The notes: a model not told the origin generated them from the sequence alone. Positions 1 through 64,000 are shown, numbered from the stretch's first letter. The stretch: DNA of 64,000 nt from Deltaproteobacteria bacterium HGW-Deltaproteobacteria-2 (GCA_002840505.1 PHBC01000008.1:7193-71192); one strand, 5' to 3'. A program made the numbers and translations.

Positions 1-656
1 CGGACACGGGTTATAGCGACACTGTTCTTGATTCCGCGTTAGGCGAAGTCCTGGCAACAACGGAATGGGACGCTCCGCCTGTGGGAATTCAGGGAATAAT
101 AGCGCTTCCGAATGGTTCACTGGTCGGATTTGTCGGAAATCTGCTTTGCTATTCCGTGCCCGGATATCCTCACGCATGGCCGGCAAGTTATCAAAAATCA
201 ACGGATCACGCGATTGTCGCGCTCGGTGCCTTTGGAACTACCGTAGGCGTTCTTACTTCCGGAGTTCCCTATCTGGCAGTCGGCAACGATCCTTCCAATG
301 TAGTTATGGAAACAATGGACTTAGGCCATTCCTGTATGTCGAAAAAGGGCACTGTTCAGGCTGGCGACGTTATTGTTTATCCTTCTCCTGAAGGATTGGT
401 GGCAATCGGTTCAGGGATAAGAGAAGTCATTACAGAGGGCGTAATGACGAGGAAGGACTGGCAGGATTTATACAATCCCGAGACTATCAACGGCTATTAT
501 TGGGAAGGTAAATACATTGGATTTTATGAGAACAACGGCGTCAAATCGGGGTTTATGTTCGATATTAAAAGCAAAGACCTTACGGATTTAACTTTTTATG
601 CTGCGGCGGGATATCGTGATCCCGGCACCGGAGTATTATTCTTGGTTTTGGAGTAA
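1..656 (+). CDS. phage virion/tail-associated structural protein, C-terminal part (gene starts upstream of window)
   Basis: The frame of ORF 81..656 stays open back to nt 3 (DTGYSDTVLDS...), so the gene enters the window already running. It is the first gene of a packed, co-oriented structural string. No catalytic motif recognised. Confidence 0.5.
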   Translation, partial: DTGYSDTVLDSALGEVLATTEWDAPPVGIQGIIALPNGSLVGFVGNLLCYSVPGYPHAWPASYQKSTDHAIVALGAFGTTVGVLTSGVPYLAVGNDPSNVVMETMDLGHSCMSKKGTVQAGDVIVYPSPEGLVAIGSGIREVITEGVMTRKDWQDLYNPETINGYYWEGKYIGFYENNGVKSGFMFDIKSKDLTDLTFYAAAGYRDPGTGVLFLVLE

Positions 657-666
657 CGGAGGCATT

Positions 667-1638
667 ATGGCAATTTTATGGTTTGGTGGAGAAGATATAG
701 ATTTCCCGACTTTTACTGGTTGTTTCGTGAATACAACCGCTGGAACTTTTGATGCATCGTATGCAAGGGCGGGAATATCTATTGGAGATGGTGGGGCGGC
801 AACGTCAACTCAATTTCCTAGTGGTGCTGTTACTTCTTGTTGGTTACGTTATTATCAGGGTAATCAAGGATTTAACAATAATAAATTTTTGGGTCTTGGT
901 TCTTTTGGTACAGCATACAAAGGATTATGGGTTGGAAGCGGAACGTCAGACTCAAAATTCGCCATTTGGAAATATGTAACATCATGGACTAAATTAGCAG
1001 AAGAAAGCGGAAACCATTTTGTGAGTGGAATATTTATTGATCTCCAACTTATTGATTACGGTGCAACAGGAACAATTAATGTCTATGCTAACGGGGTTCT
1101 TGTGGTTACCTATACGGGAAACTTATCGGTAACTGGCGTTTCAGGTTTTGATTGCATCATGCTTGGGGCATATGGAACAACAAATATGAATCCTGTTATA
1201 TCTGAAATTATCGTAGCAGACGAAGATACACGTACAATGAGGTTAGCAAAACTTGTTCCTACCAGTGATGGCACGACAACCGACATGGTGGGCGATTATA
1301 GTGCCGTTGATGAAACAACAATAAATGACGCAGATGGAAATTATACCGACACTGCTGGAAAAGATCAGCAATTTAATGTGAGCGATTTACCAGCGGGAAC
1401 ATTCGCTATCAAAGCCGTGAAGATTGCTTGCCGAGCCTGTAAAACAGTGGATGCCTCAATCGGAAAACTTGCCTTGGGTTATAATTCGGGCGGTACTGTA
1501 GCCGTCGGAGCAGACCAAACTCTTACGACCGCATGGGCCACCTATGAATCTCTTAATAATACAAATCCCGTAACTGGCAATGCCTGGTTGCAATCCGAAA
1601 TGAACGCACTTCAACTAAACGTGAGGTCTGCTACCTAA
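667..1638 (+). CDS. phage structural protein, function unknown
   Basis: ATG at 667 follows ACGGAGG (SD) and lies just after the stop of the previous gene (654-656). The ORF-track start at 598 would overlap that gene. The protein is beta-rich and ends TAATG-coupled to the next gene. Confidence 0.5.
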   Translation: MAILWFGGEDIDFPTFTGCFVNTTAGTFDASYARAGISIGDGGAATSTQFPSGAVTSCWLRYYQGNQGFNNNKFLGLGSFGTAYKGLWVGSGTSDSKFAIWKYVTSWTKLAEESGNHFVSGIFIDLQLIDYGATGTINVYANGVLVVTYTGNLSVTGVSGFDCIMLGAYGTTNMNPVISEIIVADEDTRTMRLAKLVPTSDGTTTDMVGDYSAVDETTINDADGNYTDTAGKDQQFNVSDLPAGTFAIKAVKIACRACKTVDASIGKLALGYNSGGTVAVGADQTLTTAWATYESLNNTNPVTGNAWLQSEMNALQLNVRSAT

Positions 1639-2582
1639 TGGGATCAGGTATAAATATATCTAAAATCATTGGTTATGGGGTATTATCCCCGCCGAAAGGC
1701 GTAAATATATCCAAGGTGGTCGGTTACGTTGTTTTAGATACGGTCCAACTCGTTTCCATTGCCGTGACGCCAAACACCAAAACATTAAAGGCCGGCGAAA
1801 CTCAACAATATACTGCTACCGGAACTTATAATAACAGCACAACACAGGATCTCACTTCCGTTTGCACGTTCACTTCTTCCGATACGGATGTTGCCACGAT
1901 AGCCAGCGGCGGATTGGCCACGGCTGTAGATGATGGGGAAGTAACGATCACAGCAACCTATGGAGGTGTATCCGGTACCGCGACTCTTGATGTAATTACT
2001 CTTGAATCCGTCTATCTGACACCAAGCAATACAACTATTACCGAGGGTGATACTCAACAATATTCAGCCACGGGAGTTTACAGTGACGCTTCCGAGGTTG
2101 CACTTGCGGCGGCTTCCTGCACGTGGGCTTCTTCAAATACAACGGTTGCCACAATAGACAGTTCGGGATTCGCGGTGTCTTTAGCCGACGGTCAAACAAC
2201 CATTACAGCAACATACGGAGGCATTTCAGGGAATACCACATTAACCGTGGGAGCGGTCGTTGTCGCGGAAGTAGCCACAAGATTATTTGGAATAGTCTCT
2301 TTTGCTACCGCAAATACGTACAGGGACGCGACCTATCTATCTAAAAGATATGAATTCAATCCGAACAGCATAGGCGTAATGCAGGTATTGGCGACAAAAT
2401 ATCCGGTAACGGTCGATCTGGTCTTTCCCGATATACCTTATACTATAACCACTGAGGTAACGAGTAAGAAACCTGTTCGCGTAAAGGGATTCTTAATGGA
2501 AGCGGTTGAAGTGAGAGTTAATCCGCTTGAAGGGGTGACGGCGGTATATCTGGCGTCCACAATGGAGGAATTACCGATATGA
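1638..2582 (+). CDS. phage protein with two tandem bacterial Ig-like (Big_2-type) domains
   Basis: Two repeats of the pattern VxxIxVTPxxxTLxxGxTQQYxATGxYxxxxxxDLTxxxxWxSSxxxVATIxxxGxxxxxxxGxxTITATYGGxSG. The start overlaps the upstream stop (TAATG). Confidence 0.7.
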   Translation: MGSGINISKIIGYGVLSPPKGVNISKVVGYVVLDTVQLVSIAVTPNTKTLKAGETQQYTATGTYNNSTTQDLTSVCTFTSSDTDVATIASGGLATAVDDGEVTITATYGGVSGTATLDVITLESVYLTPSNTTITEGDTQQYSATGVYSDASEVALAAASCTWASSNTTVATIDSSGFAVSLADGQTTITATYGGISGNTTLTVGAVVVAEVATRLFGIVSFATANTYRDATYLSKRYEFNPNSIGVMQVLATKYPVTVDLVFPDIPYTITTEVTSKKPVRVKGFLMEAVEVRVNPLEGVTAVYLASTMEELPI

Positions 2583-2905
2583 GTAATGATGTCCCTGTAA
2601 TCGGACAAATAAGATCGTTTAAAGACGTTCAGCGGACACTTGAAAATATCAGGGGATATTTTAAGACCTTGGTTGCGGCTTCTTCTCCGGCCACAACAAC
2701 CGTTGGCTCCCAGGTCACTACGCCGACTGTAACGGCGGTCAGTGGTGTTTCCGTATATGCCGGCGCAGGCCAACCGACGGCGCTGAGGAATAATTATGAT
2801 CTGTATTACGACATAACAAATGATGTGCTTTATCGACAGGTAGCGAGTGTCTGGCTCAGAATATCACGACACAGACACAGATATCAAAGGTGGTTTGGAA
2901 TATGA
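2579..2905 (+). CDS. phage hypothetical protein
   Basis: ATGA start/stop overlap with the upstream gene; sits in the co-oriented structural block; no motif recognised. Confidence 0.4.
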   Translation: MSNDVPVIGQIRSFKDVQRTLENIRGYFKTLVAASSPATTTVGSQVTTPTVTAVSGVSVYAGAGQPTALRNNYDLYYDITNDVLYRQVASVWLRISRHRHRYQRWFGI

Positions 2906-3249
2906 TTGTTTTGAATGCTGGAGAAACATTGGCGGCGGTTTTGACTTCATCAATAACTACGAATCAACCGGAGTTCTCCACTCACTTTATCGATGTGCTT
3001 GCCGATGATGATTTGCCCGGAAGCGACAAGGGAACATTGTCCGGATCGACGGAGATAACGATAGTAGGCGTCCCGTCGCTGATTCTTCGGATGGTTAAGA
3101 CCGTCTTTATCTATAATAAAGATACCGTTGCCGCTGAAGTAAGTGTCGTTATAGCCGAGGGAACAACGTCATGCACAATTTGCAGACGGACGTTGGCGCC
3201 AAAGGCCACTTTAACAATAGACGATAACGGAATTAATGTTGATACGTAG
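2902..3249 (+). CDS. phage hypothetical protein
   Basis: ATG at 2902 forms an ATGA overlap with the stop of 2579..2905. The track start at 2890 is a GTG 12 nt upstream in the same frame. Confidence 0.4.
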   Translation: MIVLNAGETLAAVLTSSITTNQPEFSTHFIDVLADDDLPGSDKGTLSGSTEITIVGVPSLILRMVKTVFIYNKDTVAAEVSVVIAEGTTSCTICRRTLAPKATLTIDDNGINVDT

Positions 3250-3257
3250 GAGACGGG

Positions 3258-3947
3258 ATGAAAGTTGATTATATATTTTGTTTGCCCGGCAATCCGTCAA
3301 GCGGAAAACAGGCGGTAAATGTGAATGTGGCCATGATTGATTTAATGAATCAGGGCAAAGCAGTGGGAATAAAGCAGGCGAAGAGCTGTAATATTTACGT
3401 AGTTAGAAACGGTTGCTTAAAAGAAGAGGCGAATAGCCGGATAGACCAGAAACCATTTGAAGGAGTTTACGAGGATTACGACCGTATTATTTGGGTTGAT
3501 TCGGACAATATAATCAATCCGAAGGCGATCAATAAACTTATCGCGCATGACGTTGATATCGTCGCCGCATGGTATCGCCAGTATTCAGATGGTCAGTTGG
3601 ACGATACCAATAAAACAGCTTGCGGTCTTTGGAAATTAGAGAATGGCAGAAGTGATTCACGTCCGTACTTAGTGAACGAAATGGCGAATATGCCACGTAA
3701 CGAAAAGGGATTGCTTGAAGTTGATTATGCCGGAATGGGTTTGATGGTTATTAAGAAGGGGGTTTTTGAAGCCCTTACTTATCCGTGGTTTACCGGTTGG
3801 ACGTATGAATGGGAAGAGAACGGCACGAAGATGGCGGATGTAATGACCGACGATGCCGGCTTCTGTTTCCGGATAAAAGAAAAAGGATTCAAAATATACG
3901 TCGATCCTGAAGTACGGATAAAACATGAAAAGGTCGTCAGTGTATGA
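3258..3947 (+). CDS. GT-A-fold glycosyltransferase-like protein
   Basis: Has a DxD-like IIWVDSDN motif, a Rossmann-like N-terminal half, and the C-terminal pattern DDAGFCFRIKEKGFKIYVDPxVRIxH typical of family-2-like glycosyltransferases. Assigned from memory, not searched. Confidence 0.45.
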   Translation: MKVDYIFCLPGNPSSGKQAVNVNVAMIDLMNQGKAVGIKQAKSCNIYVVRNGCLKEEANSRIDQKPFEGVYEDYDRIIWVDSDNIINPKAINKLIAHDVDIVAAWYRQYSDGQLDDTNKTACGLWKLENGRSDSRPYLVNEMANMPRNEKGLLEVDYAGMGLMVIKKGVFEALTYPWFTGWTYEWEENGTKMADVMTDDAGFCFRIKEKGFKIYVDPEVRIKHEKVVSV

Positions 3948-4387
3948 ACGTAGAGAATTTAACAAAAGAAGATGTTGACAGTATTTTTGATAACCTCTGG
4001 TCTCGCGGCCACGAAGAATTGATTATTATGGGATCGTCAGTTGAGGAAGCGAAACGTAAATTCAAGAGTATGGCCGGTAAGCCCTGGGCGACTGCCTTTC
4101 ATAAAGCCGGAGTATGTTGCGCTGTCTTTATTATGGAGCCCGTGGGTGAAATGAAATGGCGGACACAGTTCGCGGCTACCGAGGAAGGGTTTAAATCGAT
4201 ATGGATCTCGTTAACGAAGTTTTTCAAAAAGGCGAGTGACTTTATAGTTAATGATTATACCGAGGGGAAAGGAATAATCGAACTGTTTACGATTGGCGAG
4301 AATGAATCCGACTGGTTCAATACAATGGGTTTTAACCTTATTGAGACTGATGGATTTATTGATAAGTACGAGAAGAAAGGAGCGTGA
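3944..4387 (+). CDS. small phage protein at the internal-virion-protein-A position (DUF2833-like pattern)
   Basis: ATGA overlap with the upstream gene. Its size and sequence pattern (N-terminal helical part, then ...GKGIIELFT...W...MGF...E....Y.KKG) resemble the acetyltransferase-fold internal virion protein A of T7/phiKMV-like phages. Weak assignment. Confidence 0.35.
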   Translation: MNVENLTKEDVDSIFDNLWSRGHEELIIMGSSVEEAKRKFKSMAGKPWATAFHKAGVCCAVFIMEPVGEMKWRTQFAATEEGFKSIWISLTKFFKKASDFIVNDYTEGKGIIELFTIGENESDWFNTMGFNLIETDGFIDKYEKKGA

Positions 4388-4950
4388 TTATTATGTGTAT
4401 GGGCGGATCACAACAGCAAGGACCGACTTACGATCAACAGGTGCAGGCCGATATCAACGACAAGATGTGGGATTATTACCAGACAAACTACAAACCTGTA
4501 ATCAGTAAGTATATCGCTTCGAGAACAGATAAGGGCACTACGGCAATTGAGAAGAATAAAATGGCCGGGCAGATAAACGCGGACGTTATGAAGGCCGCCA
4601 AACCACAATCTGCTACTAATGCCGTGGTAAATACAAAGAATATGCTTGCCCTCGCTGATGTCGGCGCTGACGCGCAAGTGGGAGGGAAAACCGCGGTTGA
4701 TTCAAAGAAAATAGCAGAAAAGCAGAATATAATTAATATCGGCAGAGGACAGACCACTAAGACCATGGCCGGACTGGATGAATTGGCCAGTATGTCCGTT
4801 GAGGACGCGATCAGAGATAAAGCGCGGGAGGAAGAAGTTATAGCAACAGAAGAAAATGCAATCGGCTCAACGATTGGGACATTGGCCGCTGCCGGGATGT
4901 ACGGATCAATGAAGATACCGAAGAAAAAACCAGAGATTACTTTACCGTAA
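4384..4950 (+). CDS. phage internal virion/ejection-type protein (hypothetical)
   Basis: GTGA overlap with the upstream stop (alternative ATGs at 4393 and 4399). Composition is Q/K/A-rich and helical. Position is between the tail and fibre genes. Confidence 0.4.
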   Translation: MIIMCMGGSQQQGPTYDQQVQADINDKMWDYYQTNYKPVISKYIASRTDKGTTAIEKNKMAGQINADVMKAAKPQSATNAVVNTKNMLALADVGADAQVGGKTAVDSKKIAEKQNIINIGRGQTTKTMAGLDELASMSVEDAIRDKAREEEVIATEENAIGSTIGTLAAAGMYGSMKIPKKKPEITLP

Positions 4951-4961
4951 GGAGTAATATT

Positions 4962-5495
4962 ATGGCACAAAGCACAAATGATCTTTTGTTAGAAAATTTT
5001 GCCGGTGGAATAGGGACAGGGAGCACTAATCAGACTATCGCCTCTACCTTGACAGGCGGTGCTTCCGGGGCCATCCAAGGGATAGGGCAAATGCTTTTTC
5101 CCGAAGCAAAACCAATAGTAAACGAAGTCGCCCTTAAAACAGGGAAGCTTTTACAGGCACAATTTGAGGACTGGCAGAATACCTATATGCCTATCGAACT
5201 GGAGGCATTAAACCAGTTGTCTTTTAATAATTCTTCCGTATTGCCGACTGCTTTAGACGAGGCAAGGAAGACTGTTTCCGATTCTTATGGCGTCATGGGC
5301 GGAGTATTGGAACGTCAGAATAGAGGGCTCGGGATTGTTCCAACGCGCCAGCAGGAAGCCACGAACAAGAGACTTATAAATATAAACGAGGCCGCAGCTA
5401 CGGCAAGTGCGAAGAACAGAACCCGGGCAGGTGTCCGGGCCATGGATGAGCAGATACTTTTGGGCACAACGCCCAATCCCAATATAGTGAGGTAA
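4962..5495 (+). CDS. phage internal virion-type protein (hypothetical)
   Basis: SD AAGGAG lies 7 nt upstream; the N-terminus is Gly/Ala/Thr-rich; sits in the co-oriented block. Confidence 0.4.
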   Translation: MAQSTNDLLLENFAGGIGTGSTNQTIASTLTGGASGAIQGIGQMLFPEAKPIVNEVALKTGKLLQAQFEDWQNTYMPIELEALNQLSFNNSSVLPTALDEARKTVSDSYGVMGGVLERQNRGLGIVPTRQQEATNKRLININEAAATASAKNRTRAGVRAMDEQILLGTTPNPNIVR

Positions 5496-5500
5496 TAATC

Positions 5501-5698
5501 ATGGAAGGTTTATTAAGTACGGGAGAGGCTTATAAGAATAAGGCTTTGTCCGGTTTTATCAGGGAATCTGCGGACGAACAAAGAATAAACCAGCAAAATA
5601 AAGATTTAGCGGCTCAAGAACAAAACCAAACAGTATCATTGGCGGCTTCAGGCATAGGTGCTGCAGCGAGTATTGCGCTGATGATCGCCGCTTTATAG
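5501..5698 (+). CDS. small phage membrane-anchored protein
   Basis: 65 aa with a C-terminal hydrophobic segment (LAASGIGAAASIALMIAAL); tightly packed between neighbouring genes. Confidence 0.4.
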   Translation: MEGLLSTGEAYKNKALSGFIRESADEQRINQQNKDLAAQEQNQTVSLAASGIGAAASIALMIAAL

Positions 5699-5707
5699 GG
5701 GGAACTT

Positions 5708-7642
5708 ATGAGATCAACATTATCCAATCCGATTGATGCGGGAGTTAACACCTTCTCAAAGTTGATGGGTACGTTTAATCAATTGGAAGAATCCAAACAA
5801 AGGCGTGAGCTTTTGACACAGGAAGCCGCTGATCGCAAAATAAAAACCGAACGCGAGGGCGAAATATTTGAGCGCCAGAAAAAGAAATGGGGCGAAGAGG
5901 ACGAACAGAAACACGGACAGGAGAATTTGAACCTTCTGGAAATCGTCATGTCGAAAGCTCAGGCGGCAAAAACAAAAGGCGAGCCCTTTGACGTTACCAG
6001 TCTTTCAAAATCCGAACAGGACGCCATGATATATTTCCACGATCACATGGGGAGCGTCAATGGCGCAGATTACGGGAATGTATTGAAGTTTATGCAGAAT
6101 GTGGCGCCACAGGTTCAGGGGAAAAAAGGCCAGGTGCCTCTTGATGATCGGATAAGCAATACCATAACCACGGCTTTAGGGTTTACTCCCGACCGTTTAA
6201 ACATGGACGATCACGGTAATATACTGACAGGTAAGATCAAGAGCGCCGTAGTTGACGGCACGTCTCCGAATATGGAAATGGGACTGATTGTTGAGCGGGA
6301 AATCCCGCCGACACTACCCGGCAAACCCTATAAACATATTGGCGACAAGCAGGAAGTCTATGTCGCTCCAGACAGCAACCCGAAGAACATGATTGAAAAG
6401 GGCAACATTAATCTTAATGCCCGTCCAGTGGTTAAAAATCAAGATGGTTCAATCTCAACAGTTTTATCGTCGTCATTTGAACAAAACGGAAAGGAAGTTT
6501 TAATTCCGCTTGTAAGCGACGACGGCAGAATCCTGACAAGGGAAGAAGCCCTTAAACAGTGGAATGAATCAAAGACCGCTGAAAAACCCTACGGAAATAA
6601 TTTGGGCGTCTTTAATGATATTCCTTCTGCCAACGAGTACGCCCAGGAGTTACATAATAGCGAAATATGGAAAAAGGACAAAGAATATTACGGGCAATCG
6701 GTTAGTAAAGATATGTTGAAGCATACCGGCGGCGATCCTGATGCGCCCTTGACGATATTTCCCGCGCAATTAGCAGCCAGTAAATTCAGTATGCAAAAAG
6801 ACCTTGCTGATATGGTTGAACAGTTGGAAGCAAAACTCGGGGGAACAGCATTCTCGGAGAGAAAGCAAAAGATACGGGAGACCGTGGCCAATAATAAAGT
6901 TGTCAAAGATGCCCTGAAAGCGGTCGAGGCCGCACCCGCAGGAACAAATATAAATGATTTGCGTTCTCTCTTCATGCAGAAACTTCCCGAAACTATGCCG
7001 ATAAAAGAGCAAGTCGAATTAGCGAAAACCTTTATTCCGGAAAAAGAGAAGAAGAGCGAAGAGATGTATAAAACGGTTAAGGGCGTTGATATGATTTCTA
7101 AAGATGGCGGCGTAACGTGGGGTCCAAGGTGGTCGCCAAAGGAAAGGGATTTGACCGAGAATGGCGAGAAGATTAAGGCAAAAATGAAAACCTTCGATGA
7201 TCTCTTTGTCCAAACATACGGCGGACAGTTACCAACAGAAAAAGACCTTGAAGGGAATGTAAAAGCTCCTGATAAGAATACCATCTTATCAAAACTAGGG
7301 ACTTCTGAGGTTAAGGATAAGTTTGATAAAAACGGCAAGCCCATCACGCTACAGCAATTACACAACACCATGCAGCAGTATTATGAAGGGCTGGTAAGAG
7401 ACGGCGTACCTCCGGCTGAGGCACTTCAGAAAACAACGCAATTCGCTAATGACTTTGGGAACACCAGTAAAAAAGGTGCTTTCGATGTTAAAGGTATTCC
7501 TGAAGATAAGGTGAAGGATATATCTAATAAATCAAACAACGCTATAAAACTTGGCGCGAGAATACTCCAAAATCCAGATACCGGAGAAATTCGCGCTAAA
7601 TATCCTAATGGCAAGACTGAGGTTATTTGGAAAAAATCTTAA
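5708..7642 (+). CDS. large phage internal virion/ejection-type protein
   Basis: 644 aa, K/E-rich. Contains the block GNINLNARPVVKNQDGSISTVLSSSF..GKEVLIPLVSDDGRILTREEA, which I recall from phage tail and internal proteins. Lies immediately upstream of the giant ORF. Confidence 0.5.
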   Translation: MRSTLSNPIDAGVNTFSKLMGTFNQLEESKQRRELLTQEAADRKIKTEREGEIFERQKKKWGEEDEQKHGQENLNLLEIVMSKAQAAKTKGEPFDVTSLSKSEQDAMIYFHDHMGSVNGADYGNVLKFMQNVAPQVQGKKGQVPLDDRISNTITTALGFTPDRLNMDDHGNILTGKIKSAVVDGTSPNMEMGLIVEREIPPTLPGKPYKHIGDKQEVYVAPDSNPKNMIEKGNINLNARPVVKNQDGSISTVLSSSFEQNGKEVLIPLVSDDGRILTREEALKQWNESKTAEKPYGNNLGVFNDIPSANEYAQELHNSEIWKKDKEYYGQSVSKDMLKHTGGDPDAPLTIFPAQLAASKFSMQKDLADMVEQLEAKLGGTAFSERKQKIRETVANNKVVKDALKAVEAAPAGTNINDLRSLFMQKLPETMPIKEQVELAKTFIPEKEKKSEEMYKTVKGVDMISKDGGVTWGPRWSPKERDLTENGEKIKAKMKTFDDLFVQTYGGQLPTEKDLEGNVKAPDKNTILSKLGTSEVKDKFDKNGKPITLQQLHNTMQQYYEGLVRDGVPPAEALQKTTQFANDFGNTSKKGAFDVKGIPEDKVKDISNKSNNAIKLGARILQNPDTGEIRAKYPNGKTEVIWKKS

Positions 7643-7658
7643 TTAAAGGAGGCCTGAT

Positions 7659-10600
7659 ATGGCCGAGCCCAAACTCGATAACGGGTTTATTGATGTAACC
7701 GATCAAATTCAATCACAAGAGAGTTCTCTTCCTGACGGTTTCGTAGACGTTACCGACCAGATACCCAAAAAGAAAGAGCGATCCTCAGCCGGAGCATTTG
7801 TAAGAACACTTACGCGCGTACCGGAAAACCTTCTTGCTTCCGCTATTACGGCAGCGCAAGGGAAATCGGGTCCATCCGTGGCTAACCCTGATGTCGGCGA
7901 TAAGTTTGTCCAATTTGTGAATAAACGCAATAGAGAACTTTCTGAAGAGTATAAAGACACTGGAGACCTTATCCCCGGAATTATATCCAACGAAGATGTG
8001 GCCGGACTAGGGCAGAATCTTTCCTTCTCGGGCGTTTCCATGGGAGCCAGTGCCGCTGGCGCTCTTGTTCCCGTACCGGGAGTTAATATTGCAACTAGCA
8101 TGGCAGCAGGTGGCGCAACGGCTTATCGTATGCAGAGTTATCAGGCCATGAATGACTGGTTGACCAAAGTAAACGAAGAAAGCATTAAAAACTTTGGACG
8201 ACCGATCACACCGGAAGAAGAAGCAGTATTTAAGCGTAAATTTGACACTCTCGCCACTGAATCAGGTTTATGGGAAGCAGGGCCGGAAGCCGTCGGTAAT
8301 GTTCTGGAGCTGGCATTGATGGCAGGGAAAGGAACTTTGCCCGGTCGTATAGCAAGCATGATTCCCAAGGGTGTTCTCGGAAAGATTGTAAAAGGTGGCG
8401 CTCGTGCGGCCGGTATTGTTGGAACGGAAGAGGCAACGGAAACAGTTACTCAGATGGGACAGCAGAATGCCGAGGTTAAAGCCGGTCAGTCTAATGAACC
8501 TCTTCGCCAGTGGACAAGTCCCGACGATTGGTTGAAATCCGCGGGAGAAGTATTGCCAAGCGTACTGCTGTTATCTGGATTTATGACCGGTGGCGGTATG
8601 GCTTACAGGGGAATGAAAAAAGGAAAAGACGAAACAAAGAAAACCGACAAGCAAACGGAAACCCCTCAGTCCCCACAAAAGACAATGATCGAGCAACCGG
8701 AAGTAGAGATTGAGACATTCAAGCAAAAACTACTTTCCGGAAACCTTACTAAAGATGAAGCCCTGGCGCATAGAAAGAATATATTAAAAACCATGCCAGA
8801 GGCAGAGGACGCTATAAATAGTATTATCGTTGAAGCAGATACCAATAAATTATTTAAGGAGGCACAAAATGCCACGGAAAAAGAGCCAGAGGGTGATATC
8901 AGCGAACATAAGGGAACTGGTGGAGTCGGGGAAACCACAGAAACAAACAGTATCTCCGGAGAAGTGCAAGAAAAAGTAGATGTGCCGATTAATGAACCAG
9001 AAGATAACGCCCGTAAAGTGGACAATCTCAATAAGCAGTTGAGCAAAGTAAAGGGCGAAGGAAAGGCGGCAGTCGCAAGACGCAAAAAAATACAGGAGAG
9101 AATCGACGCTTTAACCCCTGCTGAGACTTCTACTATTGAGACACCGGAAGTAAAGGGCGCGGAGATCGTTGAACCTGCGGCAAATGCGGAAGTTTTGCCA
9201 CCTGAGATAACCGATGATCAAATGCTTGAAGCTATGCGTCCGGGAACGGATAAGTTTGAATTGGGTGGTCTTTACAGGCAGAAAGGTAAACCAAAGGCTA
9301 ATTCGATAATTATAAAAGGCATTGATGAAGCCGGCAAGATTGACGGCGCATATATCCATAAAGGAGGGTTGTTATCTCCTGCCAAATTTACAAAGGATGA
9401 ACTGATTCCTTTCGCTCCTGATGAAAAACAGGTTTCTAATGTGAAAGCCATGTTCGGGATTAAGACGCAAACAAAAGAACCCCTTACCACAGGCGAAATC
9501 ACGCCTATTCAGGATAAGTTTACAGGCAATCAGTTGGAAGCACCTAAAGAGCCATGGGAAATGACGAGGGAAGAATTTTCTGATTATTTATTCTCAATAG
9601 GAAAATCAGACAAGAAAGATTTTAAGTCACGCCAAGAAGCGGTAGCCCATGATAAAAAGCAGGCAAAAGAGCGGCAATCTTTATTAAAGGAAATAAAACC
9701 GACACCGGAACAGGTTGATAAATTAGAAAGTGATACTGGAATATCTATAAACAACACACATAAATATTTTATCGTGAAAGCCCTTTCCGAAGGTAAACTA
9801 GTTCCCCCGGAAGTCTTAAAGGATTATCCTGATCTGCAGAAGAAGGAATCCGCAACCCAAAAACCGGATCTTAAAAGAGTGATCGATGTTTACGGCAGAT
9901 ACCATTATATTGACACAAACGAATTAACGACCGATAGAAAAATCCTAAAAAGATATAATTCTAATGGAGAACGCCCTCTTGACGATACAGGACTTCACCG
10001 CGGGAATATTGTTGACGAAAACGATGCCGCGGCTGTTGAAAAAGCGAAAAAAACAGCAAGACTAAGAAGCCTCGAAAATAAAGCACAGAAAAAAATATTA
10101 TCACCAGAGGAATTGGAAGAGGCAAAAAAACTTAATCAAGAAATTACAAAGGAGGCCACCCCTAAGAAGAAAACCGAGACCGTGCTGAAGAAGAAACCAA
10201 AGAAGAACATCATGGAGAAAGCCCCTCCCGGCGGATGGACGGAAGCCGATAAGGTGCCGGAGAAATACAGGAAGAAAGCGGAACCAAAACCCGAAGTTAA
10301 ATATACTGCCAACGCTGATAAAGGCGGCAGGTTGATTGGCAAGAATCCAGACGGACATAATCTTTATGAACGTGGTGATGGTGTCCGATATTTCACTGAT
10401 GGACGTATAAGAGTAACCGAACCCGTTACAATGGCTATGACACGCGGCGGGGTGCAACCCGAGATTAATCCTGATAACCGCCGGGATCAGTGGAAGACGG
10501 AAGAGGAAATAGGAAGAACGGAAGAACCGGCAACGGTGGTTAAAAAAGAAGAAGACCTTTCCACGAAGTCAACTGGCGATCTGGTTAAAGATATGTTCGA

Positions 10601-13600
10601 TATTATCAATGAGCATATTGGAGAACGCGGCTCTATTTCCACCAAAGAACTTGACGAAACTCTTTATCAGAAATTAAAGCCTTACCTTGCTGAGATTGTA
10701 AACCGTGCGAAAGCGAAAGCCCTTGACGTAAGAGCTTATCTATTCGGTGCGGTTGATTCCATGCCGGAAGGAAAGGCGAAAAAGGTATATGAGGCAGCGG
10801 CGCGAAAATATGCCGATGAACTCGATGATGAACATTATGAGAGGTTAGCCGCAAAAGTTCCTGAATGGGTAAAACCCAATACAGATTTTGTTTTAACAAG
10901 CGGCTTGACCGCATACGTCGAAAGCATAAATGGCGATCAAATAACATGGAGAACTGGCCGCGATAGGCATACGGATTCGATAGAAAAGTTTTTAAGGTTT
11001 GCAGAAACGCCAAAGGCAAAGACCGAAACTATTGACAAAAACACAAAAAAGGATTATAATATAACCAAGGAAGGTGAGAAAAATGAACATCCCGCAAATG
11101 GCAGCACAGGCACGGGAACACTGGAAAGTGACGAATCCGGAAGTCTATCAGCAGATGGTAGAGGACAAGGCACTCGAAGGGGAGAGCGAAGCGGCGGCGA
11201 AACTGACAATGAGGGAAATGCAGACCTTGATGCAGGGGGGCTCGACGGAAGCGGAAGCGTGGCAGGACAGTCGTCACCTGTTCATCTTCAAGACAGCGGA
11301 ACAGATAGCGAAGTCTTACCGTCCGGACCATCGGCAGTAGAAGAGCCGGCCAGTGAGCCGCGCACCATTCAATTATCCGGTGTCAATCCCGGAAATTACC
11401 GAATAACAGAAGAAGATGATATTGGCAGTGGAACCCGCGGCCAGAAGATTGACCGCAATATTGCGGCGATTCGTCTTATCAAGAAACTGGATCAGGAACA
11501 CCGTTATCCCACCAAAGAAGAACAAGCCGTACTCGCCAAATATGTCGGATGGGGCGGGATAAAGAACGTCTTTGACGAGACCAGTAACAAACCTCAGGAC
11601 CAGAGAGCTTATTCCGACCTTAAAGAATTACTGACAAAAGAAGAATTCTTTGAGGCGCGTCAATCCGTTTTAAACGCACATTACACAAGCCCCCAGGTTA
11701 TACGTTCCATATACAAAATAATGCGTCATTTCGGGTTTACGGGCGGTAATATCATTGAACCTACCTATGGATCAGGCAATTTTATCGGCCTCATGCCGGA
11801 AGATATGGCCGCTTCTTCCAAGTGGTACGGCTCAGAACTCGATCCGATCACGGCCAAAATAGGGCAATACCTCTATCCCGAGTCTCAGCTTATTCATTCC
11901 GGATTTCAGACGGCAGAATTCCCTTACGGTAAATTCGATGCGGCCGTCGGCAATCCTCCTTTTGGCGACGTAAGGATATCCGACACGCGGAAAGACAGGG
12001 CGGAAATCAGCCGGATGAAGATACACAATTACGTCATATCCAAAACCGGTATGCACTTAAAGCCGGGCGGAGTAATGGGTATGGTTATCACTACCCGTTT
12101 TCTTGACACGGCAGATCCCGAAGCGAGAGAATTCCTGGCAAAACAATTCAAATTACTCGCGGCAATCCGTTTGCCTAATGACGCCTTTGCCAAAAACGCA
12201 GGAACGGAAGTCACGACCGACCTTGTATTTTTCCAGAGATTAATGCCTGGCGAAGAACCGAATCTATCCGCTAAGTGGCTGACGACCGGCGCGACCATGA
12301 CCAACAAGGGCGGCGAAGAAATCACGCTGAATAAGTATTTTGCAAAGAATCAGGACTTAATGTTAGGCGAGCCCTCCATGAAAGGCACGATGTACGGCGG
12401 CGCCTGGAAAGAAGGCGGCAAGGGTGAGTTTACCCTCAACAAACGAGAGGGCGAAGATATTGAAAGCCTGATTGATAATTTACTTGAAAACTCAATATTG
12501 GCAGAATTTAAAGATGTCGCTAAAAGCAATAATGACAAACTGGATGCCGCCGCTCTTTCTCTTGTACCCAATAAAGAAGATGTTGCCGTCGGCGGCTTCT
12601 TCATGGACAAAGACCGGATTTATATGCGGGAGGATAACGACGAATACGGCAATCCGACCTACGCGCGCCTGAGTCCTAAAACAAAATGGACAGAGAAGCA
12701 ATTACTCGGCGAAACCCGCTATATGCGTATTAAGGGAATGTTGGAAATCAGGGCAAAGGCTTATGAACTTGTCAATGCAGAGCGTTTTGATCTTAGCAAT
12801 ATTGAACAGTTAAGGAAACAACTCAATTTCCTATATGATAATTTTGTAAAACAGCACGGATTTATAAATGAAAGTTCCAACTTCTCTTTAATGTCTGACG
12901 ATGTAAAAATAGAATTCGGCCTGGAAATAGACTTTAAAAAGGAAATAACCAAAGCCAAAGCCAAAACATTAGGGATTAAGCCGTCTCCGGCCAGCGCGGT
13001 AAAATCAACTATCCTTAATGAAAGAATGTTTTACCCTGAGAAAGAAATCCTTTACGCTAAAGATTCCGCAGACGGTTATAATATTTCATTATCTCAAAAG
13101 GGTAAACTGGACATTGATTATATTGCTAAACTGACGGGAACACCGAAAGAAAGTGTTATCGCCGATCTCGCTAAGGATGGTTTGATCTATCAAGATCCTG
13201 ATACAAAAGAATGGATTCAGGAGGATGAATATCTCTCCGGGAATGTTAAGGGGAAATATAAAAAGGTTGAGGGGAAAGAGGGATTTGAGAAAAACGCAAA
13301 GGCCTTAAAAGCAGTCTTCCCCGCCGATGTTCCAACGGAAAGCATATTCGCCAATCCCGGAGCGACATGGATTCCGGAAAAGGTCTATGAGCAATTCGGC
13401 CATTTTATCGGGGTAACAAACCCGAGCGTCTCCATTTACAGAAACAACGGCCACTTTGTCATGCGCTCGTCCGGTGAAAAGCAGAATGATATTAACGTCG
13501 CCTGGCAGAACAAATATTACGCTCTTTCCGATATTTTCAGCGCCGTCGCCAACAATAAGGTACTGATCGCCTGGGACGGTACGGGAGACGAGCGCATCCA

Positions 13601-16600
13601 GAACAAAGAACAGACCGCGGAACTGGCGACCATCGTCAAGAACGTGAGAAGCACATTCTTTGATTGGATATTCGCTGACGACACAAGAGCAAAAGAATTA
13701 AACAAGATTTACAATGATACGCAGAATACTCACGCGAAAAGGAAAAACGACGGTAAGCTCCTTCATACCGTAGGCGCTTCTCCGGCTGTTATTTTACGTA
13801 ATACCCAAAGAGACGCCGCTTGGAGGATCATTCAATCGAAAAGGGTATTGCTTGATCACTGCGTAGGCGCCGGTAAAACCTATACGATTATAACCGGCGT
13901 TCAGGAACGGGTACGCATGGGATTGACACGCAAGGCTATGATCGCCGTGCCGAATCATCTTGTCGGCCAGTGGGCGGCTGATTATGTGCGCCTTTATCCT
14001 GGCGCGAGAATACTCGCGGCAACCAAGAAAGACTTCTCAAAGCCAAACCGCCGCCGGCTCTTCGCGCGAATCGCCACAGGCAAATATGACGCGGTTATCG
14101 TCGGGCATTCTTCTTTCGGCTTTATTCCGCTCGAGCCGGAAGCCATTACCAATTTGATGATGGAAGAAATCGCGCAGTTAGAACAGGCCGAGGCGCAGGC
14201 GAAAGCCGACGGCAACAAGAGGCTGGTTAAGACATTGGCAAATAGAATCGCCAAAAAACGTGAGAAGATAACTGAATTGCTCGGACGGCCCAAGGATAAT
14301 GTCACGACCTTTGAAGGCATGGGGATTGATCACTTAGTCGTTGATGAATCGCACGAGTTCAAGAACCTTGAATACTCGAGCGCCATGCAGAACATTACCG
14401 GCATGGGTAATCCCATGGGCTCCAAGAGAGCCTTTGATATGTACGCAAAAATCCGCTGGCTTACAGCCCAAAAGGACTATGCGCTTAATTTTGCCACTGG
14501 AACGCCGATCAGCAATTCCCTCGTCGAAATGTATGCGCTTCTCCGCTACATGAACAGAGATGCCCTTTACGCCAGAGGCATTGATGCCTTTGACTCATGG
14601 GCGAATACCTATGCCAGCATAGAACCGAGAATTGAATATACAGCCTCGCAGAAATTAAAGCAGCGGACAGTTATGGCGACATTCAATAACCTGCCTGAGC
14701 TCCTGCAATTATATGAGGAATTCGCCGATATCGTGACCATGCCGGATTTGAAACGCATTTACGCCGAGCAGATCAGAGAGAGAAACGCCCGGACCGGCGG
14801 AAACGAAAGCGAAGAATTTCCGATACCGAAAGTCAAAGACGGTGGCCGCGTCCTCGATGTGGCAGAACCTTCTCAGGAACAGATTGAATATGTTGATTAC
14901 CTTGTCGCCAGAGCGGAACGCCTGGAAGAACTCGGCCGGAAGAACGATCCAAAAATCGATAATCACTTATGGATTATGAGCGACGCCCGGAAGATGGCGC
15001 TTGATGTTCGGCTGGTTGATCCCACGGCAAAAGAAAACCCGAACAATAAAATTAACCGGGCAACAAAAAAGATAAAAGACATTTACGACAGAACGGCAAA
15101 GGACAGGGGCGCTCAGTTAGTTTTTTGCGATTTGTCCACTCCTGCAGGTACGGCACAGAAAAACGCCGCTGTATTTATCAGAGAAGCATTAAATAAAGCG
15201 CATTTGGAAAATGATGCACGAACCAAGGCAATATTGGATTCCTTATCTACTTATCAGGAAAAATGGGGATATCTCAGGAACAGACTTGAAGCGGAGATAG
15301 AAGCGATTACCGATCATTCACAGGCCGAAACTGATCAATATATGAAACGCCGTGAAGAAATCGAAGAATATCTTGAAAAGGTTACGGATGATGTCACCGC
15401 AGACTTAACTACCGCCGACACGGGATTTTCAGTTTATGATGAAATGAAATCTAAACTGATCATGATGGGAATTCCAGAGGGCGAAATCAAATTCATCCAT
15501 AGTGCCAATACCGAACAGCAAAAGGAAGATTTGTTTGCAATGGTCAATTCTGGCCAGGTTCGCGTATTGCTCGGATCGTCTCAGAAGATGGGCGCAGGGA
15601 TGAATGTTCAGGAGAGACTTGTCGCCCTTCATCACATGGACGCTCCATGGAGGCCGTCGGATGTTGAGCAGAGAGAAGGCCGTCTCGTCCGCCAGGGAAA
15701 TAAACTTTATTATATCGATCCTACAGGATTTAAAGTTGAGATAATTGCTTATTCCACGGCCAACACATTCGACGCGGTTATGTGGCAGATACTCGCCAGA
15801 AAAGGCGGTATGCTCGATGATTTCAGAAGCGGCCGGCGCAGTGTCGAAGAAGTCAATACCGATTCGGCCAGTTATTCCGAGTTTATGGCGGAGACTACCG
15901 GCAACCCGGCATTTAAAGAAAAATTCCAGTTAGAGAACGATATTCAAACACTGGAGGCGATTAAGAACAGGACGGCCACGCGGTTGCGTTCGTCACAGCA
16001 GAGCCTTGATTATAATAAAGACGCCCGGATAGAGGCGCAGAAGGAAATAGAAAAGCGCGATAAAGTAATCGATGATCTTAGGGGCCAGTCAACATTTACC
16101 TTTGAAGGGAAGAAATATAAAGATAATGCCAAAGCCCTTGTTGAGAAAGAGGCCGACGAGATTGCCGCGTATAATGCACTGGTTAATAAAAAATATAATA
16201 CGGAAATCGATGCGGCAACGGCAGAAGCATTTAAAAAAGAAGGCTTGACTCCCCCTGAAAGGCCTAGCCAATCTGATTATCATTCTGGTAAAATGAGCGT
16301 TAATGAATATAATGCCGCGCAAGTTGAGTATAGTAAATTTTGGGGAGACGAGAAAAATACTAAGATAGTTGCTGATGCCATCAAAGGTATTAAGAAACCA
16401 ACGAATAAACACTTCCATTCTAGCAAGTTGGCCAAGAGCGATAAATCCGGTGTTATAGCGGCAGGTCTGAAAATAGTGGAGGAAATTAACGCACTCGATG
16501 AAGGAGAATCCTTTACATATCAACTAGGAAATACAGAGATTGAGATTAAAAAACTTGAAAGCGGATGGACGGATAAAAAAGCAGAAAACCCCGTGCAGTT

Positions 16601-19600
16601 ATGGGATTATGTGATTACTGCTGACGGAATGTTTTTAAGACGCCTTGACCATGATAAATCTTTTGATGAAAGAGATATATGGAATCTTTTGAATGTTGAA
16701 TATGTAAGTAATAAAATGGCAGAACATCGCGATTTTGCCGCAAACTATATTGCTCGCATGGACCAATCCGACGAGATATCAAGACACACTCTTAAGTCTC
16801 TTCAATTCAAAGATGAAGAAAAATTACAGAAGATGAAAACCCGCTATCGGGAAGTATTAACTGAGGTTCAAAAAGCGGAGGAAGAAATAGGAGCGCGCCG
16901 GGCGTCAACCGGAAATAAATATATTAGTAAGGATCGTCCGAGATTCCCGGATGGTGTTTGGGTATCAAAAAAACATCGCAATGAAACCGTCGAATCGCCG
17001 GAAGTGGATATCGACGAAGACATTGAAACGATAAAGGCCAAACGAGACGCGATCAAGCATGATTTGTTTGATGAAGAGGGCAATGATCCAAATGAAGTAG
17101 CACAACAATTATTCAATAAAGGATATGAGCGATTAACCGATAGTGAAACCGTTCAGGTCCAAGATACAATCGCCTTCAAATATGCAGAATTCGCACGATA
17201 CGAGGCCATTCTTTCACAGGAAGACGAAGCACATATTGAGAATGCCCAGGATAAACTTGATATGGCGCAAGACATTTGGAACGAATGGCACGAAGGCGAG
17301 GCCTATCCGCAGGAAATAAAACTCGCACAAAAAGTTATTAACAGTATCCGGTCCGGGCAGGGGCGCTTATTCAATGGCCAGCAGTATGCTGTTCGAGAAA
17401 CTGGCACGTTCCAACTTCCCACACTTTCCGAAGTTCAGGACGTTTTTAAAGGCCAGGAAGTAACTCAAACTTCTGATGGTAAGATATGGATTAAAACAGC
17501 AGGCGGCAAATATCTTACCATTCTGAATGTTGATCATATTGAACCTGATAAAATTACAATGAATATAGGTTATAGTCGTTCTTCTCTTAAACCTACAGAG
17601 AAAATAGCAGGCGCATACCTGAAAGTAGGAAACGAAGGGCAGATAAGACTTGTCCGAGGACAGGCCGATAAACAAACACTTTACCACGAATCAGTTCATT
17701 TCATGGAAGATTTGGGTATTCTCCGCCCTCTGGACGTTGCCGCTTTAAGAGGCCATATTAAGAGACTCGTAAGAGAAGGGAAGTTTCAGACTCAGAACAA
17801 AGACGATATAGGCGGCTCGGAAGATAGAGCTAACTTTATTGCGGACGCTTTAACTTCTCCACCAGTGGGACCAATCCGACGCATAATAAACAGAATTCAG
17901 GACTTCATTGATAAACTGGTGAATCTCTTTAGTAGAACCACAAGAGGGGTTATCCGGGATATTAAGAGCGGAGAAATCTATAACGAGAAGCCGACAATCA
18001 GTGGAGCTTTAAGGGATATATACGACGAGCCGGGAGTAGAGACGGGGCGGTATAACGTCAATCCACCAATAGCAGATACCTTCTTTTCTCAACTATCAAA
18101 GGTCGTAGAGGTAAAACTGCCGAACGCCGGAACTCCTGAGCAATTCCGCAACATGATCACCGCTTGGGCGAATAAAGGTGAATTCAAAACCGATGAACTG
18201 AAATGGTCAGGGCTCAATGAATGGTTAGACGGGCAGACCGGAAAAATCAGTAAGAAGGACGTTGTTGATTATCTGGCACAGAATCAGGTACAGATTCAAG
18301 AGATAACGAAAAATGGTCAAGATATTCTTGCCGAAAAGATAAGAATAGAAGCAGCGTTCCAATCGGTAGGATGGGAAATCGGCAGGGAAATGGGCGGCGA
18401 TATTGAGGTAACAGACCGAAACGGAGAACTCGTTGAACCTGAAACCGTTAGAGAAGAAGCTCCTGAATTGTACGATATGGGGATCAGATATTCCGAAATT
18501 AATGATGGGGAAGCAATAGAAGATGTAAAATTTTCTTCATACCAACTCCCCGGCGGAGAGAATTACAGAGAGTTGTTGCTGACGCTGCCGGGCAAAGTTG
18601 AAATACCAGAAGGATGGGAAGCGGAAAAGAACGAAGATGGTACATGGGATGTTTTTGACGAAGAAGGTAATCCCATGCAGGTTGACCAAGAAGCAAAAAC
18701 TGAACGTGATGCTATCCTTGCCGTTGCCGGGAACAGAGACAAATTAGGCGACGCTTACAAATCCCCCCATTGGGAAGAACCCAACGTTCTCGCTCACATC
18801 CGAATGAATGACCGTGTTGATGCCGAGGGAAATAAGGTACTGTTTCTGGAAGAAGTGCAGAGCGATTGGCACCAAGAAGGTAGGAAGAAAGGATATGGAA
18901 TTGATACATCAAAATGGAAAGCAACTATCAATCCATCTTTCCAAGGAGAATGGGCAGTTGTAAATGAACATCTCGATAGGATAGGATACGCACCATTGTC
19001 TGCCGCTAAAACGTCACAAGAAGCAATACAATATGTAGCAAAAAATCAAGTGACTGGTATTCCCACCGCCCCCTTCTCAAAGACCTGGCCGGAACTGGTA
19101 ATGAAACGTATGCTCAGGTACGCTGCGGAAAACGGTTACGATAAACTAGCCTGGACAACGGGAGAACAGCAGGCTGAGAGATATGATTTAAGTAGAGAAG
19201 TTTTTTTAATTAATTACAGTAAGGAAAAAAATGCGCCCGATGATATTAGACACGTAGAAGTAGTTACTAAAAATCATGGCGAACCGTCATTCGATGTAGA
19301 TATTACTACCGGCAACATTAAAAGCGAAGGAATGTTTCAAGGCAAGCAACTCGACGAAGTTGTAGGCAAAGAGATTGCACAAAAAATAATGGAAAGTGAT
19401 GGTAAATTTACAAAGCTTTCCGGCCTCGACCTCAAAGTCGGCGGCGAAGGGATGAAAGGCTTCTATGATTCCATCATTCCCTCATTCCTGAATAAGTACG
19501 CGAAGAAATGGGGCGCGAAGGTTGGGGAAATTAAAATAGAAACAGTCCCTAGAAATGATCAAGAAGCGGCATGGATCATTGATGCTGAAAACGTAGCGGC

Positions 19601-22514
19601 TGACGAAAATGAAGAACAAGAAGTTGTTGTACGAGATTCAAGAACAATGGAAGGTGTTCACGAACCATTTAATAGTTTACGGGAGGCAGAAGAATGGTAC
19701 GATAAAAATAATCCAAGCAAGGATGAAACGATTGTCCATTCCCTTGATATCACTCCCACTATGAAACGTGATGTCCTTTATCAAGGGCAACCGATGTATG
19801 CGCTCCGTAACCAAACCGATCCGCCCGTCTCCAATGATCCGAAGGTTCTCAATCTTTACCTGAAAGACGAGACGGATGCTATTGTTCAAACCATAGTTAA
19901 CAAACTCAAGCCTAAAAATATGACATGGCTAGAGACCATGCTGAAATCTCCCGAATGGTTTGACCATCCGCAAATAGGTAATATCGTCAAACTCTTCATG
20001 CGCGACCGGAACGAAATCTATCACGAAACATTCAACGACCTGAATATGACCGACGACGTTGACTCTCCGGAAAGCACAGTCACGGAAGCGGCCAAAGCCC
20101 TTAAGAATAAAGGTTTGTCTCTAACCGAGAGAATGACCGGCAAAGTTTCAAAGGAATATCAGCGCCTACAGGATATCATTGACGAGGGAGATACCTCATG
20201 GAAACGAAACCTGAAAGAACCTCTGGAAAAACAGATAGCGGACTTCGAGGCTCATATCCGGAAAGAGGGCGCCACTGACGACACTATCAGGGTATGGAAA
20301 CTTTATAGAGAATCTTACGATAAAGCCCTTGACCTGCAGACCAGACAACTAAGAAACATGATTGCGGAGATAATCGAAGAAGCTCATTTCAAAGGCGAGA
20401 CGCCGGACCTTTCCGAAATGAAGCAATCCCTCAAAGGCGCTCTTGCTATGATGGAAGAATGGAGAGGCTTCTACGCTCCACGTCTCAGGGAAATGGGAAA
20501 CTGGAAGGTTCAGGCCTATAAAGAGCATGGGCCCATGAAGGAAAACAGGGAATGGTACAGGGAGCACCGCAATTCAGAACTGGCCGCGCAAAGACTTTCC
20601 AAGAAGTTAGAACGTGAGGGATGGAAGATATTTAACGTCGGAGAAATTGAGCGAATCCCTGAGACGATTTATCAGGACGTAAACGCCATGGCCACGGCAA
20701 AATTGATTGATACGGCCCTTGAAAAACTGAGTAAGAAGAGCGAACTGAAAAATAATATGACCGCTCAGTTCAATGAAGAAATACTAAGGGAAGTTTCCAA
20801 CGCGATCAAAGCGCGTGGTTATCGGTCCACAATGATTCACAGAGGGCGCGGAGTTATCCGGGGATTTGTTGAAGATCCGATTCAAAGGCATTTACAGTAT
20901 ATTAATAACCTTTCCGGTGGGATTTCCAAAGCCCGTACCGCGCGTATGGCCATGCAAGAACTCCTGGGCGATAAGGTAATGGGCCAGCAGATCGGCGGCA
21001 TCGATCCGGTTAAGGACCCGAAAGCCTTTGCCGTCGCACAAGACTATATTCAGGAGCAACTTAGAAACGCCGACTCTTCCGACCGGATAATAGGCCTTGC
21101 AAAGAGTATTGCAACCTTTAAATTCCTGGGTTTCAATCTCCGGTCTCTGGCTGTCAATATGACCGCTATAATGACCACAGCGCCGTCGGCAATCCACCAA
21201 TACGCTATGGGCGGAAATGGTTCAATGGCCAGAGTAATGAACGAACTGGCCCGGGCAGGTAAAGACTACGGTATGGTAATGGCCGGTAGAAAATTACACA
21301 ATGCCGACGAGCAGGCCTTTATTGACGATGTTCATAAGAAGGGTTGGGACGACGCGCAATATACAAGAGAAGCTTTGGGCGAATTGTCAAAGACTCATTC
21401 ACGGATTTGGTCTTCGATGATGGACGGCTCGATGTGGATGTTCGGTAAATCGGAAAAGTGGAATCGCGGCACTACAATTTTGGCGGCCTATAGACTTGCA
21501 CGGAAGAAGGGCATGGGCCACGTTGAGGCAGCAGAAGCAGCAAAGACTTCTTCCGATAAAGCGCACGGCGTTTACGGCAAGAGCACTATGCCGATGTGGG
21601 CGCAAGGGACAAACCCCGCAGCGAAAATAGGCCAGATGGCTTATGTATATTCTAAATTCGGGCATAATTATTTACAGATGCTCTATGATTTGGGCATCAA
21701 AAAACATAACATCAAAGCGCTTATGTTTGCTTTCCTCTCTCCGTTAATACTAGCAGGAGCGGCAGCGCTTCCCTTTAAAGACGTTCTTTTCGCTTTCGCC
21801 GGAGTAATATTAAGATCATTGTTTGGTGAAGATAAAGATCCGGAGAAGTGGGTTTGGGATATAATAAGAGAACACCTGGGCGCGGATGCTGAAAAAATAG
21901 GGCGCCATGGACTGACCGGAGCGGCCGGGATTGATATATCCGGATCATTAAGCATTGGAATAGGCATACCGAAGAACTTTATTGATCTTACGGGAGCTAT
22001 CGGCGGGGTATTTACAGAGGGGAAAGAAGCCATTGAGAATATGGGCCGTGGAGATTTTGGGAAAGCGGCAGAACATTTATTACCTTCCGGTGCTTCTAAT
22101 ATTGTGAGGGCGTTCAGAGAGAATAAAGAAGGTGTTACGACACGCAATAATCGCCGCGTATGGAACGAAGAGGGTAAACCTTTTGTGCCAGATATCGGCG
22201 CGAGTGTGACCAGAGGTTTAGGTTTCCGATCTACTGATCAGGCTATTTTATCTGAAAGGACGTGGGAAGGGCACAGGGAACAGGCAACTATGGCCGAGAA
22301 ACGTAGTGCTATCTACGAGAGATATCGCGCGTGGATGATTGGGGGACGTAAAAACAATGACGAGTATAAGAGTATAATTAGAGATGCGAGGGAATTTAAC
22401 GCCGCCGCTAAAGATATGAGGGGTGTGCCGCGCATAACCTCTGATTCCTTAAGAAGCCAGCGACGACAATTATCGCATCCGTCAAAAAACGAAAGGGCCA
22501 TACTGAGAGATTAA
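7659..22514 (+). CDS. giant (4951 aa) polyvalent phage protein: N-terminal hydrophobic/virion module, N6-adenine DNA methyltransferase, SNF2/DEAD-like helicase, HExxH module, conserved SDWHQ/AWTTGEQQ module, hydrophobic C-terminal module
   Basis: Uninterrupted ORF with SD AAGGAGG. Methyltransferase motifs: IIEPTYGSGNFIG (about 11750-11790) and GNPPFG (11949-11966). Helicase motifs: Walker A GAGKT (13866-13880), DESH box (14343-14354) and motif VI QREGRLVRQGN (15669-15701). HESVH lies at 17685-17699. Several hydrophobic helices lie at about 21100-22000. Confidence 0.8.
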   Translation: MAEPKLDNGFIDVTDQIQSQESSLPDGFVDVTDQIPKKKERSSAGAFVRTLTRVPENLLASAITAAQGKSGPSVANPDVGDKFVQFVNKRNRELSEEYKDTGDLIPGIISNEDVAGLGQNLSFSGVSMGASAAGALVPVPGVNIATSMAAGGATAYRMQSYQAMNDWLTKVNEESIKNFGRPITPEEEAVFKRKFDTLATESGLWEAGPEAVGNVLELALMAGKGTLPGRIASMIPKGVLGKIVKGGARAAGIVGTEEATETVTQMGQQNAEVKAGQSNEPLRQWTSPDDWLKSAGEVLPSVLLLSGFMTGGGMAYRGMKKGKDETKKTDKQTETPQSPQKTMIEQPEVEIETFKQKLLSGNLTKDEALAHRKNILKTMPEAEDAINSIIVEADTNKLFKEAQNATEKEPEGDISEHKGTGGVGETTETNSISGEVQEKVDVPINEPEDNARKVDNLNKQLSKVKGEGKAAVARRKKIQERIDALTPAETSTIETPEVKGAEIVEPAANAEVLPPEITDDQMLEAMRPGTDKFELGGLYRQKGKPKANSIIIKGIDEAGKIDGAYIHKGGLLSPAKFTKDELIPFAPDEKQVSNVKAMFGIKTQTKEPLTTGEITPIQDKFTGNQLEAPKEPWEMTREEFSDYLFSIGKSDKKDFKSRQEAVAHDKKQAKERQSLLKEIKPTPEQVDKLESDTGISINNTHKYFIVKALSEGKLVPPEVLKDYPDLQKKESATQKPDLKRVIDVYGRYHYIDTNELTTDRKILKRYNSNGERPLDDTGLHRGNIVDENDAAAVEKAKKTARLRSLENKAQKKILSPEELEEAKKLNQEITKEATPKKKTETVLKKKPKKNIMEKAPPGGWTEADKVPEKYRKKAEPKPEVKYTANADKGGRLIGKNPDGHNLYERGDGVRYFTDGRIRVTEPVTMAMTRGGVQPEINPDNRRDQWKTEEEIGRTEEPATVVKKEEDLSTKSTGDLVKDMFDIINEHIGERGSISTKELDETLYQKLKPYLAEIVNRAKAKALDVRAYLFGAVDSMPEGKAKKVYEAAARKYADELDDEHYERLAAKVPEWVKPNTDFVLTSGLTAYVESINGDQITWRTGRDRHTDSIEKFLRFAETPKAKTETIDKNTKKDYNITKEGEKNEHPANGSTGTGTLESDESGSLSADGRGQGTRRGERSGGETDNEGNADLDAGGLDGSGSVAGQSSPVHLQDSGTDSEVLPSGPSAVEEPASEPRTIQLSGVNPGNYRITEEDDIGSGTRGQKIDRNIAAIRLIKKLDQEHRYPTKEEQAVLAKYVGWGGIKNVFDETSNKPQDQRAYSDLKELLTKEEFFEARQSVLNAHYTSPQVIRSIYKIMRHFGFTGGNIIEPTYGSGNFIGLMPEDMAASSKWYGSELDPITAKIGQYLYPESQLIHSGFQTAEFPYGKFDAAVGNPPFGDVRISDTRKDRAEISRMKIHNYVISKTGMHLKPGGVMGMVITTRFLDTADPEAREFLAKQFKLLAAIRLPNDAFAKNAGTEVTTDLVFFQRLMPGEEPNLSAKWLTTGATMTNKGGEEITLNKYFAKNQDLMLGEPSMKGTMYGGAWKEGGKGEFTLNKREGEDIESLIDNLLENSILAEFKDVAKSNNDKLDAAALSLVPNKEDVAVGGFFMDKDRIYMREDNDEYGNPTYARLSPKTKWTEKQLLGETRYMRIKGMLEIRAKAYELVNAERFDLSNIEQLRKQLNFLYDNFVKQHGFINESSNFSLMSDDVKIEFGLEIDFKKEITKAKAKTLGIKPSPASAVKSTILNERMFYPEKEILYAKDSADGYNISLSQKGKLDIDYIAKLTGTPKESVIADLAKDGLIYQDPDTKEWIQEDEYLSGNVKGKYKKVEGKEGFEKNAKALKAVFPADVPTESIFANPGATWIPEKVYEQFGHFIGVTNPSVSIYRNNGHFVMRSSGEKQNDINVAWQNKYYALSDIFSAVANNKVLIAWDGTGDERIQNKEQTAELATIVKNVRSTFFDWIFADDTRAKELNKIYNDTQNTHAKRKNDGKLLHTVGASPAVILRNTQRDAAWRIIQSKRVLLDHCVGAGKTYTIITGVQERVRMGLTRKAMIAVPNHLVGQWAADYVRLYPGARILAATKKDFSKPNRRRLFARIATGKYDAVIVGHSSFGFIPLEPEAITNLMMEEIAQLEQAEAQAKADGNKRLVKTLANRIAKKREKITELLGRPKDNVTTFEGMGIDHLVVDESHEFKNLEYSSAMQNITGMGNPMGSKRAFDMYAKIRWLTAQKDYALNFATGTPISNSLVEMYALLRYMNRDALYARGIDAFDSWANTYASIEPRIEYTASQKLKQRTVMATFNNLPELLQLYEEFADIVTMPDLKRIYAEQIRERNARTGGNESEEFPIPKVKDGGRVLDVAEPSQEQIEYVDYLVARAERLEELGRKNDPKIDNHLWIMSDARKMALDVRLVDPTAKENPNNKINRATKKIKDIYDRTAKDRGAQLVFCDLSTPAGTAQKNAAVFIREALNKAHLENDARTKAILDSLSTYQEKWGYLRNRLEAEIEAITDHSQAETDQYMKRREEIEEYLEKVTDDVTADLTTADTGFSVYDEMKSKLIMMGIPEGEIKFIHSANTEQQKEDLFAMVNSGQVRVLLGSSQKMGAGMNVQERLVALHHMDAPWRPSDVEQREGRLVRQGNKLYYIDPTGFKVEIIAYSTANTFDAVMWQILARKGGMLDDFRSGRRSVEEVNTDSASYSEFMAETTGNPAFKEKFQLENDIQTLEAIKNRTATRLRSSQQSLDYNKDARIEAQKEIEKRDKVIDDLRGQSTFTFEGKKYKDNAKALVEKEADEIAAYNALVNKKYNTEIDAATAEAFKKEGLTPPERPSQSDYHSGKMSVNEYNAAQVEYSKFWGDEKNTKIVADAIKGIKKPTNKHFHSSKLAKSDKSGVIAAGLKIVEEINALDEGESFTYQLGNTEIEIKKLESGWTDKKAENPVQLWDYVITADGMFLRRLDHDKSFDERDIWNLLNVEYVSNKMAEHRDFAANYIARMDQSDEISRHTLKSLQFKDEEKLQKMKTRYREVLTEVQKAEEEIGARRASTGNKYISKDRPRFPDGVWVSKKHRNETVESPEVDIDEDIETIKAKRDAIKHDLFDEEGNDPNEVAQQLFNKGYERLTDSETVQVQDTIAFKYAEFARYEAILSQEDEAHIENAQDKLDMAQDIWNEWHEGEAYPQEIKLAQKVINSIRSGQGRLFNGQQYAVRETGTFQLPTLSEVQDVFKGQEVTQTSDGKIWIKTAGGKYLTILNVDHIEPDKITMNIGYSRSSLKPTEKIAGAYLKVGNEGQIRLVRGQADKQTLYHESVHFMEDLGILRPLDVAALRGHIKRLVREGKFQTQNKDDIGGSEDRANFIADALTSPPVGPIRRIINRIQDFIDKLVNLFSRTTRGVIRDIKSGEIYNEKPTISGALRDIYDEPGVETGRYNVNPPIADTFFSQLSKVVEVKLPNAGTPEQFRNMITAWANKGEFKTDELKWSGLNEWLDGQTGKISKKDVVDYLAQNQVQIQEITKNGQDILAEKIRIEAAFQSVGWEIGREMGGDIEVTDRNGELVEPETVREEAPELYDMGIRYSEINDGEAIEDVKFSSYQLPGGENYRELLLTLPGKVEIPEGWEAEKNEDGTWDVFDEEGNPMQVDQEAKTERDAILAVAGNRDKLGDAYKSPHWEEPNVLAHIRMNDRVDAEGNKVLFLEEVQSDWHQEGRKKGYGIDTSKWKATINPSFQGEWAVVNEHLDRIGYAPLSAAKTSQEAIQYVAKNQVTGIPTAPFSKTWPELVMKRMLRYAAENGYDKLAWTTGEQQAERYDLSREVFLINYSKEKNAPDDIRHVEVVTKNHGEPSFDVDITTGNIKSEGMFQGKQLDEVVGKEIAQKIMESDGKFTKLSGLDLKVGGEGMKGFYDSIIPSFLNKYAKKWGAKVGEIKIETVPRNDQEAAWIIDAENVAADENEEQEVVVRDSRTMEGVHEPFNSLREAEEWYDKNNPSKDETIVHSLDITPTMKRDVLYQGQPMYALRNQTDPPVSNDPKVLNLYLKDETDAIVQTIVNKLKPKNMTWLETMLKSPEWFDHPQIGNIVKLFMRDRNEIYHETFNDLNMTDDVDSPESTVTEAAKALKNKGLSLTERMTGKVSKEYQRLQDIIDEGDTSWKRNLKEPLEKQIADFEAHIRKEGATDDTIRVWKLYRESYDKALDLQTRQLRNMIAEIIEEAHFKGETPDLSEMKQSLKGALAMMEEWRGFYAPRLREMGNWKVQAYKEHGPMKENREWYREHRNSELAAQRLSKKLEREGWKIFNVGEIERIPETIYQDVNAMATAKLIDTALEKLSKKSELKNNMTAQFNEEILREVSNAIKARGYRSTMIHRGRGVIRGFVEDPIQRHLQYINNLSGGISKARTARMAMQELLGDKVMGQQIGGIDPVKDPKAFAVAQDYIQEQLRNADSSDRIIGLAKSIATFKFLGFNLRSLAVNMTAIMTTAPSAIHQYAMGGNGSMARVMNELARAGKDYGMVMAGRKLHNADEQAFIDDVHKKGWDDAQYTREALGELSKTHSRIWSSMMDGSMWMFGKSEKWNRGTTILAAYRLARKKGMGHVEAAEAAKTSSDKAHGVYGKSTMPMWAQGTNPAAKIGQMAYVYSKFGHNYLQMLYDLGIKKHNIKALMFAFLSPLILAGAAALPFKDVLFAFAGVILRSLFGEDKDPEKWVWDIIREHLGADAEKIGRHGLTGAAGIDISGSLSIGIGIPKNFIDLTGAIGGVFTEGKEAIENMGRGDFGKAAEHLLPSGASNIVRAFRENKEGVTTRNNRRVWNEEGKPFVPDIGASVTRGLGFRSTDQAILSERTWEGHREQATMAEKRSAIYERYRAWMIGGRKNNDEYKSIIRDAREFNAAAKDMRGVPRITSDSLRSQRRQLSHPSKNERAILRD
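11083..11340 (+). CDS. candidate nested gene in the +1 frame of the giant ORF (85 aa helical protein)
   Basis: SD-like AAGGAAGGTGAG (11067-11078) lies 4 nt before the ATG at 11083. The product is MNIPQMAAQAREHWKVTNPEVYQQMVEDKALEGESEAAAKLTMREMQTLMQGGSTEAEAWQDSRHLFIF.... It is non-repetitive, while the main frame here reads a G/S/D/E low-complexity linker. Confidence 0.4.
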   Translation: MNIPQMAAQAREHWKVTNPEVYQQMVEDKALEGESEAAAKLTMREMQTLMQGGSTEAEAWQDSRHLFIFKTAEQIAKSYRPDHRQ

Positions 22515-22522
22515 AAAAAGGC

Positions 22523-22552
22523 TTGCAATGTATAAAAACTTTATATTATAAT
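22523..22552 (+). promoter_or_regulatory. sigma70-type promoter candidate (TTGCAA-18 bp-TATAAT)
   Basis: -35 TTGCAA at 22523-22528 and a perfect -10 TATAAT at 22547-22552, with an A-tract just upstream. Located 9 nt after the stop of the giant ORF. Confidence 0.45.
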
Positions 22553-22657
22553 ACAGCCACTAAATAATTGAAAGTTATAAAAATTAGACTTGAAAAAAAG
22601 AGGCAAGACCATGAAATAAAATTTAACAACTAACCAAAGTTTAGGATGGCCAAGGAA

Positions 22658-22695
22658 GGTCGGCAGGTAGAAATACCTTGCCGGCCTTTTTGTTT
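22658..22695 (+). terminator. intrinsic terminator
   Basis: GGTCGGCAGGTA-GAAA-TACCTTGCCGGCC hairpin (one wobble pair, one bulge, GAAA loop) followed by TTTTTGTTT. It ends 14 nt before the fibre gene ATG. Confidence 0.7.
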
Positions 22696-22709
22696 AAAAA
22701 GGAGGAACC

Positions 22710-23774
22710 ATGAAAAGGGTATTCAGTATTATCTTAATGATCTTGCTACTTGCAAGCACATCATTTTCTGCAACAGTTTATAACACCATTCAATTGAGGC
22801 GCGGGACAGCAGCAACATGGACATCGGCTAATCCGGTTTTATCTCAGGGTGAACCGGCCTACGAAACAGATACGGGACGCCTTAAAATCGGCAACGGTAC
22901 GTCTCATTGGGTTAGCCTGGATTATTACCCTACGACATATTCAGAAGAATGGATAACTCAAAATGCAACATTTACCTATATATCAGCCACTCAATTCAGC
23001 ACAACGGGAAACGTAACTTCTTCTTACCCCGTTGGAATAAGAGTAAAGGCCGTTGTTACAGCCGGTACTATTTACGGGACGGTAACGACGGTAGCGGCAA
23101 GCGGAACTCCGACAGTTACGACCGTCACGGTGGCATGGGATTCCGGATCTTTGGACTCAGGACTATCAGCGGTCAGCATAGGCATATTCTCCCCTGTAAA
23201 TTCAGCAGTCCCACCTAAATTCTTTATTGCAACCGGCGTTATTGTCCCTTATGGCGGATCTACCGCTCCTTCCGGTTGGCTTATGTGTTACGGACAAGCA
23301 GTTTCCAGAACGACTTACTCAGATTTATTTGCCATTATTGGAACTACTTTCGGAGCGGGCAACGGCACGACTACTTTTAATGTGCCTGATTTACGCGGAC
23401 GCTCAGTAATAGGTCCCGACAATATGGGCGGAGGCGCGGCAGGAAGAGTAGCCGCGGCAACCGCGGCAGGCTATACGGCAGGAACGGAAACCGTTGATCT
23501 ATCCCACACCCATACTACGGCAGACCATGTTTTAACCAGTGACGAGATACCCGCGCATTCCCATACAACCACTTTGAAGGTTGGTGAGACACAAGCCGAA
23601 GTCGTCGGCGGACAATTAGGAACAACCACTGCAACGGCCACTACTTATACGGTAACATCAAGTATTGTCGGCGGCGGAGAGGGACATGATCACGGCGCAA
23701 CTACGAGCTCATTGTCTGCGACGCAAAGCGTAATGAACCCATATTTATCGGTGAATTACATTATCAGATATTAG
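22710..23774 (+). CDS. tail fibre protein with phage tail-collar domain
   Basis: The N-terminal block IQLRRGTAATWTSANPVLSQGEPAYETDTGRLKIGNG is a tail-fibre / Mtd-N-like motif. The collar motif is GWLMCYGQAVSRTTYSDLFAIIGTTFGAGNGTTTFNVPDLRGR. SD is AAGGAGG. Confidence 0.75.
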   Translation: MKRVFSIILMILLLASTSFSATVYNTIQLRRGTAATWTSANPVLSQGEPAYETDTGRLKIGNGTSHWVSLDYYPTTYSEEWITQNATFTYISATQFSTTGNVTSSYPVGIRVKAVVTAGTIYGTVTTVAASGTPTVTTVTVAWDSGSLDSGLSAVSIGIFSPVNSAVPPKFFIATGVIVPYGGSTAPSGWLMCYGQAVSRTTYSDLFAIIGTTFGAGNGTTTFNVPDLRGRSVIGPDNMGGGAAGRVAAATAAGYTAGTETVDLSHTHTTADHVLTSDEIPAHSHTTTLKVGETQAEVVGGQLGTTTATATTYTVTSSIVGGGEGHDHGATTSSLSATQSVMNPYLSVNYIIRY

Positions 23775-23877
23775 AAAGGGCAGGGCTTAGTTTACCCTGT
23801 GCTAGCAGGGATACGGACAAAAGGGAATCCGTCTAAGCCCCGAAAGCCACTAACATATAAAAGGGGAAACGTCAATT

Positions 23878-24198
23878 ATGGATACTTTCTTTAAGATTAT
23901 CAATGTGGTTATGGCGATTGTTGTCTTGTATATCGGGTATAAGCAAACCCAAAAGTATCGCAATGAGGACAAGAAAGAGAAACTGCAATCTGCTCTTGAT
24001 GAATCCCACCGTAACGAACTTAAGAAATCTATTAAAGGCATTTCGGACACTCTTAAAAAGACCACAGAAGATATATTCTTTATGTTTGATAATCACGGAC
24101 ATGAGATACTTTGCAATAACGAGTCGTGTACGAAACCGAGAACGGGGAAAATTTTCATAGCTCCGCCTCAGCAGAGAAGGGAGAGCGACAGGCTATGA
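23878..24198 (+). CDS. lysis-cassette membrane protein (single N-terminal TM plus charged coiled region; holin, antiholin or spanin-like)
   Basis: N-terminal TM segment FFKIINVVMAIVVLYIGY. The stop overlaps the endolysin start (ATGA). Confidence 0.4.
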   Translation: MDTFFKIINVVMAIVVLYIGYKQTQKYRNEDKKEKLQSALDESHRNELKKSIKGISDTLKKTTEDIFFMFDNHGHEILCNNESCTKPRTGKIFIAPPQQRRESDRL

Positions 24199-24677
24199 AA
24201 ACAATCGACATCAAGGAACTGCTTTTAAATACCTTCGGCCACTTGGACGATAAACAATTAATGGCCTTAACTATTTATGGCGAGGCCAGAGGGGAAAGTG
24301 AAGAAGGTAAAATTGCCGTTGGCTCAGTTATCCTGGAGCGTGTTGATCATCGGGATTGGGACGGCGACACTATTCAGGAAGTATGCTTAATGCCTTATCA
24401 ATTTTCCTGTTATCTTCCGGCCGATCCTAATTATCCCGCACTTAAATTAATCGCCCAGGATTGGGAAACTAAATATCTTCATTCAACGGACCTTCGAGAA
24501 TGCTACCGTATTGCCTGTGATATGTTGGCCGGTCTAATTCCCCGGACAAAGGGAATAGCTGAGAGTCACGCCACACAATATTTAACAACTGCATTGCGAA
24601 AAACAAAGGCTTGCCCGAAGTGGGTAAATACAATGAATCTGGTCGCCTTGGTAGGTTCGCATGAGTTTTACGCTTAA
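24195..24677 (+). CDS. endolysin, SleB-type cell-wall hydrolase (Hydrolase_2 family)
   Basis: The motif LTIYGEARGESEEGKIAVGSVILERV...YQFSC is characteristic of SleB/CwlJ-like cell-wall hydrolases. The ATG at 24195 is preceded by GGGAGAG. Confidence 0.8.
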   Translation: MKTIDIKELLLNTFGHLDDKQLMALTIYGEARGESEEGKIAVGSVILERVDHRDWDGDTIQEVCLMPYQFSCYLPADPNYPALKLIAQDWETKYLHSTDLRECYRIACDMLAGLIPRTKGIAESHATQYLTTALRKTKACPKWVNTMNLVALVGSHEFYA

Positions 24678-24686
24678 GGTGATTTT

Positions 24687-25265
24687 ATGACCTGGAAAAC
24701 GCTTAATACAACAATGAAGTTAATCGTAGCCGGCATTTTTATTGTGGCGCTGTTAGCTGTGGCGTCAGCGTTTCATAGTTGGTTTGCTGATAAGCCGACG
24801 ATATCCCAAAGCGAGTATGCCCCGGCCAAAGAGATTAAGAAGGCGATAAAAATAGAACATAAAAAAATAACCGTCCATGCCCCGATCGATGTTCTGGATA
24901 AAGACGAAGCGGTTAAAAAGCTAAAAATTAACGATCCGGTTAAATCGGATAAAAATAAACAGATCACAACAACTGCCGAGATTCAGCCATACGACGGCAA
25001 GACGAGCGTTATTTCGGTATTGGATACATCGACCGGCATGAGTGAGATTATCGCCAAGCAGGAGCCATTATCCTTCTTTGGCTTTGAAAATAAGAAAGAG
25101 TTGGGTGTCCGCGTCGGTTATTCCACAGACGAGTTTGAAATGCGATCAACCGTTTTTGGACGTTGGCAATTTTTGCGAGTTGGTAATTTTCATCTAGGAG
25201 TTTACGGCGAAGCAAATAGTCGCGGCGAAGGCATAGGACAACTGGAAATAAGTTATAAATTTTAA
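24687..25265 (+). CDS. lysis-cassette protein with an N-terminal TM anchor and a beta-rich C-terminal domain ending ...SYKF
   Basis: TM segment LIVAGIFIVALLAVASAF. The C-terminus shows alternating beta-strand-like patterning and a terminal aromatic residue. Lies between the endolysin and the holin-like gene. Confidence 0.4.
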   Translation: MTWKTLNTTMKLIVAGIFIVALLAVASAFHSWFADKPTISQSEYAPAKEIKKAIKIEHKKITVHAPIDVLDKDEAVKKLKINDPVKSDKNKQITTTAEIQPYDGKTSVISVLDTSTGMSEIIAKQEPLSFFGFENKKELGVRVGYSTDEFEMRSTVFGRWQFLRVGNFHLGVYGEANSRGEGIGQLEISYKF

Positions 25266-25278
25266 GGAGGAATTAACC

Positions 25279-25548
25279 GTGAAAGAATTTTTTAATAATC
25301 TGATCAGCAGGGACACACCGATATCTGTAATGCGTTATGTCTTTTTGATCTGTGTGGTGTTCATCGTCTTTACGATCTTAGGCGTTTGGGCTTATCTGTC
25401 CGTAAAATTAAAACTGATGCAGGAAGTGCCATGGGGCCTAGCCACATTTGCAATCGGTTTAATATCTATACTTGTCCTGGGTAAAGTATCTCAGGAGATT
25501 TGGGGAGAAAAACCCAAAGACGCAAGTGTAATTAAAGATAGCCAGTAG
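25279..25548 (+). CDS. holin-like protein (two TM helices, charged C-terminus)
   Basis: GTG start after GGAGG. TM1 is VFLICVVFIVFTILGVWAYL and TM2 is WGLATFAIGLISILVLG; the tail is K/D/E-rich. Confidence 0.5.
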   Translation: MKEFFNNLISRDTPISVMRYVFLICVVFIVFTILGVWAYLSVKLKLMQEVPWGLATFAIGLISILVLGKVSQEIWGEKPKDASVIKDSQ

Positions 25549-25674
25549 CTACTCTTTATCCAACTGCTGATCGACTCTCTTTCTGATATTCTCCATTCTG
25601 CTACTTTTCCATAGTTGGAAATCTGCCTTGATTCCTACGAAGAATTTCCTAATTGCGATTGCTATTTTTTTCAT
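25549..25674 (-). CDS. small convergent ORF (41 aa) at the prophage end
   Basis: Minus-strand ATG at 25674 is preceded by GGAGGTAGTGAA. The product is MKKIAIAIRKFFVGIKADFQLWKSSRMENIRKRVDQQLDKE. Below the ORF-track size cutoff; no homology recognised. Confidence 0.25.
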   Translation of the reverse strand: MKKIAIAIRKFFVGIKADFQLWKSSRMENIRKRVDQQLDKE

Positions 25675-25702
25675 TTCACTACCTCCACAAAAGTTTTTTA
25701 TC

Positions 25703-25738
25703 GCAAAAACGGACGGGAGTTCGACTCCCTGTTTTTGC
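25703..25738 (+). other. degenerate T-arm-like hairpin (possible relic att site or tRNA-like fragment)
   Basis: GCAAAAAC..GGGAGTTCGACTCCC..GTTTTTGC. It shares GTTCGACTCCC (25719-25729) with the genuine T-arm 103 bp downstream (25822-25832). Confidence 0.35.
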
Positions 25739-25807
25739 GGTAGAAATGCGGTAGTAGTGAAATTAGATAGTTATAAAAAGGCGTGATAAAAAACGTAATA
25801 AAATCAA

Positions 25808-25845
25808 GGGTTGCGCTGCGGGTTCGACTCCCGCCGCCTCCACCA
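25808..25845 (+). ncRNA. 3'-terminal fragment of a tmRNA (ssrA) or tRNA-Ala gene (T-arm, acceptor 3' strand, ACCA); probable attR
   Basis: GCGGG-TTCGACT-CCCGC T-arm (25818-25834), then CGCCTCC-A-CCA. The T at position 70 implies a G3:U70 pair, and A73 is present; together these mark alanine identity. No matching 5' half lies upstream, where the sequence is AT-rich. Confidence 0.55.
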
Positions 25846-25879
25846 TTAGGGAATCCAACAAAATCCAAAGAAGTATAAG

Positions 25880-25906
25880 AACCCGTTAGAAATAGTGGGT
25901 TTTTTC
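25880..25906 (+). terminator. weak intrinsic terminator downstream of the tRNA-like 3' end
   Basis: AACCC-12 nt loop-GGGTT followed by TTTTT. Confidence 0.35.
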
Positions 25907-26119
25907 TATGGCAAAAAAATGGATATTTTGATATGTACAAATCAAAAGCAATAGATGAAATGACATCATTCGCCCTCACTTGCCCTCTCTGAAGATGATT
26001 TGATGCCTGTTAGCACGCGGTCTTCATAGTTTTTTGTTCTGATAGGAATTACTTAACTTCAAATTATTTTAACAAGATTAGAAAGAGTTCAACTTTTTAA
26101 TCAGGTAAGGTTTTGGGAG

Positions 26120-27874
26120 ATGACAATGGTTAAGAAAAAACATAATGATGTTATTCTCAAAAAATGCCCGACGGGCATCAAGGGGCTCGATGAAATCACG
26201 AAGGGAGGGCTACCGAAGGGCAGGCCAACACTGATCTGCGGCTCTGCGGGTTGCGGCAAAACACTTTTCTCCATGGAATTTCTCATGCGGGGCGCCATGG
26301 ATTACGGTGAGCCCGGGGTCTTTATGACCTTCGAGGAAACGCCGGAAGATCTTGCGAAGAACTTCATGTCTCTCGGATTCGATCTTCATGACATGGTGAA
26401 ACGCGGTCTCATCGCCACTGATCATGTTTATATCGAGCGCAGTGAGATTGAAGAGACAGGTGAGTACGATCTGGAAGGATTGTTCGTCCGCCTGGGCAGT
26501 GCCATTGATTCCATCGGAGCAAAACGGGTTGTCCTGGATACCATCGAAGCGCTTTTCTCCGGGCTGTCTAATACCGGTATCATCCGCGCAGAACTCAGAA
26601 GGCTTTTTCACTGGTTGAAAGAGCGCGGTGTAACCGCCATCGTTACGGGAGAAAGCGGCGACAAAACGCTGACACGCTACGGGCTTGAAGAATACGTGGC
26701 CGATTGCGTGATCTTACTCGATTTTCGCATTGACGAACAAATTTCCACGCGCCGTCTGCGTATTGTCAAGTACCGCGGATCATCTCATGGCGCCGACGAA
26801 TACCCTTTCCTGATTGACGAAAGCGGCATCTCTATCCTGCCCATCACTTCTCTGGGACTCGATTATCCTGTTTCCCGCCAGCGCATCGCCACGGGCATCC
26901 CCAAGTTGGATGCCATGTTCGAAGGGAAGGGGTTCTATCGGGGCAGCACCATTCTTGTCTCGGGTACAGCGGGCACCGGCAAAACAAGTATGTCTGCCAC
27001 CTTTGCCGACGCCGCCTGCCGGCGTGGTGAGCGCTGCCTGTATTTTGCTTTTGAGGAATCGCCCAGCCAGATTATCCGGAACATGGGCTCCATCGGCATC
27101 GATCTCACACGATGGGTGAAGAAGGGGCTGCTCAAGTTTCATTCCGCTAGGCCTTCGCTTTACGGTCTGGAGATGCATCTTGTCACCTTCCACAAAGTGA
27201 TCGATGAGTTCCAGCCCCAGGTTTTTGTCGTTGACCCGATCAGCAACTTAAGCGCCGCGGGAACACCATCAGAGGTCAAATCAATCTTAACGCGCCTGAT
27301 CGACCATTTGAAGATGAAAAATATCACAACTTACCTTACGGACCTCAACCATTTTGGAAGCAGTCTTGAGCACACCAGCGAAGAGATATCTTCTCTGATC
27401 GATACATGGCTGCTACTGAGAGATATCGAACTCAATGGAGAGCGTAACCGGGGCCTCTATATTTTGAAGTCCCGCGGCATGGCCCACTCCAACCAGATTC
27501 AGGAATTCCTGCTCACGAATCAGGGCATTGACCTGATCGACATCTATACCGGTTCGGGCGAGGTATTAACCGGCAGTGCCCGGGCAGCTCAGGAAGCCGG
27601 GGAAAAGGCCTCTGAACTGGCAGCACGGCGAGAGGCGGAACGCAGGCTCCGCGAGCAGGAGCGCAAGAGAAATGCCCTGGAAACAAAGATTGCCGCGCTG
27701 CGTGCCGAGTTTGATGTGGAAACACAAGAGGTGCAGTTGATGGCGGAAGAAGAGCAAAAAAGACAGGCTATGCTGGCCCAGGATCGCTTGGTTATGGCGC
27801 ATCTGCGCAAGGGGAAAACTTCGGCTCCGCAGACGAAGCATTCGAAAAAGAAGAGAGAAAGGAGCATGCGCTGA
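26120..27874 (+). CDS. kaiC: KaiC-family double-RecA ATPase/autokinase with a C-terminal coiled-coil extension
   Basis: Two Walker A motifs ([16 protein letters not shown]), paired catalytic EE ([16 protein letters not shown]), and [17 protein letters not shown] at the N-terminus. Length is 584 aa. An alternative ATG lies at 26126. Confidence 0.9.
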
Positions 27875-27876
27875 AA

Positions 27877-28200
27877 ATGGCTGCAACAGTAAAAGGAAAT
27901 AAAAAGACCGATGCAACAGAAGAAATCTGGAATCTCAGGTTGTATGTCGCCGGTCAGACCCCGAAATCAATTACGGCCTTTGCTAATTTAAAGAATATCT
28001 GTGATGAGCACCTTGCCGGAAAATACCGAATTGAAGTCATTGATCTTTTAAAGAATCCCCAGCTGGCCAAAGGTGATCAGATTATTGCCATACCGACACT
28101 GGTTAGGAAACTACCCGAGCCGATTAAAAAGATTATCGGCGATCTGGCCAACACGGAACGTGTCCTGGTGGGACTGGACATTCGTTCTGTCTCAGGATGA
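27877..28200 (+). CDS. kaiB: KaiB
   Basis: [63 protein letters not shown] is the thioredoxin-like KaiB signature. The start lies 2 nt after the kaiC stop. Confidence 0.9.
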
Positions 28201-28270
28201 TAAGTCAGCAATCAGAGGTCAGGAATCAGGATTCAGTCTGCCTGAGCCGTAACTTATTGTAGTAACAGCG

Positions 28271-28615
28271 ATGGAGATGAAAAAAGTGAAAACTAACACT
28301 GAGAAATTCGAAAAAGTGGCAGCTAAGCAGGACCGGGCAAAGTATGTTCTTCGGCTGTACGTCACAGGAATGACCCCAAAATCAACCAGGGCCATTACCA
28401 ATGTCCAGACACTCTGTGAACAGTACCTGAAGGGTTGCTATGAACTCGAGGTGATTGACATCTACCAGCAGCCCAAACTGGCCGCGGGAGAACAGATTAT
28501 TGCCACGCCGACGCTTATCAAGAAACTCCCCCTGCCGCTGAGGAAAGTCATCGGCGACATGTCGGATACGGAAAGGTTTCTTGTGGGCATCGATCTGAAA
28601 TCCAAGAAATTATAA
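28271..28615 (+). CDS. kaiB: second KaiB paralogue
   Basis: LRLYVTGMTPKSTRAITNVQTLCEQYLKGCYELEVIDIYQQPKLAAGEQIIATPTLIKKLPLP; carries a longer N-terminus than the first copy. Confidence 0.85.
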   Translation: MEMKKVKTNTEKFEKVAAKQDRAKYVLRLYVTGMTPKSTRAITNVQTLCEQYLKGCYELEVIDIYQQPKLAAGEQIIATPTLIKKLPLPLRKVIGDMSDTERFLVGIDLKSKKL

Positions 28616-28625
28616 GAGCGAATAA

Positions 28626-30248
28626 ATGAACAAAACGGATAAAACACGCCAGCAACTTTTGGACGAATTGCAGGAGCTCAAAGATCGGATGAAGGAATCC
28701 GATGAAACTCTGCGCGCCATCCTGAACGGTGAAGTGGATGGTCTCGTTGTGAAAACGGAGGAAGGCGATCGGGTCTTTACACTATCGGGTGCGGATCATC
28801 CTTACCGGATCATGGTCGAAACCATGAACGAAGGGGCCGTCACAATGGGCGCTGACGGCACGATCCTTTTCTGTAATCAACGTTTTGCAAATATCGTCAA
28901 AGCGTCTCTGAAAAAAATAATGGGATCTCCAATCTATCAATACCTTTCATCAACAGATATTCCATTATTTAAGACATTGATTGAACGGGGCATGAAAGGG
29001 AAAAGTAAGGCGGAAATCAAACTACAAACCGGATGTGAAAAATTCGTGCCTGTCTTACTTTCTATTAACGCTATTCAACACACGGATATTCCCGGTGTAT
29101 TGTGCATGGTAGTTACCGACCTGACGGAACAAAAGCATAATGAAGAAATGCGGGTAGAGGAGCGGGCGCTGCAAAAATCCCATGACAAGCTTGAGCAGCA
29201 GGTAGAAGAGCGAACAGTTAAACTTCGGACGGCTCTTCATGAAATCAAAGAAATGAAAGATAAGCTCGAGGCCGAGAATATCTACTTCCGTCAAGAGCAC
29301 AAAACAAAACATCAATTTGAGAATATTATCGGGCAGAGTGATGGTCTTAAGTATGTTCTCTATCGGGCACAGCAAGTTGCTCCAGGGAACACAACGATCC
29401 TCATCCTCGGGGAGACCGGTACGGGGAAAGAGCTGATCGCTGCCTCCATCCATAACATGAGTCCCCGAAAAGAAAGGCCATTGATCACGGTCAACTGTGC
29501 CGCCCTGCCGGGTAATTTAATTGAGAGCGAATTGTTCGGTCGGGAGAAGGGAGCATTTACCGGAGCAGATGCCCGGAGGATGGGGCGATTCGAAGTTGCT
29601 AATGGTTCTACAATATGTCTTGATGAGATCGGGGAGCTGCCGCTGGAGTTGCAGGGAAAGTTGCTGAGGGTGATTCAGCATGGCGAGTTTGAGCGTCTGG
29701 GTTCTTCCCAAACCATCAAAGTCGATGCGCGGATCATAGCAACGACCAATCGAAACCTTGAAGAAGAAGTTCGCCAGGGCCGGTTTCGGCAGGATCTTTT
29801 CTATCGGCTCAACGTCTTCCCCATCACGGTCCCGCCACTACGGCTACGCAAAGATGACATTCCGCTGATGGTCCAGGCCTTTATGGAACGGTATTCCAGA
29901 AAATTGGGCAAACAGATAACGAATATTCCGAAGGAAACGATTAAAGCACTGAAGGATTATCCTTGGCCCGGTAACGTCCGGGAGCTGGAAAGTATCATTG
30001 AACGAGCTGTGATCTTGTGCCCCGGGCCGGTTTTGCAGCTGGCGGATAAACTGGAGATTTCATCTCCCACACTTTCATCTGCCATGCGAACACTGGAAGA
30101 TACGGAGCGAAGCCAAATTATAAAAATCCTCACGGAAACCAACTGGCGCATCGAGGGAAAAGACGGGGCCGCAGCTATCCTGGGCATCCATCCGAGTACT
30201 TTAAGAGCGAGACTGCATAAGCTGGAAATAGTGCGGCCGGAGACATAA
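28626..30248 (+). CDS. sigma54-dependent transcriptional activator: coiled coil-PAS-AAA+(GAFTGA)-Fis-type HTH, no receiver domain (EBP1)
   Basis: Walker A GETGTGKE, the GAFTGA loop ([10 protein letters not shown]), [24 protein letters not shown], and a C-terminal [26 protein letters not shown]. Starts 10 nt after the kaiB2 stop. Confidence 0.9.
   Translation: MNKTDKTRQQLLDELQELKDRMKESDETLRAILNGEVDGLVVKTEEGDRVFTLSGADHPYRIMVETMNEGAVTMGADGTILFCNQRFANIVKASLKKIMGSPIYQYLSSTDIPLFKTLIERGMKGKSKAEIKLQTGCEKFVPVLLSINAIQHTDIPGVLCMVVTDLTEQKHNEEMRVEERALQKSHDKLEQQVEERTVKLRTALHEIKEMKDKLEAENIYFRQEHKTKHQFENIIGQSDGLKYVLYRAQQVAPGNTTILILGETGTGKELIAASIHNMSPRKERPLITVNCAALPGNLIESELFGREKGAFTGADARRMGRFEVANGSTICLDEIGELPLELQGKLLRVIQHGEFERLGSSQTIKVDARIIATTNRNLEEEVRQGRFRQDLFYRLNVFPITVPPLRLRKDDIPLMVQAFMERYSRKLGKQITNIPKETIKALKDYPWPGNVRELESIIERAVILCPGPVLQLADKLEISSPTLSSAMRTLEDTERSQIIKILTETNWRIEGKDGAAAILGIHPSTLRARLHKLEIVRPET
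29265..30239 (+). repeat. about 975-bp segment (AAA+ and HTH coding part of EBP1) repeated colinearly at +4950 bp in EBP2
   Basis: Colinear with 34215-35189 without indels. For example, a 47-nt identical run occurs at 29508-29554 and 34458-34504. Confidence 0.85.
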
Positions 30249-30281
30249 GAATCAGATTGGCATATTTAAGAAAATTCTGGT

Positions 30282-33035
30282 ATGTCTATCACCATGAAAA
30301 AACAAGCAAAAACAGTAAAAAAAGATCATAAAAGGGATAAATCTCCCCTTACCCGGATAAACCGTACAGATAACTTAACGAAGGGAACCTCCGTTACTCT
30401 TTTCAGTATTCCCTTGAGAGGTAACAAAGCGCAGAAAAAAATTTCCGGCTTACCAAAAGATACACTGGCGCGGCCCCAAAAAGATTTTCTTTTTCCCATA
30501 GCCGGTATCGGTGCGTCCGCAGGCGGACTGGAAGCCATCGAACAGTTCCTGCGGCATGTTCCCGCAAACAGCGGCGTCGCTTTTATCATCGTCCAGCATC
30601 TGGATCCGACCCACAAGGGTATGATGCACGAATTGCTTAAGCGCGCCACCTCGATGGAGATTTTTCAGGTCAAAGATGGAATGCGGGTCAAGCCAAACTG
30701 CGTTTATGTTATTCCCCCCAACAAGGACATGTCCATTCTGCACGGAGTACTGCATCTGTTCCAGCCGACGGCGCCACGCGGTCTGCGCCTCCCGATTGAT
30801 TTCTTTTTGCGCTCCCTGGCCGATGACTGTCAGGAACACAGCATAGGCGTCATCCTCTCCGGCATGGGTTCGGACGGTACGATGGGATTACGCGCTATCA
30901 AAGAAAAGATGGGCGTGACGCTGGTGCAGGAACCTGCCTCGGCCAAGTTCGACAGCATGCCCCGCAGCGCCATTACGGCAGGTCTTGCCGACATCATCGC
31001 TCCAGCGGCGGATTTGCCCGGAAAGATTATCGACTATCTGAACCACACTATCTTCATTGCCAAAAATGGAATGCCCATGGAGGAGAAGGACCAAAGCGCT
31101 CTGGAGAAAGTCTTCATTCTCCTTCGCTCCAAGACCGGCCATGATTTTTCCATGTACAAAAAGAACACCGTTTACCGCCGGATCGAACGGCGCATGAGCA
31201 TTCACAAGATCAACCGGATCGCGTCTTATGTCCGCTACCTGCAGGAGAATTCGCAGGAAGTTGAGCTTCTCTTTAAGGAGCTTCTGATCGGCGTGACCAG
31301 CTTTTTTCGTGACGATGCGGCATGGGAACATCTGCGTCTGAAGGTTATCCCGGCGCTGCTGAAAACCCGCGAAGCCCGACAAACTCTGCGGGCCTGGTCG
31401 GCGGGCTGTTCGACCGGAGAAGAAGCGTATTCGCTGGCGATGGCCTTCAAAGAAGCCGTCGAACAGATTAAACCGGCCCAAAATTTTAAACTGCATATCT
31501 TTGCTACCGACCTCGATCGCGAAACGATAGACAAAGCAAGGCAGGGATTCTATCCGGCTAATATCGTCGCGGACATAACCCCCGGGCGACTGAAGCGTTT
31601 TTTTAACAAGGTAGAAGGCGGCTACCAGATCGTGAAGGAGATTCGGGAAATGGTGACTTTCGCCACTCAGAATATCGTCATGGACCCGCCCTTTACCAAG
31701 CTGGATATCCTTGTTTGCCGCAACCTTTTAATTTATTTGACGCCGGAGCTGCAAAAAAAGCTCCTGCAGCTTTTTCATTATAGCCTGAACCCTGGCGGCA
31801 TCCTGTTTCTGGGAAGTTCGGAGACCATCAGCACTTTCACCCATCTATTTGCGCCTCTTAACATCAAGACACGGATTTTCCGGAGACTCGAATCAGTCCT
31901 GCCGGCAGAAACACAGATATTCCCTGTTTCATTTTCTCCCGCCAAGTCGGGAGTTTCCAAGGAGTTAACGATGTTGAAACCTGCAACGAATCTGCAATCA
32001 TTAGCCGACCAATTACTTCTGCAGCGCTTTTCCCCGCCCGCCGTTCTGGTGAACGAGAAAGGGGACATCCTTTATATCAGCGGAAGGACAGGCAAATATC
32101 TGGAGCCGGCTGCCGGCAAGGCCAACTGGAATATTTTTGCCATGGCCCGGGAAGGGCTCCGTTTTGATCTCGGCAGCGCTTTCCAGAAGGCCCTCAGACA
32201 AAAAGGAACGGTCACCGCCAAGGATCTTACGGTGGATGAAAACGGCGGCACGCATACAGTCGATATCACCGTCAAGTTTATTCAGGAGCCGGAGGCGCTG
32301 CGGGGAATGGTCATGATCGTTTTTACCGACGTGGAAACATCTCCGGCAAAGAAATCGAAGGTTGGCGCAAAGACCGCGCCTGCCGGTCATGCCCGGGTTC
32401 TGGAACTGGAGCAGGAACTGAGACATCTGCGCGAAGAGCTTCAGACAACCCGCGAAGAAATGCAATCTTCGCAGGAAGAACTCAAATCAGCCAATGAAGA
32501 ACTTCAATCCACCAACGAAGAGTTGCAGTCCACCAATGAAGAGCTGACCACCTCCCGGGAAGAAATGCAATCCATGAACGAAGAATTGCAGACGGTCAAC
32601 GCTGAGCAGCAATCCAAGATGGAAGAGCTCTTTAAAATAAACGACGATATGAGGAATCTCCTCAACAGCACGGAAATCGTCACTGTGTTTTTAGACAACG
32701 ACCTCCATGTCCGGCGCTTTACGCCCGGGGCGGACAAAATCTTCAAACTGATTCCGGGAGACGTGGGACGGCCGCTCTCCGATATCGTCAGCGACCTGCT
32801 CTATCCCAAAATGACCGAGGAAGCACGGGAAGTGCTGCGCACGCTGGTCTTTTCGGAAAAGCAGGTTGCCACGGCCGACGGGCGCTGGTTTTCAGTGCGC
32901 ATTATGCCCTACCGTACCATGGATGACGTCATCGGCGGCGTGGTGATCACCTTTTCGAATATTACCGCGACCAAGTCGCTGGAAGCCGAACTGAGGGAAG
33001 AGATTGGCAAGTTAAAAAATGAAGATAGCAGATAG
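30282..33035 (+). CDS. CheB-type methylesterase / CheR-type methyltransferase / PAS fusion protein with a heptad coiled coil; no kinase or receiver output
   Basis: CheB-like block VAFIIVQHLDPTHKG...GVILSGMGSDG. CheR-like block TSFFRD...LRAWSAGCSTGEEAYSLAM...IFATDLD...FCRNLLIYL. Coiled coil EELKSANEELQSTNEELQSTNEEL, followed by a PAS domain. Confidence 0.85.
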   Translation: MSITMKKQAKTVKKDHKRDKSPLTRINRTDNLTKGTSVTLFSIPLRGNKAQKKISGLPKDTLARPQKDFLFPIAGIGASAGGLEAIEQFLRHVPANSGVAFIIVQHLDPTHKGMMHELLKRATSMEIFQVKDGMRVKPNCVYVIPPNKDMSILHGVLHLFQPTAPRGLRLPIDFFLRSLADDCQEHSIGVILSGMGSDGTMGLRAIKEKMGVTLVQEPASAKFDSMPRSAITAGLADIIAPAADLPGKIIDYLNHTIFIAKNGMPMEEKDQSALEKVFILLRSKTGHDFSMYKKNTVYRRIERRMSIHKINRIASYVRYLQENSQEVELLFKELLIGVTSFFRDDAAWEHLRLKVIPALLKTREARQTLRAWSAGCSTGEEAYSLAMAFKEAVEQIKPAQNFKLHIFATDLDRETIDKARQGFYPANIVADITPGRLKRFFNKVEGGYQIVKEIREMVTFATQNIVMDPPFTKLDILVCRNLLIYLTPELQKKLLQLFHYSLNPGGILFLGSSETISTFTHLFAPLNIKTRIFRRLESVLPAETQIFPVSFSPAKSGVSKELTMLKPATNLQSLADQLLLQRFSPPAVLVNEKGDILYISGRTGKYLEPAAGKANWNIFAMAREGLRFDLGSAFQKALRQKGTVTAKDLTVDENGGTHTVDITVKFIQEPEALRGMVMIVFTDVETSPAKKSKVGAKTAPAGHARVLELEQELRHLREELQTTREEMQSSQEELKSANEELQSTNEELQSTNEELTTSREEMQSMNEELQTVNAEQQSKMEELFKINDDMRNLLNSTEIVTVFLDNDLHVRRFTPGADKIFKLIPGDVGRPLSDIVSDLLYPKMTEEAREVLRTLVFSEKQVATADGRWFSVRIMPYRTMDDVIGGVVITFSNITATKSLEAELREEIGKLKNEDSR

Positions 33036-33215
33036 AATGCATAATACAGGAAATAGAATAAAGAAAGCTGTCCCCCGCTGGCGGGGGATTAAGGGGGTGG
33101 ACTTTTTAACGTGGCTGTAATGTTTATCGGTTACAGCTTGAAAGTCCTTTATCCACCTCCGTCCCGATGACACATCGGGACACCTCCGCCGGCGGAGGAT
33201 AAAAAAGGAGCAGTC

Positions 33216-35210
33216 ATGGGCGCCACCAAAGATAAAAGCAAGTCAACAGTAGACGGACTTCGCCGTCAGGCCGAAGAGCGGTTGCGCGCGAAGAAGGCGC
33301 AACTGCCGCTGCCTCAGAGCAAAGAAAATGTCCAGAGACTGGTCCACGAGCTTGAGGTTCACCAGATCGAGTTGGAAATGCAGAATGCGGAGCTCAGGCA
33401 GGCCCGCGAGGAACTCGAATTATCGCGCAATAAATATGTTGAACTCTATGACTTTGCGCCTATCGGTTATTTCACCTTTGATGCCCAGGGACGGATAAAG
33501 GAGGTCAATCTTACCGGCGCCAAACTCATGGGTGTCGAGAGGCAGGGACTGGTAAATAAATCCTTTGCCGGTTTTATTGCCGATGCAGACTCCAAAGAAA
33601 ACTTTTTGAAACATTGCCAAACGGTATTTCAAAAAGAGGGGGAACAGACCTGTGAAATCCGGCTGAAGAAAAAAGACGGCACAAATTTCTGGGCGCAGCT
33701 TCAAAGTATAGCGCAGGAAAATACCGAAAAGAAAGCCGGTGATATCCGGACGATGATCATGGATATTACCGGCCACAAGAAGGCGGCCGAGAAGATAGAG
33801 CATCTTTCTTCCTTTCCCGAACTCAATCCCAATCCGGTCATTGAGACAGATATGAAAGGAGAAATAATTTACTGCAACGCGGCAGCCGCTAAAGTATCGA
33901 AGCAGTTAAACATCCCGGAAGATGGCCGCCTGCTTCTCCCGCGGAATCTGCCCGACATCATAAAAAAGCTGGGACAGGAAAAAGAGGGGCGATATGAACT
34001 TGTGGAGGTGGAAATAAACGGCAGAGTGTTTATCGAAAGCATCATTGCGCCTGCTCGGCTGAAAGTCGTGCGTATCTATGCGTGGGATATCACCAAGCGC
34101 AAAAAAGCGGAACAGGCTCTTAAAGAAGCCCATGACGGGCTTGAAGAGAAGGTGGAAGCACGGACCGTCGATCTTCAATCAGCGCTGTCTAAAATTAAAA
34201 CAATGAAGGAACAGCTCGAGGCCGAGAATATCTACTTCCGTCAAGAAAATAAAATGAGACATAAATTCGAGGATATTATCGGGCAAAGTGATGGTCTTAA
34301 GTATGTTCTCTATCGGGCCGAGCAAGTTGCTCCGACGAACACAACCATCCTCATTCTCGGGGAAACCGGCACGGGAAAAGAACTGATCGCTGCCGCCGTC
34401 CATAATATGAGCCCCCGCAAGGAAAGGCCTTTATTCACGGTTAATTGCGCCGCTCTGCCGGGTAATTTAATTGAGAGCGAATTGTTCGGTCGGGAGAAGG
34501 GAGCCTTTACAGGGGCGGATTCCCGGCGGGTTGGTAGATTTGAGATTGCCAATGGTTCCACTATTTGCCTGGACGAGATCGGAGAACTGCCTCTGGACTT
34601 GCAGTCAAAGCTTCTCCGGGTGATTCAGCATAGCGAGTTTGAGCGCCTCGGCTCGTCCCAGACCGTTAAAGTAGATGTGCGGATCATCGCGACGACCAAT
34701 CGAAATCTTGAGGAAGAGGTACGCAATGGCCGGTTTCGGCAGGACCTTTACTATCGGCTCAATGTCTTCCCCATCACTGTTCCGCCACTCAGGCTGCGCA
34801 AAGATGACATTCCACTGATGGTTCAGGCCTTTGTAGAACGGTATTCCAGAAAAATGGGCAAAGAGATTAAGACGATCAAGCGGGAGACAATAGAGGAATT
34901 GCAGAATTACCCGTGGCCCGGTAACGTTCGGGAACTGGAAAGCGTCATTGAACGGGCCGTAATATTGTGTCCCGGGCCGGTTCTGCAGCTGGCGGATAAA
35001 CTGGAGATTTCATCTCCAACACTTTCATCCGCTATAAGAACTCTGGAAGATATGGAGCGAGGACAAATTCTAAAAATTCTTACGGAAACAAAATGGCGCA
35101 TCGAGGGAAAGGATGGGGCCGCAGCTATACTGGGCATCCATCCGAGTACGTTAAGAGCGAGACTGCATAAGCTGGATATCGTGCGGCCGAAAACAAAAAA
35201 TTCAAAATAA
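33216..35210 (+). CDS. sigma54-dependent transcriptional activator: coiled coil-PAS-PAS-AAA+(GAFTGA)-HTH (EBP2), paralogue of EBP1
   Basis: Carries the same AAA+ and HTH motifs as EBP1. The N-terminal [24 protein letters not shown] zipper plus PAS ([12 protein letters not shown]) differs from EBP1. Confidence 0.9.
34215..35189 (+). repeat. second copy of the EBP AAA+/HTH repeat
   Basis: See 29265-30239; constant offset of 4950 bp. Confidence 0.85.
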
Positions 35211-35270
35211 TCGAAAATACAGGAGACAGAATTCTGAATTCTATCTTTTACATTCTTTCTTAAATTCACC

Positions 35271-35418
35271 CCTCAAAATATTGAGGCGCCACCGCATATT
35301 GAGGCCGAACAAATCATTTCATACGTCCCTATAATTCCCTGTTATTAATCTAACCACGTATTATTAATAGATGAATAAAATTTCTAATTCACTTTAAGCC
35401 ATTGGCCTACTATTTGCT
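35271..35418 (+). promoter_or_regulatory. sigma54 promoter cassette 1 (two upstream sites, AT-rich element, -24/-12)
   Basis: Upstream sites CCTCAAAATATTGAGG (35271-35286) and CCACCGCATATTGAGG (35289-35304). AT-rich element TTAATCTAACCACGTATTATTAA (35345-35367). Core promoter TTGGCCTACTATTTGCT with GG at 35404-5 and GC at 35416-7. Confidence 0.8.
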
Positions 35419-35485
35419 GTTAATATTCATTTAGTCCTTTTAATGAAATGTCTGAACCAATTAGAATAAAACACAGGAGCAAATC

Positions 35486-35767
35486 ATGGATGAAATATTT
35501 ATAAAAAAAGTGCGGACGGCCGCGTTGGCTGGATGGTGGACTGTTTTAATCGCCTACTGTCTCCTGCTGATTCAATGGGGTGCTTATTTGTTAATTATAC
35601 CCAGGCAGCCGGCAGGAATGCTTTGCTTTTGGGGTGAAGGTGTTACCTGGCAGGAAATCCGCAGTATCTGGTTGTGGGCGATGGTAGCCTATAAGCTTGG
35701 CGTCGTCATGATGATATTTGTCGTCATCTGGCTGACATTTTGGGCAAGACAACTGGCAAAAAAATAG
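35486..35767 (+). CDS. small integral membrane protein (3 TM), unknown function
   Basis: SD AGGAG; hydrophobic helices (WWTVLIAYCLLLIQWGAYLLII, IWLWAMVAYKLGVVMMIFVVIWLTFW). First gene after cassette 1. Confidence 0.55.
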   Translation: MDEIFIKKVRTAALAGWWTVLIAYCLLLIQWGAYLLIIPRQPAGMLCFWGEGVTWQEIRSIWLWAMVAYKLGVVMMIFVVIWLTFWARQLAKK

Positions 35768-35848
35768 AACGGGAAGGTTGAAGAGAAAGGGTGGCCGGAG
35801 CAATTAATTTAAAAAGCATTTCAATACCAACACAAAGAGGGCAATCCA

Positions 35849-37165
35849 ATGAAGGGTAAAGAACTCCGGGTATTAATCGTTGAAGACTCGGAAGATGATG
35901 CGCTGCTTTTAATCCGTGAACTTAAAAAGGGCGGATACAATCCGGTGTATGACCGGGTGGCCAACGCTGTCGCAATGAAAAAAGCCATTCAAGAGAAGAA
36001 ATGGGACATTATTCTTTGCGATTATATAATGCCCGGATTTAATGCTCCTTCAGCCATTCATGTATTGAAGGAAGCAAATGTTGACATTCCTCTCATCGTT
36101 GTATCCGGAACGATCGGTGAAGAAACGGCCATAGAGTGTATGCGTTTCGGCGCCAAAGATTATATCATGAAATCCAATCTGGTCCGTCTTTGCCCGGCCA
36201 TATCCAGAGCACTGGAAGAGGCAGAAATTAAAAATAAGCATAAGCAGGCCCAAGAGTTACTGAACGCTTCGGAAGTCCGGTACAGGCGGCTTTTTGAGTC
36301 AGCAAAAGATGGGATTCTTATCCTTGATTGCGAAACGGGAAAAATTGTTGACGTTAATCCATTTCTGATTGAGCTGCTGGGTTATTCGCGTGAGCAATTC
36401 ATAGAGAAGGCTGTGTGGGAACTGGGGCCATTTAAGGATATTATTCCCAATCGCAACAAATTTCTGGAATTGCAGAGCCAGGAGTATATCCGTTATGATA
36501 ATTTGCCTTTGGAAACCATTGATGGACGGCTTGCCAATGTTGAATTCGTCAGTAATGTCTATGCAGAGGGCAATACCAGGGTAATTCAGTGCAATATTCG
36601 CGATATCACCGAACGTAAAGAAGCGTTGAAAGCGCTGCGGGAAAGCGAAAAACGATACAGGGAACTGAGCATAATCGATGACCTCACGCAGCTTTATAAT
36701 TCCAGGCATTTTTATGCTCAGCTCAAAATAGAAACAGAGCGGTCGAACCGCTATAAACATCCTCTGACCATTCTACTTATGGATATCGACAAATTCAAGG
36801 AGTTCAACGACTCATACGGCCATATTGAAGGGGACAGTGTGTTGTCTCAAATAGGCAAACTGTTGAAAAAATGCCTGCGCGAGAGCGATTCTGCCTATCG
36901 TTATGGCGGCGAGGAATTTACAATCATATTGCCGATGACCACAATCGAAGATGGAACGATAATGGCGGAAAGAATACAAACGGAATTAATGGAAAAGGCC
37001 TTTTCCCCGATATCGGGTCAAAATGTTTATATAACAGCGAGTATCGGTTTTGCTCAGTACATGCCGAATGAAGAGATGAAAGCGTTCGTTCAGCGCGTAG
37101 ACCAACTCATGTACCAGGCTAAGAAGAAAAGGAACCACAGTATTTATTCTGAATTACAGAGTTAA
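35849..37165 (+). CDS. response regulator receiver-PAS-GGDEF diguanylate cyclase
   Basis: REC domain (VLIVEDSEDD...ILCDYIMPG), a PAS domain, and a GGDEF domain with the intact RYGGEEF active-site motif. Confidence 0.85.
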   Translation: MKGKELRVLIVEDSEDDALLLIRELKKGGYNPVYDRVANAVAMKKAIQEKKWDIILCDYIMPGFNAPSAIHVLKEANVDIPLIVVSGTIGEETAIECMRFGAKDYIMKSNLVRLCPAISRALEEAEIKNKHKQAQELLNASEVRYRRLFESAKDGILILDCETGKIVDVNPFLIELLGYSREQFIEKAVWELGPFKDIIPNRNKFLELQSQEYIRYDNLPLETIDGRLANVEFVSNVYAEGNTRVIQCNIRDITERKEALKALRESEKRYRELSIIDDLTQLYNSRHFYAQLKIETERSNRYKHPLTILLMDIDKFKEFNDSYGHIEGDSVLSQIGKLLKKCLRESDSAYRYGGEEFTIILPMTTIEDGTIMAERIQTELMEKAFSPISGQNVYITASIGFAQYMPNEEMKAFVQRVDQLMYQAKKKRNHSIYSELQS

Positions 37166-37182
37166 GAACAATTCAATGCATC

Positions 37183-37331
37183 CCTCAACATGCTGAGGCT
37201 CCACCAAATAATGAGGCCAAACGTATAAATCCATCCTTTTAAACCGGTCTCTTTTGTTAATCTAACCATCCGTTATTAAATAAATAATTAAATATTTTTA
37301 TTTTTCTTCTGCTATTGGCAAGCCATTTGCA
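37183..37331 (+). promoter_or_regulatory. sigma54 promoter cassette 2
   Basis: CCTCAACATGCTGAGG (37183-37198), CCACCAAATAATGAGG (37201-37216), TTAATCTAACCATCCGTTATTAA (37257-37279), and TTGGCAAGCCATTTGCA with GG at 37317-8 and GC at 37329-30. Confidence 0.85.
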
Positions 37332-37362
37332 ATTATAAAGAGCAAGCGAAGGGAGGTGGAAA

Positions 37363-37953
37363 ATGATGAAAACATACTGCAATGCACTATTCATGATCGT
37401 TTTATTGTTGATGTTTACCGGATGCGCCGCTCTTTTGCCGCACAGCACGATAACGACTGAATCACCCTGGCAGGATTTCAATGGTGCCAAATTGACCTAT
37501 GATAAAATTAATCCCGGAGTAACCACGGTGAGTGATCTGAAAAGATTAGGGTTCGATCCTTATTTAACACCAAATATCAAGATAATGAATGTCACGGAGG
37601 TTATCAATCTATTCTTGCCCAATCCCTCTATTAAAAAGGAAGATTTGGATATTGGCATTCAAAAATGCATCGAGAGTAAGGACCGGTGTACGGCCTACCA
37701 GATTTCGCCCAGCAAATTATATGTAAATCGAATAGGTAATTTCTGGTTGGACCTGTTTTCATTCAAGCGCCATACCGTAAATAGCGGATGGGAATTCAAG
37801 GGATTAATCACAATTGTTGATAATGTTGTCACTTACAGAGACCCGCCGGGAGGACGACCCTTAATTAACATGGATCAAATTGACGTTAAGCCTTTAGGGC
37901 CTGCTCAAGAAGCCGGAAGTGCGATCATTGCTACGGTTCCGCTTATCTGGTAG
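37363..37953 (+). CDS. lipoprotein, unknown function
   Basis: Signal peptide with lipobox LMFTGC; SD GGGAGGTGG. Confidence 0.6.
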   Translation: MMKTYCNALFMIVLLLMFTGCAALLPHSTITTESPWQDFNGAKLTYDKINPGVTTVSDLKRLGFDPYLTPNIKIMNVTEVINLFLPNPSIKKEDLDIGIQKCIESKDRCTAYQISPSKLYVNRIGNFWLDLFSFKRHTVNSGWEFKGLITIVDNVVTYRDPPGGRPLINMDQIDVKPLGPAQEAGSAIIATVPLIW

Positions 37954-38041
37954 CGGGATCTAGAAGTCAGAATGCAGAATATTTTTTATTCTGACTCCTG
38001 TATTCTGTATTCTATCTTTTATATTCTTTCTTAAATTTTCC

Positions 38042-38190
38042 CCTCAGCATACTGAGGTTCTACCAAATACTGAGGCCAGACGAATCATCTCATGCTTTCA
38101 CGCTCTTTTCCTTTGTTAATCTATCCACCTGTTATTAAGTGATTAATTCAAAATTATGATTCTTCTTGAGCCATTGGCAGGCTATTTGCT
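38042..38190 (+). promoter_or_regulatory. sigma54 promoter cassette 3
   Basis: CCTCAGCATACTGAGG (38042-38057), CTACCAAATACTGAGG (38060-38075), TTAATCTATCCACCTGTTATTAA (38116-38138), and TTGGCAGGCTATTTGCT with GG at 38176-7 and GC at 38188-9. Confidence 0.85.
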
Positions 38191-38373
38191 CATACATCTA
38201 TAAAGATACTTTTTAATCTTAACCTTCAAGCGAGTTCCTGTTTGTTTTTTAGGAGAGGATTATAAATTACCGAAGGCTACTAAAAGTTTTTTAGGAGCAA
38301 AATAATGAAGGAGATAAGTAACAGAAGATTAATAATCAGCAATTGCAATTTAATAACTTTGAAAGGAGATAAT

Positions 38374-38877
38374 ATGAAAAGATTTAAGACCCAGCAGGCT
38401 TTTTTTACGTTAATTATGTTAGCAGTGAGTATTTTTTTATTTACAGGATGTGGAAGTAGTGATGAGGCCGCGCTGATAACAGCCCCATTCGATTCGGTCC
38501 TCCCCGGAACATGTGGTGAAACGGGACCCAAGGTGGATTCGGCAGATCCCGCTACTGGTGCCGTGGATGTGGCGATCGATACATGGATTACGGCTACCTT
38601 CAGTGAGGCGATGGATCCGACGACGATCGAAGTGACCACTCCCGGAAGCCCAGAGGTGGAGACGTTTACCCTCTATGATAATGACTACCCCGGAATCCCC
38701 ATAGAAGGTACCGTCGAAATGGATGTCACAAACACAATAGCGACCTTTAAGCCAACAGCAGTCCTCGCGAAAGGTACCACGTTTACGGTGACTATTACCA
38801 AGTATGCCAAGAGATTATCAGATAACACCCCACTTGGCTGTAACTATCGATGGGAATTTCAGACGACGGATATTTAA
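38374..38877 (+). CDS. lipoprotein with SbsA/Big_5-type Ig-like domain
   Basis: The ATG at 38374 after GAAAGGAGA gives MKRFKTQQAFFTLIMLAVSIFLFTGC (lipobox). The Ig-like block is PKVDSADPATGAVDVAIDTWITATFSEAMDPTTI. The track start at 38305 is an in-frame upstream ATG. Confidence 0.7.
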   Translation: MKRFKTQQAFFTLIMLAVSIFLFTGCGSSDEAALITAPFDSVLPGTCGETGPKVDSADPATGAVDVAIDTWITATFSEAMDPTTIEVTTPGSPEVETFTLYDNDYPGIPIEGTVEMDVTNTIATFKPTAVLAKGTTFTVTITKYAKRLSDNTPLGCNYRWEFQTTDI

Positions 38878-39069
38878 GGGATGAGGGCGTGAAAAAAGGA
38901 AAAGTTGTGGAGTATCGGGCGAAATTAAGAATATCGTTTAAATATAAACCTGAATAGATTTGTCCCGCCTTTGGCGGGATTGTTCGACTTACAAATTTTA
39001 ATGCGTTTCACTTTTAAAATTTGAGTCTCATAAATAAAAGAATATTAACCAGACAAACAGGAGGAATTT

Positions 39070-39753
39070 ATGAAAAAAATATTTATGTTAGTTGTCGTCA
39101 TGATGTTGATCACTTTCACCTCAGCCGTGCAGGCAGAAGTCAGGGCCGGTGGGTTGCCCGCTCTAGTTGTGGATGATAGGATTAGCGATGGTAACGCCCC
39201 AGCTACGGCACCAGCCAGAGCCGGTGCTTTACCCGCTATTACTGTGGATGAAAGGATCCCTAATTGTACCTGTAAAACAGATCCCTCCTACTGTGCTAAA
39301 CCAGTAGTCGCATCTGCACCAGTTCCGGAACCAGTTCCAGAACCAGCTCCGGTTGTGGTTCCTCCTCCGGCACCAGCTCCCAAGCCAGTTATTATTGAAA
39401 AAGGCAGGCAGACACTTAATGTCGAATTCGATTTTGATAAATCAACCATTAAGAAAGGTTACTATCAAGACATCGATAATCTGGCTGGAGTGATGAAACA
39501 ATATCCCGATCTTAACGTTGCAATCGAAGGACACACCGACAGCATTGGTTCTGATGCTTACAATGAAAAACTTTCCCAGGAAAGAGCTGACGCTGTAAAG
39601 AATTACATGGTTGAGAAAAACGGTATTGATGCAAATCGTATCAAGGCGATTGGTTTTGGTGAGAAACAACCTGTTGCTTCAAACGATACCAGTGAAGGTC
39701 GTGCTCAGAATCGTCGCGTAGAAGCGGCTGTCGATTATAGAATCGAGAAGTAA
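39070..39753 (+). CDS. OmpA-family (OmpA_C peptidoglycan-binding) protein with repeats and a Pro-rich linker
   Basis: Signal peptide; duplicated segment EVRAGGLPALVVDDRI / ARAGALPAITVDERI; a PxP-rich linker; OmpA_C motifs FDFDKSTI...IEGHTDSIGSDAYNEKLSQERADAV...NRRVE. Confidence 0.8.
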   Translation: MKKIFMLVVVMMLITFTSAVQAEVRAGGLPALVVDDRISDGNAPATAPARAGALPAITVDERIPNCTCKTDPSYCAKPVVASAPVPEPVPEPAPVVVPPPAPAPKPVIIEKGRQTLNVEFDFDKSTIKKGYYQDIDNLAGVMKQYPDLNVAIEGHTDSIGSDAYNEKLSQERADAVKNYMVEKNGIDANRIKAIGFGEKQPVASNDTSEGRAQNRRVEAAVDYRIEK

Positions 39754-39784
39754 ATTTTCCGCTTCTGAAGAATTAACAACAATA

Positions 39785-39820
39785 AAGAACCCCGTGGCTT
39801 ACTGCGGGGTTCTTCTTTTT
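39785..39820 (+). terminator. intrinsic terminator
   Basis: AAGAACCCCG-10 nt loop-CGGGGTTCTT followed by CTTTTT. Confidence 0.7.
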
Positions 39821-39973
39821 ACTCATATTTCCATCAGTAATCGCTAATTTATTGTGCTGTCTTCTTTAAAGCGTAGCAGCAAACCCAACAAGCACTTATT
39901 TCTGTTATATTGTTTTTCTTATTTTCTCAATTCAAACAAGATTAGCAGGCTGTCTACCTCCTTTCAAAGAACC

Positions 39974-40122
39974 CCTCAATATACTGAGGTCCCACCAAAT
40001 ACTGAGGGCAAACAAATCATATCATGCTTTTCCACTGTTCTGTCCCACTGATCTAAGCAACTGGTATTATATGATTAATCAATAATTATTATTCATTCGC
40101 ATGTATTGGCAGACTATTTGCT
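39974..40122 (+). promoter_or_regulatory. sigma54 promoter cassette 4
   Basis: CCTCAATATACTGAGG (39974-39989), CCACCAAATACTGAGG (39992-40007), a more diverged AT-rich element (about 40048-40090), and TTGGCAGACTATTTGCT with GG at 40108-9 and GC at 40120-1. Confidence 0.8.
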
Positions 40123-40304
40123 TTTCACCACATTATACTTTTAATTTTACCCCAAGCGCGAGTTCTTCTTATTTTTTGGGGAAGCAGATTATAACTTAAC
40201 GAAAGATACAAAATTATTTTCAGAGGGAGGAATAATGAAGGAGATAGGTATTCGAAAGCTAACAGAAAGCAATTGTAAAATTAATGACTTTGAAAGGGGG
40301 TTAT

Positions 40305-41945
40305 ATGAAAAGATTTAAAGCTCTGCAAGTTTGTCTTGCCTTTATGATGTTAATCCTGGGTGTTTTAATTACAGGATGCGGAAGTAACGGTCAAACCGGT
40401 CATTGGTTACCAACACCAGGTATTCCGGTAGACACCACCAGACCCAGAGTGTTTTCCACCGTTCCTGCCACGACAGTTCCCGGTCCAACTACTGGCGTGC
40501 CGACCAACACATTAATTACGGCACTTTTTACTGAGGAAATGGACCAGGCATCGATTCAGGCAGCCGGTACTGTCACGGTGACATGTACGCCGTCTTGCGT
40601 GAATGGTGCCACTCTCGCCGGCACTGTAAGCTACGCAGTAGGCAGTAAAACCATGGTCTTCACGCCAACGCCGGTACCAACACTGCTTGAGGCCAGCAAG
40701 ACCTATACTGTCACTATTACCACCGCGGCCACCGACGTGATAGGCAATCAACTTGCGGGCAATCAAGCCGCCTTGCCCGCGGCAAGTGCCTACATATGGA
40801 GCTTTACCACCGCAGACGCTCCCATACCGGCGGCAAATATAACAGTGGCTTCGGTCTTCCCTGTTGATACTGCCCCGTCTGTATGTCCCAGCTCGAGCAT
40901 CAGCGCGACCTTCACCGTGCCTGATCCTTTACTAAAGATTAACCCTCTAACGGTCACTGCGGCAACTTTCATCGTGACGGGACCGGGGGTGAGTGGACCA
41001 GTCGTCGCAGCAGCGGCAATCGATGGCCGGACTGTTGATAGCACAGGTCTCATTGCGACCTTTAAGCCCGCCGCCCCTCTCACTCCGGGTCTTTATACGG
41101 TCACAATTAAAAGCGGGGCCGCCCCTGCCGGGGTTGAAGACACAGCTATTCCTGGCGACCAACTGGCAGCTGACTACACATGGACATTTACCGTAGCTCC
41201 AGCGACAGGGCTTTGTATAGCGACGATACCTCTTGGAGCGACGGTCGAGACGTTCGGAGCTCTTTCCTGCGCCGCGATCAGCGGTAGTACAGTGGGGACC
41301 GGAACCACGGTTAACGGAAATATCGGGACAACACTGACGAGCACTTCTGTAACCAATTGGGTTGGCGGCGGCTCTCCTGCCACACCCGGAATCGTGAACG
41401 GGACGATATTTGCTTCGGACCTTCCGGTTGCCGGCGATACGACATCGGCCACTGCCGTCAACGAAGCGTATACCGCGTTTCTGGCCGCACAAACCGTGGG
41501 AGCATCGGGTACCGTGATACCAACAAGCGATCTTGGCGCAGAAACCGCGTTCGGAGACGGTAACCCCGGGGTCTTCTACGCCGGCGCCTATACGTCCGGG
41601 TCTTCGATTGCGATCAGTACCCCTGTTACACTCGATGCCCAGGGCGACGCTAATGCGGTCTGGATCTTCTATTCACCTAGCAGCACCTTGACCACCACGG
41701 GGCCGCTTGGAAATATTATCCTCCTGAACAATGCCCAGGCGAAAAACGTCTTTTGGGTGGTCGGCAGTTCAGCCACACTTGGAGCACCGCTCTTCAGCGG
41801 AAACGTACTGGCTGCCACAGCAATCTCGGTGACTTCCGCAGGCCCAGGAATCATAGATGGGAGACTGTTGACTTCAGGGCCGACCTGTGCCGCGGTTTCA
41901 TTCTCGGGCGCCGGAGCCGGTACAGTTAACGTACCTGGTCTGTAA
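40305..41945 (+). CDS. lipoprotein: tandem SbsA/Big_5-type Ig-like domains plus a C-terminal DUF3494 (ice-binding-like) beta-solenoid domain
   Basis: The ATG at 40305 gives MKRFKALQVCLAFMMLILGVLITGC (lipobox). Ig-like block DTTRPRVFSTVPA...LITALFTEEMDQASI. The C-terminal pattern LGATVETFGALS....VNGNIG...AYTAF...PGVFYAGAYT....LDAQGDANAVWIF...NAQAKNVFWVVGSSATLG...GNVLA...GRLL matches the DUF3494 pattern as I recall it. Confidence 0.7.
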   Translation: MKRFKALQVCLAFMMLILGVLITGCGSNGQTGHWLPTPGIPVDTTRPRVFSTVPATTVPGPTTGVPTNTLITALFTEEMDQASIQAAGTVTVTCTPSCVNGATLAGTVSYAVGSKTMVFTPTPVPTLLEASKTYTVTITTAATDVIGNQLAGNQAALPAASAYIWSFTTADAPIPAANITVASVFPVDTAPSVCPSSSISATFTVPDPLLKINPLTVTAATFIVTGPGVSGPVVAAAAIDGRTVDSTGLIATFKPAAPLTPGLYTVTIKSGAAPAGVEDTAIPGDQLAADYTWTFTVAPATGLCIATIPLGATVETFGALSCAAISGSTVGTGTTVNGNIGTTLTSTSVTNWVGGGSPATPGIVNGTIFASDLPVAGDTTSATAVNEAYTAFLAAQTVGASGTVIPTSDLGAETAFGDGNPGVFYAGAYTSGSSIAISTPVTLDAQGDANAVWIFYSPSSTLTTTGPLGNIILLNNAQAKNVFWVVGSSATLGAPLFSGNVLAATAISVTSAGPGIIDGRLLTSGPTCAAVSFSGAGAGTVNVPGL

Positions 41946-42126
41946 GGCATGAGGTATTCGATATGAAAGCAGGCAAAAGGGAAGACAGGTTGTTTATCAT
42001 AATTCATCCGCTCTCCTTTTGCCTTGCTGCAACGCTTCGTTCTTTGAGCACTAAGATGTCTCCTGCGGCTTATTTGAAGAGCCGCAGGGGCAGCAGCTAA
42101 ACGCGACAATATAAAGGAGGACTACA

Positions 42127-43212
42127 ATGAAATCAATGTATCGTACAGCAATGATAATAGCTGTCTTTGTTTTTTTATTACCCTTATCTGTTCGCTCCGA
42201 GATAAGGGCCGGAAGTTTTGAAGTGAATCCGTTCATCGGATACAACTTCTTCCAAAACAGTCAGAATCTGAAAGACGCGGTAATATATGGTGGTCGGCTT
42301 GGCTACAATTTCACGAGGTATTTTGGTGTTGAAGTCGGTGGGGAATTTATACGAACTAATCTTGATGATAAGGCAAAATTGGATAACACGGAAGGACAGT
42401 TCGGATATCCCATGGATAAAGTGGATTTTTATAAGTATAATATTAATGCCGTCCTTCACTTAATTCCCGATGGCAGATTCAATCCCTTTATCGTTGTCGG
42501 ATTCGGAGGAGCCCACTATAGTCCATCGATATCAAATGGCGGAGACATGTCTGCCTTTAATGTTGGTTTAGGAGCGAAAATCTGGCTGACGGAAAATATC
42601 GCTCTTAGATTCGATGTTCAGGATTATATGGTTACCGAAATATTTCAGGAGACCTACCATAATATTGGAGTTACCGGTGGAATAGTTTTTGCGTTCGGCG
42701 GCGCGGCAAAGCCTGAGCCTGTGGCGAAGGCTGAACCGGTACCCGAGCCCATACCTGAACCTCCTCCTCCCGTAGTCATACAAAAGGTTGAACCTCCTCC
42801 TCCTCCTCCTCCTCCTCCTCCTCCTCCTCCTCCTCCTCCCAAGCCAGTCATTATTGAAAAAGGCAGACAGACGCTGGATGTAAAATTTAATTTTGATAAA
42901 TCAACCATTAAGGAGGGTTATTACAACGACATCGATAATCTGTCTGGAGTGATGAAAGATTATCCCGATCTTAAAGTCGTGATCGAAGGACATACGGATA
43001 GTGTCGGTACAAAGGCTTATAATAAAAACCTTTCCCAGGAACGAGCTGACGCTGTCAAGAATTACATGGTTGAGAAAAACGGTATTGATTCAAATCGTAT
43101 AGCAACAGAAGGTTTCGGAGAGGAAAAACCTATTGCTGATAATGCCACTGCAGAAGGTCGTGCTCAGAACCGTCGAGTGGAAGCAGCTGTTGATTATACA
43201 ATCAAGAAGTAA
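42127..43212 (+). CDS. OmpA-like outer-membrane protein: N-terminal beta-barrel, poly-proline linker, OmpA_C domain
   Basis: Signal peptide; beta-barrel-type alternating pattern (GYNFF...GGRLGYNFT..FGVEVGGEF); a run of consecutive prolines; an OmpA_C domain near-identical to that of 39070..39753. Confidence 0.85.
   Translation: MKSMYRTAMIIAVFVFLLPLSVRSEIRAGSFEVNPFIGYNFFQNSQNLKDAVIYGGRLGYNFTRYFGVEVGGEFIRTNLDDKAKLDNTEGQFGYPMDKVDFYKYNINAVLHLIPDGRFNPFIVVGFGGAHYSPSISNGGDMSAFNVGLGAKIWLTENIALRFDVQDYMVTEIFQETYHNIGVTGGIVFAFGGAAKPEPVAKAEPVPEPIPEPPPPVVIQKVEPPPPPPPPPPPPPPPPKPVIIEKGRQTLDVKFNFDKSTIKEGYYNDIDNLSGVMKDYPDLKVVIEGHTDSVGTKAYNKNLSQERADAVKNYMVEKNGIDSNRIATEGFGEEKPIADNATAEGRAQNRRVEAAVDYTIKK
42793..42837 (+). 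repeat. perfect (CCT)15 trinucleotide microsatellite encoding the poly-Pro linker
   Basis: Counted directly: 15 uninterrupted CCT units from 42793, followed by CCC. Confidence 0.9.
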
Positions 43213-43240
43213 ATATTCTTTTTCTAATAACTTAACAATA

Positions 43241-43275
43241 CTGAAGAACCCCAGGCTTACTGCGGGGTTCTTCAG
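43241..43275 (+). terminator. terminator-like hairpin, paralogous to the one at 39785
   Basis: CTGAAGAACCCC-11 nt loop-GGGGTTCTTCAG, with the loop core GGCTTACTGC shared with the 39785 hairpin. No clear U-tract. Confidence 0.45.
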
Positions 43276-43305
43276 TGAGAAATAAAAAGAGAGTATTACG
43301 CGTGA

Positions 43306-43383
43306 TGCGAAGCAGCTCCTGAAAAGCTTTATTCAAGGGCCGCGAAGTTAAACATGAGAGTTCTTTTTGAAATATTCGTGTAA
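43306..43383 (+). pseudogene. orphan 3' fragment (last 25 codons plus stop) of an OmpA/Pal-like gene paralogous to 44113..44682
   Basis: Reads CEAAPEKLYSRAAKLNMRVLFEIFV*, compared with YEAAPKELYSKAAKSNMRVLFEIVVR* at the end of 44113..44682. No upstream coding part exists. Confidence 0.6.
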
Positions 43384-43524
43384 TAGGAGTAGCGGGTTAA
43401 TGTTCCAAAAAGATGTTTTATAAGAAAGGAGTCGCGCTGGTGGACGGCATTGTGCTGCTGGTTGCGAGAAGCAGAAAAGACTTAAAGATAGACAAAACTT
43501 CTAATGTGTAAAGGAGACAAAAAA

Positions 43525-44046
43525 ATGAAAAAGTTATTTTTTGGAACATTATTTTTGGCGCTGGTCATTGTATTGCCTGCGCCGGCGATGGCAGAGGTGC
43601 GTGTAAATGTCGGTATTTCTCTGCCGCCCATCGCATTTCCGGGGCCGCCCCATCTGGTTGTAATACCTCAGACGAATGTTTATGCCGTGCCTGACGTGGA
43701 CGCGGACATCTTCTTCTATGGTGGTTGGTGGTGGCGTCCTTGGGAAGGCCGCTGGTATCGTTCGCGGAGCTATGACGCCGGCTGGCGCCATTATCGTGGG
43801 CGTCCATCTTTTCATCGCAGCGTACCCTCCGGTTGGAGGAATGACTACAGAGAGAGTCGCTGGAGAGGGCGTGAATGGAATCAACAAAGAGTCCCCCACG
43901 ATCAAGTTCAGCGGAACTGGAGAACATGGGAACGAAATAGGCATTGGCAGAAACAAAATAATTGGGGTGTCCAGAGTTCGAGGGGTGCCCGAAAGCGATC
44001 ACAACAGCAACAACAACAGGGAAACCATGAAAGAGGAAGAAGGTAG
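43525..44046 (+). CDS. secreted Trp/Arg-rich protein, unknown function
   Basis: The ATG at 43525 after AAGGAG gives a signal peptide ...PAPAMA. The mature part is rich in W/R/Y (FFYGGWWWRPWEGRWYRSRSYDAGWRHYRGR) and has a Q-run near the C-terminus. Confidence 0.55.
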   Translation: MKKLFFGTLFLALVIVLPAPAMAEVRVNVGISLPPIAFPGPPHLVVIPQTNVYAVPDVDADIFFYGGWWWRPWEGRWYRSRSYDAGWRHYRGRPSFHRSVPSGWRNDYRESRWRGREWNQQRVPHDQVQRNWRTWERNRHWQKQNNWGVQSSRGARKRSQQQQQQGNHERGRR

Positions 44047-44112
44047 AGAAACATGATTTCTTAAGGAAATATTCTGGATGTGCAAACAAAAAATTAAACA
44101 GGAGGTTTAAAA

Positions 44113-44682
44113 ATGAAAGTGATAACAGCAAAGAGAGTGCTCATGTTCATAATTGCCGTGTTCTCCATGAGTTTGATGTTTGGGTGTGCCCATATGTGTC
44201 GGGATGAATATGGATGTCCGGTAAAATGTTCTACCGCGGCTGCGCCAGAAAAGGTTGTCATCCTTGCTTCTGAACCAAGGGTCGAGCAAAAGGTTGTGGC
44301 TGCCGCAGCCGAGCCGAAGGTTATTGTCCTTGCGTTTGAGGACATACATTTCGATTTCGATAAGTCGACGCTTAAACCGGAAGCGCGGACGATCCTGAAA
44401 AGGAATATCCAGGTTCTGAAAGATAATCCTAATGCTCATGTCCGCATTGCAGGATATACCTCTGCTTCCGGCACTGAAGCCTACAACCAGAAGTTAAGCG
44501 AAAGAAGAGCAAAAGCGGTTGAGGATTATCTTGTCAGCGAAGGCCTCATCTCAGAAGGCAGACTTACCATGATCGGCTATGGCGAGTCAGATCCGGCAAG
44601 TTACGAAGCAGCGCCTAAAGAGCTTTACTCGAAAGCAGCAAAGTCAAACATGAGAGTTCTTTTTGAAATTGTCGTGCGATAG
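44113..44682 (+). CDS. Pal-like peptidoglycan-associated lipoprotein (OmpA_C domain)
   Basis: Lipobox LMFGC. OmpA_C motifs FDFDKSTLKPEA...IAGYTSASGTEAYNQKLSERRAKAV. Confidence 0.8.
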   Translation: MKVITAKRVLMFIIAVFSMSLMFGCAHMCRDEYGCPVKCSTAAAPEKVVILASEPRVEQKVVAAAAEPKVIVLAFEDIHFDFDKSTLKPEARTILKRNIQVLKDNPNAHVRIAGYTSASGTEAYNQKLSERRAKAVEDYLVSEGLISEGRLTMIGYGESDPASYEAAPKELYSKAAKSNMRVLFEIVVR

Positions 44683-44702
44683 CAGCATCTGGTTATCGGG
44701 TT

Positions 44703-44747
44703 AAGAGTCCGGAAAGATGTTTTACATCAATCCGGACTCTTGCGTTT
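44703..44747 (+). terminator. terminator-like hairpin
   Basis: AAGAGTCCGGA-17 nt loop-TCCGGACTCTT followed by GCGTTT. Confidence 0.5.
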
Positions 44748-44835
44748 AATAAATAGTATGGAAAAGGCTAAGGTATGTCGGCAATAGAACACGGGAAGTG
44801 GACAGGCTTATTAGCTTACTTAGGAAGAATAATCC

Positions 44836-47190
44836 ATGAAATATAGAATAGCGTTCAGTTTAGTGATGATAGGCATCTTTATCGCATGTGCGACGAAAAC
44901 ACTGCCGCCGGTGGTTTTCCAGATTCCGACAAGACATATAGATTATATGACAGAGGTAAAACCGCTGTTAGACAAGCGCTGTGCTGTATGCCATTCCTGT
45001 TACAATTCCCCGTGCCAGCTCAAGCTCGATTCTTTTGAAGGCACCGACCGCGGCGCATCGAAAAGAGCTGTTTACAATGGCTCACGACTGAGATCCATGG
45101 ATCCAACGCGTCTTTTTACGGACGCTCAATCGACTGAGGAGTGGCGTCAGAAAGAATTCTTCAGCGTGACCGATAGCAAAGTATCAGGCGAGTTGAATGA
45201 TTCCATCATGATCGAGATCCTTTCCCACAAGATAAAAAACCCGAAAAGCGTAGGAGAGTACCGCTCTGAAGCCAACGATCTGACCTGTTCCGAAAACACC
45301 GACGAACTTGCAGGGTACCTGGAAAAACATCCGAACAACGGTATGCCCTTCGGATTTCCCGCGCTCAAGCCCGAAGAATTCGCTATCATTGCGGGCTGGC
45401 TGGTGCAGGGCGCTAAGGGTCCTGATGCCGTCCAGCAGAAGGCGTTAATCACACCGAAAGCAAGCGATGCTGTGGCCATAAAACAGTGGGAAACATTTCT
45501 TAACCTCGACGACGCCAAGCATGCCATGACCGCTCGCTATCTTTATGAGCATCTGTTTCTGGCCCACATTAAATTCGGAACACAGACTAATGAATACTAC
45601 GAGCTTTTCCGCTCGAAGACTCCGCCCGGCGAGCCTGCTGATCTGGTCGCCACCGTGCGCCCTTATGATGACCCGGGTGTCCCGCGGATATACTATCGTT
45701 TCCGGAAGATTCACTCCACGATCGTCGAAAAAACCCATATGGTATTTGAGCTTGATGACGCCAAAATGCGTCGCATCGAGGAGCTTTTTATCCAGCCTGA
45801 ATGGTTGCAAACCCCGCATACTATAGGATATGACGTGAAAATGAGCGCCAATCCTTTTGTCGCGTTTGAACAGATTCCTCCGCGTTCGCGCTACCAGTTC
45901 CTGTTGGATAATGTACATTATATCATCATGACTTTCATCCATGGTCCGGTCTGTAAAGGTCAGATTGCCCTCAATGTGATCAATGATCATTTCTGGATCA
46001 TGTTCGTTGATCCCGATCACGATCTGAGCGCGGCGAATCCGGCCTTTCTGAAGATGCACAGCGACAAATTACGCATGCCGATTGAAGTCGGCAGTGACAT
46101 GCGCGTTTTTAACGCGTTGACCGACAAATATAAAAAGGACGCCGTTGAGTTTTATAAAGCGAGGCAGGATTATTACACGACGCATAACTACGCCGGTCTT
46201 GGCTATGAATTTATATGGAAGGGAAACATGGCCGCAGATGCGCCCCTGCTTACGGTCTATCGCCATTTTGACAGCGCATCCGTGCATAAAGGGGTACTGG
46301 GAAATCTGCCGCAAACTATGTGGGTGGTGGACTACCCTCTGCTGGAACGTATCTATTATGCACTGGTTGCCGGGTTTGATGTGTACGGCACGGCCGGCCA
46401 TCAACTGGCACTGCGGCTCTACATGGATCAGTTGCGCGTTGAAGGCGAGAGTTACTTTCTGGATTTTCTGCCCGCGTCCAGGCGGCAGGAATTCATGCAA
46501 TCGTGGTATAAGGACATTGATCTCAAAAAGATTGATTACTATTCTTCCACCCTGCCGGCAAAAATTTCCTTTGTGACGAACGAACCAAACCGTGAGTTCA
46601 TCGAATACATTGTGAACCGGCACATTTTGCCTGCAACAAATATCGCCTTTGATGCCGTGAACTATGAGCGGGGCGATGTTGCCTATCCCGGATTGCCTGA
46701 TCAATACGAAACGACCAATGAATACCTCAAGGCTTTTCGTGCCATATCCAAACCCGGCACGCCGTTTTTCTTATTGATGAATGATTACAATATCAAAATC
46801 GCCTATATGAGAATCCGCCTGAAAAATGGAAAAGACCTGGCCATCTCCATCGTGATCAATCAATGGCACAGCAATGTTACCCATCTGTTCGGTGAAAAGG
46901 CCCAGCTCGATGTATCAAAGGACAGCGCCGATTTTATTTCCGGGCTCATCGGATCCTATCCCAACTATTTTTTTGACGTCCGGGAAGAAGACCTGCCCGA
47001 CTTTTTTGATATCCTGGCCCATTTTGATAAAAGCCCGAAAGCTTTTGATCGACTGGCCAAATACGGCGTCAATCGCGCAGAAGACCGGCTATGGGATACG
47101 TATGACTGGTTTCAAAAACGATTTTATGAGGATGAGCCCGTAAATTCGGGACTTTTCGATTTGAATCGTTACTACTACCTCGCTAAATGA
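44836..47190 (+). CDS. cti: fatty acid cis/trans isomerase (haem c CxxCH protein)
   Basis: The N-terminal block KRCAVCHSCYNSPCQLKLDSFEGTDRGASK and a length of about 780 aa match the periplasmic Cti family as I recall it. Confidence 0.7.
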   Translation: MKYRIAFSLVMIGIFIACATKTLPPVVFQIPTRHIDYMTEVKPLLDKRCAVCHSCYNSPCQLKLDSFEGTDRGASKRAVYNGSRLRSMDPTRLFTDAQSTEEWRQKEFFSVTDSKVSGELNDSIMIEILSHKIKNPKSVGEYRSEANDLTCSENTDELAGYLEKHPNNGMPFGFPALKPEEFAIIAGWLVQGAKGPDAVQQKALITPKASDAVAIKQWETFLNLDDAKHAMTARYLYEHLFLAHIKFGTQTNEYYELFRSKTPPGEPADLVATVRPYDDPGVPRIYYRFRKIHSTIVEKTHMVFELDDAKMRRIEELFIQPEWLQTPHTIGYDVKMSANPFVAFEQIPPRSRYQFLLDNVHYIIMTFIHGPVCKGQIALNVINDHFWIMFVDPDHDLSAANPAFLKMHSDKLRMPIEVGSDMRVFNALTDKYKKDAVEFYKARQDYYTTHNYAGLGYEFIWKGNMAADAPLLTVYRHFDSASVHKGVLGNLPQTMWVVDYPLLERIYYALVAGFDVYGTAGHQLALRLYMDQLRVEGESYFLDFLPASRRQEFMQSWYKDIDLKKIDYYSSTLPAKISFVTNEPNREFIEYIVNRHILPATNIAFDAVNYERGDVAYPGLPDQYETTNEYLKAFRAISKPGTPFFLLMNDYNIKIAYMRIRLKNGKDLAISIVINQWHSNVTHLFGEKAQLDVSKDSADFISGLIGSYPNYFFDVREEDLPDFFDILAHFDKSPKAFDRLAKYGVNRAEDRLWDTYDWFQKRFYEDEPVNSGLFDLNRYYYLAK

Positions 47191-47225
47191 ACATAGAATT
47201 ATTAAGATAATCGTGGAGAGAAAAG

Positions 47226-48875
47226 ATGTCGAATCATGAGCCAAGTATTACAGAATTGCCAAAAGGCATTGAGCTACTTCACGATCCGAGTCTAAATAAA
47301 GGAACATCCTTTACCGCGGCAGAACGCGATGCGCTTGGGTTGCACGGATTGCTTCCACCGCGCATCTTCTCGCAAGCCCAGCGCGCTCAACACGTAATGA
47401 ACAATATCCGCCGCAAGACAAGCAACCTCGAAAAATATCTTTATCTGATCGGTCTGCAGGATCGCAACGAGAAGCTTTTCTATCGCGTTCTTGTCGACAA
47501 TATGGCGGAACTCAGCCCTATCGTTTATACGCCGACCGTGGGGCTCGCCTGCCAGGAGTACAGTAGGATTTTTCGCAGGCCGCATGGCCTGTTCATCTCG
47601 AAGTACGATCGGAACCATATTAAAGAGGTTTTACTAAACTGGCCACATCGGGATGTTCGTGTAATCATTGTCACTGACGGTGAAAGAATTCTTGGCCTGG
47701 GTGATCTCGGGGCGAATGGCATGGGAATTCCCGTGGGTAAATTATCGCTTTATACGGCCTGCGCGGGCATTGCTCCGCAGACATGTCTGCCGATCATGAT
47801 CGATGTCGGAACCAATAACAACGAAGTCATGAACGATCCGAGTTACATTGGCTTGCAGGAAGCGCGCTTGCGGGGCGATCAATACGATGCTCTGCTCGAT
47901 GAGTTCATGGAGGCAACCAGTAAACTATTTCCGCGCGCTATGATCCAGTTCGAAGATTTTGGAAACATAAATGCTTTCCGCCTGCTGGAAAGATACCGGA
48001 ACCGCTTTTGCATGTTCAACGATGACATTCAGGGAACCGCCAGCATGACGCTGGCCGGATTGCATTCAGCACTGCGTATGATCAGCGGCAAACTTACCGG
48101 ACAACGGATTGTGGTTTTAGGTGCAGGCGGTGCCGCTCTCGGTATCGGCAGCCTCATGATTTCCGCGATGGCCGGGGAAGGTCTCTCCATTGAAGACGCC
48201 CGTCGCCGCTGCTGGTTCGTGGATTCCAAGGGACTTGTTGTCACCAGCCGAGCCGATCTGTCTGAGCACAAGCGCCGCTTTGCCCAGGACTATCCTTTCC
48301 ATCGGGATCTCCTTGCGGTCATCGAAGCCGTTAAACCAACGGCGATTATCGGGGCATCTGGCCGGCCGGGCACCTTCACCCCTCAAGTGTTGGAGGCGAT
48401 GGCCCGGATCAACGAAAGACCAATAGTATTTGCGCTTTCCAACCCGACTTCCCAATCGGAATGCACCGCCGAAGAAGCCTACCGCTTCACGGATAAACGC
48501 GCCATCTTCGCCTCCGGCAGCCCGTTTGCGCCAGTGGTGATGGACGGTCACACCTTTGTGCCGGGTCAGGCGAATAACAGCTACATCTTCCCCGGCGTCG
48601 GATTGGGCATTCTTTCCTCGGAGGCATCCCGCGTTACGGATGAAATGTTCGCCGCAGCCGCCAAAGCTCTGGATGAACAGGTTTCTCAGGAGGACTTTAG
48701 GCTGGGGGGGATTTATCCTTCCTTGTCGAACATTCGCGAGGTGTCGGTCAATATAGCGTTGGCAGTCGCCAAGGTCGCATTCGCGAGAGGACTCACTGCG
48801 ATGCAGGAGCCTCCCGATCTGCCAGGTCTTATCAAATCGAAGATGTATGATCCGACCTATCATGATTATATCTGA
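47226..48875 (+). CDS. maeA: NAD(P)-dependent malic enzyme
   Basis: LNKGTSFTAAERDALGLHGLLPP, VYTPTVG, VTDGERILGLGDLG, FEDF, FNDDIQGTA, and GAGGAALGI (dinucleotide fold). Confidence 0.85.
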   Translation: MSNHEPSITELPKGIELLHDPSLNKGTSFTAAERDALGLHGLLPPRIFSQAQRAQHVMNNIRRKTSNLEKYLYLIGLQDRNEKLFYRVLVDNMAELSPIVYTPTVGLACQEYSRIFRRPHGLFISKYDRNHIKEVLLNWPHRDVRVIIVTDGERILGLGDLGANGMGIPVGKLSLYTACAGIAPQTCLPIMIDVGTNNNEVMNDPSYIGLQEARLRGDQYDALLDEFMEATSKLFPRAMIQFEDFGNINAFRLLERYRNRFCMFNDDIQGTASMTLAGLHSALRMISGKLTGQRIVVLGAGGAALGIGSLMISAMAGEGLSIEDARRRCWFVDSKGLVVTSRADLSEHKRRFAQDYPFHRDLLAVIEAVKPTAIIGASGRPGTFTPQVLEAMARINERPIVFALSNPTSQSECTAEEAYRFTDKRAIFASGSPFAPVVMDGHTFVPGQANNSYIFPGVGLGILSSEASRVTDEMFAAAAKALDEQVSQEDFRLGGIYPSLSNIREVSVNIALAVAKVAFARGLTAMQEPPDLPGLIKSKMYDPTYHDYI

Positions 48876-48912
48876 GGAGATCAGCATCTAATCCACCATT
48901 CTTCAAAGTATC

Positions 48913-49058
48913 CCTCAATATGCTGAGGCTCCGCCAAATACTGAGGCCAAAAGAATCATTTCATAATTCCCATAATTTTCTGTGATTGATCTAACCACAT
49001 ACTATTAAAGATGAATTAAAATTTCTGACTATTTCCAGTTGTTGGCAAGCTGGTTGCA
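48913..49058 (+). promoter_or_regulatory. sigma54 promoter cassette 5
   Basis: CCTCAATATGCTGAGG (48913-48928), CCGCCAAATACTGAGG (48931-48946), TTGATCTAACCACATACTATTAA (48986-49008), and TTGGCAAGCTGGTTGCA with GG at 49044-5 and GC at 49056-7. Confidence 0.85.
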
Positions 49059-49130
49059 ATACTGTCTATATGATGTCGGTCATAATATGAGTGTCCTTAC
49101 TTAAGAAGCGCATGGAATTGTCACAAATCA

Positions 49131-49313
49131 TTGCTTCACTGTGCGTTCCATGCCGATGCAGAAGGCAAGTTTCACGAAGTGAAGGGTAAGGTCAAGGAAG
49201 TCGCCGGGAAAATAAGCGACAATCAAAAGTTGGAAGATGAAGGGACCGTTGAAAAGATAACCGGCCAGGTTCAGGAAAAGGTCGATCATGTCAAGAAGGT
49301 TTGGGGGCAGTAG
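49131..49313 (+). CDS. CsbD-like stress protein (start codon uncertain)
   Basis: EGKFHEVKGKVKEVAGKISDNQKLEDEGTVEKITGQVQEKV fits the CsbD repeat pattern. The only in-frame start candidate is a TTG at 49131 without an SD. Confidence 0.55.
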   Translation: MLHCAFHADAEGKFHEVKGKVKEVAGKISDNQKLEDEGTVEKITGQVQEKVDHVKKVWGQ

Positions 49314-49521
49314 TAAGAAAAACGTATCCTATACCGATGAAGGAAAACAATGCGCGAGATTAGTGACAAGACCAAATGCAAGGTCAAACAAGCAGTAGGC
49401 AACATGGACGGAAACAAAAGGTTCAAGCGAGAGGAATGAACGCAAGAAAGTCTAAGGAGCGGTCAAAGGAAGAATTCGAAAATGAAACAGATGTTCAACA
49501 AAGTTAATGGAGGAATTTACC

Positions 49522-50005
49522 ATGAGTACTACTGTTAGATTTTACATTAACGACGGAACAGCTTTCATTGCAGAAAAAGGCACGCGAATTCGCCTTGAAA
49601 GAAATACTGCCGCTGGCATGGTTTTATGATGAAGCAAATGAAATGCCGATGCAAATTATCAATAAAGCCTCCGCTCTGGGATTAATGAACGGCGGCATGC
49701 CGAAAAAATACGGCGGCCTGGGTTATGGTTCTATCGAAGGCGCTATCGTTACTGAAGAGATCGCTGCCGTCCGTTCCGGAGTGAAACTGGCGGGAAGGAT
49801 TTTGAAAAGGAGCTGTCCGGCAAAACTGCCTGGCGCTGCAAGATATGCGGACATATTCATATGGCAATGAAACGCCGGAAGAGTGTCCGTATTGCTTCTT
49901 CCCCGGCAGCGCATTCAAAAAATTCTGGCCTCGGGAAGAAGACGCTCATAAAACTTTGCACATGAGTCGGGCACGGCCGGCCAAAAATTAAAATCACGGA
50001 TATAA
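49522..50005 (+). pseudogene. decayed gene: acyl-CoA dehydrogenase N-terminal fragment joined to a rubredoxin-like zinc-ribbon remnant, with at least 2 frame disruptions
   Basis: The ATG at 49522 (MSTTV) is one nucleotide out of frame with DFTLTTEQLSLQKKAREFALKEILP...GGLGYGSIEGAIVTEEIAA, which is an ACAD N-terminus. The later segment AWRCKICGHIHM / GNETPEECPYCFFPGSAFKKF is split by a missing base near 49864. Confidence 0.55.
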
Positions 50006-50017
50006 AGGAGATCAAAA

Positions 50018-50218
50018 ATGAAATATAGAGATTCTTCGGTAAGAAAAGGCAAGGTAAGTGAAAAAAATGAAAAGAATTTTAAAGAAGAGATATTCGACAC
50101 GGGTGCATGGCGCTGTGAGGCATGCGGACATATAGATTATGGTTATGAAACATCGGAAGGGTGTCCATATTGCTTTTACCCTGATAACGCGTTTAAAAAA
50201 TTACAGAGGCAGGGATAA
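50018..50218 (+). CDS. small rubredoxin-like zinc-ribbon protein
   Basis: SD AAAGGAG. Two CxxC pairs in WRCEACGHIDYGYETSEGCPYCF. Paralogous to the remnant at about 49826-49920. Confidence 0.6.
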   Translation: MKYRDSSVRKGKVSEKNEKNFKEEIFDTGAWRCEACGHIDYGYETSEGCPYCFYPDNAFKKLQRQG

Positions 50219-50403
50219 GACGATAAGAGCCAATGATGGCATCATGACAAATTTGTTCCATGTTGTCACGGCATTGACGGAACAATTTAAAAAGAAGATG
50301 CACAAGTAGTATGTAGTGCAGAGCTGTTTTTACAAACAGAGATTCTTCGGGAACTTTTTGTTAATCGACCCGGTAATTGTCGTCTGATTCAAAATGAAAG
50401 ATC

Positions 50404-50552
50404 AAATCACGGGTAGGAAACCCCAAAGCAAGCTGCGGAGGTTCCTACAATAGTCCCGCGTCGCTTCGCTCCTGGGATAGTTCGTCCAATAAATTTCAGT
50501 GCGCTGGGCTTCTGAAACTTGGGACTTACTAAATTGGAGTTTCACGAATAAA
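50404..50552 (+). repeat. about 150-nt intergenic element, copy A (inverted copy at 60100-60227)
   Basis: Both ends, AAATCACGG..AAACCCCAAAGCAAGCTGCGG and CTAAATTGGAGTTTCACGAATAAA, match the reverse complement of the ends of 60100-60227. Confidence 0.6.
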
Positions 50553-50569
50553 GAAAGGAGTGCAGAAAT

Positions 50570-51187
50570 ATGAAGGTTCTAATCGTTTATTACTCAATGT
50601 ATGGTCACATATACAAAATGGCCCAAGCAGTTGCTGAGGGTGTAAAACAGGTCAAAGGCGCCGAAGTAAAAATGTATCGTGTGCCGGAAACTTTGCCCGA
50701 TGACGTTTTGAAGAAAATGGGCGCATCAGACTTTCAAAAGAAAACTTCTCAGATCAATGTTTGCACCGCGGATGATTTGGTTTCTGCCGATGCAATTATA
50801 TTTGGCACACCTACACGTTTTGGAAATATGTGCGGTCAGATGCGCCAATTTCTCGATTCTACCGGAGGGATTTGGGCCAAGGGACTTCTTGTCGGTAAAG
50901 TAGGAAGTGTCTTTGCCTGTTCAGCAACACAGCACGGCGGCCAGGAATCAACCATCCTTAGTTTCCATATTACATTACTTCATCAGGGAATGATCATCGT
51001 AGGGTTACCTTATGCTTTTGAAGGGCAAATGCGCATTGATGAAATCACCGGTTCATCTCCTTATGGCGCTTCAACCATTGCCGGAGGCAAAGGCGAAAGA
51101 ATGCCCAGCGACAATGAACTACAGGCGGCAAGATACCAGGGCAAACATGTTGCTCAAATTGCCGCAAAAGTGGCATGCAAAGATTAA
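50570..51187 (+). CDS. wrbA: NAD(P)H:quinone oxidoreductase, WrbA-type flavodoxin-like protein
   Basis: [24 protein letters not shown]...GTPTRFGNM...; about 200 aa. Confidence 0.8.
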
Positions 51188-51239
51188 TTGCAATTCCCTA
51201 TAGAAGAGATCAACAACAAACAAAAAAGGAGAAAAAGTT

Positions 51240-51572
51240 ATGTCACATACACAATACGAAGGTTGTATCGAAGTCTGTAACGAATGTGTAACATCGTGTG
51301 AACATTGCGCTTCATCTTGTCTGCATGAACAGGACATAAAAATGATGGTGCGATGCATCGAACTTGATCGGGATTGCGCCGATATTTGCAGTTTGGCCGC
51401 TCAACTCATGTCACGCGGCTCATCGTATTCAGCGAAAATCTGCGCGTTATGCGCTGAAATTTGTCAGGCGTGCGGTGATGAGTGCGCCAAACACAAAATG
51501 GAGCATTGTCAGCAATGCGCCAAAGCCTGCCATAAATGTGTCGAAGAATGCTGGAAAATGGCAAAGAAATAA
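51240..51572 (+). CDS. Cys-rich four-helix-bundle protein (DUF326 family, copper-binding type)
   Basis: Repeated CxxC(x)3C patterns: CNECVTSCEHCASSC, CADICSLAA, CAEICQACGDECAKH, CQQCAKACHKCVEEC. Confidence 0.7.
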   Translation: MSHTQYEGCIEVCNECVTSCEHCASSCLHEQDIKMMVRCIELDRDCADICSLAAQLMSRGSSYSAKICALCAEICQACGDECAKHKMEHCQQCAKACHKCVEECWKMAKK

Positions 51573-51626
51573 TAACGACCATCCAATCCTTGCTGTGGTT
51601 GGCATTACAAACAAAGGGGATTAATT

Positions 51627-53741
51627 ATGAGCAAACAAAAAAAGATGAGTTATTTTGGAAAACGCAAACAAGAGAAGGGTGCGGTTCTAAGCGAAGACGC
51701 CCAAGCAGCTAACGGCGACGAGCTGCACCAGATCGCGGGCGGAGAGCACCCGGCGCTGACCACAAACCAAGGTGTTTCGCTTTCCGACAATCAAAACTCA
51801 CTTCGGGCCAATCCGCACGGTCCTACGCTTCTTGAGGATTTTGTCCTTCGTGAAAAAATCACACATTTCGATCACGAGCGAATCCCTGAGCGTATTGTTC
51901 ACGCACGAGCCACGGGTGTGCATGGATTCTTCGAGCTGACCACCTCGTTGAAGCAATACACCACGGCAAGGATACTCACCGACGTAGGTGAGAAGACACC
52001 CTTGTTTACCCGCATATCGACTGTAGCGGGCGGTGCAGGTTCGGTAGACACCCCGCGTGACGTACGCGGGTTTGCCATTAAGTTTTATACCAAGGAAGGC
52101 AACTGGGACATCGTCGGCAACAACGTCCCGGTTTTCTTCATCCAGGATGCCATTAAATTCCCCGATCTCATCCATGCCGTAAAGATGGAACCCGACCGCG
52201 GCTTTCCGCAATCGGCGACCGCACACGATACCTTCTGGGATTTTATTTCGCTCACGCCTGAGTCCATGCATATGGTGATGTGGATCATGTCTGATCGCAC
52301 CATACCGCGTTCACTACGAATGATTGAAGGATTTGGCGTGCATAGTTTCCTGCTGATTAACGAGACAGGCGTTTCAACATTCGTTAAATTCCACTGGCGT
52401 CCCAAGCTCGGCTTGCAGTCCACTATTTGGGATGAGACTGTCAAGATTTGCGGCGCTGATCAGGACTTCCATCGCCGCGATATGTTCGACGCCATTGCCG
52501 CCGGTCATTTCCCCGAGTGGGAATTCGCGGTTCAGCTTTTCACGCAAGAGGAAGCAGATAAATTTCCCTTCGATCATCTGGATGCGACAAAGTTAATACC
52601 CGAAGAACTGGTGCCCTTAAAAGTGATCGGCCGCATGGTGTTGGATCGCTGGCCGGACAATTTCTTTGCTGAAACGGAGCAGGTCGCATTCTGCCCAGCC
52701 AACATCATTCCGGGCATCGATTTCTCGAATGATCCCCTTTTGCAAGGCCGTTTATTTTCTTATGTCGACACGCAGCTTTCGCGTCTGGGTTCGGTCAATT
52801 TTCACCAGATCCCGATCAATGCTCCCAAGTGTCCGTTTGGAAACCAACAACGCGACGGACACATGCAGATGGCGCAACCGTCGGGCCGTGTTGCGTATGA
52901 GCCCAACACTTTGTCGGAAAACTCACCTCGCGAAACGTCGACGAAGGGATTTCATAGCGCTGCGGTAACTGAAACCGGTGAGAAAGGCCGCATCCGCGCC
53001 GAGAGTTTTGCCGACCACTACAGCCAGGCGCGGCAGTTCTATCTCAGCCAGACATCCTATGAGCAGGCGCACATCGCCTCGGCATTGGTGTTTGAGCTTT
53101 CCAAGGTCGAACATTTGCACATTCGTAAGGCGATAGTCGGTCACCTGCGGCATATCGATGAAGACTTCGCCCGCCGTGTCGCCGCAGGCCTTGCCTTCGA
53201 CAAAATGCCCGACGCCCCGCATGCCGCGGCACCCGTTAAGAAAATGAAGCCTTCACCTGCATTACAGATTATCGGTAAAATGAAAGATACACTCATGGGA
53301 CGCGCAGTGGGCATCCTCATTGCGGATGGGTCAGAAGGCGCAACTATCAAGAAGATTAAAAAGGCCGCAACCGATGCGGGGGCTGCCGTAAAGATTGTCG
53401 CGCCCAAAGTGGGCGGCGCCAAGCTTGCCGACGGCTCATTGCTTCCGGCTGACGGTCAACTGGCCGGCACACCTTCCGTGCTATTCGACGCAGTTGCCGT
53501 CATCCTCTCCGACGAGGGCGCAAAGGCACTGTCGAGGGAAAGCGCCGCAATCGATTTCGTGCGCGATGCTTTCGGTCATCTCAAGGCTATCGCTGCCGAC
53601 AAAGGTGGTTTTGCGCTTTTGAAAACAGCAAATATCGGAAAAGACGCAGGCGTCGTGGAGGCAAGCGACAAAGACGCCTTTATTACCGCGGCAAAGACGC
53701 GCCAATGGGACCGGGAAAAGTCCGTGCGAACTTTGGCATAA
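51627..53741 (+). CDS. katE: large-subunit monofunctional catalase (HPII type)
   Basis: [27 protein letters not shown]-like [48 protein letters not shown]. The 704 aa length includes a C-terminal flavodoxin/DJ-1-like extension. Confidence 0.9.
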
Positions 53742-53856
53742 CCGCAAGTTCAATGCTAAGCTGGAGCGTTGGACAGAAAAAGAAGTGAATGAAACAAGTC
53801 ATGTTATGATTTTACACAGGACTTTAATGGCAGGGTCTTAGAAAAAGGCGTTAGCT

Positions 53857-54540
53857 ATGAATATTCTTATTGTTCTTACTTCTCATGATCAACTCGGTAA
53901 TACCGGAAAGAAAACCGGTTTCTGGCTGGAAGAGTTCGCCGCGCCTTATTACGTGCTAAAGGATGCCGGAGCTTCAATCACACTGGCCTCTCCAAAGGGT
54001 GGCCAGCCGCCGCTAGATCCGAAAAGCGATCTCCACGAAAATCTGACCGAGTTAACCAAGCGCTTCCGTGCTGACAAGGCTGCACAGGCAGAACTTGCCA
54101 ATACGAAAAAGCTCTCCGACGTCTCCGCGGACGATTTCGACGGAGTCTTCTACCCCGGTGGACATGGCCCGATGTGGGATATGCCTGATAACAAGACATC
54201 CATTGTGCTGATCGAAGCCTTCGTGAAGGCCGGAAAGCCAGTCGGTGCGGTGTGTCATGCGCCGGCCGCATTGGTTAATGTGCGCGGAAAAAATGGCGAG
54301 TATCTGGTTAAAGGTAAGCGCGTGACCGGGTTCACGAATGCAGAAGAAGAAGCCGCGGGCTTGAGCAAAGTCGTACCTTTCCTGTTGGAAGACCGTCTAA
54401 AGGAACGGGGTGGCTTATACAGCAAGGGTGTCGATTGGACTCCCTACGTTCAAGTGGATGGCAACCTTGTGACCGGTCAGAATCCGGCTTCCTCGGGGCT
54501 CGCAGCGGAAGAGTTACTAAAGCTGCTTCGTTTAGTTTGA
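53857..54540 (+). CDS. DJ-1/PfpI-family (class I glutamine amidotransferase-like) protein
   Basis: ILIVLTSHDQLG...GFWLEEFAAPYYVLKDAG....ASPKGG; nucleophile elbow AVCHAPAAL. Confidence 0.7.
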   Translation: MNILIVLTSHDQLGNTGKKTGFWLEEFAAPYYVLKDAGASITLASPKGGQPPLDPKSDLHENLTELTKRFRADKAAQAELANTKKLSDVSADDFDGVFYPGGHGPMWDMPDNKTSIVLIEAFVKAGKPVGAVCHAPAALVNVRGKNGEYLVKGKRVTGFTNAEEEAAGLSKVVPFLLEDRLKERGGLYSKGVDWTPYVQVDGNLVTGQNPASSGLAAEELLKLLRLV

Positions 54541-54546
54541 ACTGAA

Positions 54547-55779
54547 GTGAATGAGATGAAAAATCATAGAATGATTATGTTCTGGACACTGCTGGCGATG
54601 GCACTAATGGGCTTTGCATGTGCCGCAGTTCTCACTACTAAAGACACTGCAGAACCTTTCGGCCCCGGTATGCAAGCAAATGTACATGGCACATTGAAGA
54701 CCGGTAATGAGCTTGCACAAAACAATATATCCGATGTGAGGTACGACGTGCAATCTTCTGATAACAAATTAGAGGGCATAACCAAATATGAAAATGTCTC
54801 TGTTGATGAAGAACGCCTGATCAAAGATATGGGAGTTATCTTACAAGAAAAGATGTCCAGGGATTATCCCACAGGCCTTACCAAACGTGACGCCCACCCT
54901 AAAACGCTTGCCTGCCTGCAAGCTGAATTCATTGTGGAACCGAATATACCGTCAGAGCTGAAGAAGGGAATATTTAAGTTTCCCCAAACCTATCCCGCCT
55001 GGATTCGAATTTCGAGCGCAAGCGGTAAGATCCAGTCGGACAAAGCCAAAGACCTGCGTGGTTTTGCCATAAAAATCATTGGTGTCAAAGGGGAACGGTT
55101 TCAGACTCAAAACAATGAGAAAGAAACGCAGGATTTTGTATTACTTAGCTATCCGAGCATGCCCTTAGGAACGGTCAAACTGTTCCATGACGCGGTGTAC
55201 TACAGTATCAAATATTCGCCCCTTGTCTTTCTTGCTCGCCTGGTTGTTACCGGAGATTTCCATATAATCAATGAACTACGTAAGGCGAGGCAAAACCAAA
55301 CCTCTCCGTTGGATATCCGCTATTGGAGTACAACTCCTTATTTATACGGTGCGGATCGTATCGTAAAATACTCACTCGTTCCCACTTCGCGCATAAAAAG
55401 CTCCCTGCCGCAAAAACTGAGCGATCATTATCTCACTGAAAATATGGAAAAACACCTGATTGCGCATGAGGCAAGCTTTGATTTTATGATTCAAATTCAA
55501 AAAGGCACCGGCCGGATGCCGGTTGAGGATGCCGGTGTGGAATGGAGCGAAAAGGAATCCCCCTTTATTAAAGTGGCCACCCTTCGTATTCCTCCCCAAG
55601 CGTTCCGCACTAAGGAACGCGAGGATCTGGCTGAAGATTTGTCGTTCTCTCCGGCGCATTCCTTGATTGATCATCGACCGATCGGTGGCATCAACCGGGC
55701 AAGGGTAGAAATTTACCGGTACTTATCCGAATTCCGCCATAAGCAAAACAACAAGCAGTGGACAGAACCTCGCAAGTAG
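54547..55779 (+). CDS. membrane-anchored catalase-related haem protein
   Basis: N-terminal TM helix. RDAHPKTLACLQAEF...WIRISSASG...DLRGFAIKI mirrors the catalase core motifs HAKG.../RFS.../D.RGFA.K. The start is ambiguous (GTG 54547 or ATG 54556). Confidence 0.55.
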   Translation: MNEMKNHRMIMFWTLLAMALMGFACAAVLTTKDTAEPFGPGMQANVHGTLKTGNELAQNNISDVRYDVQSSDNKLEGITKYENVSVDEERLIKDMGVILQEKMSRDYPTGLTKRDAHPKTLACLQAEFIVEPNIPSELKKGIFKFPQTYPAWIRISSASGKIQSDKAKDLRGFAIKIIGVKGERFQTQNNEKETQDFVLLSYPSMPLGTVKLFHDAVYYSIKYSPLVFLARLVVTGDFHIINELRKARQNQTSPLDIRYWSTTPYLYGADRIVKYSLVPTSRIKSSLPQKLSDHYLTENMEKHLIAHEASFDFMIQIQKGTGRMPVEDAGVEWSEKESPFIKVATLRIPPQAFRTKEREDLAEDLSFSPAHSLIDHRPIGGINRARVEIYRYLSEFRHKQNNKQWTEPRK

Positions 55780-55831
55780 GTGGATAGATGTGACATGAAA
55801 GATTGACGGGTACAAGGAGCATGTTAAGTTA

Positions 55832-57211
55832 TTGCTGAATAATAATTCCCTGTGGTCATTTTTTTCTTCTGTGAAACTGACAATTACGCTTCTCGTGTTA
55901 ATTGTCCTTGTCTTCATTGCCGCCACCTTCTTGCCGACGTATGACGTTGTTCAAACATTTGCCAGACGGCTTTCGCCGGGAGCAGTTCAAATTATTCTCT
56001 TCTTTCGTTTCTTCAATCTTTATCATTCTTTGCTATTCTATTTCCTGATGACACTTCTATCGCTTAACTTGATAATCTGTTCGATAAATCGTTTCCCCGG
56101 ATTATGGAAGCAATACAAAGTTCCGCCTTTACCGGAACCGGCCGGTATCTTCGAGAATCTTCCACGGGTCCAGATTATTACGGAAGATAAAGCAATCAGC
56201 AAAATAAAACTGATCGTAAAATCAAGCCTGAAAAAACAATATCGATCCGGCAAAGAAGCTGAGACGGAAAAAGGATCCATTTTTTATGCTGAAAGGGGGC
56301 GTTTCTCTCTCTTTGGTGTTTACATTATTCACTTGAGCATTTTAGTGATGATGGCGGGAGCGATTATCGGCTCCATCTTTGGCATGGAAGCCGATATCAA
56401 TATTAAAGAAGGTGAAACGATCAATCTTGCCAGTCTGACGAAAGGCAATGGAATACACGATCTGGGTTTTTCAGTCCGCTGCGATAAATTTATCGTCGAA
56501 TTTTACGAAGACGGCACTCCGAAAACATATCGCTCGGATTTAAGCTTCATCAAAAACGGAAACGTTGAAAAACAGGGATCACTGCTGGTCAATCATCCCT
56601 TAACCTTCGACAAGTTCCGTTTTTACCAGTCCAGCTACGGTGTCGCGCCGGAAAGCAAGGCAATACTCACATACACGGTTGCCGGTAAGAAGAGCGGCTC
56701 CATGGCGCTCGTCGCTGGAGATACTTTTGATTTGCCGGAGGGCAAAGCCAGGGGCTTTGTCATGCGTGTTGAAGAAAACATGATGCAGTGGGGGCAAGCC
56801 GTAAAGTTGAGAATTATTTCCCCGAAAAAGGATATCCAGTTCTGGGTTTTTTACCAACTTGACAAACTTTTAGCCTTGAAACCAAATCTCTTGACGGAAG
56901 CGCCGATGTTCAATCCCGGTCTTTTTGCACCCTTTGTTTTTTCCATTGACCGGGTCGAACAGACTTATTACACCGGTTTGCACATCGTCCGTGATCCCGG
57001 TGTTCCCCTTGTTGTGCTGGGAGGAGTGCTCATGATCACAGGTTTAATAATCGTCTTTTTTATGTCGTACCAACAGTTTTGGGTGCTGATAGAGCAAGAA
57101 GGAGCGCAAATCAGCATCAGCATTTCCGGCAGGAGCAACCGGAATAACCAGCAGATACAAAACAAAATAGATTGTTTGCGCGGGCAAATCAGCGAGGAGT
57201 TGGAAGCATGA
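55832..57211 (+). CDS. resB: cytochrome c biogenesis protein ResB/Ccs1 (system II)
   Basis: N-terminal pattern FFSSVKLTITLLVLIVLVFIAATF, a large soluble loop, a C-terminal TM, and translational coupling to ccsA. Confidence 0.75.
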   Translation: MLNNNSLWSFFSSVKLTITLLVLIVLVFIAATFLPTYDVVQTFARRLSPGAVQIILFFRFFNLYHSLLFYFLMTLLSLNLIICSINRFPGLWKQYKVPPLPEPAGIFENLPRVQIITEDKAISKIKLIVKSSLKKQYRSGKEAETEKGSIFYAERGRFSLFGVYIIHLSILVMMAGAIIGSIFGMEADINIKEGETINLASLTKGNGIHDLGFSVRCDKFIVEFYEDGTPKTYRSDLSFIKNGNVEKQGSLLVNHPLTFDKFRFYQSSYGVAPESKAILTYTVAGKKSGSMALVAGDTFDLPEGKARGFVMRVEENMMQWGQAVKLRIISPKKDIQFWVFYQLDKLLALKPNLLTEAPMFNPGLFAPFVFSIDRVEQTYYTGLHIVRDPGVPLVVLGGVLMITGLIIVFFMSYQQFWVLIEQEGAQISISISGRSNRNNQQIQNKIDCLRGQISEELEA

Positions 57212-58056
57212 ACCACACGATGATTTTAAGCTGGGTGACTTTTATCTATTTTGCTTCCTTCGTCTTCTATCTGCTTCGGTTGATTTCCGGAAAAGAATTC
57301 TGGGGACGCGCCGCCTCTTTTTTAGTCTGTGCGGGATTTGCCGCGCAAACGATTGGTCTGCTTCTCAGATGGAGAACCTCTTACAGCCTGGGCATTGGAC
57401 ATGTGCCTCTGGCCAACCTTTACGAATCCATGGTCTTTTTTTCCTGGGCCATCATTCTGATTTATCTGATTATGGAATGGCAAATTAAAAGCAGGATTAT
57501 CGGCGTCTTTGTCGTACCGATGGCATTTCTGGCTCTGGCCTATGCCTCCATCGCGCCGGGCATCAATAGTCGTATCGAGCCCCTCATTCCGGCTTTGCAA
57601 AGCAATTGGCTGACCACCCATGTCGTAACCTGTTTTATGGGATATGCCGCATTTGCCATTGCCTTTGGCTGCGGTTTAATCTATCTGCTGAAAAGCATGG
57701 GGAAAGGTAATGAAGAAAAACCAGCAGGATTTTTAGAAAAACTACCCGCCTTGGCAACGCTGGATGGATTAATTTATCAGAGCATCGTTCTCGGTTTTGT
57801 TTTTCTCACCATCGGAATCATGACGGGGTCCATCTGGGCGCATTACGCCTGGGGTTCTTACTGGAGCTGGGACCCCAAAGAGACATGGTCGCTGATCACC
57901 TGGATTATCTACGCGATTATGCTGCATTCGCGGCATGTCCGGGGCTGGCGGGGAAAGCGCATGGCAATCCTTGCCCTCATAGGGTTTGCCTGTGTTCTGT
58001 TCACCTATCTTGGCGTGAATTATCTTCCCGGTTTGCACAGTTATCTCCGGGCATAA
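57208..58056 (+). CDS. ccsA: cytochrome c assembly protein CcsA/ResC
   Basis: Trp-rich haem-handling motif WGSYWSWDPKETWSLITW; polytopic membrane protein. The ATG at 57208 overlaps the resB stop (ATGA). Confidence 0.85.
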   Translation: MNHTMILSWVTFIYFASFVFYLLRLISGKEFWGRAASFLVCAGFAAQTIGLLLRWRTSYSLGIGHVPLANLYESMVFFSWAIILIYLIMEWQIKSRIIGVFVVPMAFLALAYASIAPGINSRIEPLIPALQSNWLTTHVVTCFMGYAAFAIAFGCGLIYLLKSMGKGNEEKPAGFLEKLPALATLDGLIYQSIVLGFVFLTIGIMTGSIWAHYAWGSYWSWDPKETWSLITWIIYAIMLHSRHVRGWRGKRMAILALIGFACVLFTYLGVNYLPGLHSYLRA

Positions 58057-58083
58057 AACCAATGTTGCCCTTTCACTAGTATC

Positions 58084-58232
58084 CCTCAACATGCTGAGGC
58101 TCCGCCAAATACTGAGGCCAAATGAATCATTCATGCTTGGTGGGCTGTTCCCTTCTGTTAATCTAACCAACTGTTATTAAAGCATGAAACAGAACTTATA
58201 ATTCTCTTCGGGGTGTTGGCAGGCTACTTGCT
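58084..58232 (+). promoter_or_regulatory. sigma54 promoter cassette 6
   Basis: CCTCAACATGCTGAGG (58084-58099), CCGCCAAATACTGAGG (58102-58117), TTAATCTAACCAACTGTTATTAA (58158-58180), and TTGGCAGGCTACTTGCT with GG at 58218-9 and GC at 58230-1. Confidence 0.85.
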
Positions 58233-58288
58233 ATTAGATGTGTACGAACATTTTTGTCATGCGAATTAATGTCCTCTATGGGAAGCGC

Positions 58289-58525
58289 ATGGAGTTGTCA
58301 CAGATGTTCAAGAAGGGGTTTGTCATGAAATGGACAGGTATTTATCTTATTGGTTATATCATTTTGATTGGTGGTCTTCTTGCCGCGTTATGGAAAATGG
58401 GTATTCTGGCCAGCATCGGTACGACATGGACATTGATCGGCGTTGTGATCACAATCGGTGTTGGCATCATGCTCGCAGTCACCAGTAGCGGCAGCAAAGA
58501 GAAAATTGAAATCGGCCGGAAGTGA
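58289..58525 (+). CDS. small two-TM membrane protein
   Basis: In-frame starts at 58289 (MELSQ...) or 58325 (MKWTG...). Hydrophobic core IYLIGYIILIGGLLAALW / LIGVVITIGVGIMLAV. Confidence 0.55.
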   Translation: MELSQMFKKGFVMKWTGIYLIGYIILIGGLLAALWKMGILASIGTTWTLIGVVITIGVGIMLAVTSSGSKEKIEIGRK

Positions 58526-58635
58526 AATGCCAGGTTTTTGAAGCATGATGGCCGAAGAGTTAAGCCGTAACTCCGGTGTCGCAATGCATCAGGAAAATAT
58601 CGGCTCAGGTAAAGCCGAGAAAGGAGACAAGTGCC

Positions 58636-58770
58636 ATGCAAATCGCTATATCGCCACAGCCGGTGGTTTCTCTAATTGCGGGAATATTGATTTTTATTTT
58701 CCCGAAACTATTAAATTATATCGTTGCCATCTATCTCATTGTCATTGGCATTCTCGGATTGATCCGATGA
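58636..58770 (+). CDS. small membrane protein (DUF3096-like)
   Basis: SD AAAGGAGA. The 44-aa product is MQIAISPQPVVSLIAGILIFIFPKLLNYIVAIYLIVIGILGLIR. Confidence 0.55.
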   Translation: MQIAISPQPVVSLIAGILIFIFPKLLNYIVAIYLIVIGILGLIR

Positions 58771-58848
58771 GTGGCTTACGGATCTTATACGAAGGTAACC
58801 TTATAACTACGAAACAAGAGGGTTAAATAACAGTAAAGGAGGAAAAAT

Positions 58849-59001
58849 ATGGGCACAATACTGATTGTAATTTTGGTACTCATTCTTGTCGGCGCACTAC
58901 CCACCTGGCCTCATAGTAAGAACTGGGGATACTATCCCAGTGGTGGAGTTGGATTGATTCTTCTGATTCTGCTCATTCTGTTACTGATGGGGCGGATCTG
59001 A
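58849..59001 (+). CDS. small membrane protein (DUF3309-like)
   Basis: SD AAGGAGG. The 50-aa product is MGTILIVILVLILVGALPTWPHSKNWGYYPSGGVGLILLILLILLLMGRI. Below the ORF-track size cutoff. Confidence 0.6.
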   Translation: MGTILIVILVLILVGALPTWPHSKNWGYYPSGGVGLILLILLILLLMGRI

Positions 59002-59245
59002 GATAAGTTTAGCGCGCAGCGCTTCAAGGTATTCCGGGAGGGTGAGGAACCCTCTTAAGGAGTCCTATGAAAGTTGGCATTCTCGGAGTTGTCCGATGAT
59101 TGGCTTGCAAATCTTCTCTTATTCCATACTGGGAAATTAGCATCTCAGTGGCAAGGAGAGTTAGGAGAGATTGCTCTCCGCAGGTTATTGGACTCATCTC
59201 CGCTGGAAGAAAATAAGAAAATCAACGTAAAAAGGAGAATTTAAT

Positions 59246-59563
59246 ATGGAAGAGCAAGAGGGAACAAAAGTTAATTTTTTCAAGGGATTATTAATTGGAG
59301 GCGCATTGGGCGCATTGGCAGGCATTCTCTTTGCACCAAAATCAGGAAAAGAGCTGAGATCGGATATCAAGAAGAAAGGGAACAAGATTATAAAGGATGG
59401 ACAGGAAATTTATGCCGATGCCAGCACGAAAGCAAAAGAGATTTTTGTGGAAGTCAGGGATAAAGCAAAGGAGTTGAAGAAGGAAGCCGAAGACGCCGGT
59501 GAAAAGATGTCCGACGAAGTTCATGAAAAGATGGGGCAGGTCAAAAAGGTTTTTGGGAGGTAG
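59246..59563 (+). CDS. YtxH-domain general stress protein
   Basis: FFKGLLIGGALGALAGILFAPKSGKELRSDIKKKG followed by a K/E-rich helix, which is the typical YtxH architecture. Confidence 0.75.
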   Translation: MEEQEGTKVNFFKGLLIGGALGALAGILFAPKSGKELRSDIKKKGNKIIKDGQEIYADASTKAKEIFVEVRDKAKELKKEAEDAGEKMSDEVHEKMGQVKKVFGR

Positions 59564-59789
59564 TGAGAGAGCGGCGTATCATATAACCACGTGTTCGGTT
59601 TTTTACAGGTAAAGGATATGTCCATAAAAAGAGGGGTCGTTATGAAAAGTTTTATGCCGGATATAGAGAGTTGCACTAATAAGAATGACTATTTTCAGCG
59701 GGTACTTTTCACGACAAAACAGACGAAATATAGAGTCAACTGCGCGCAATAACGCGCTCAGTATTTGTTCAACATAGAGGAGGATCATC

Positions 59790-60074
59790 ATGAGATATTT
59801 ATTTGTAATTGTATTGGCACTGTCGGTGCTGGCATTTAGCGCTTGTGAACGACCGACGACAGTGGAAGCCCCTGATACCGTTGTGGTCACACCTCCCGGA
59901 CCTGCAGGAGCACCAGGAGCACAAGGTGCACAGGGAGTACAAGGAGCACAGGGAGTGACGGAAAAAGGCGAAACCGGTTCGACCGGAGCCACGGGTGCCG
60001 AAGGTGCCAAGGGAGATCAGGGTCGTAAGGGTAATACCGGTGGTGACACGATAGTAGTTGTTCCAGATCGCTGA
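59790..60074 (+). CDS. small lipoprotein with collagen-like Gly-X-Y repeats
   Basis: Lipobox LAFSAC. Gly-X-Y tracts GPAGAPGAQGAQGVQGAQG and GETGSTGATGAEGAKGDQGRKGNTG, separated by a short break (VTEK). Confidence 0.65.
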   Translation: MRYLFVIVLALSVLAFSACERPTTVEAPDTVVVTPPGPAGAPGAQGAQGVQGAQGVTEKGETGSTGATGAEGAKGDQGRKGNTGGDTIVVVPDR

Positions 60075-60099
60075 TGGGGTTGCTTAAGAGACTAAATAA

Positions 60100-60227
60100 T
60101 TTATTTGTGAAACTCCAATTTAGAAAGCGAAGCACAGCGGAATTGGTAAGTTGAATCCCGACACTGTCGGGACGAAGCGGAGGGTATAATGCCCCGCAGT
60201 TTGCTTTGGGGTTTATAACCGTGATTT
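60100..60227 (-). repeat. intergenic element, copy B (inverted relative to 50404-50552)
   Basis: The reverse complement begins AAATCACGGTTATAAACCCCAAAGCAAACTGCGG and ends CTAAATTGGAGTTTCACAAATAAA. Confidence 0.6.
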
Positions 60228-60258
60228 ATTAACGAAATACAACAAAAGGGGAAATAAA

Positions 60259-60813
60259 ATGAAACATGCAAGAATTAAAATTATTTTCATTACGTGCGTC
60301 GTCGCGATTATAGGAATCTTTTCGGTTTCCTCTTACGCGGCTACGGCCAATGAGATCGATGCCAGAGTAAATGCGTCCCTCGACCGGTTTGTCAATGAAG
60401 TCAAGGGTGCGCAGGAGTTTCTTAATGCCGCCAAGGGAGTTCTTATCGTCCCTAAAGTCATACAGGGTGGACTTGTAGTCGGAGCCGAGTATGGTGAAGG
60501 AGCCTTAAGGATAGGAGGTAAAACGGTCAGTTATTACAACATTATTTCCGGGTCTTTCGGCTATCAGATCGGAGCTCAGGAGAAGGACATCATTCTTGTG
60601 TTCATGAGCGATAAGGTATTAAAGAAATTCCGTAACAGTAAAAACTGGAAAGCGGGTGTTGATGCCAAGGTAACCGTGGCCAATGTCGGTGCCGACGGTT
60701 CTATAAACACTTTAAATATTAAGCAGCCCATTGTCGGGTTTGTCTTTAGTCAGAAAGGGCTTATGGCCGGTGCCACGATAGAAGGTTCAAAATTTACGAA
60801 ATTGAAAAAATAA
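60259..60813 (+). CDS. SYLF (Ysc84/DUF500) lipid-binding domain protein, secreted
   Basis: Signal peptide. The pattern AKGVLIVPKVIQGGLVVGAEYGEGAL...SGSFGYQIGAQEKDIILVFMS...GVDAKVTVA...GLMAGATIEGSK fits the SYLF fold family as I recall it. Confidence 0.65.
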   Translation: MKHARIKIIFITCVVAIIGIFSVSSYAATANEIDARVNASLDRFVNEVKGAQEFLNAAKGVLIVPKVIQGGLVVGAEYGEGALRIGGKTVSYYNIISGSFGYQIGAQEKDIILVFMSDKVLKKFRNSKNWKAGVDAKVTVANVGADGSINTLNIKQPIVGFVFSQKGLMAGATIEGSKFTKLKK

Positions 60814-61229
60814 ACAGCACCGAGGCATTCAATTATCGGTTCTCTGACCTTACGCAAGTGGCATGTTTTGATACAGCTATTCATCGTGACATGCCACCGC
60901 GTATGGCCTGATTTGAAGCCGGGTAATTCCAGTTCGCCTCGGTAATGGTGCCAGTAAAACCGAACGTCACCCCCTCCGGCGTTGCGGTTTTACTGGCAAC
61001 CTCGCAAATCCTGTGGCAACGGTGATTGGATTTCGTAGGACCCTTCAGCCTAATTTACAATTTGTTTGGAGATGTTCGGTTTGCGCTATTGTGTGATGAT
61101 GCGGATCTGACGGTCGCTGAGTAGAAAGAGGAAAAGTCATGAGAAATAGAATATCTCCATGCCTTGCTTTTTTTGTTTTAGGAGAGGATGATAATTTAGT
61201 TTAATAATCAAAACCGGAGGAGGGGTTTT

Positions 61230-63017
61230 ATGAAATCATTTTATGAATACGAAAAGTTCTGGTTTGTCTTTTTAACGGGCATGCTGATTTTCTCTTTATC
61301 GGGATGTTCAAAATCTATCGTCAGAAATCAAATTCAGCCCGAAGGATACTCGATTGCCTCCGATGTTCAAACGACGGTGCAGAGAACGATCGCTCCCAGT
61401 TCGACACCTTCGACAGCGATTAATCTTTGGGAAATTTCCAAATACAGTCAATACGGCTATGGAAACTGGACTTATGGCTCGGGTCTTCCCTACGACAAGC
61501 GACTCGATGTCATGCCGGCTGCATATAGCGATTCAGCCGTCACTAAAAAAACAAAACTTTTGAATTTCTTTACCATATCCGATATCCATATCACCGACAA
61601 AGAATCTCCCAACCAGTTGATCTATCTTCAACGCCTGCATCCCAAATTGCCGGTTGGAGGATCTCTGTATTCAGGGATTATGATGTATACAACGCATGTT
61701 CTCGACGCAGCCGTCCAGACTGTCAATGCCCTGCACAACAAAGACAACAAAGCAAATCCGTTTGACTTCGGCCTCTCTCTGGGTGATACCTGCAACACCA
61801 CTCAGTACAATGAACTTCGCTGGTATATCGATGTTCTGGACGGCAAGATCATAACGCCCAGTTCCGGAGCCCATCTCGGAGCCAACACCATCGATTATCA
61901 GAAACCTTATCAGGCGGCAGGACTGGATAAGACGATTCCCTGGTATCAGACGCTTGGCAACCACGATCATTTTTGGATGGGTTCAATCCCTGTCGACTAT
62001 AGTCTTAGAAAAGACCTTCGGCAATCCTTCACCAGCGACGAAGTGTTCGCGACGGGAGATATACTCGCTAACCCGGCAATAATTAATAACCGTGATTACT
62101 ACATGGGCGTATTCGACGGCTCGACTCCTTACGGTGACATTATCAAGGCAGGACCTGTTGGAAATTTCAGCAGCGCTCCGAAGGTTGCAGCCGATCCTGA
62201 TCGCCGTTCACTTTTAAGGACGGAGTGGATGAAAGAATTTTTTAATACGTCTTCCATTCCGGCCGGTCACGGTTTCAACTTGACCGATGCCAACAATGGC
62301 TTTGCCTGTTACAGCTTTATGCCTAAGTCGAACATTCCGATCAAGGTTATCGTTCTCGACGATACCCAAAAAGAAGATGACGGCTCAGCCGACATTCACG
62401 GGCATGGCTTTCTGGATCAGGCACGCTGGGCTTGGCTGAAAAAAGAACTGGCTGACGGTGATGCCGCTGGTCAATTAATGATTATCGCCGCGCATATTCC
62501 GATAAACGTCGAAGTGACGGCGCCTAATTCCGAAATGGGTTGGTGGGTCAATCCGCAAAATGCCGTGACTCTGCCGGATCTGATTGCGGAACTTCAAAAC
62601 CATCCGAATATTATCGCGTGGCTCTCGGGGCATCGTCATTTGAGTACCGTTAAAGCATTTATCTCCGCTGATCCGGTCAACGCTCCGGAAAAAGGTTTCT
62701 GGCAGATTGAAACTCCATCGCTGAGGGATTTCCCTCAGCAGTTCCGGACTTTTGAAATTTACCTCAACAGCGACTATTCAATTTCAATCGTTACCACCGA
62801 CGTTGATCCGGCAGTCCAGGACGGAACGCCGGCGGCAGCATCGCGTAAATATGCCATCGCAACAGCTCAGATAGTCGAGACGGGGGCTCTTACTACTAAA
62901 TGGAATCCAACTAATGATCCAACTATAAAAACAATGCCAACCGGTTCATACAATGCAGAGCTTTTAAAGAAGTTGAGCCCGGCAATGATACTTAAGATGC
63001 AGAGACTGTACCCGTAA
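61230..63017 (+). CDS. lipoprotein metallophosphoesterase (calcineurin-like; resembles the TIGR03768-type family)
   Basis: Lipobox LSGC. Phosphoesterase motifs ISDIHITD, LGDTCN, LGNHDH, AAHIP, GHRH. Confidence 0.7.
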   Translation: MKSFYEYEKFWFVFLTGMLIFSLSGCSKSIVRNQIQPEGYSIASDVQTTVQRTIAPSSTPSTAINLWEISKYSQYGYGNWTYGSGLPYDKRLDVMPAAYSDSAVTKKTKLLNFFTISDIHITDKESPNQLIYLQRLHPKLPVGGSLYSGIMMYTTHVLDAAVQTVNALHNKDNKANPFDFGLSLGDTCNTTQYNELRWYIDVLDGKIITPSSGAHLGANTIDYQKPYQAAGLDKTIPWYQTLGNHDHFWMGSIPVDYSLRKDLRQSFTSDEVFATGDILANPAIINNRDYYMGVFDGSTPYGDIIKAGPVGNFSSAPKVAADPDRRSLLRTEWMKEFFNTSSIPAGHGFNLTDANNGFACYSFMPKSNIPIKVIVLDDTQKEDDGSADIHGHGFLDQARWAWLKKELADGDAAGQLMIIAAHIPINVEVTAPNSEMGWWVNPQNAVTLPDLIAELQNHPNIIAWLSGHRHLSTVKAFISADPVNAPEKGFWQIETPSLRDFPQQFRTFEIYLNSDYSISIVTTDVDPAVQDGTPAAASRKYAIATAQIVETGALTTKWNPTNDPTIKTMPTGSYNAELLKKLSPAMILKMQRLYP

Positions 63018-63082
63018 ACCATAAGATAATTGTTTTCACTAAGACGATATTTGCAATAAAAACAAGTTGGAAAGGAGATTGT

Positions 63083-63532
63083 ATGATTTCAAAAATTCTT
63101 GTGCCATCAGATGGATCAAAAACAGCTAAAAAAGCAGTTGTGTACGCGGTTGATCTTGCCAAACAATTGAAAGCTTCAATTATTATCCTGAGCGTTATTG
63201 ATCAGAGGTCACTAATAGCTAACACAGTCTCCGCATCGGAAACTCCACGGCACACAATAGAGCCTATTGATGATTATCTGAAAGAGGCTGCCGAAGGATT
63301 TGCCGGAGAAATAAAAAAACTGTGCGATAAAAACGGTGTCGCATCTTCAATTTCTATTAAGAAGGGGCATCCGGTGGAGGAGATTGTGAAGGAGGCCAAG
63401 AGATCCAAGGCCGATCTTATTGTTATGGGTTCCCATGGAAGAAGCGCCTTATCAGCCACAGTCCTTGGTAGTGTATCCTATGGTGTTATCCATAATGATA
63501 AAAGTATTCACGTGCTCATTGTGAGGGGTTGA
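63083..63532 (+). CDS. universal stress protein (UspA family)
   Basis: ILVPSDGSKTAKKAVVYAVDLA...ADLIVMGSHGRSALSATVLGSVSYGVIHN. Confidence 0.85.
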   Translation: MISKILVPSDGSKTAKKAVVYAVDLAKQLKASIIILSVIDQRSLIANTVSASETPRHTIEPIDDYLKEAAEGFAGEIKKLCDKNGVASSISIKKGHPVEEIVKEAKRSKADLIVMGSHGRSALSATVLGSVSYGVIHNDKSIHVLIVRG

Positions 63533-63579
63533 TTGCAATAGGACACGAACCCAAAAGGATGTAATAAAGGAGAATAAAC

Positions 63580-63882
63580 ATGCCAGAGTTCGGATCGCCC
63601 TTTTCAGGGTTAGCAAACGACAGGATGCTCACAAATGAGGAACTCATCAGAGCAATTCGTTTCATGGTGGCAGCAGAGTACGAAGCGATTCAGTTGTATA
63701 TGCAGCTTGCCGAGTCAACCGACAATACGCTTGCCGTGGAAGTACTCAAAGACATAGCTGATGAAGAACGCGTTCACGCAGGAGAGTTTCTGCGATTGCT
63801 CCACGCACTTGCTCCCGATGAAAAAAAGTTCTATTTTAAGGGGGCGAAAGAAGTAGAAATAGAAATCAAGAAAAAGAAGTAG
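63580..63882 (+). CDS. small ferritin-like/rubrerythrin-family protein (encapsulated-ferritin-like fold)
   Basis: LTNEELIRAIRFMVAAEYEAIQLYMQLAE...VLKDIADEERVHAGEFLRLL gives an E...ExxH di-iron-type pattern in a 100-aa protein. Confidence 0.55.
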   Translation: MPEFGSPFSGLANDRMLTNEELIRAIRFMVAAEYEAIQLYMQLAESTDNTLAVEVLKDIADEERVHAGEFLRLLHALAPDEKKFYFKGAKEVEIEIKKKK

Positions 63883-63890
63883 AGGAAAAC

Positions 63891-64000
63891 ATGAAAAAAA
63901 TATTGGTCGCAGCATTTGTAATCCTGGCGCTATTTTCCGGGGCGGTAATAGCCCAGGATGATATAGAAAAAAAGAAAATCGAATTTTTATTGTCCTCCAT
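63891..64000 (+). CDS. secreted protein, N-terminal part (runs off the window)
   Basis: The ATG follows AGAGGA. The signal peptide is MKKILVAAFVILALFSGAVIAQD. The ORF is still open at nt 64000. Confidence 0.4.
   Translation, partial: MKKILVAAFVILALFSGAVIAQDDIEKKKIEFLLSS

Follow-up and report, generated by a model that had tools for sequence, protein, structure and literature searches.

A kai gene cluster, two paralogous genes for sigma54 activators (EBP1 and EBP2) and six copies of a promoter cassette, all on the + strand, were found in the 64,000-nt stretch of DNA analyzed here (the window). KaiC (26120..27874, Pfam KaiC E=9e-115) has two KaiC domains, Ser-Ser phosphosites and a C-terminal coiled-coil extension; its best PDB match was the R. 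sphaeroides KaiC 8dba (E=5e-195), over residues 14-560, extension included (PMC10076222). Two kaiB genes follow: copy 1 (27877..28200, Pfam KaiB E=8e-28), with 83-94% identical orthologues in six cassette loci of relatives, and copy 2 (28271..28615, Pfam KaiB E=5e-26), which in relatives is kept beside kaiB1 and the EBP gene. The double-domain architecture, the extension, the Ser-Ser sites, the adjacent kaiB and the absence of kaiA from the window place this KaiC in the kaiC2 subgroup.

EBP1 (28626..30248) starts 10 nt after kaiB2 and is composed of PAS, coiled-coil, sigma54 AAA+ (GAFTGA) and HTH_8 regions. Between the two EBP genes lies a gene for a CheB-CheR-PAS_10 fusion protein (30282..33035, domain matches), which possibly modifies signalling proteins. 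EBP2 (33216..35210, GAFTGA present) is paralogous to EBP1: the two are 81% identical over the 383 aa of linker, AAA+ and HTH, with almost the same HTH, but the PAS sensor region of EBP2 is longer and of a different kind. Both are clear bEBP homologues (Sigma54_activat E~1e-69, GAFTGA and HTH_8); rpoN was not among the genes of the window. The order EBP1-CheBR-EBP2-cassette was also found in one other locus, with a variant in another, and the EBP1 orthologues of relatives end ~20-40 nt 5' of a cassette.

The cassettes (~150 nt each) consist of a CCCTCA-N6-TGAGG palindrome (UAS), a second half-palindromic site, a conserved AT-rich element (TTAATCTAAC...GTTATTAA, ~40 nt 5' of the -24 element) and a sigma54 -24/-12 element, TTGGCA-N6-TTGC, ~133 nt 3' of the UAS palindrome. 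A profile made from 114 cassettes gave exactly six matches in the window, all with E<=3e-34: cassette 1 (35270-35417, E=3e-34), cassette 2 (37182-37330, E=5e-43), cassette 3 (38041-38189, E=4e-43), cassette 4 (39973-40121, E=3e-42), cassette 5 (48912-49057, E=1e-41) and cassette 6 (58083-58231, E=4e-46), the last being the best of the six. Cassette 1, which begins 60 nt 3' of EBP2, carries the UAS pair, the AT-rich element and a -24/-12 element, TTGGCCTACTATTTGC, that was the weakest match among the six. All six are intergenic and have a + strand start codon 33-163 nt to their 3' side. The profile search also placed a seventh cassette ~4.3 kb past the window end, giving 7 cassettes in 33 kb.

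Compared with shuffled controls, both the UAS pattern (11 matches in the window vs. 0.16 expected) and the -24/-12 pattern (8 vs. 1.58 expected) were in excess, and none of the shuffles attained the observed counts. An exact search of the window for TGGCAC-N5-TTGC gave zero matches, the cassettes carrying TGGCAG/A; GG-N10-GC was present in all six, with 1-2 mismatches with respect to TGGCAC-N5-TTGC, and the family consensus, TTGGCAGGCTATTTGCT, was identical to the Geobacter consensus, TTGGCACGGTTTTTGCT, at 14 of 17 positions (PMC2725144). The six cassettes were the only intergenic sigma54-like sites of the cassette region, where the scan gave no site 5' of wrbA, katE, SYLF, Usp or kaiC. A canonical IHF site was rejected for the AT-rich element, which by eye showed at least 2 mismatches to the E. 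coli consensus WATCAANNNNTTR in either orientation, and the element is therefore left as a site for a bending protein or a second regulator. Rfam gave zero matches for the window and for the 150-nt repeat, and a structured RNA is unlikely, since the fold of the repeat was not significant (z = -0.48). Scans for sigma70 promoters and terminators were at about chance level, except for one strong terminator after OmpA1, and so operon ends cannot be read from them.

Cassette 1 is followed by genes encoding a 93-aa membrane protein with hydrophobic segments and a REC-PAS-GGDEF diguanylate cyclase (35486..37165, GGDEF E=2e-45), and cassette 2 by a gene for a 196-aa lipoprotein with no family match (37363..37953, lipobox FTGC), the orthologue of which lies directly behind a cassette in the locus L039. 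Domain matches identified a Big_5 lipoprotein and an OmpA-domain protein behind cassette 3 (38305..39814), a unit ending at the strong intrinsic terminator (39785-39814, 13-bp stem and T run). Behind cassette 4 there is a second Big_5 lipoprotein, which has an Ice_binding domain too, and an OmpA beta-barrel protein; judged by synteny, this unit (40284..48875) probably extends through a 180-aa protein, an OmpA lipoprotein, a fatty-acid cis/trans isomerase (CTI) and a malic enzyme. The hairpin after OmpA2 is without a T run, the order of the unit is kept in L039 without any cassette in between, and in three other loci a cassette is directly 5' of the genes for the 180-aa protein, (OmpA) and CTI, with the malic enzyme next in one of them (L114). 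Cassette 5 precedes a gene for a CsbD-like protein (49131..49313, Pfam CsbD E=6e-14). Cassette 6 precedes genes for small membrane proteins, DUF3309 and YtxH (58325..60813, Pfam-type matches and synteny), and this unit probably runs on through a collagen-like lipoprotein to SYLF/Ysc84; the order cassette-DUF3309-YtxH-SYLF was found in one relative, cassette-DUF3309-SYLF in another, and the same order in two more, including L136. The genes for Usp and an EncB-type ferritin-like protein (63083..63882) have no cassette in the window; those of relatives have one, 5' of Usp in two loci and 5' of the ferritin-like gene in one.

The gene identities given in the original prediction were mostly confirmed, both for the genes behind the cassettes (REC-PAS-GGDEF, the lipobox protein, the two pairs of Big_5 lipoprotein and OmpA, CsbD, DUF3309 and YtxH) and for their neighbors: WrbA (equivalog), DUF326, large-subunit catalase, DJ-1, CTI, malic enzyme, SYLF/Ysc84, Usp and the ferritin-like protein. 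DUF3096 gave no match, and a 410-aa protein described as catalase-related was weakly supported (Pfam E=0.004, below cutoff; PDB 3e4w, E=0.006). To these we add ResB and CcsA (55832-58056), the third OmpA lipoprotein, the 180-aa family, a TIGR03768 metallophosphoesterase and gene remnants between CsbD and wrbA. Neighbors without a cassette had also been assigned to the regulon, and this holds for the group 180-aa protein-OmpA-CTI(-malic enzyme) and for SYLF, Usp and the ferritin-like protein, all of which are found directly behind cassettes in relatives.

The same architecture was recovered by profile search in at least 168 cassettes from 120 loci of Smithellaceae, Syntrophaceae and other Thermodesulfobacteriota MAGs, with at least 10 cassettes in one Smithella MAG. 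The UAS pattern matched at least 120 stretches, nearly all from Syntrophales or other “delta” MAGs; in 109 of the 129 assessable copies TGGCA-N6-TTGC was located exactly 130-135 nt 3' of the UAS, a spacing seen in 1% of random windows, and the other 20 mostly had near-variant promoters at the same place. Dyad-symmetric activator sites of sigma54 promoters usually lie some 80-150 nt from the promoter, a range into which this spacing falls. The middle AT-rich element was as conserved as the UAS, though outside the search pattern. Remnants of the start of an ABM gene accompany cassettes 5 and 6, and since these remnants travel with them the cassettes must have spread by duplication. RNA runs contained contigs of relatives at 85-95% identity, in which the genes are expressed in wetlands, contigs that give neither start sites nor operon structure.

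The genes downstream of the cassettes recurred across these loci. The first ORFs behind cassettes were ABM (23), BON (6), CsbD (5), OmpA (3), LTXXQ (3) and others, and the second and third ORFs OmpA (7), BON (5), Ysc84 (4), Ice_binding (3) and Band_7 (3), ORF calling being crude and many downstream ORFs having no family assignment. Gene content was strongly directional, as judged by the number of cassettes with a family downstream or upstream: ABM (36 vs. 2), BON (20 vs. 3), YtxH (16 vs. 4), CsbD (11 vs. 2), OmpA (10 vs. 2) and Usp (6 vs. 0). It was of a stress/envelope type: ABM, BON/OsmY, CsbD, YtxH, OmpA, SYLF, Usp, LTXXQ and SPFH. CsbD and YtxH belong to the classic SigB regulon, and BON/OsmY and the CsbD-like YjbJ to the classic RpoS regulon; Usp, too, is a family shared with such general stress regulons. 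The cassette regulon itself overlaps the classic RpoS and SigB families in CsbD, YtxH and BON/OsmY.

A cassette was located within 300 nt 3' of the C-terminus of an EBP with this HTH in 35 of 39 cases, a proportion inflated by the choice of loci for UAS presence. The EBPs of relatives have REC, PAS, PAS-PAS or GAF-PAS sensors. This adjacency suggests that the EBP1/EBP2 family are the cognate activators of the UAS, and several signals may converge on one promoter type, because the paralogues have nearly the same DNA-reading helix and different sensor modules.

The full sigma54/EBP promoter anatomy and the presence of the same cassette 5' of stress/envelope genes in many relatives argue that the cassette-driven genes form a conserved regulon, as originally predicted, in which one regulator class serves many dispersed operons of protective function (at least 168 cassettes in 120 loci). 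The best explanation, which we hold to be fairly probable, is that the window has six sigma54-dependent promoters sharing one enhancer and run by a dedicated EBP family, with a stress/envelope output and with the wrbA-katE block standing apart. Anatomy, conservation, directional gene content and EBP-cassette adjacency were observed directly; from them we infer which EBP binds, which signals induce, whether Kai is an input and how far the operons extend. EBP dimers (EBP1 and EBP2 in the window) would occupy two sites in tandem, CCCTCA-N6-TGAGG at ~150 nt and CCRCC-N6-TGAGG at ~130 nt before the start; the AT-rich element would probably be bound by a DNA-bending protein, and the AAA+ ring, through its GAFTGA loop, would open the closed sigma54 holoenzyme complex at TTGGCA-N6-TTGC. 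Putative inputs are the PAS domain beside KaiC-KaiB-KaiB, the PAS domain beside the CheB-CheR-PAS protein and, in relatives, REC, PAS-PAS and GAF-PAS. The predicted output, a remodelled envelope together with small stress proteins, comprises OmpA-type and Big_5 lipoproteins, CsbD, YtxH, DUF3309 and the c-di-GMP cyclase, with CTI, malic enzyme and SYLF as probable further members, to which relatives would add ABM, BON/OsmY, LTXXQ, SPFH, Usp and PBPs. The regulon is apparently undescribed, literature searches having given no account of a general stress response based on sigma54 for Deltaproteobacteria, Smithella or Syntrophus; the label “general stress response” is suggested by gene content.

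The kai genes may provide one of the inputs to the cassettes. The order kaiC-kaiB-kaiB-EBP-cassette was found in at least seven loci (six others and the window), with gaps of 2-70 nt in the kai-EBP cluster of the window and proteins of the other loci 68-94% identical to those of the window, and the cluster contains no histidine kinase or response regulator that could serve as another output gene; both observations count against the kai genes being accidental neighbors or having another output, with the EBPs sensing through their own PAS, REC or GAF domains (for instance redox state, oxygen or a partner kinase). This alternative nevertheless has a substantial chance of being correct, somewhat short of even: upstream of 11 of the 17 assessable EBP-cassette junctions both kaiB and the CheBR gene are missing, paralogous EBPs whose sensors are REC or GAF-PAS can do without Kai, and a domain search of EBP1 gave no Kai-binding domain of the SasA-N or PsR type. 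Kai as a universal input was rejected, as kaiB was upstream of only 5 of the 17 junctions, about a third. The Kai proteins resemble the KaiBC hourglass of R. sphaeroides and Rhodopseudomonas palustris (PMC10076222, PMC4794148) in the full-length KaiC match, the adjacent kaiB and the lack of kaiA, but differ in having two kaiB genes, a sigma54 activator as the next gene and a non-phototrophic groundwater anaerobe as host. We tentatively propose that a KaiA-independent KaiBC hourglass reading ATP/ADP might gate a sigma54 activator which, together with its sister activators, would control a general stress/envelope regulon in energy-limited syntrophic anaerobes.

The output could also be read as a dedicated cell-surface/aggregation programme (outer membrane anchoring, adhesin-like Big_5/Ice_binding lipoproteins and c-di-GMP) rather than a general stress response. 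Four of the six window cassettes drive lipoproteins, OmpA proteins or the GGDEF protein, the seventh drives DUF6600 and a PBP, genes for OmpA, Ice_binding, PBPs and SPFH are found repeatedly behind the cassettes of other genomes, and control of the bacterial exterior is a known sigma54 theme (Francke et al. 2011, PMC3162934). The commonest targets, however, are cytoplasmic or small stress-type proteins (ABM, YtxH, CsbD and Usp, in the numbers given above), BON/OsmY, LTXXQ and sigma70-family genes are also among them, and the varied sensor modules argue for many inputs, so that we consider this programme unlikely.

Between cassettes 5 and 6, family matches identified wrbA, DUF326, katE, DJ-1, the 410-aa secreted protein, resB and ccsA (50570..58056, + strand). 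If all the co-directional genes between 35.4 and 63.9 kb formed one sigma54 general stress regulon, as originally predicted, those lacking a cassette, these included, would be expressed by read-through from the closest cassette 5' of them. Every gene from kaiC onward is on the + strand, the terminator after OmpA1 is the single strong one predicted, none was predicted on the + strand between cassette 5 and wrbA, the relative L136 has a cassette 5' of its wrbA remnant, and at least 8 relatives keep DJ-1 and the 410-aa gene within the cassette island. Against this, wrbA, DUF326, katE, resB and ccsA have no homologues in the 120 cassette loci, where a convergent DJ-1 was the one homologue of the block; L136 has kept its cassettes but retains only fragments of wrbA and DUF326, with katE undetected; and between CsbD and wrbA there is a stretch of ~1.2 kb made up of gene remnants and a dispersed repeat. 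Cassette control of katE and wrbA, and the inclusion of DUF326 and ResB/CcsA in the regulon, are consequently not upheld, and a single regulon over the entire island is improbable; some read-through from cassette 5 into wrbA/katE is conceivable, given the lack of a predicted terminator and the cassette before the L136 remnant. Most probably the block is an oxidative-stress and haem unit of its own that happens to lie within the island.

That the cassettes are selfish, MITE-like dispersed repeats without regulatory function is very improbable, since, repeated and ~70% alike as they are and accompanied by ABM remnants, they are always intergenic and aimed at a downstream gene, lack terminal inverted repeats, are conserved across orders amid non-homologous flanks, and show conservation concentrated in the UAS, the AT-rich element and the -24/-12 element at fixed spacing, the linkers varying.

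The proposed sigma54/EBP regulon resembles the PspF/sigma54 phage-shock, ZraR, NtrC and Desulfovibrio EBP systems (PMC4641369) in its -24/-12 promoter, upstream palindromic enhancer sites, intervening AT-rich element (with a presumed bending role), GAFTGA AAA+ activator with a Fis-type HTH encoded beside its target, and envelope- or stress-related output. It differs from PspF-type systems in having many more promoters in each genome (7 within 33 kb here, at least 10 in a single MAG), a rigid 133-nt cassette geometry copied as a unit, several paralogous EBPs with one HTH in which only the sensor domains differ, and a gene content resembling RpoS/SigB regulons and not psp genes. Like RpoS (E. 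coli), SigB (Bacillus) and EcfG/PhyR (Alphaproteobacteria), it has overlapping target families and multiple inputs to one promoter class; unlike them, it uses sigma54, a factor that depends on ATP-driven activation, integration would be at the EBP level instead of by partner switching or proteolysis, and, in contrast to the RpoS regulon, katE and wrbA are not linked to the cassette. RsbM of Bacillus cereus is a CheR-type methyltransferase. The CheB-CheR-PAS protein recalls the B. cereus RsbK-RsbY-RsbM/SigB system (PMC9912610 for RsbKY), which also has such an enzyme inside a stress-signalling gene cluster, but here it is a fusion encoded between two EBP genes.

KaiBC followed by a sigma54 activator and by the promoter that it likely targets is a concrete candidate for a Kai output path outside cyanobacteria, where output factors have been reported as missing or unknown (PMC5520375); no description of Kai together with sigma54/EBP was found in the literature. 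If true, a non-cyanobacterial Kai system would for the first time have a defined transcriptional output, and a general stress response would for the first time be seen to rest on sigma54 in place of a sigma70-family factor. To integrate signals through several paralogous activators that differ in their sensors but share one enhancer specificity would be unusual. Smithella and Syntrophus, which are hard to grow, have a key role as syntrophs in the methanogenic degradation of hydrocarbons and fatty acids. One recognizable promoter cassette would make the stress/envelope regulon of such syntrophs readable from MAGs and traceable in metatranscriptomes, and a tightly-off, ATP-gated sigma54 promoter may suit life near the thermodynamic limit.

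The window derives from an uncultured organism sampled by groundwater metagenomics. Its proteins were 82-95% identical to those on contigs labelled Smithella (a member of the Syntrophales, Thermodesulfobacteriota) or Smithellaceae, or on contigs that have Smithella-like genes and were binned under an unrelated name. Gene identities were assigned with Pfam and NCBIfam, which bore out most of those named in the original prediction, and every assigned gene from kaiC (26120) through the window end was on the + strand. The island starts with kaiC and two kaiB genes, followed by EBP1 (28626-30248), a CheB-CheR-PAS_10 fusion (30282-33035) and EBP2 (33216-35210), both EBPs being sigma54 activators (enhancer-binding proteins) of PAS-AAA+-HTH_8 architecture. 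Of the six promoter cassettes, cassette 1 (35270-35417) precedes genes for a 93-aa membrane protein and a REC-PAS-GGDEF protein; cassette 2 (37182-37330), a 196-aa lipoprotein; cassette 3 (38041-38189), a Big_5 lipoprotein and an OmpA protein, with a strong terminator at the end; cassette 4 (39973-40121), a Big_5/Ice_binding lipoprotein, an OmpA beta-barrel, a 180-aa protein, an OmpA lipoprotein, a fatty-acid cis/trans isomerase (CTI) and a malic enzyme; cassette 5 (48912-49057), CsbD; and cassette 6 (58083-58231), small membrane proteins, DUF3309 and YtxH. WrbA, DUF326, a large catalase (KatE), DJ-1, a 410-aa secreted protein, ResB and CcsA are encoded between the CsbD-side debris and cassette 6, and a collagen-like lipoprotein, SYLF, a TIGR03768 metallophosphoesterase, Usp and an EncB-type ferritin-like protein after YtxH. 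The debris between CsbD and wrbA (49314-50218) comprised another short CsbD-like ORF, an N-terminal fragment of an acyl-CoA dehydrogenase (100 aa) and a rubredoxin-like ORF of 66 aa. A phage-like module occupies the stretch immediately upstream of kaiC (1-25265); among its products are a Big_2 protein, a cell-wall hydrolase, a tail fibre in which Mtd_N and Collar domains were recognised, and a giant protein of 4951 aa that combines Eco57I-type methylase and SNF2 helicase domains.

The six cassettes could be aligned across about 150 nt and were composed of four elements: a 16-bp palindrome, CCTCA-N6-TGAGG (the UAS); a half-palindromic second site centred 18 nt beyond the first; a conserved AT-rich block, TTAATCTAAC...GTTATTAA; and TTGGCA-N6-TTGC. 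Pattern matches in the window were greatly above shuffled controls, and the only intergenic sites in the region within two mismatches of TGGCAC-N5-TTGC were those of the six cassettes. The cassettes were confirmed to be real and, judged by their sequence, they are sigma54 promoters. A profile search added no degenerate copies to the six in the window and detected a seventh cassette about 4.3 kb past the window end (15133-15308 of L123, a stretch that spans beyond the window), whose downstream genes encode a DUF6600 protein, a penicillin-binding protein of the bifunctional type and a GDSL lipase. The interval from Usp to this seventh cassette contains the ferritin-like gene, genes for DUF5329, a PLD-type protein and a metallo-beta-lactamase-fold protein, and one opposite-strand gene.

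At least 120 stretches (given here as L-numbers) were matched when species-representative genomes were scanned with the UAS pattern; among those listed, nearly all came from MAGs assigned to Smithella, Smithellaceae, Syntrophaceae, Syntrophus and other Thermodesulfobacteriota. In the listed loci, 129 UAS copies had sufficient sequence downstream of them; TGGCA-N6-TTGC followed at 130-135 nt (mode 133) in 109 of these, against 1% of random windows, and most of the other 20 had a near-variant there. In an alignment of 114 cassettes, conservation of the AT-rich middle element and of the -24/-12 element, neither of which belonged to the search pattern, equalled that of the UAS. The cassette profile detected 168 cassettes in the 120 listed of the at least 120 matched loci, and one Smithella MAG had at least 10. 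Smithella-like cassettes and genes (protein identity to the window up to 95%) were also found on contigs L114, L008, L089, L050 and L013, whose MAG labels (Kiritimatiellae, Nitrososphaerota, Bacillota, Methylobacillus and Bacteriovoracaceae) are probably binning errors.

Among the 102 first downstream ORFs scanned in the listed loci, the families were ABM (23), BON (6), CsbD (5), OmpA (3), LTXXQ (3), histidine kinases (3), sigma70-family factors (2), DUF948, DUF5670, DUF4398 and Pirin; second and third ORFs encoded OmpA (7), BON (5), Ysc84/SYLF (4), Ice_binding (3), Band_7 (3), ABC transporters, response regulators and PBPs. Equal 2.5-kb spans on either side of the cassette, on the same strand, served as a direction control: downstream/upstream counts were 36/2 for ABM, 20/3 for BON, 16/4 for YtxH, 11/2 for CsbD, 10/2 for OmpA, 6/0 for Usp and 6/1 for SYLF, while KaiB (0/5) and complete EBP genes (7/11) were mainly upstream. 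The content behind the cassettes therefore consists of envelope proteins and small stress-type proteins, and overlaps families that are classic in the RpoS and SigB regulons. The two sigma70-family factor genes (regions 1.2, 2 and 4), one of them in L111 (6704-7486, - strand), hint that the sigma54 regulon may in turn feed a sigma cascade.

The original prediction of a sigma54-run stress and envelope regulon stood for the cassette-driven genes, and also for some neighbours without a cassette of their own in the window. The order cassette-180-aa protein-OmpA-CTI was present in L114 (with malic enzyme next) and L054, and a cassette was upstream of CTI in L035; L039 showed, as in the window, cassette-Big_5/Ice_binding-OmpA-180-aa protein-OmpA with no cassette in between. 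Together with a hairpin 3' of the second OmpA gene that has no T run, these orders point to a possible extension of the cassette 4 unit as far as malic enzyme. SYLF followed cassette-DUF3309(-YtxH) in L049, L021, L127 and L136, and Usp (L066, L082) and a ferritin-like gene (L112) were directly behind cassettes. The ferritin-like protein of the window (63580-63882) belongs to the EncB family of encapsulin cargo proteins; there was no encapsulin shell gene in the window or the next 10 kb.

The original prediction was not upheld for wrbA and katE, which it had named as classic RpoS-regulon members: wrbA, DUF326, katE, resB and ccsA had no homologue in any cassette locus (120 listed loci). In L136, which retained the flanking cassettes, only fragments of wrbA and DUF326 were left (93% and 88% identical at the DNA level), and no katE was detected. 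Read-through from cassette 5 to wrbA and katE is a possibility. In at least 8 relatives DJ-1 and the 410-aa gene were paired inside the island, but never immediately behind a cassette. For the 410-aa protein there was a faint resemblance to haemoproteins related to catalase (PDB 3e4w, E=0.006), and its gene is followed by resB and ccsA for system II cytochrome c biogenesis (54547-58056).

Remnants of ABM genes (the first 15-30 codons; for example MRINVLYGKRMELSQ vs. IRMNVLSEKRVELSQ) lay directly after cassettes 5 and 6 (49070-49165 and 58250-58303), and ABM was the commonest cassette target in the listed loci of other genomes. The remnants suggest that cassette and ABM gene start were copied as one unit, which then captured new genes. 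The cassette 3 and cassette 4 units were paralogous duplicates, as were the OmpA genes. The 3' parts of the two OmpA genes were 85% identical (39360-39793 vs. 42819-43252) and the 3' end of the OmpA-lipoprotein gene was copied after the second OmpA gene (43308-43399 vs. 44604-44695); the island is a product of segmental duplication. A dispersed intergenic repeat of about 150 nt (50403-50560, +; 60096-60240, -; a weaker copy at 38960-39040), also seen in L136 (17974-18099), L049, L096 and L014, flanked the wrbA to YtxH segment in inverted orientation. Wetland metatranscriptome contigs had very high depth over it (60082-60215), and it matched no Rfam family and did not fold significantly (z = -0.48); it is a candidate MITE/REP-like element or abundant RNA.

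EBP1 and EBP2, clear homologues of solved NtrC, ZraR and PspF-type activators, were 81% identical over the part that spans coiled-coil linker, AAA+ domain and HTH, with GAFTGA intact and a near-identical HTH recognition region, while their N-terminal sensor regions were unrelated. Of 39 EBP C-termini bearing this type of HTH in the fetched loci, 35 had a cassette behind them on the same strand within 300 nt, usually 18-28 nt, a proportion inflated because the loci were chosen for carrying the UAS; even so, this adjacency is the best pointer to the putative cognate regulator. Sensor modules in these EBPs were REC, REC-PAS, PAS, PAS-PAS and GAF-PAS3, and the simplest reading would be a paralogous activator family acting on one common enhancer, each member bringing a different signal. 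The CheB-CheR-PAS_10 fusion kept its position between the two EBP genes in L053, L042 and L038; it had no obvious methyl-accepting partner and may modify a signalling protein of the EBP/cassette pathway.

The window KaiC was of the kaiC2 type and matched the R. sphaeroides KaiC structure over its full length (E=5e-195), including the coiled-coil extension and Ser-Ser sites that define a KaiA-independent, ATP/ADP-responsive hourglass (PMC10076222). The order kaiC-kaiB-kaiB-EBP-cassette was also present in L009, L016, L052, L065, L074 and L079, and EBP1-CheB-CheR-PAS_10 fusion-EBP2-cassette in L053. Upstream sequence of 3 kb or more was available for 17 EBP-cassette junctions, and kaiB was upstream in only 5 of them and the fusion gene in 1; Kai as a master switch was therefore rejected, and it is better regarded as one candidate input to the regulon. 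Site and profile searches of the window found no cassette or sigma54 site before kaiC, and the literature searched contained no link of Kai to a sigma54 activator and no description of the cassette regulon.

A general stress response in the physiological sense is a putative role for the cassette regulon. What is new is a predicted, conserved sigma54 regulon with many promoters, several inputs and a stress and envelope content, and its partial link, as gene order suggests, to a KaiBC hourglass in non-phototrophic anaerobes.
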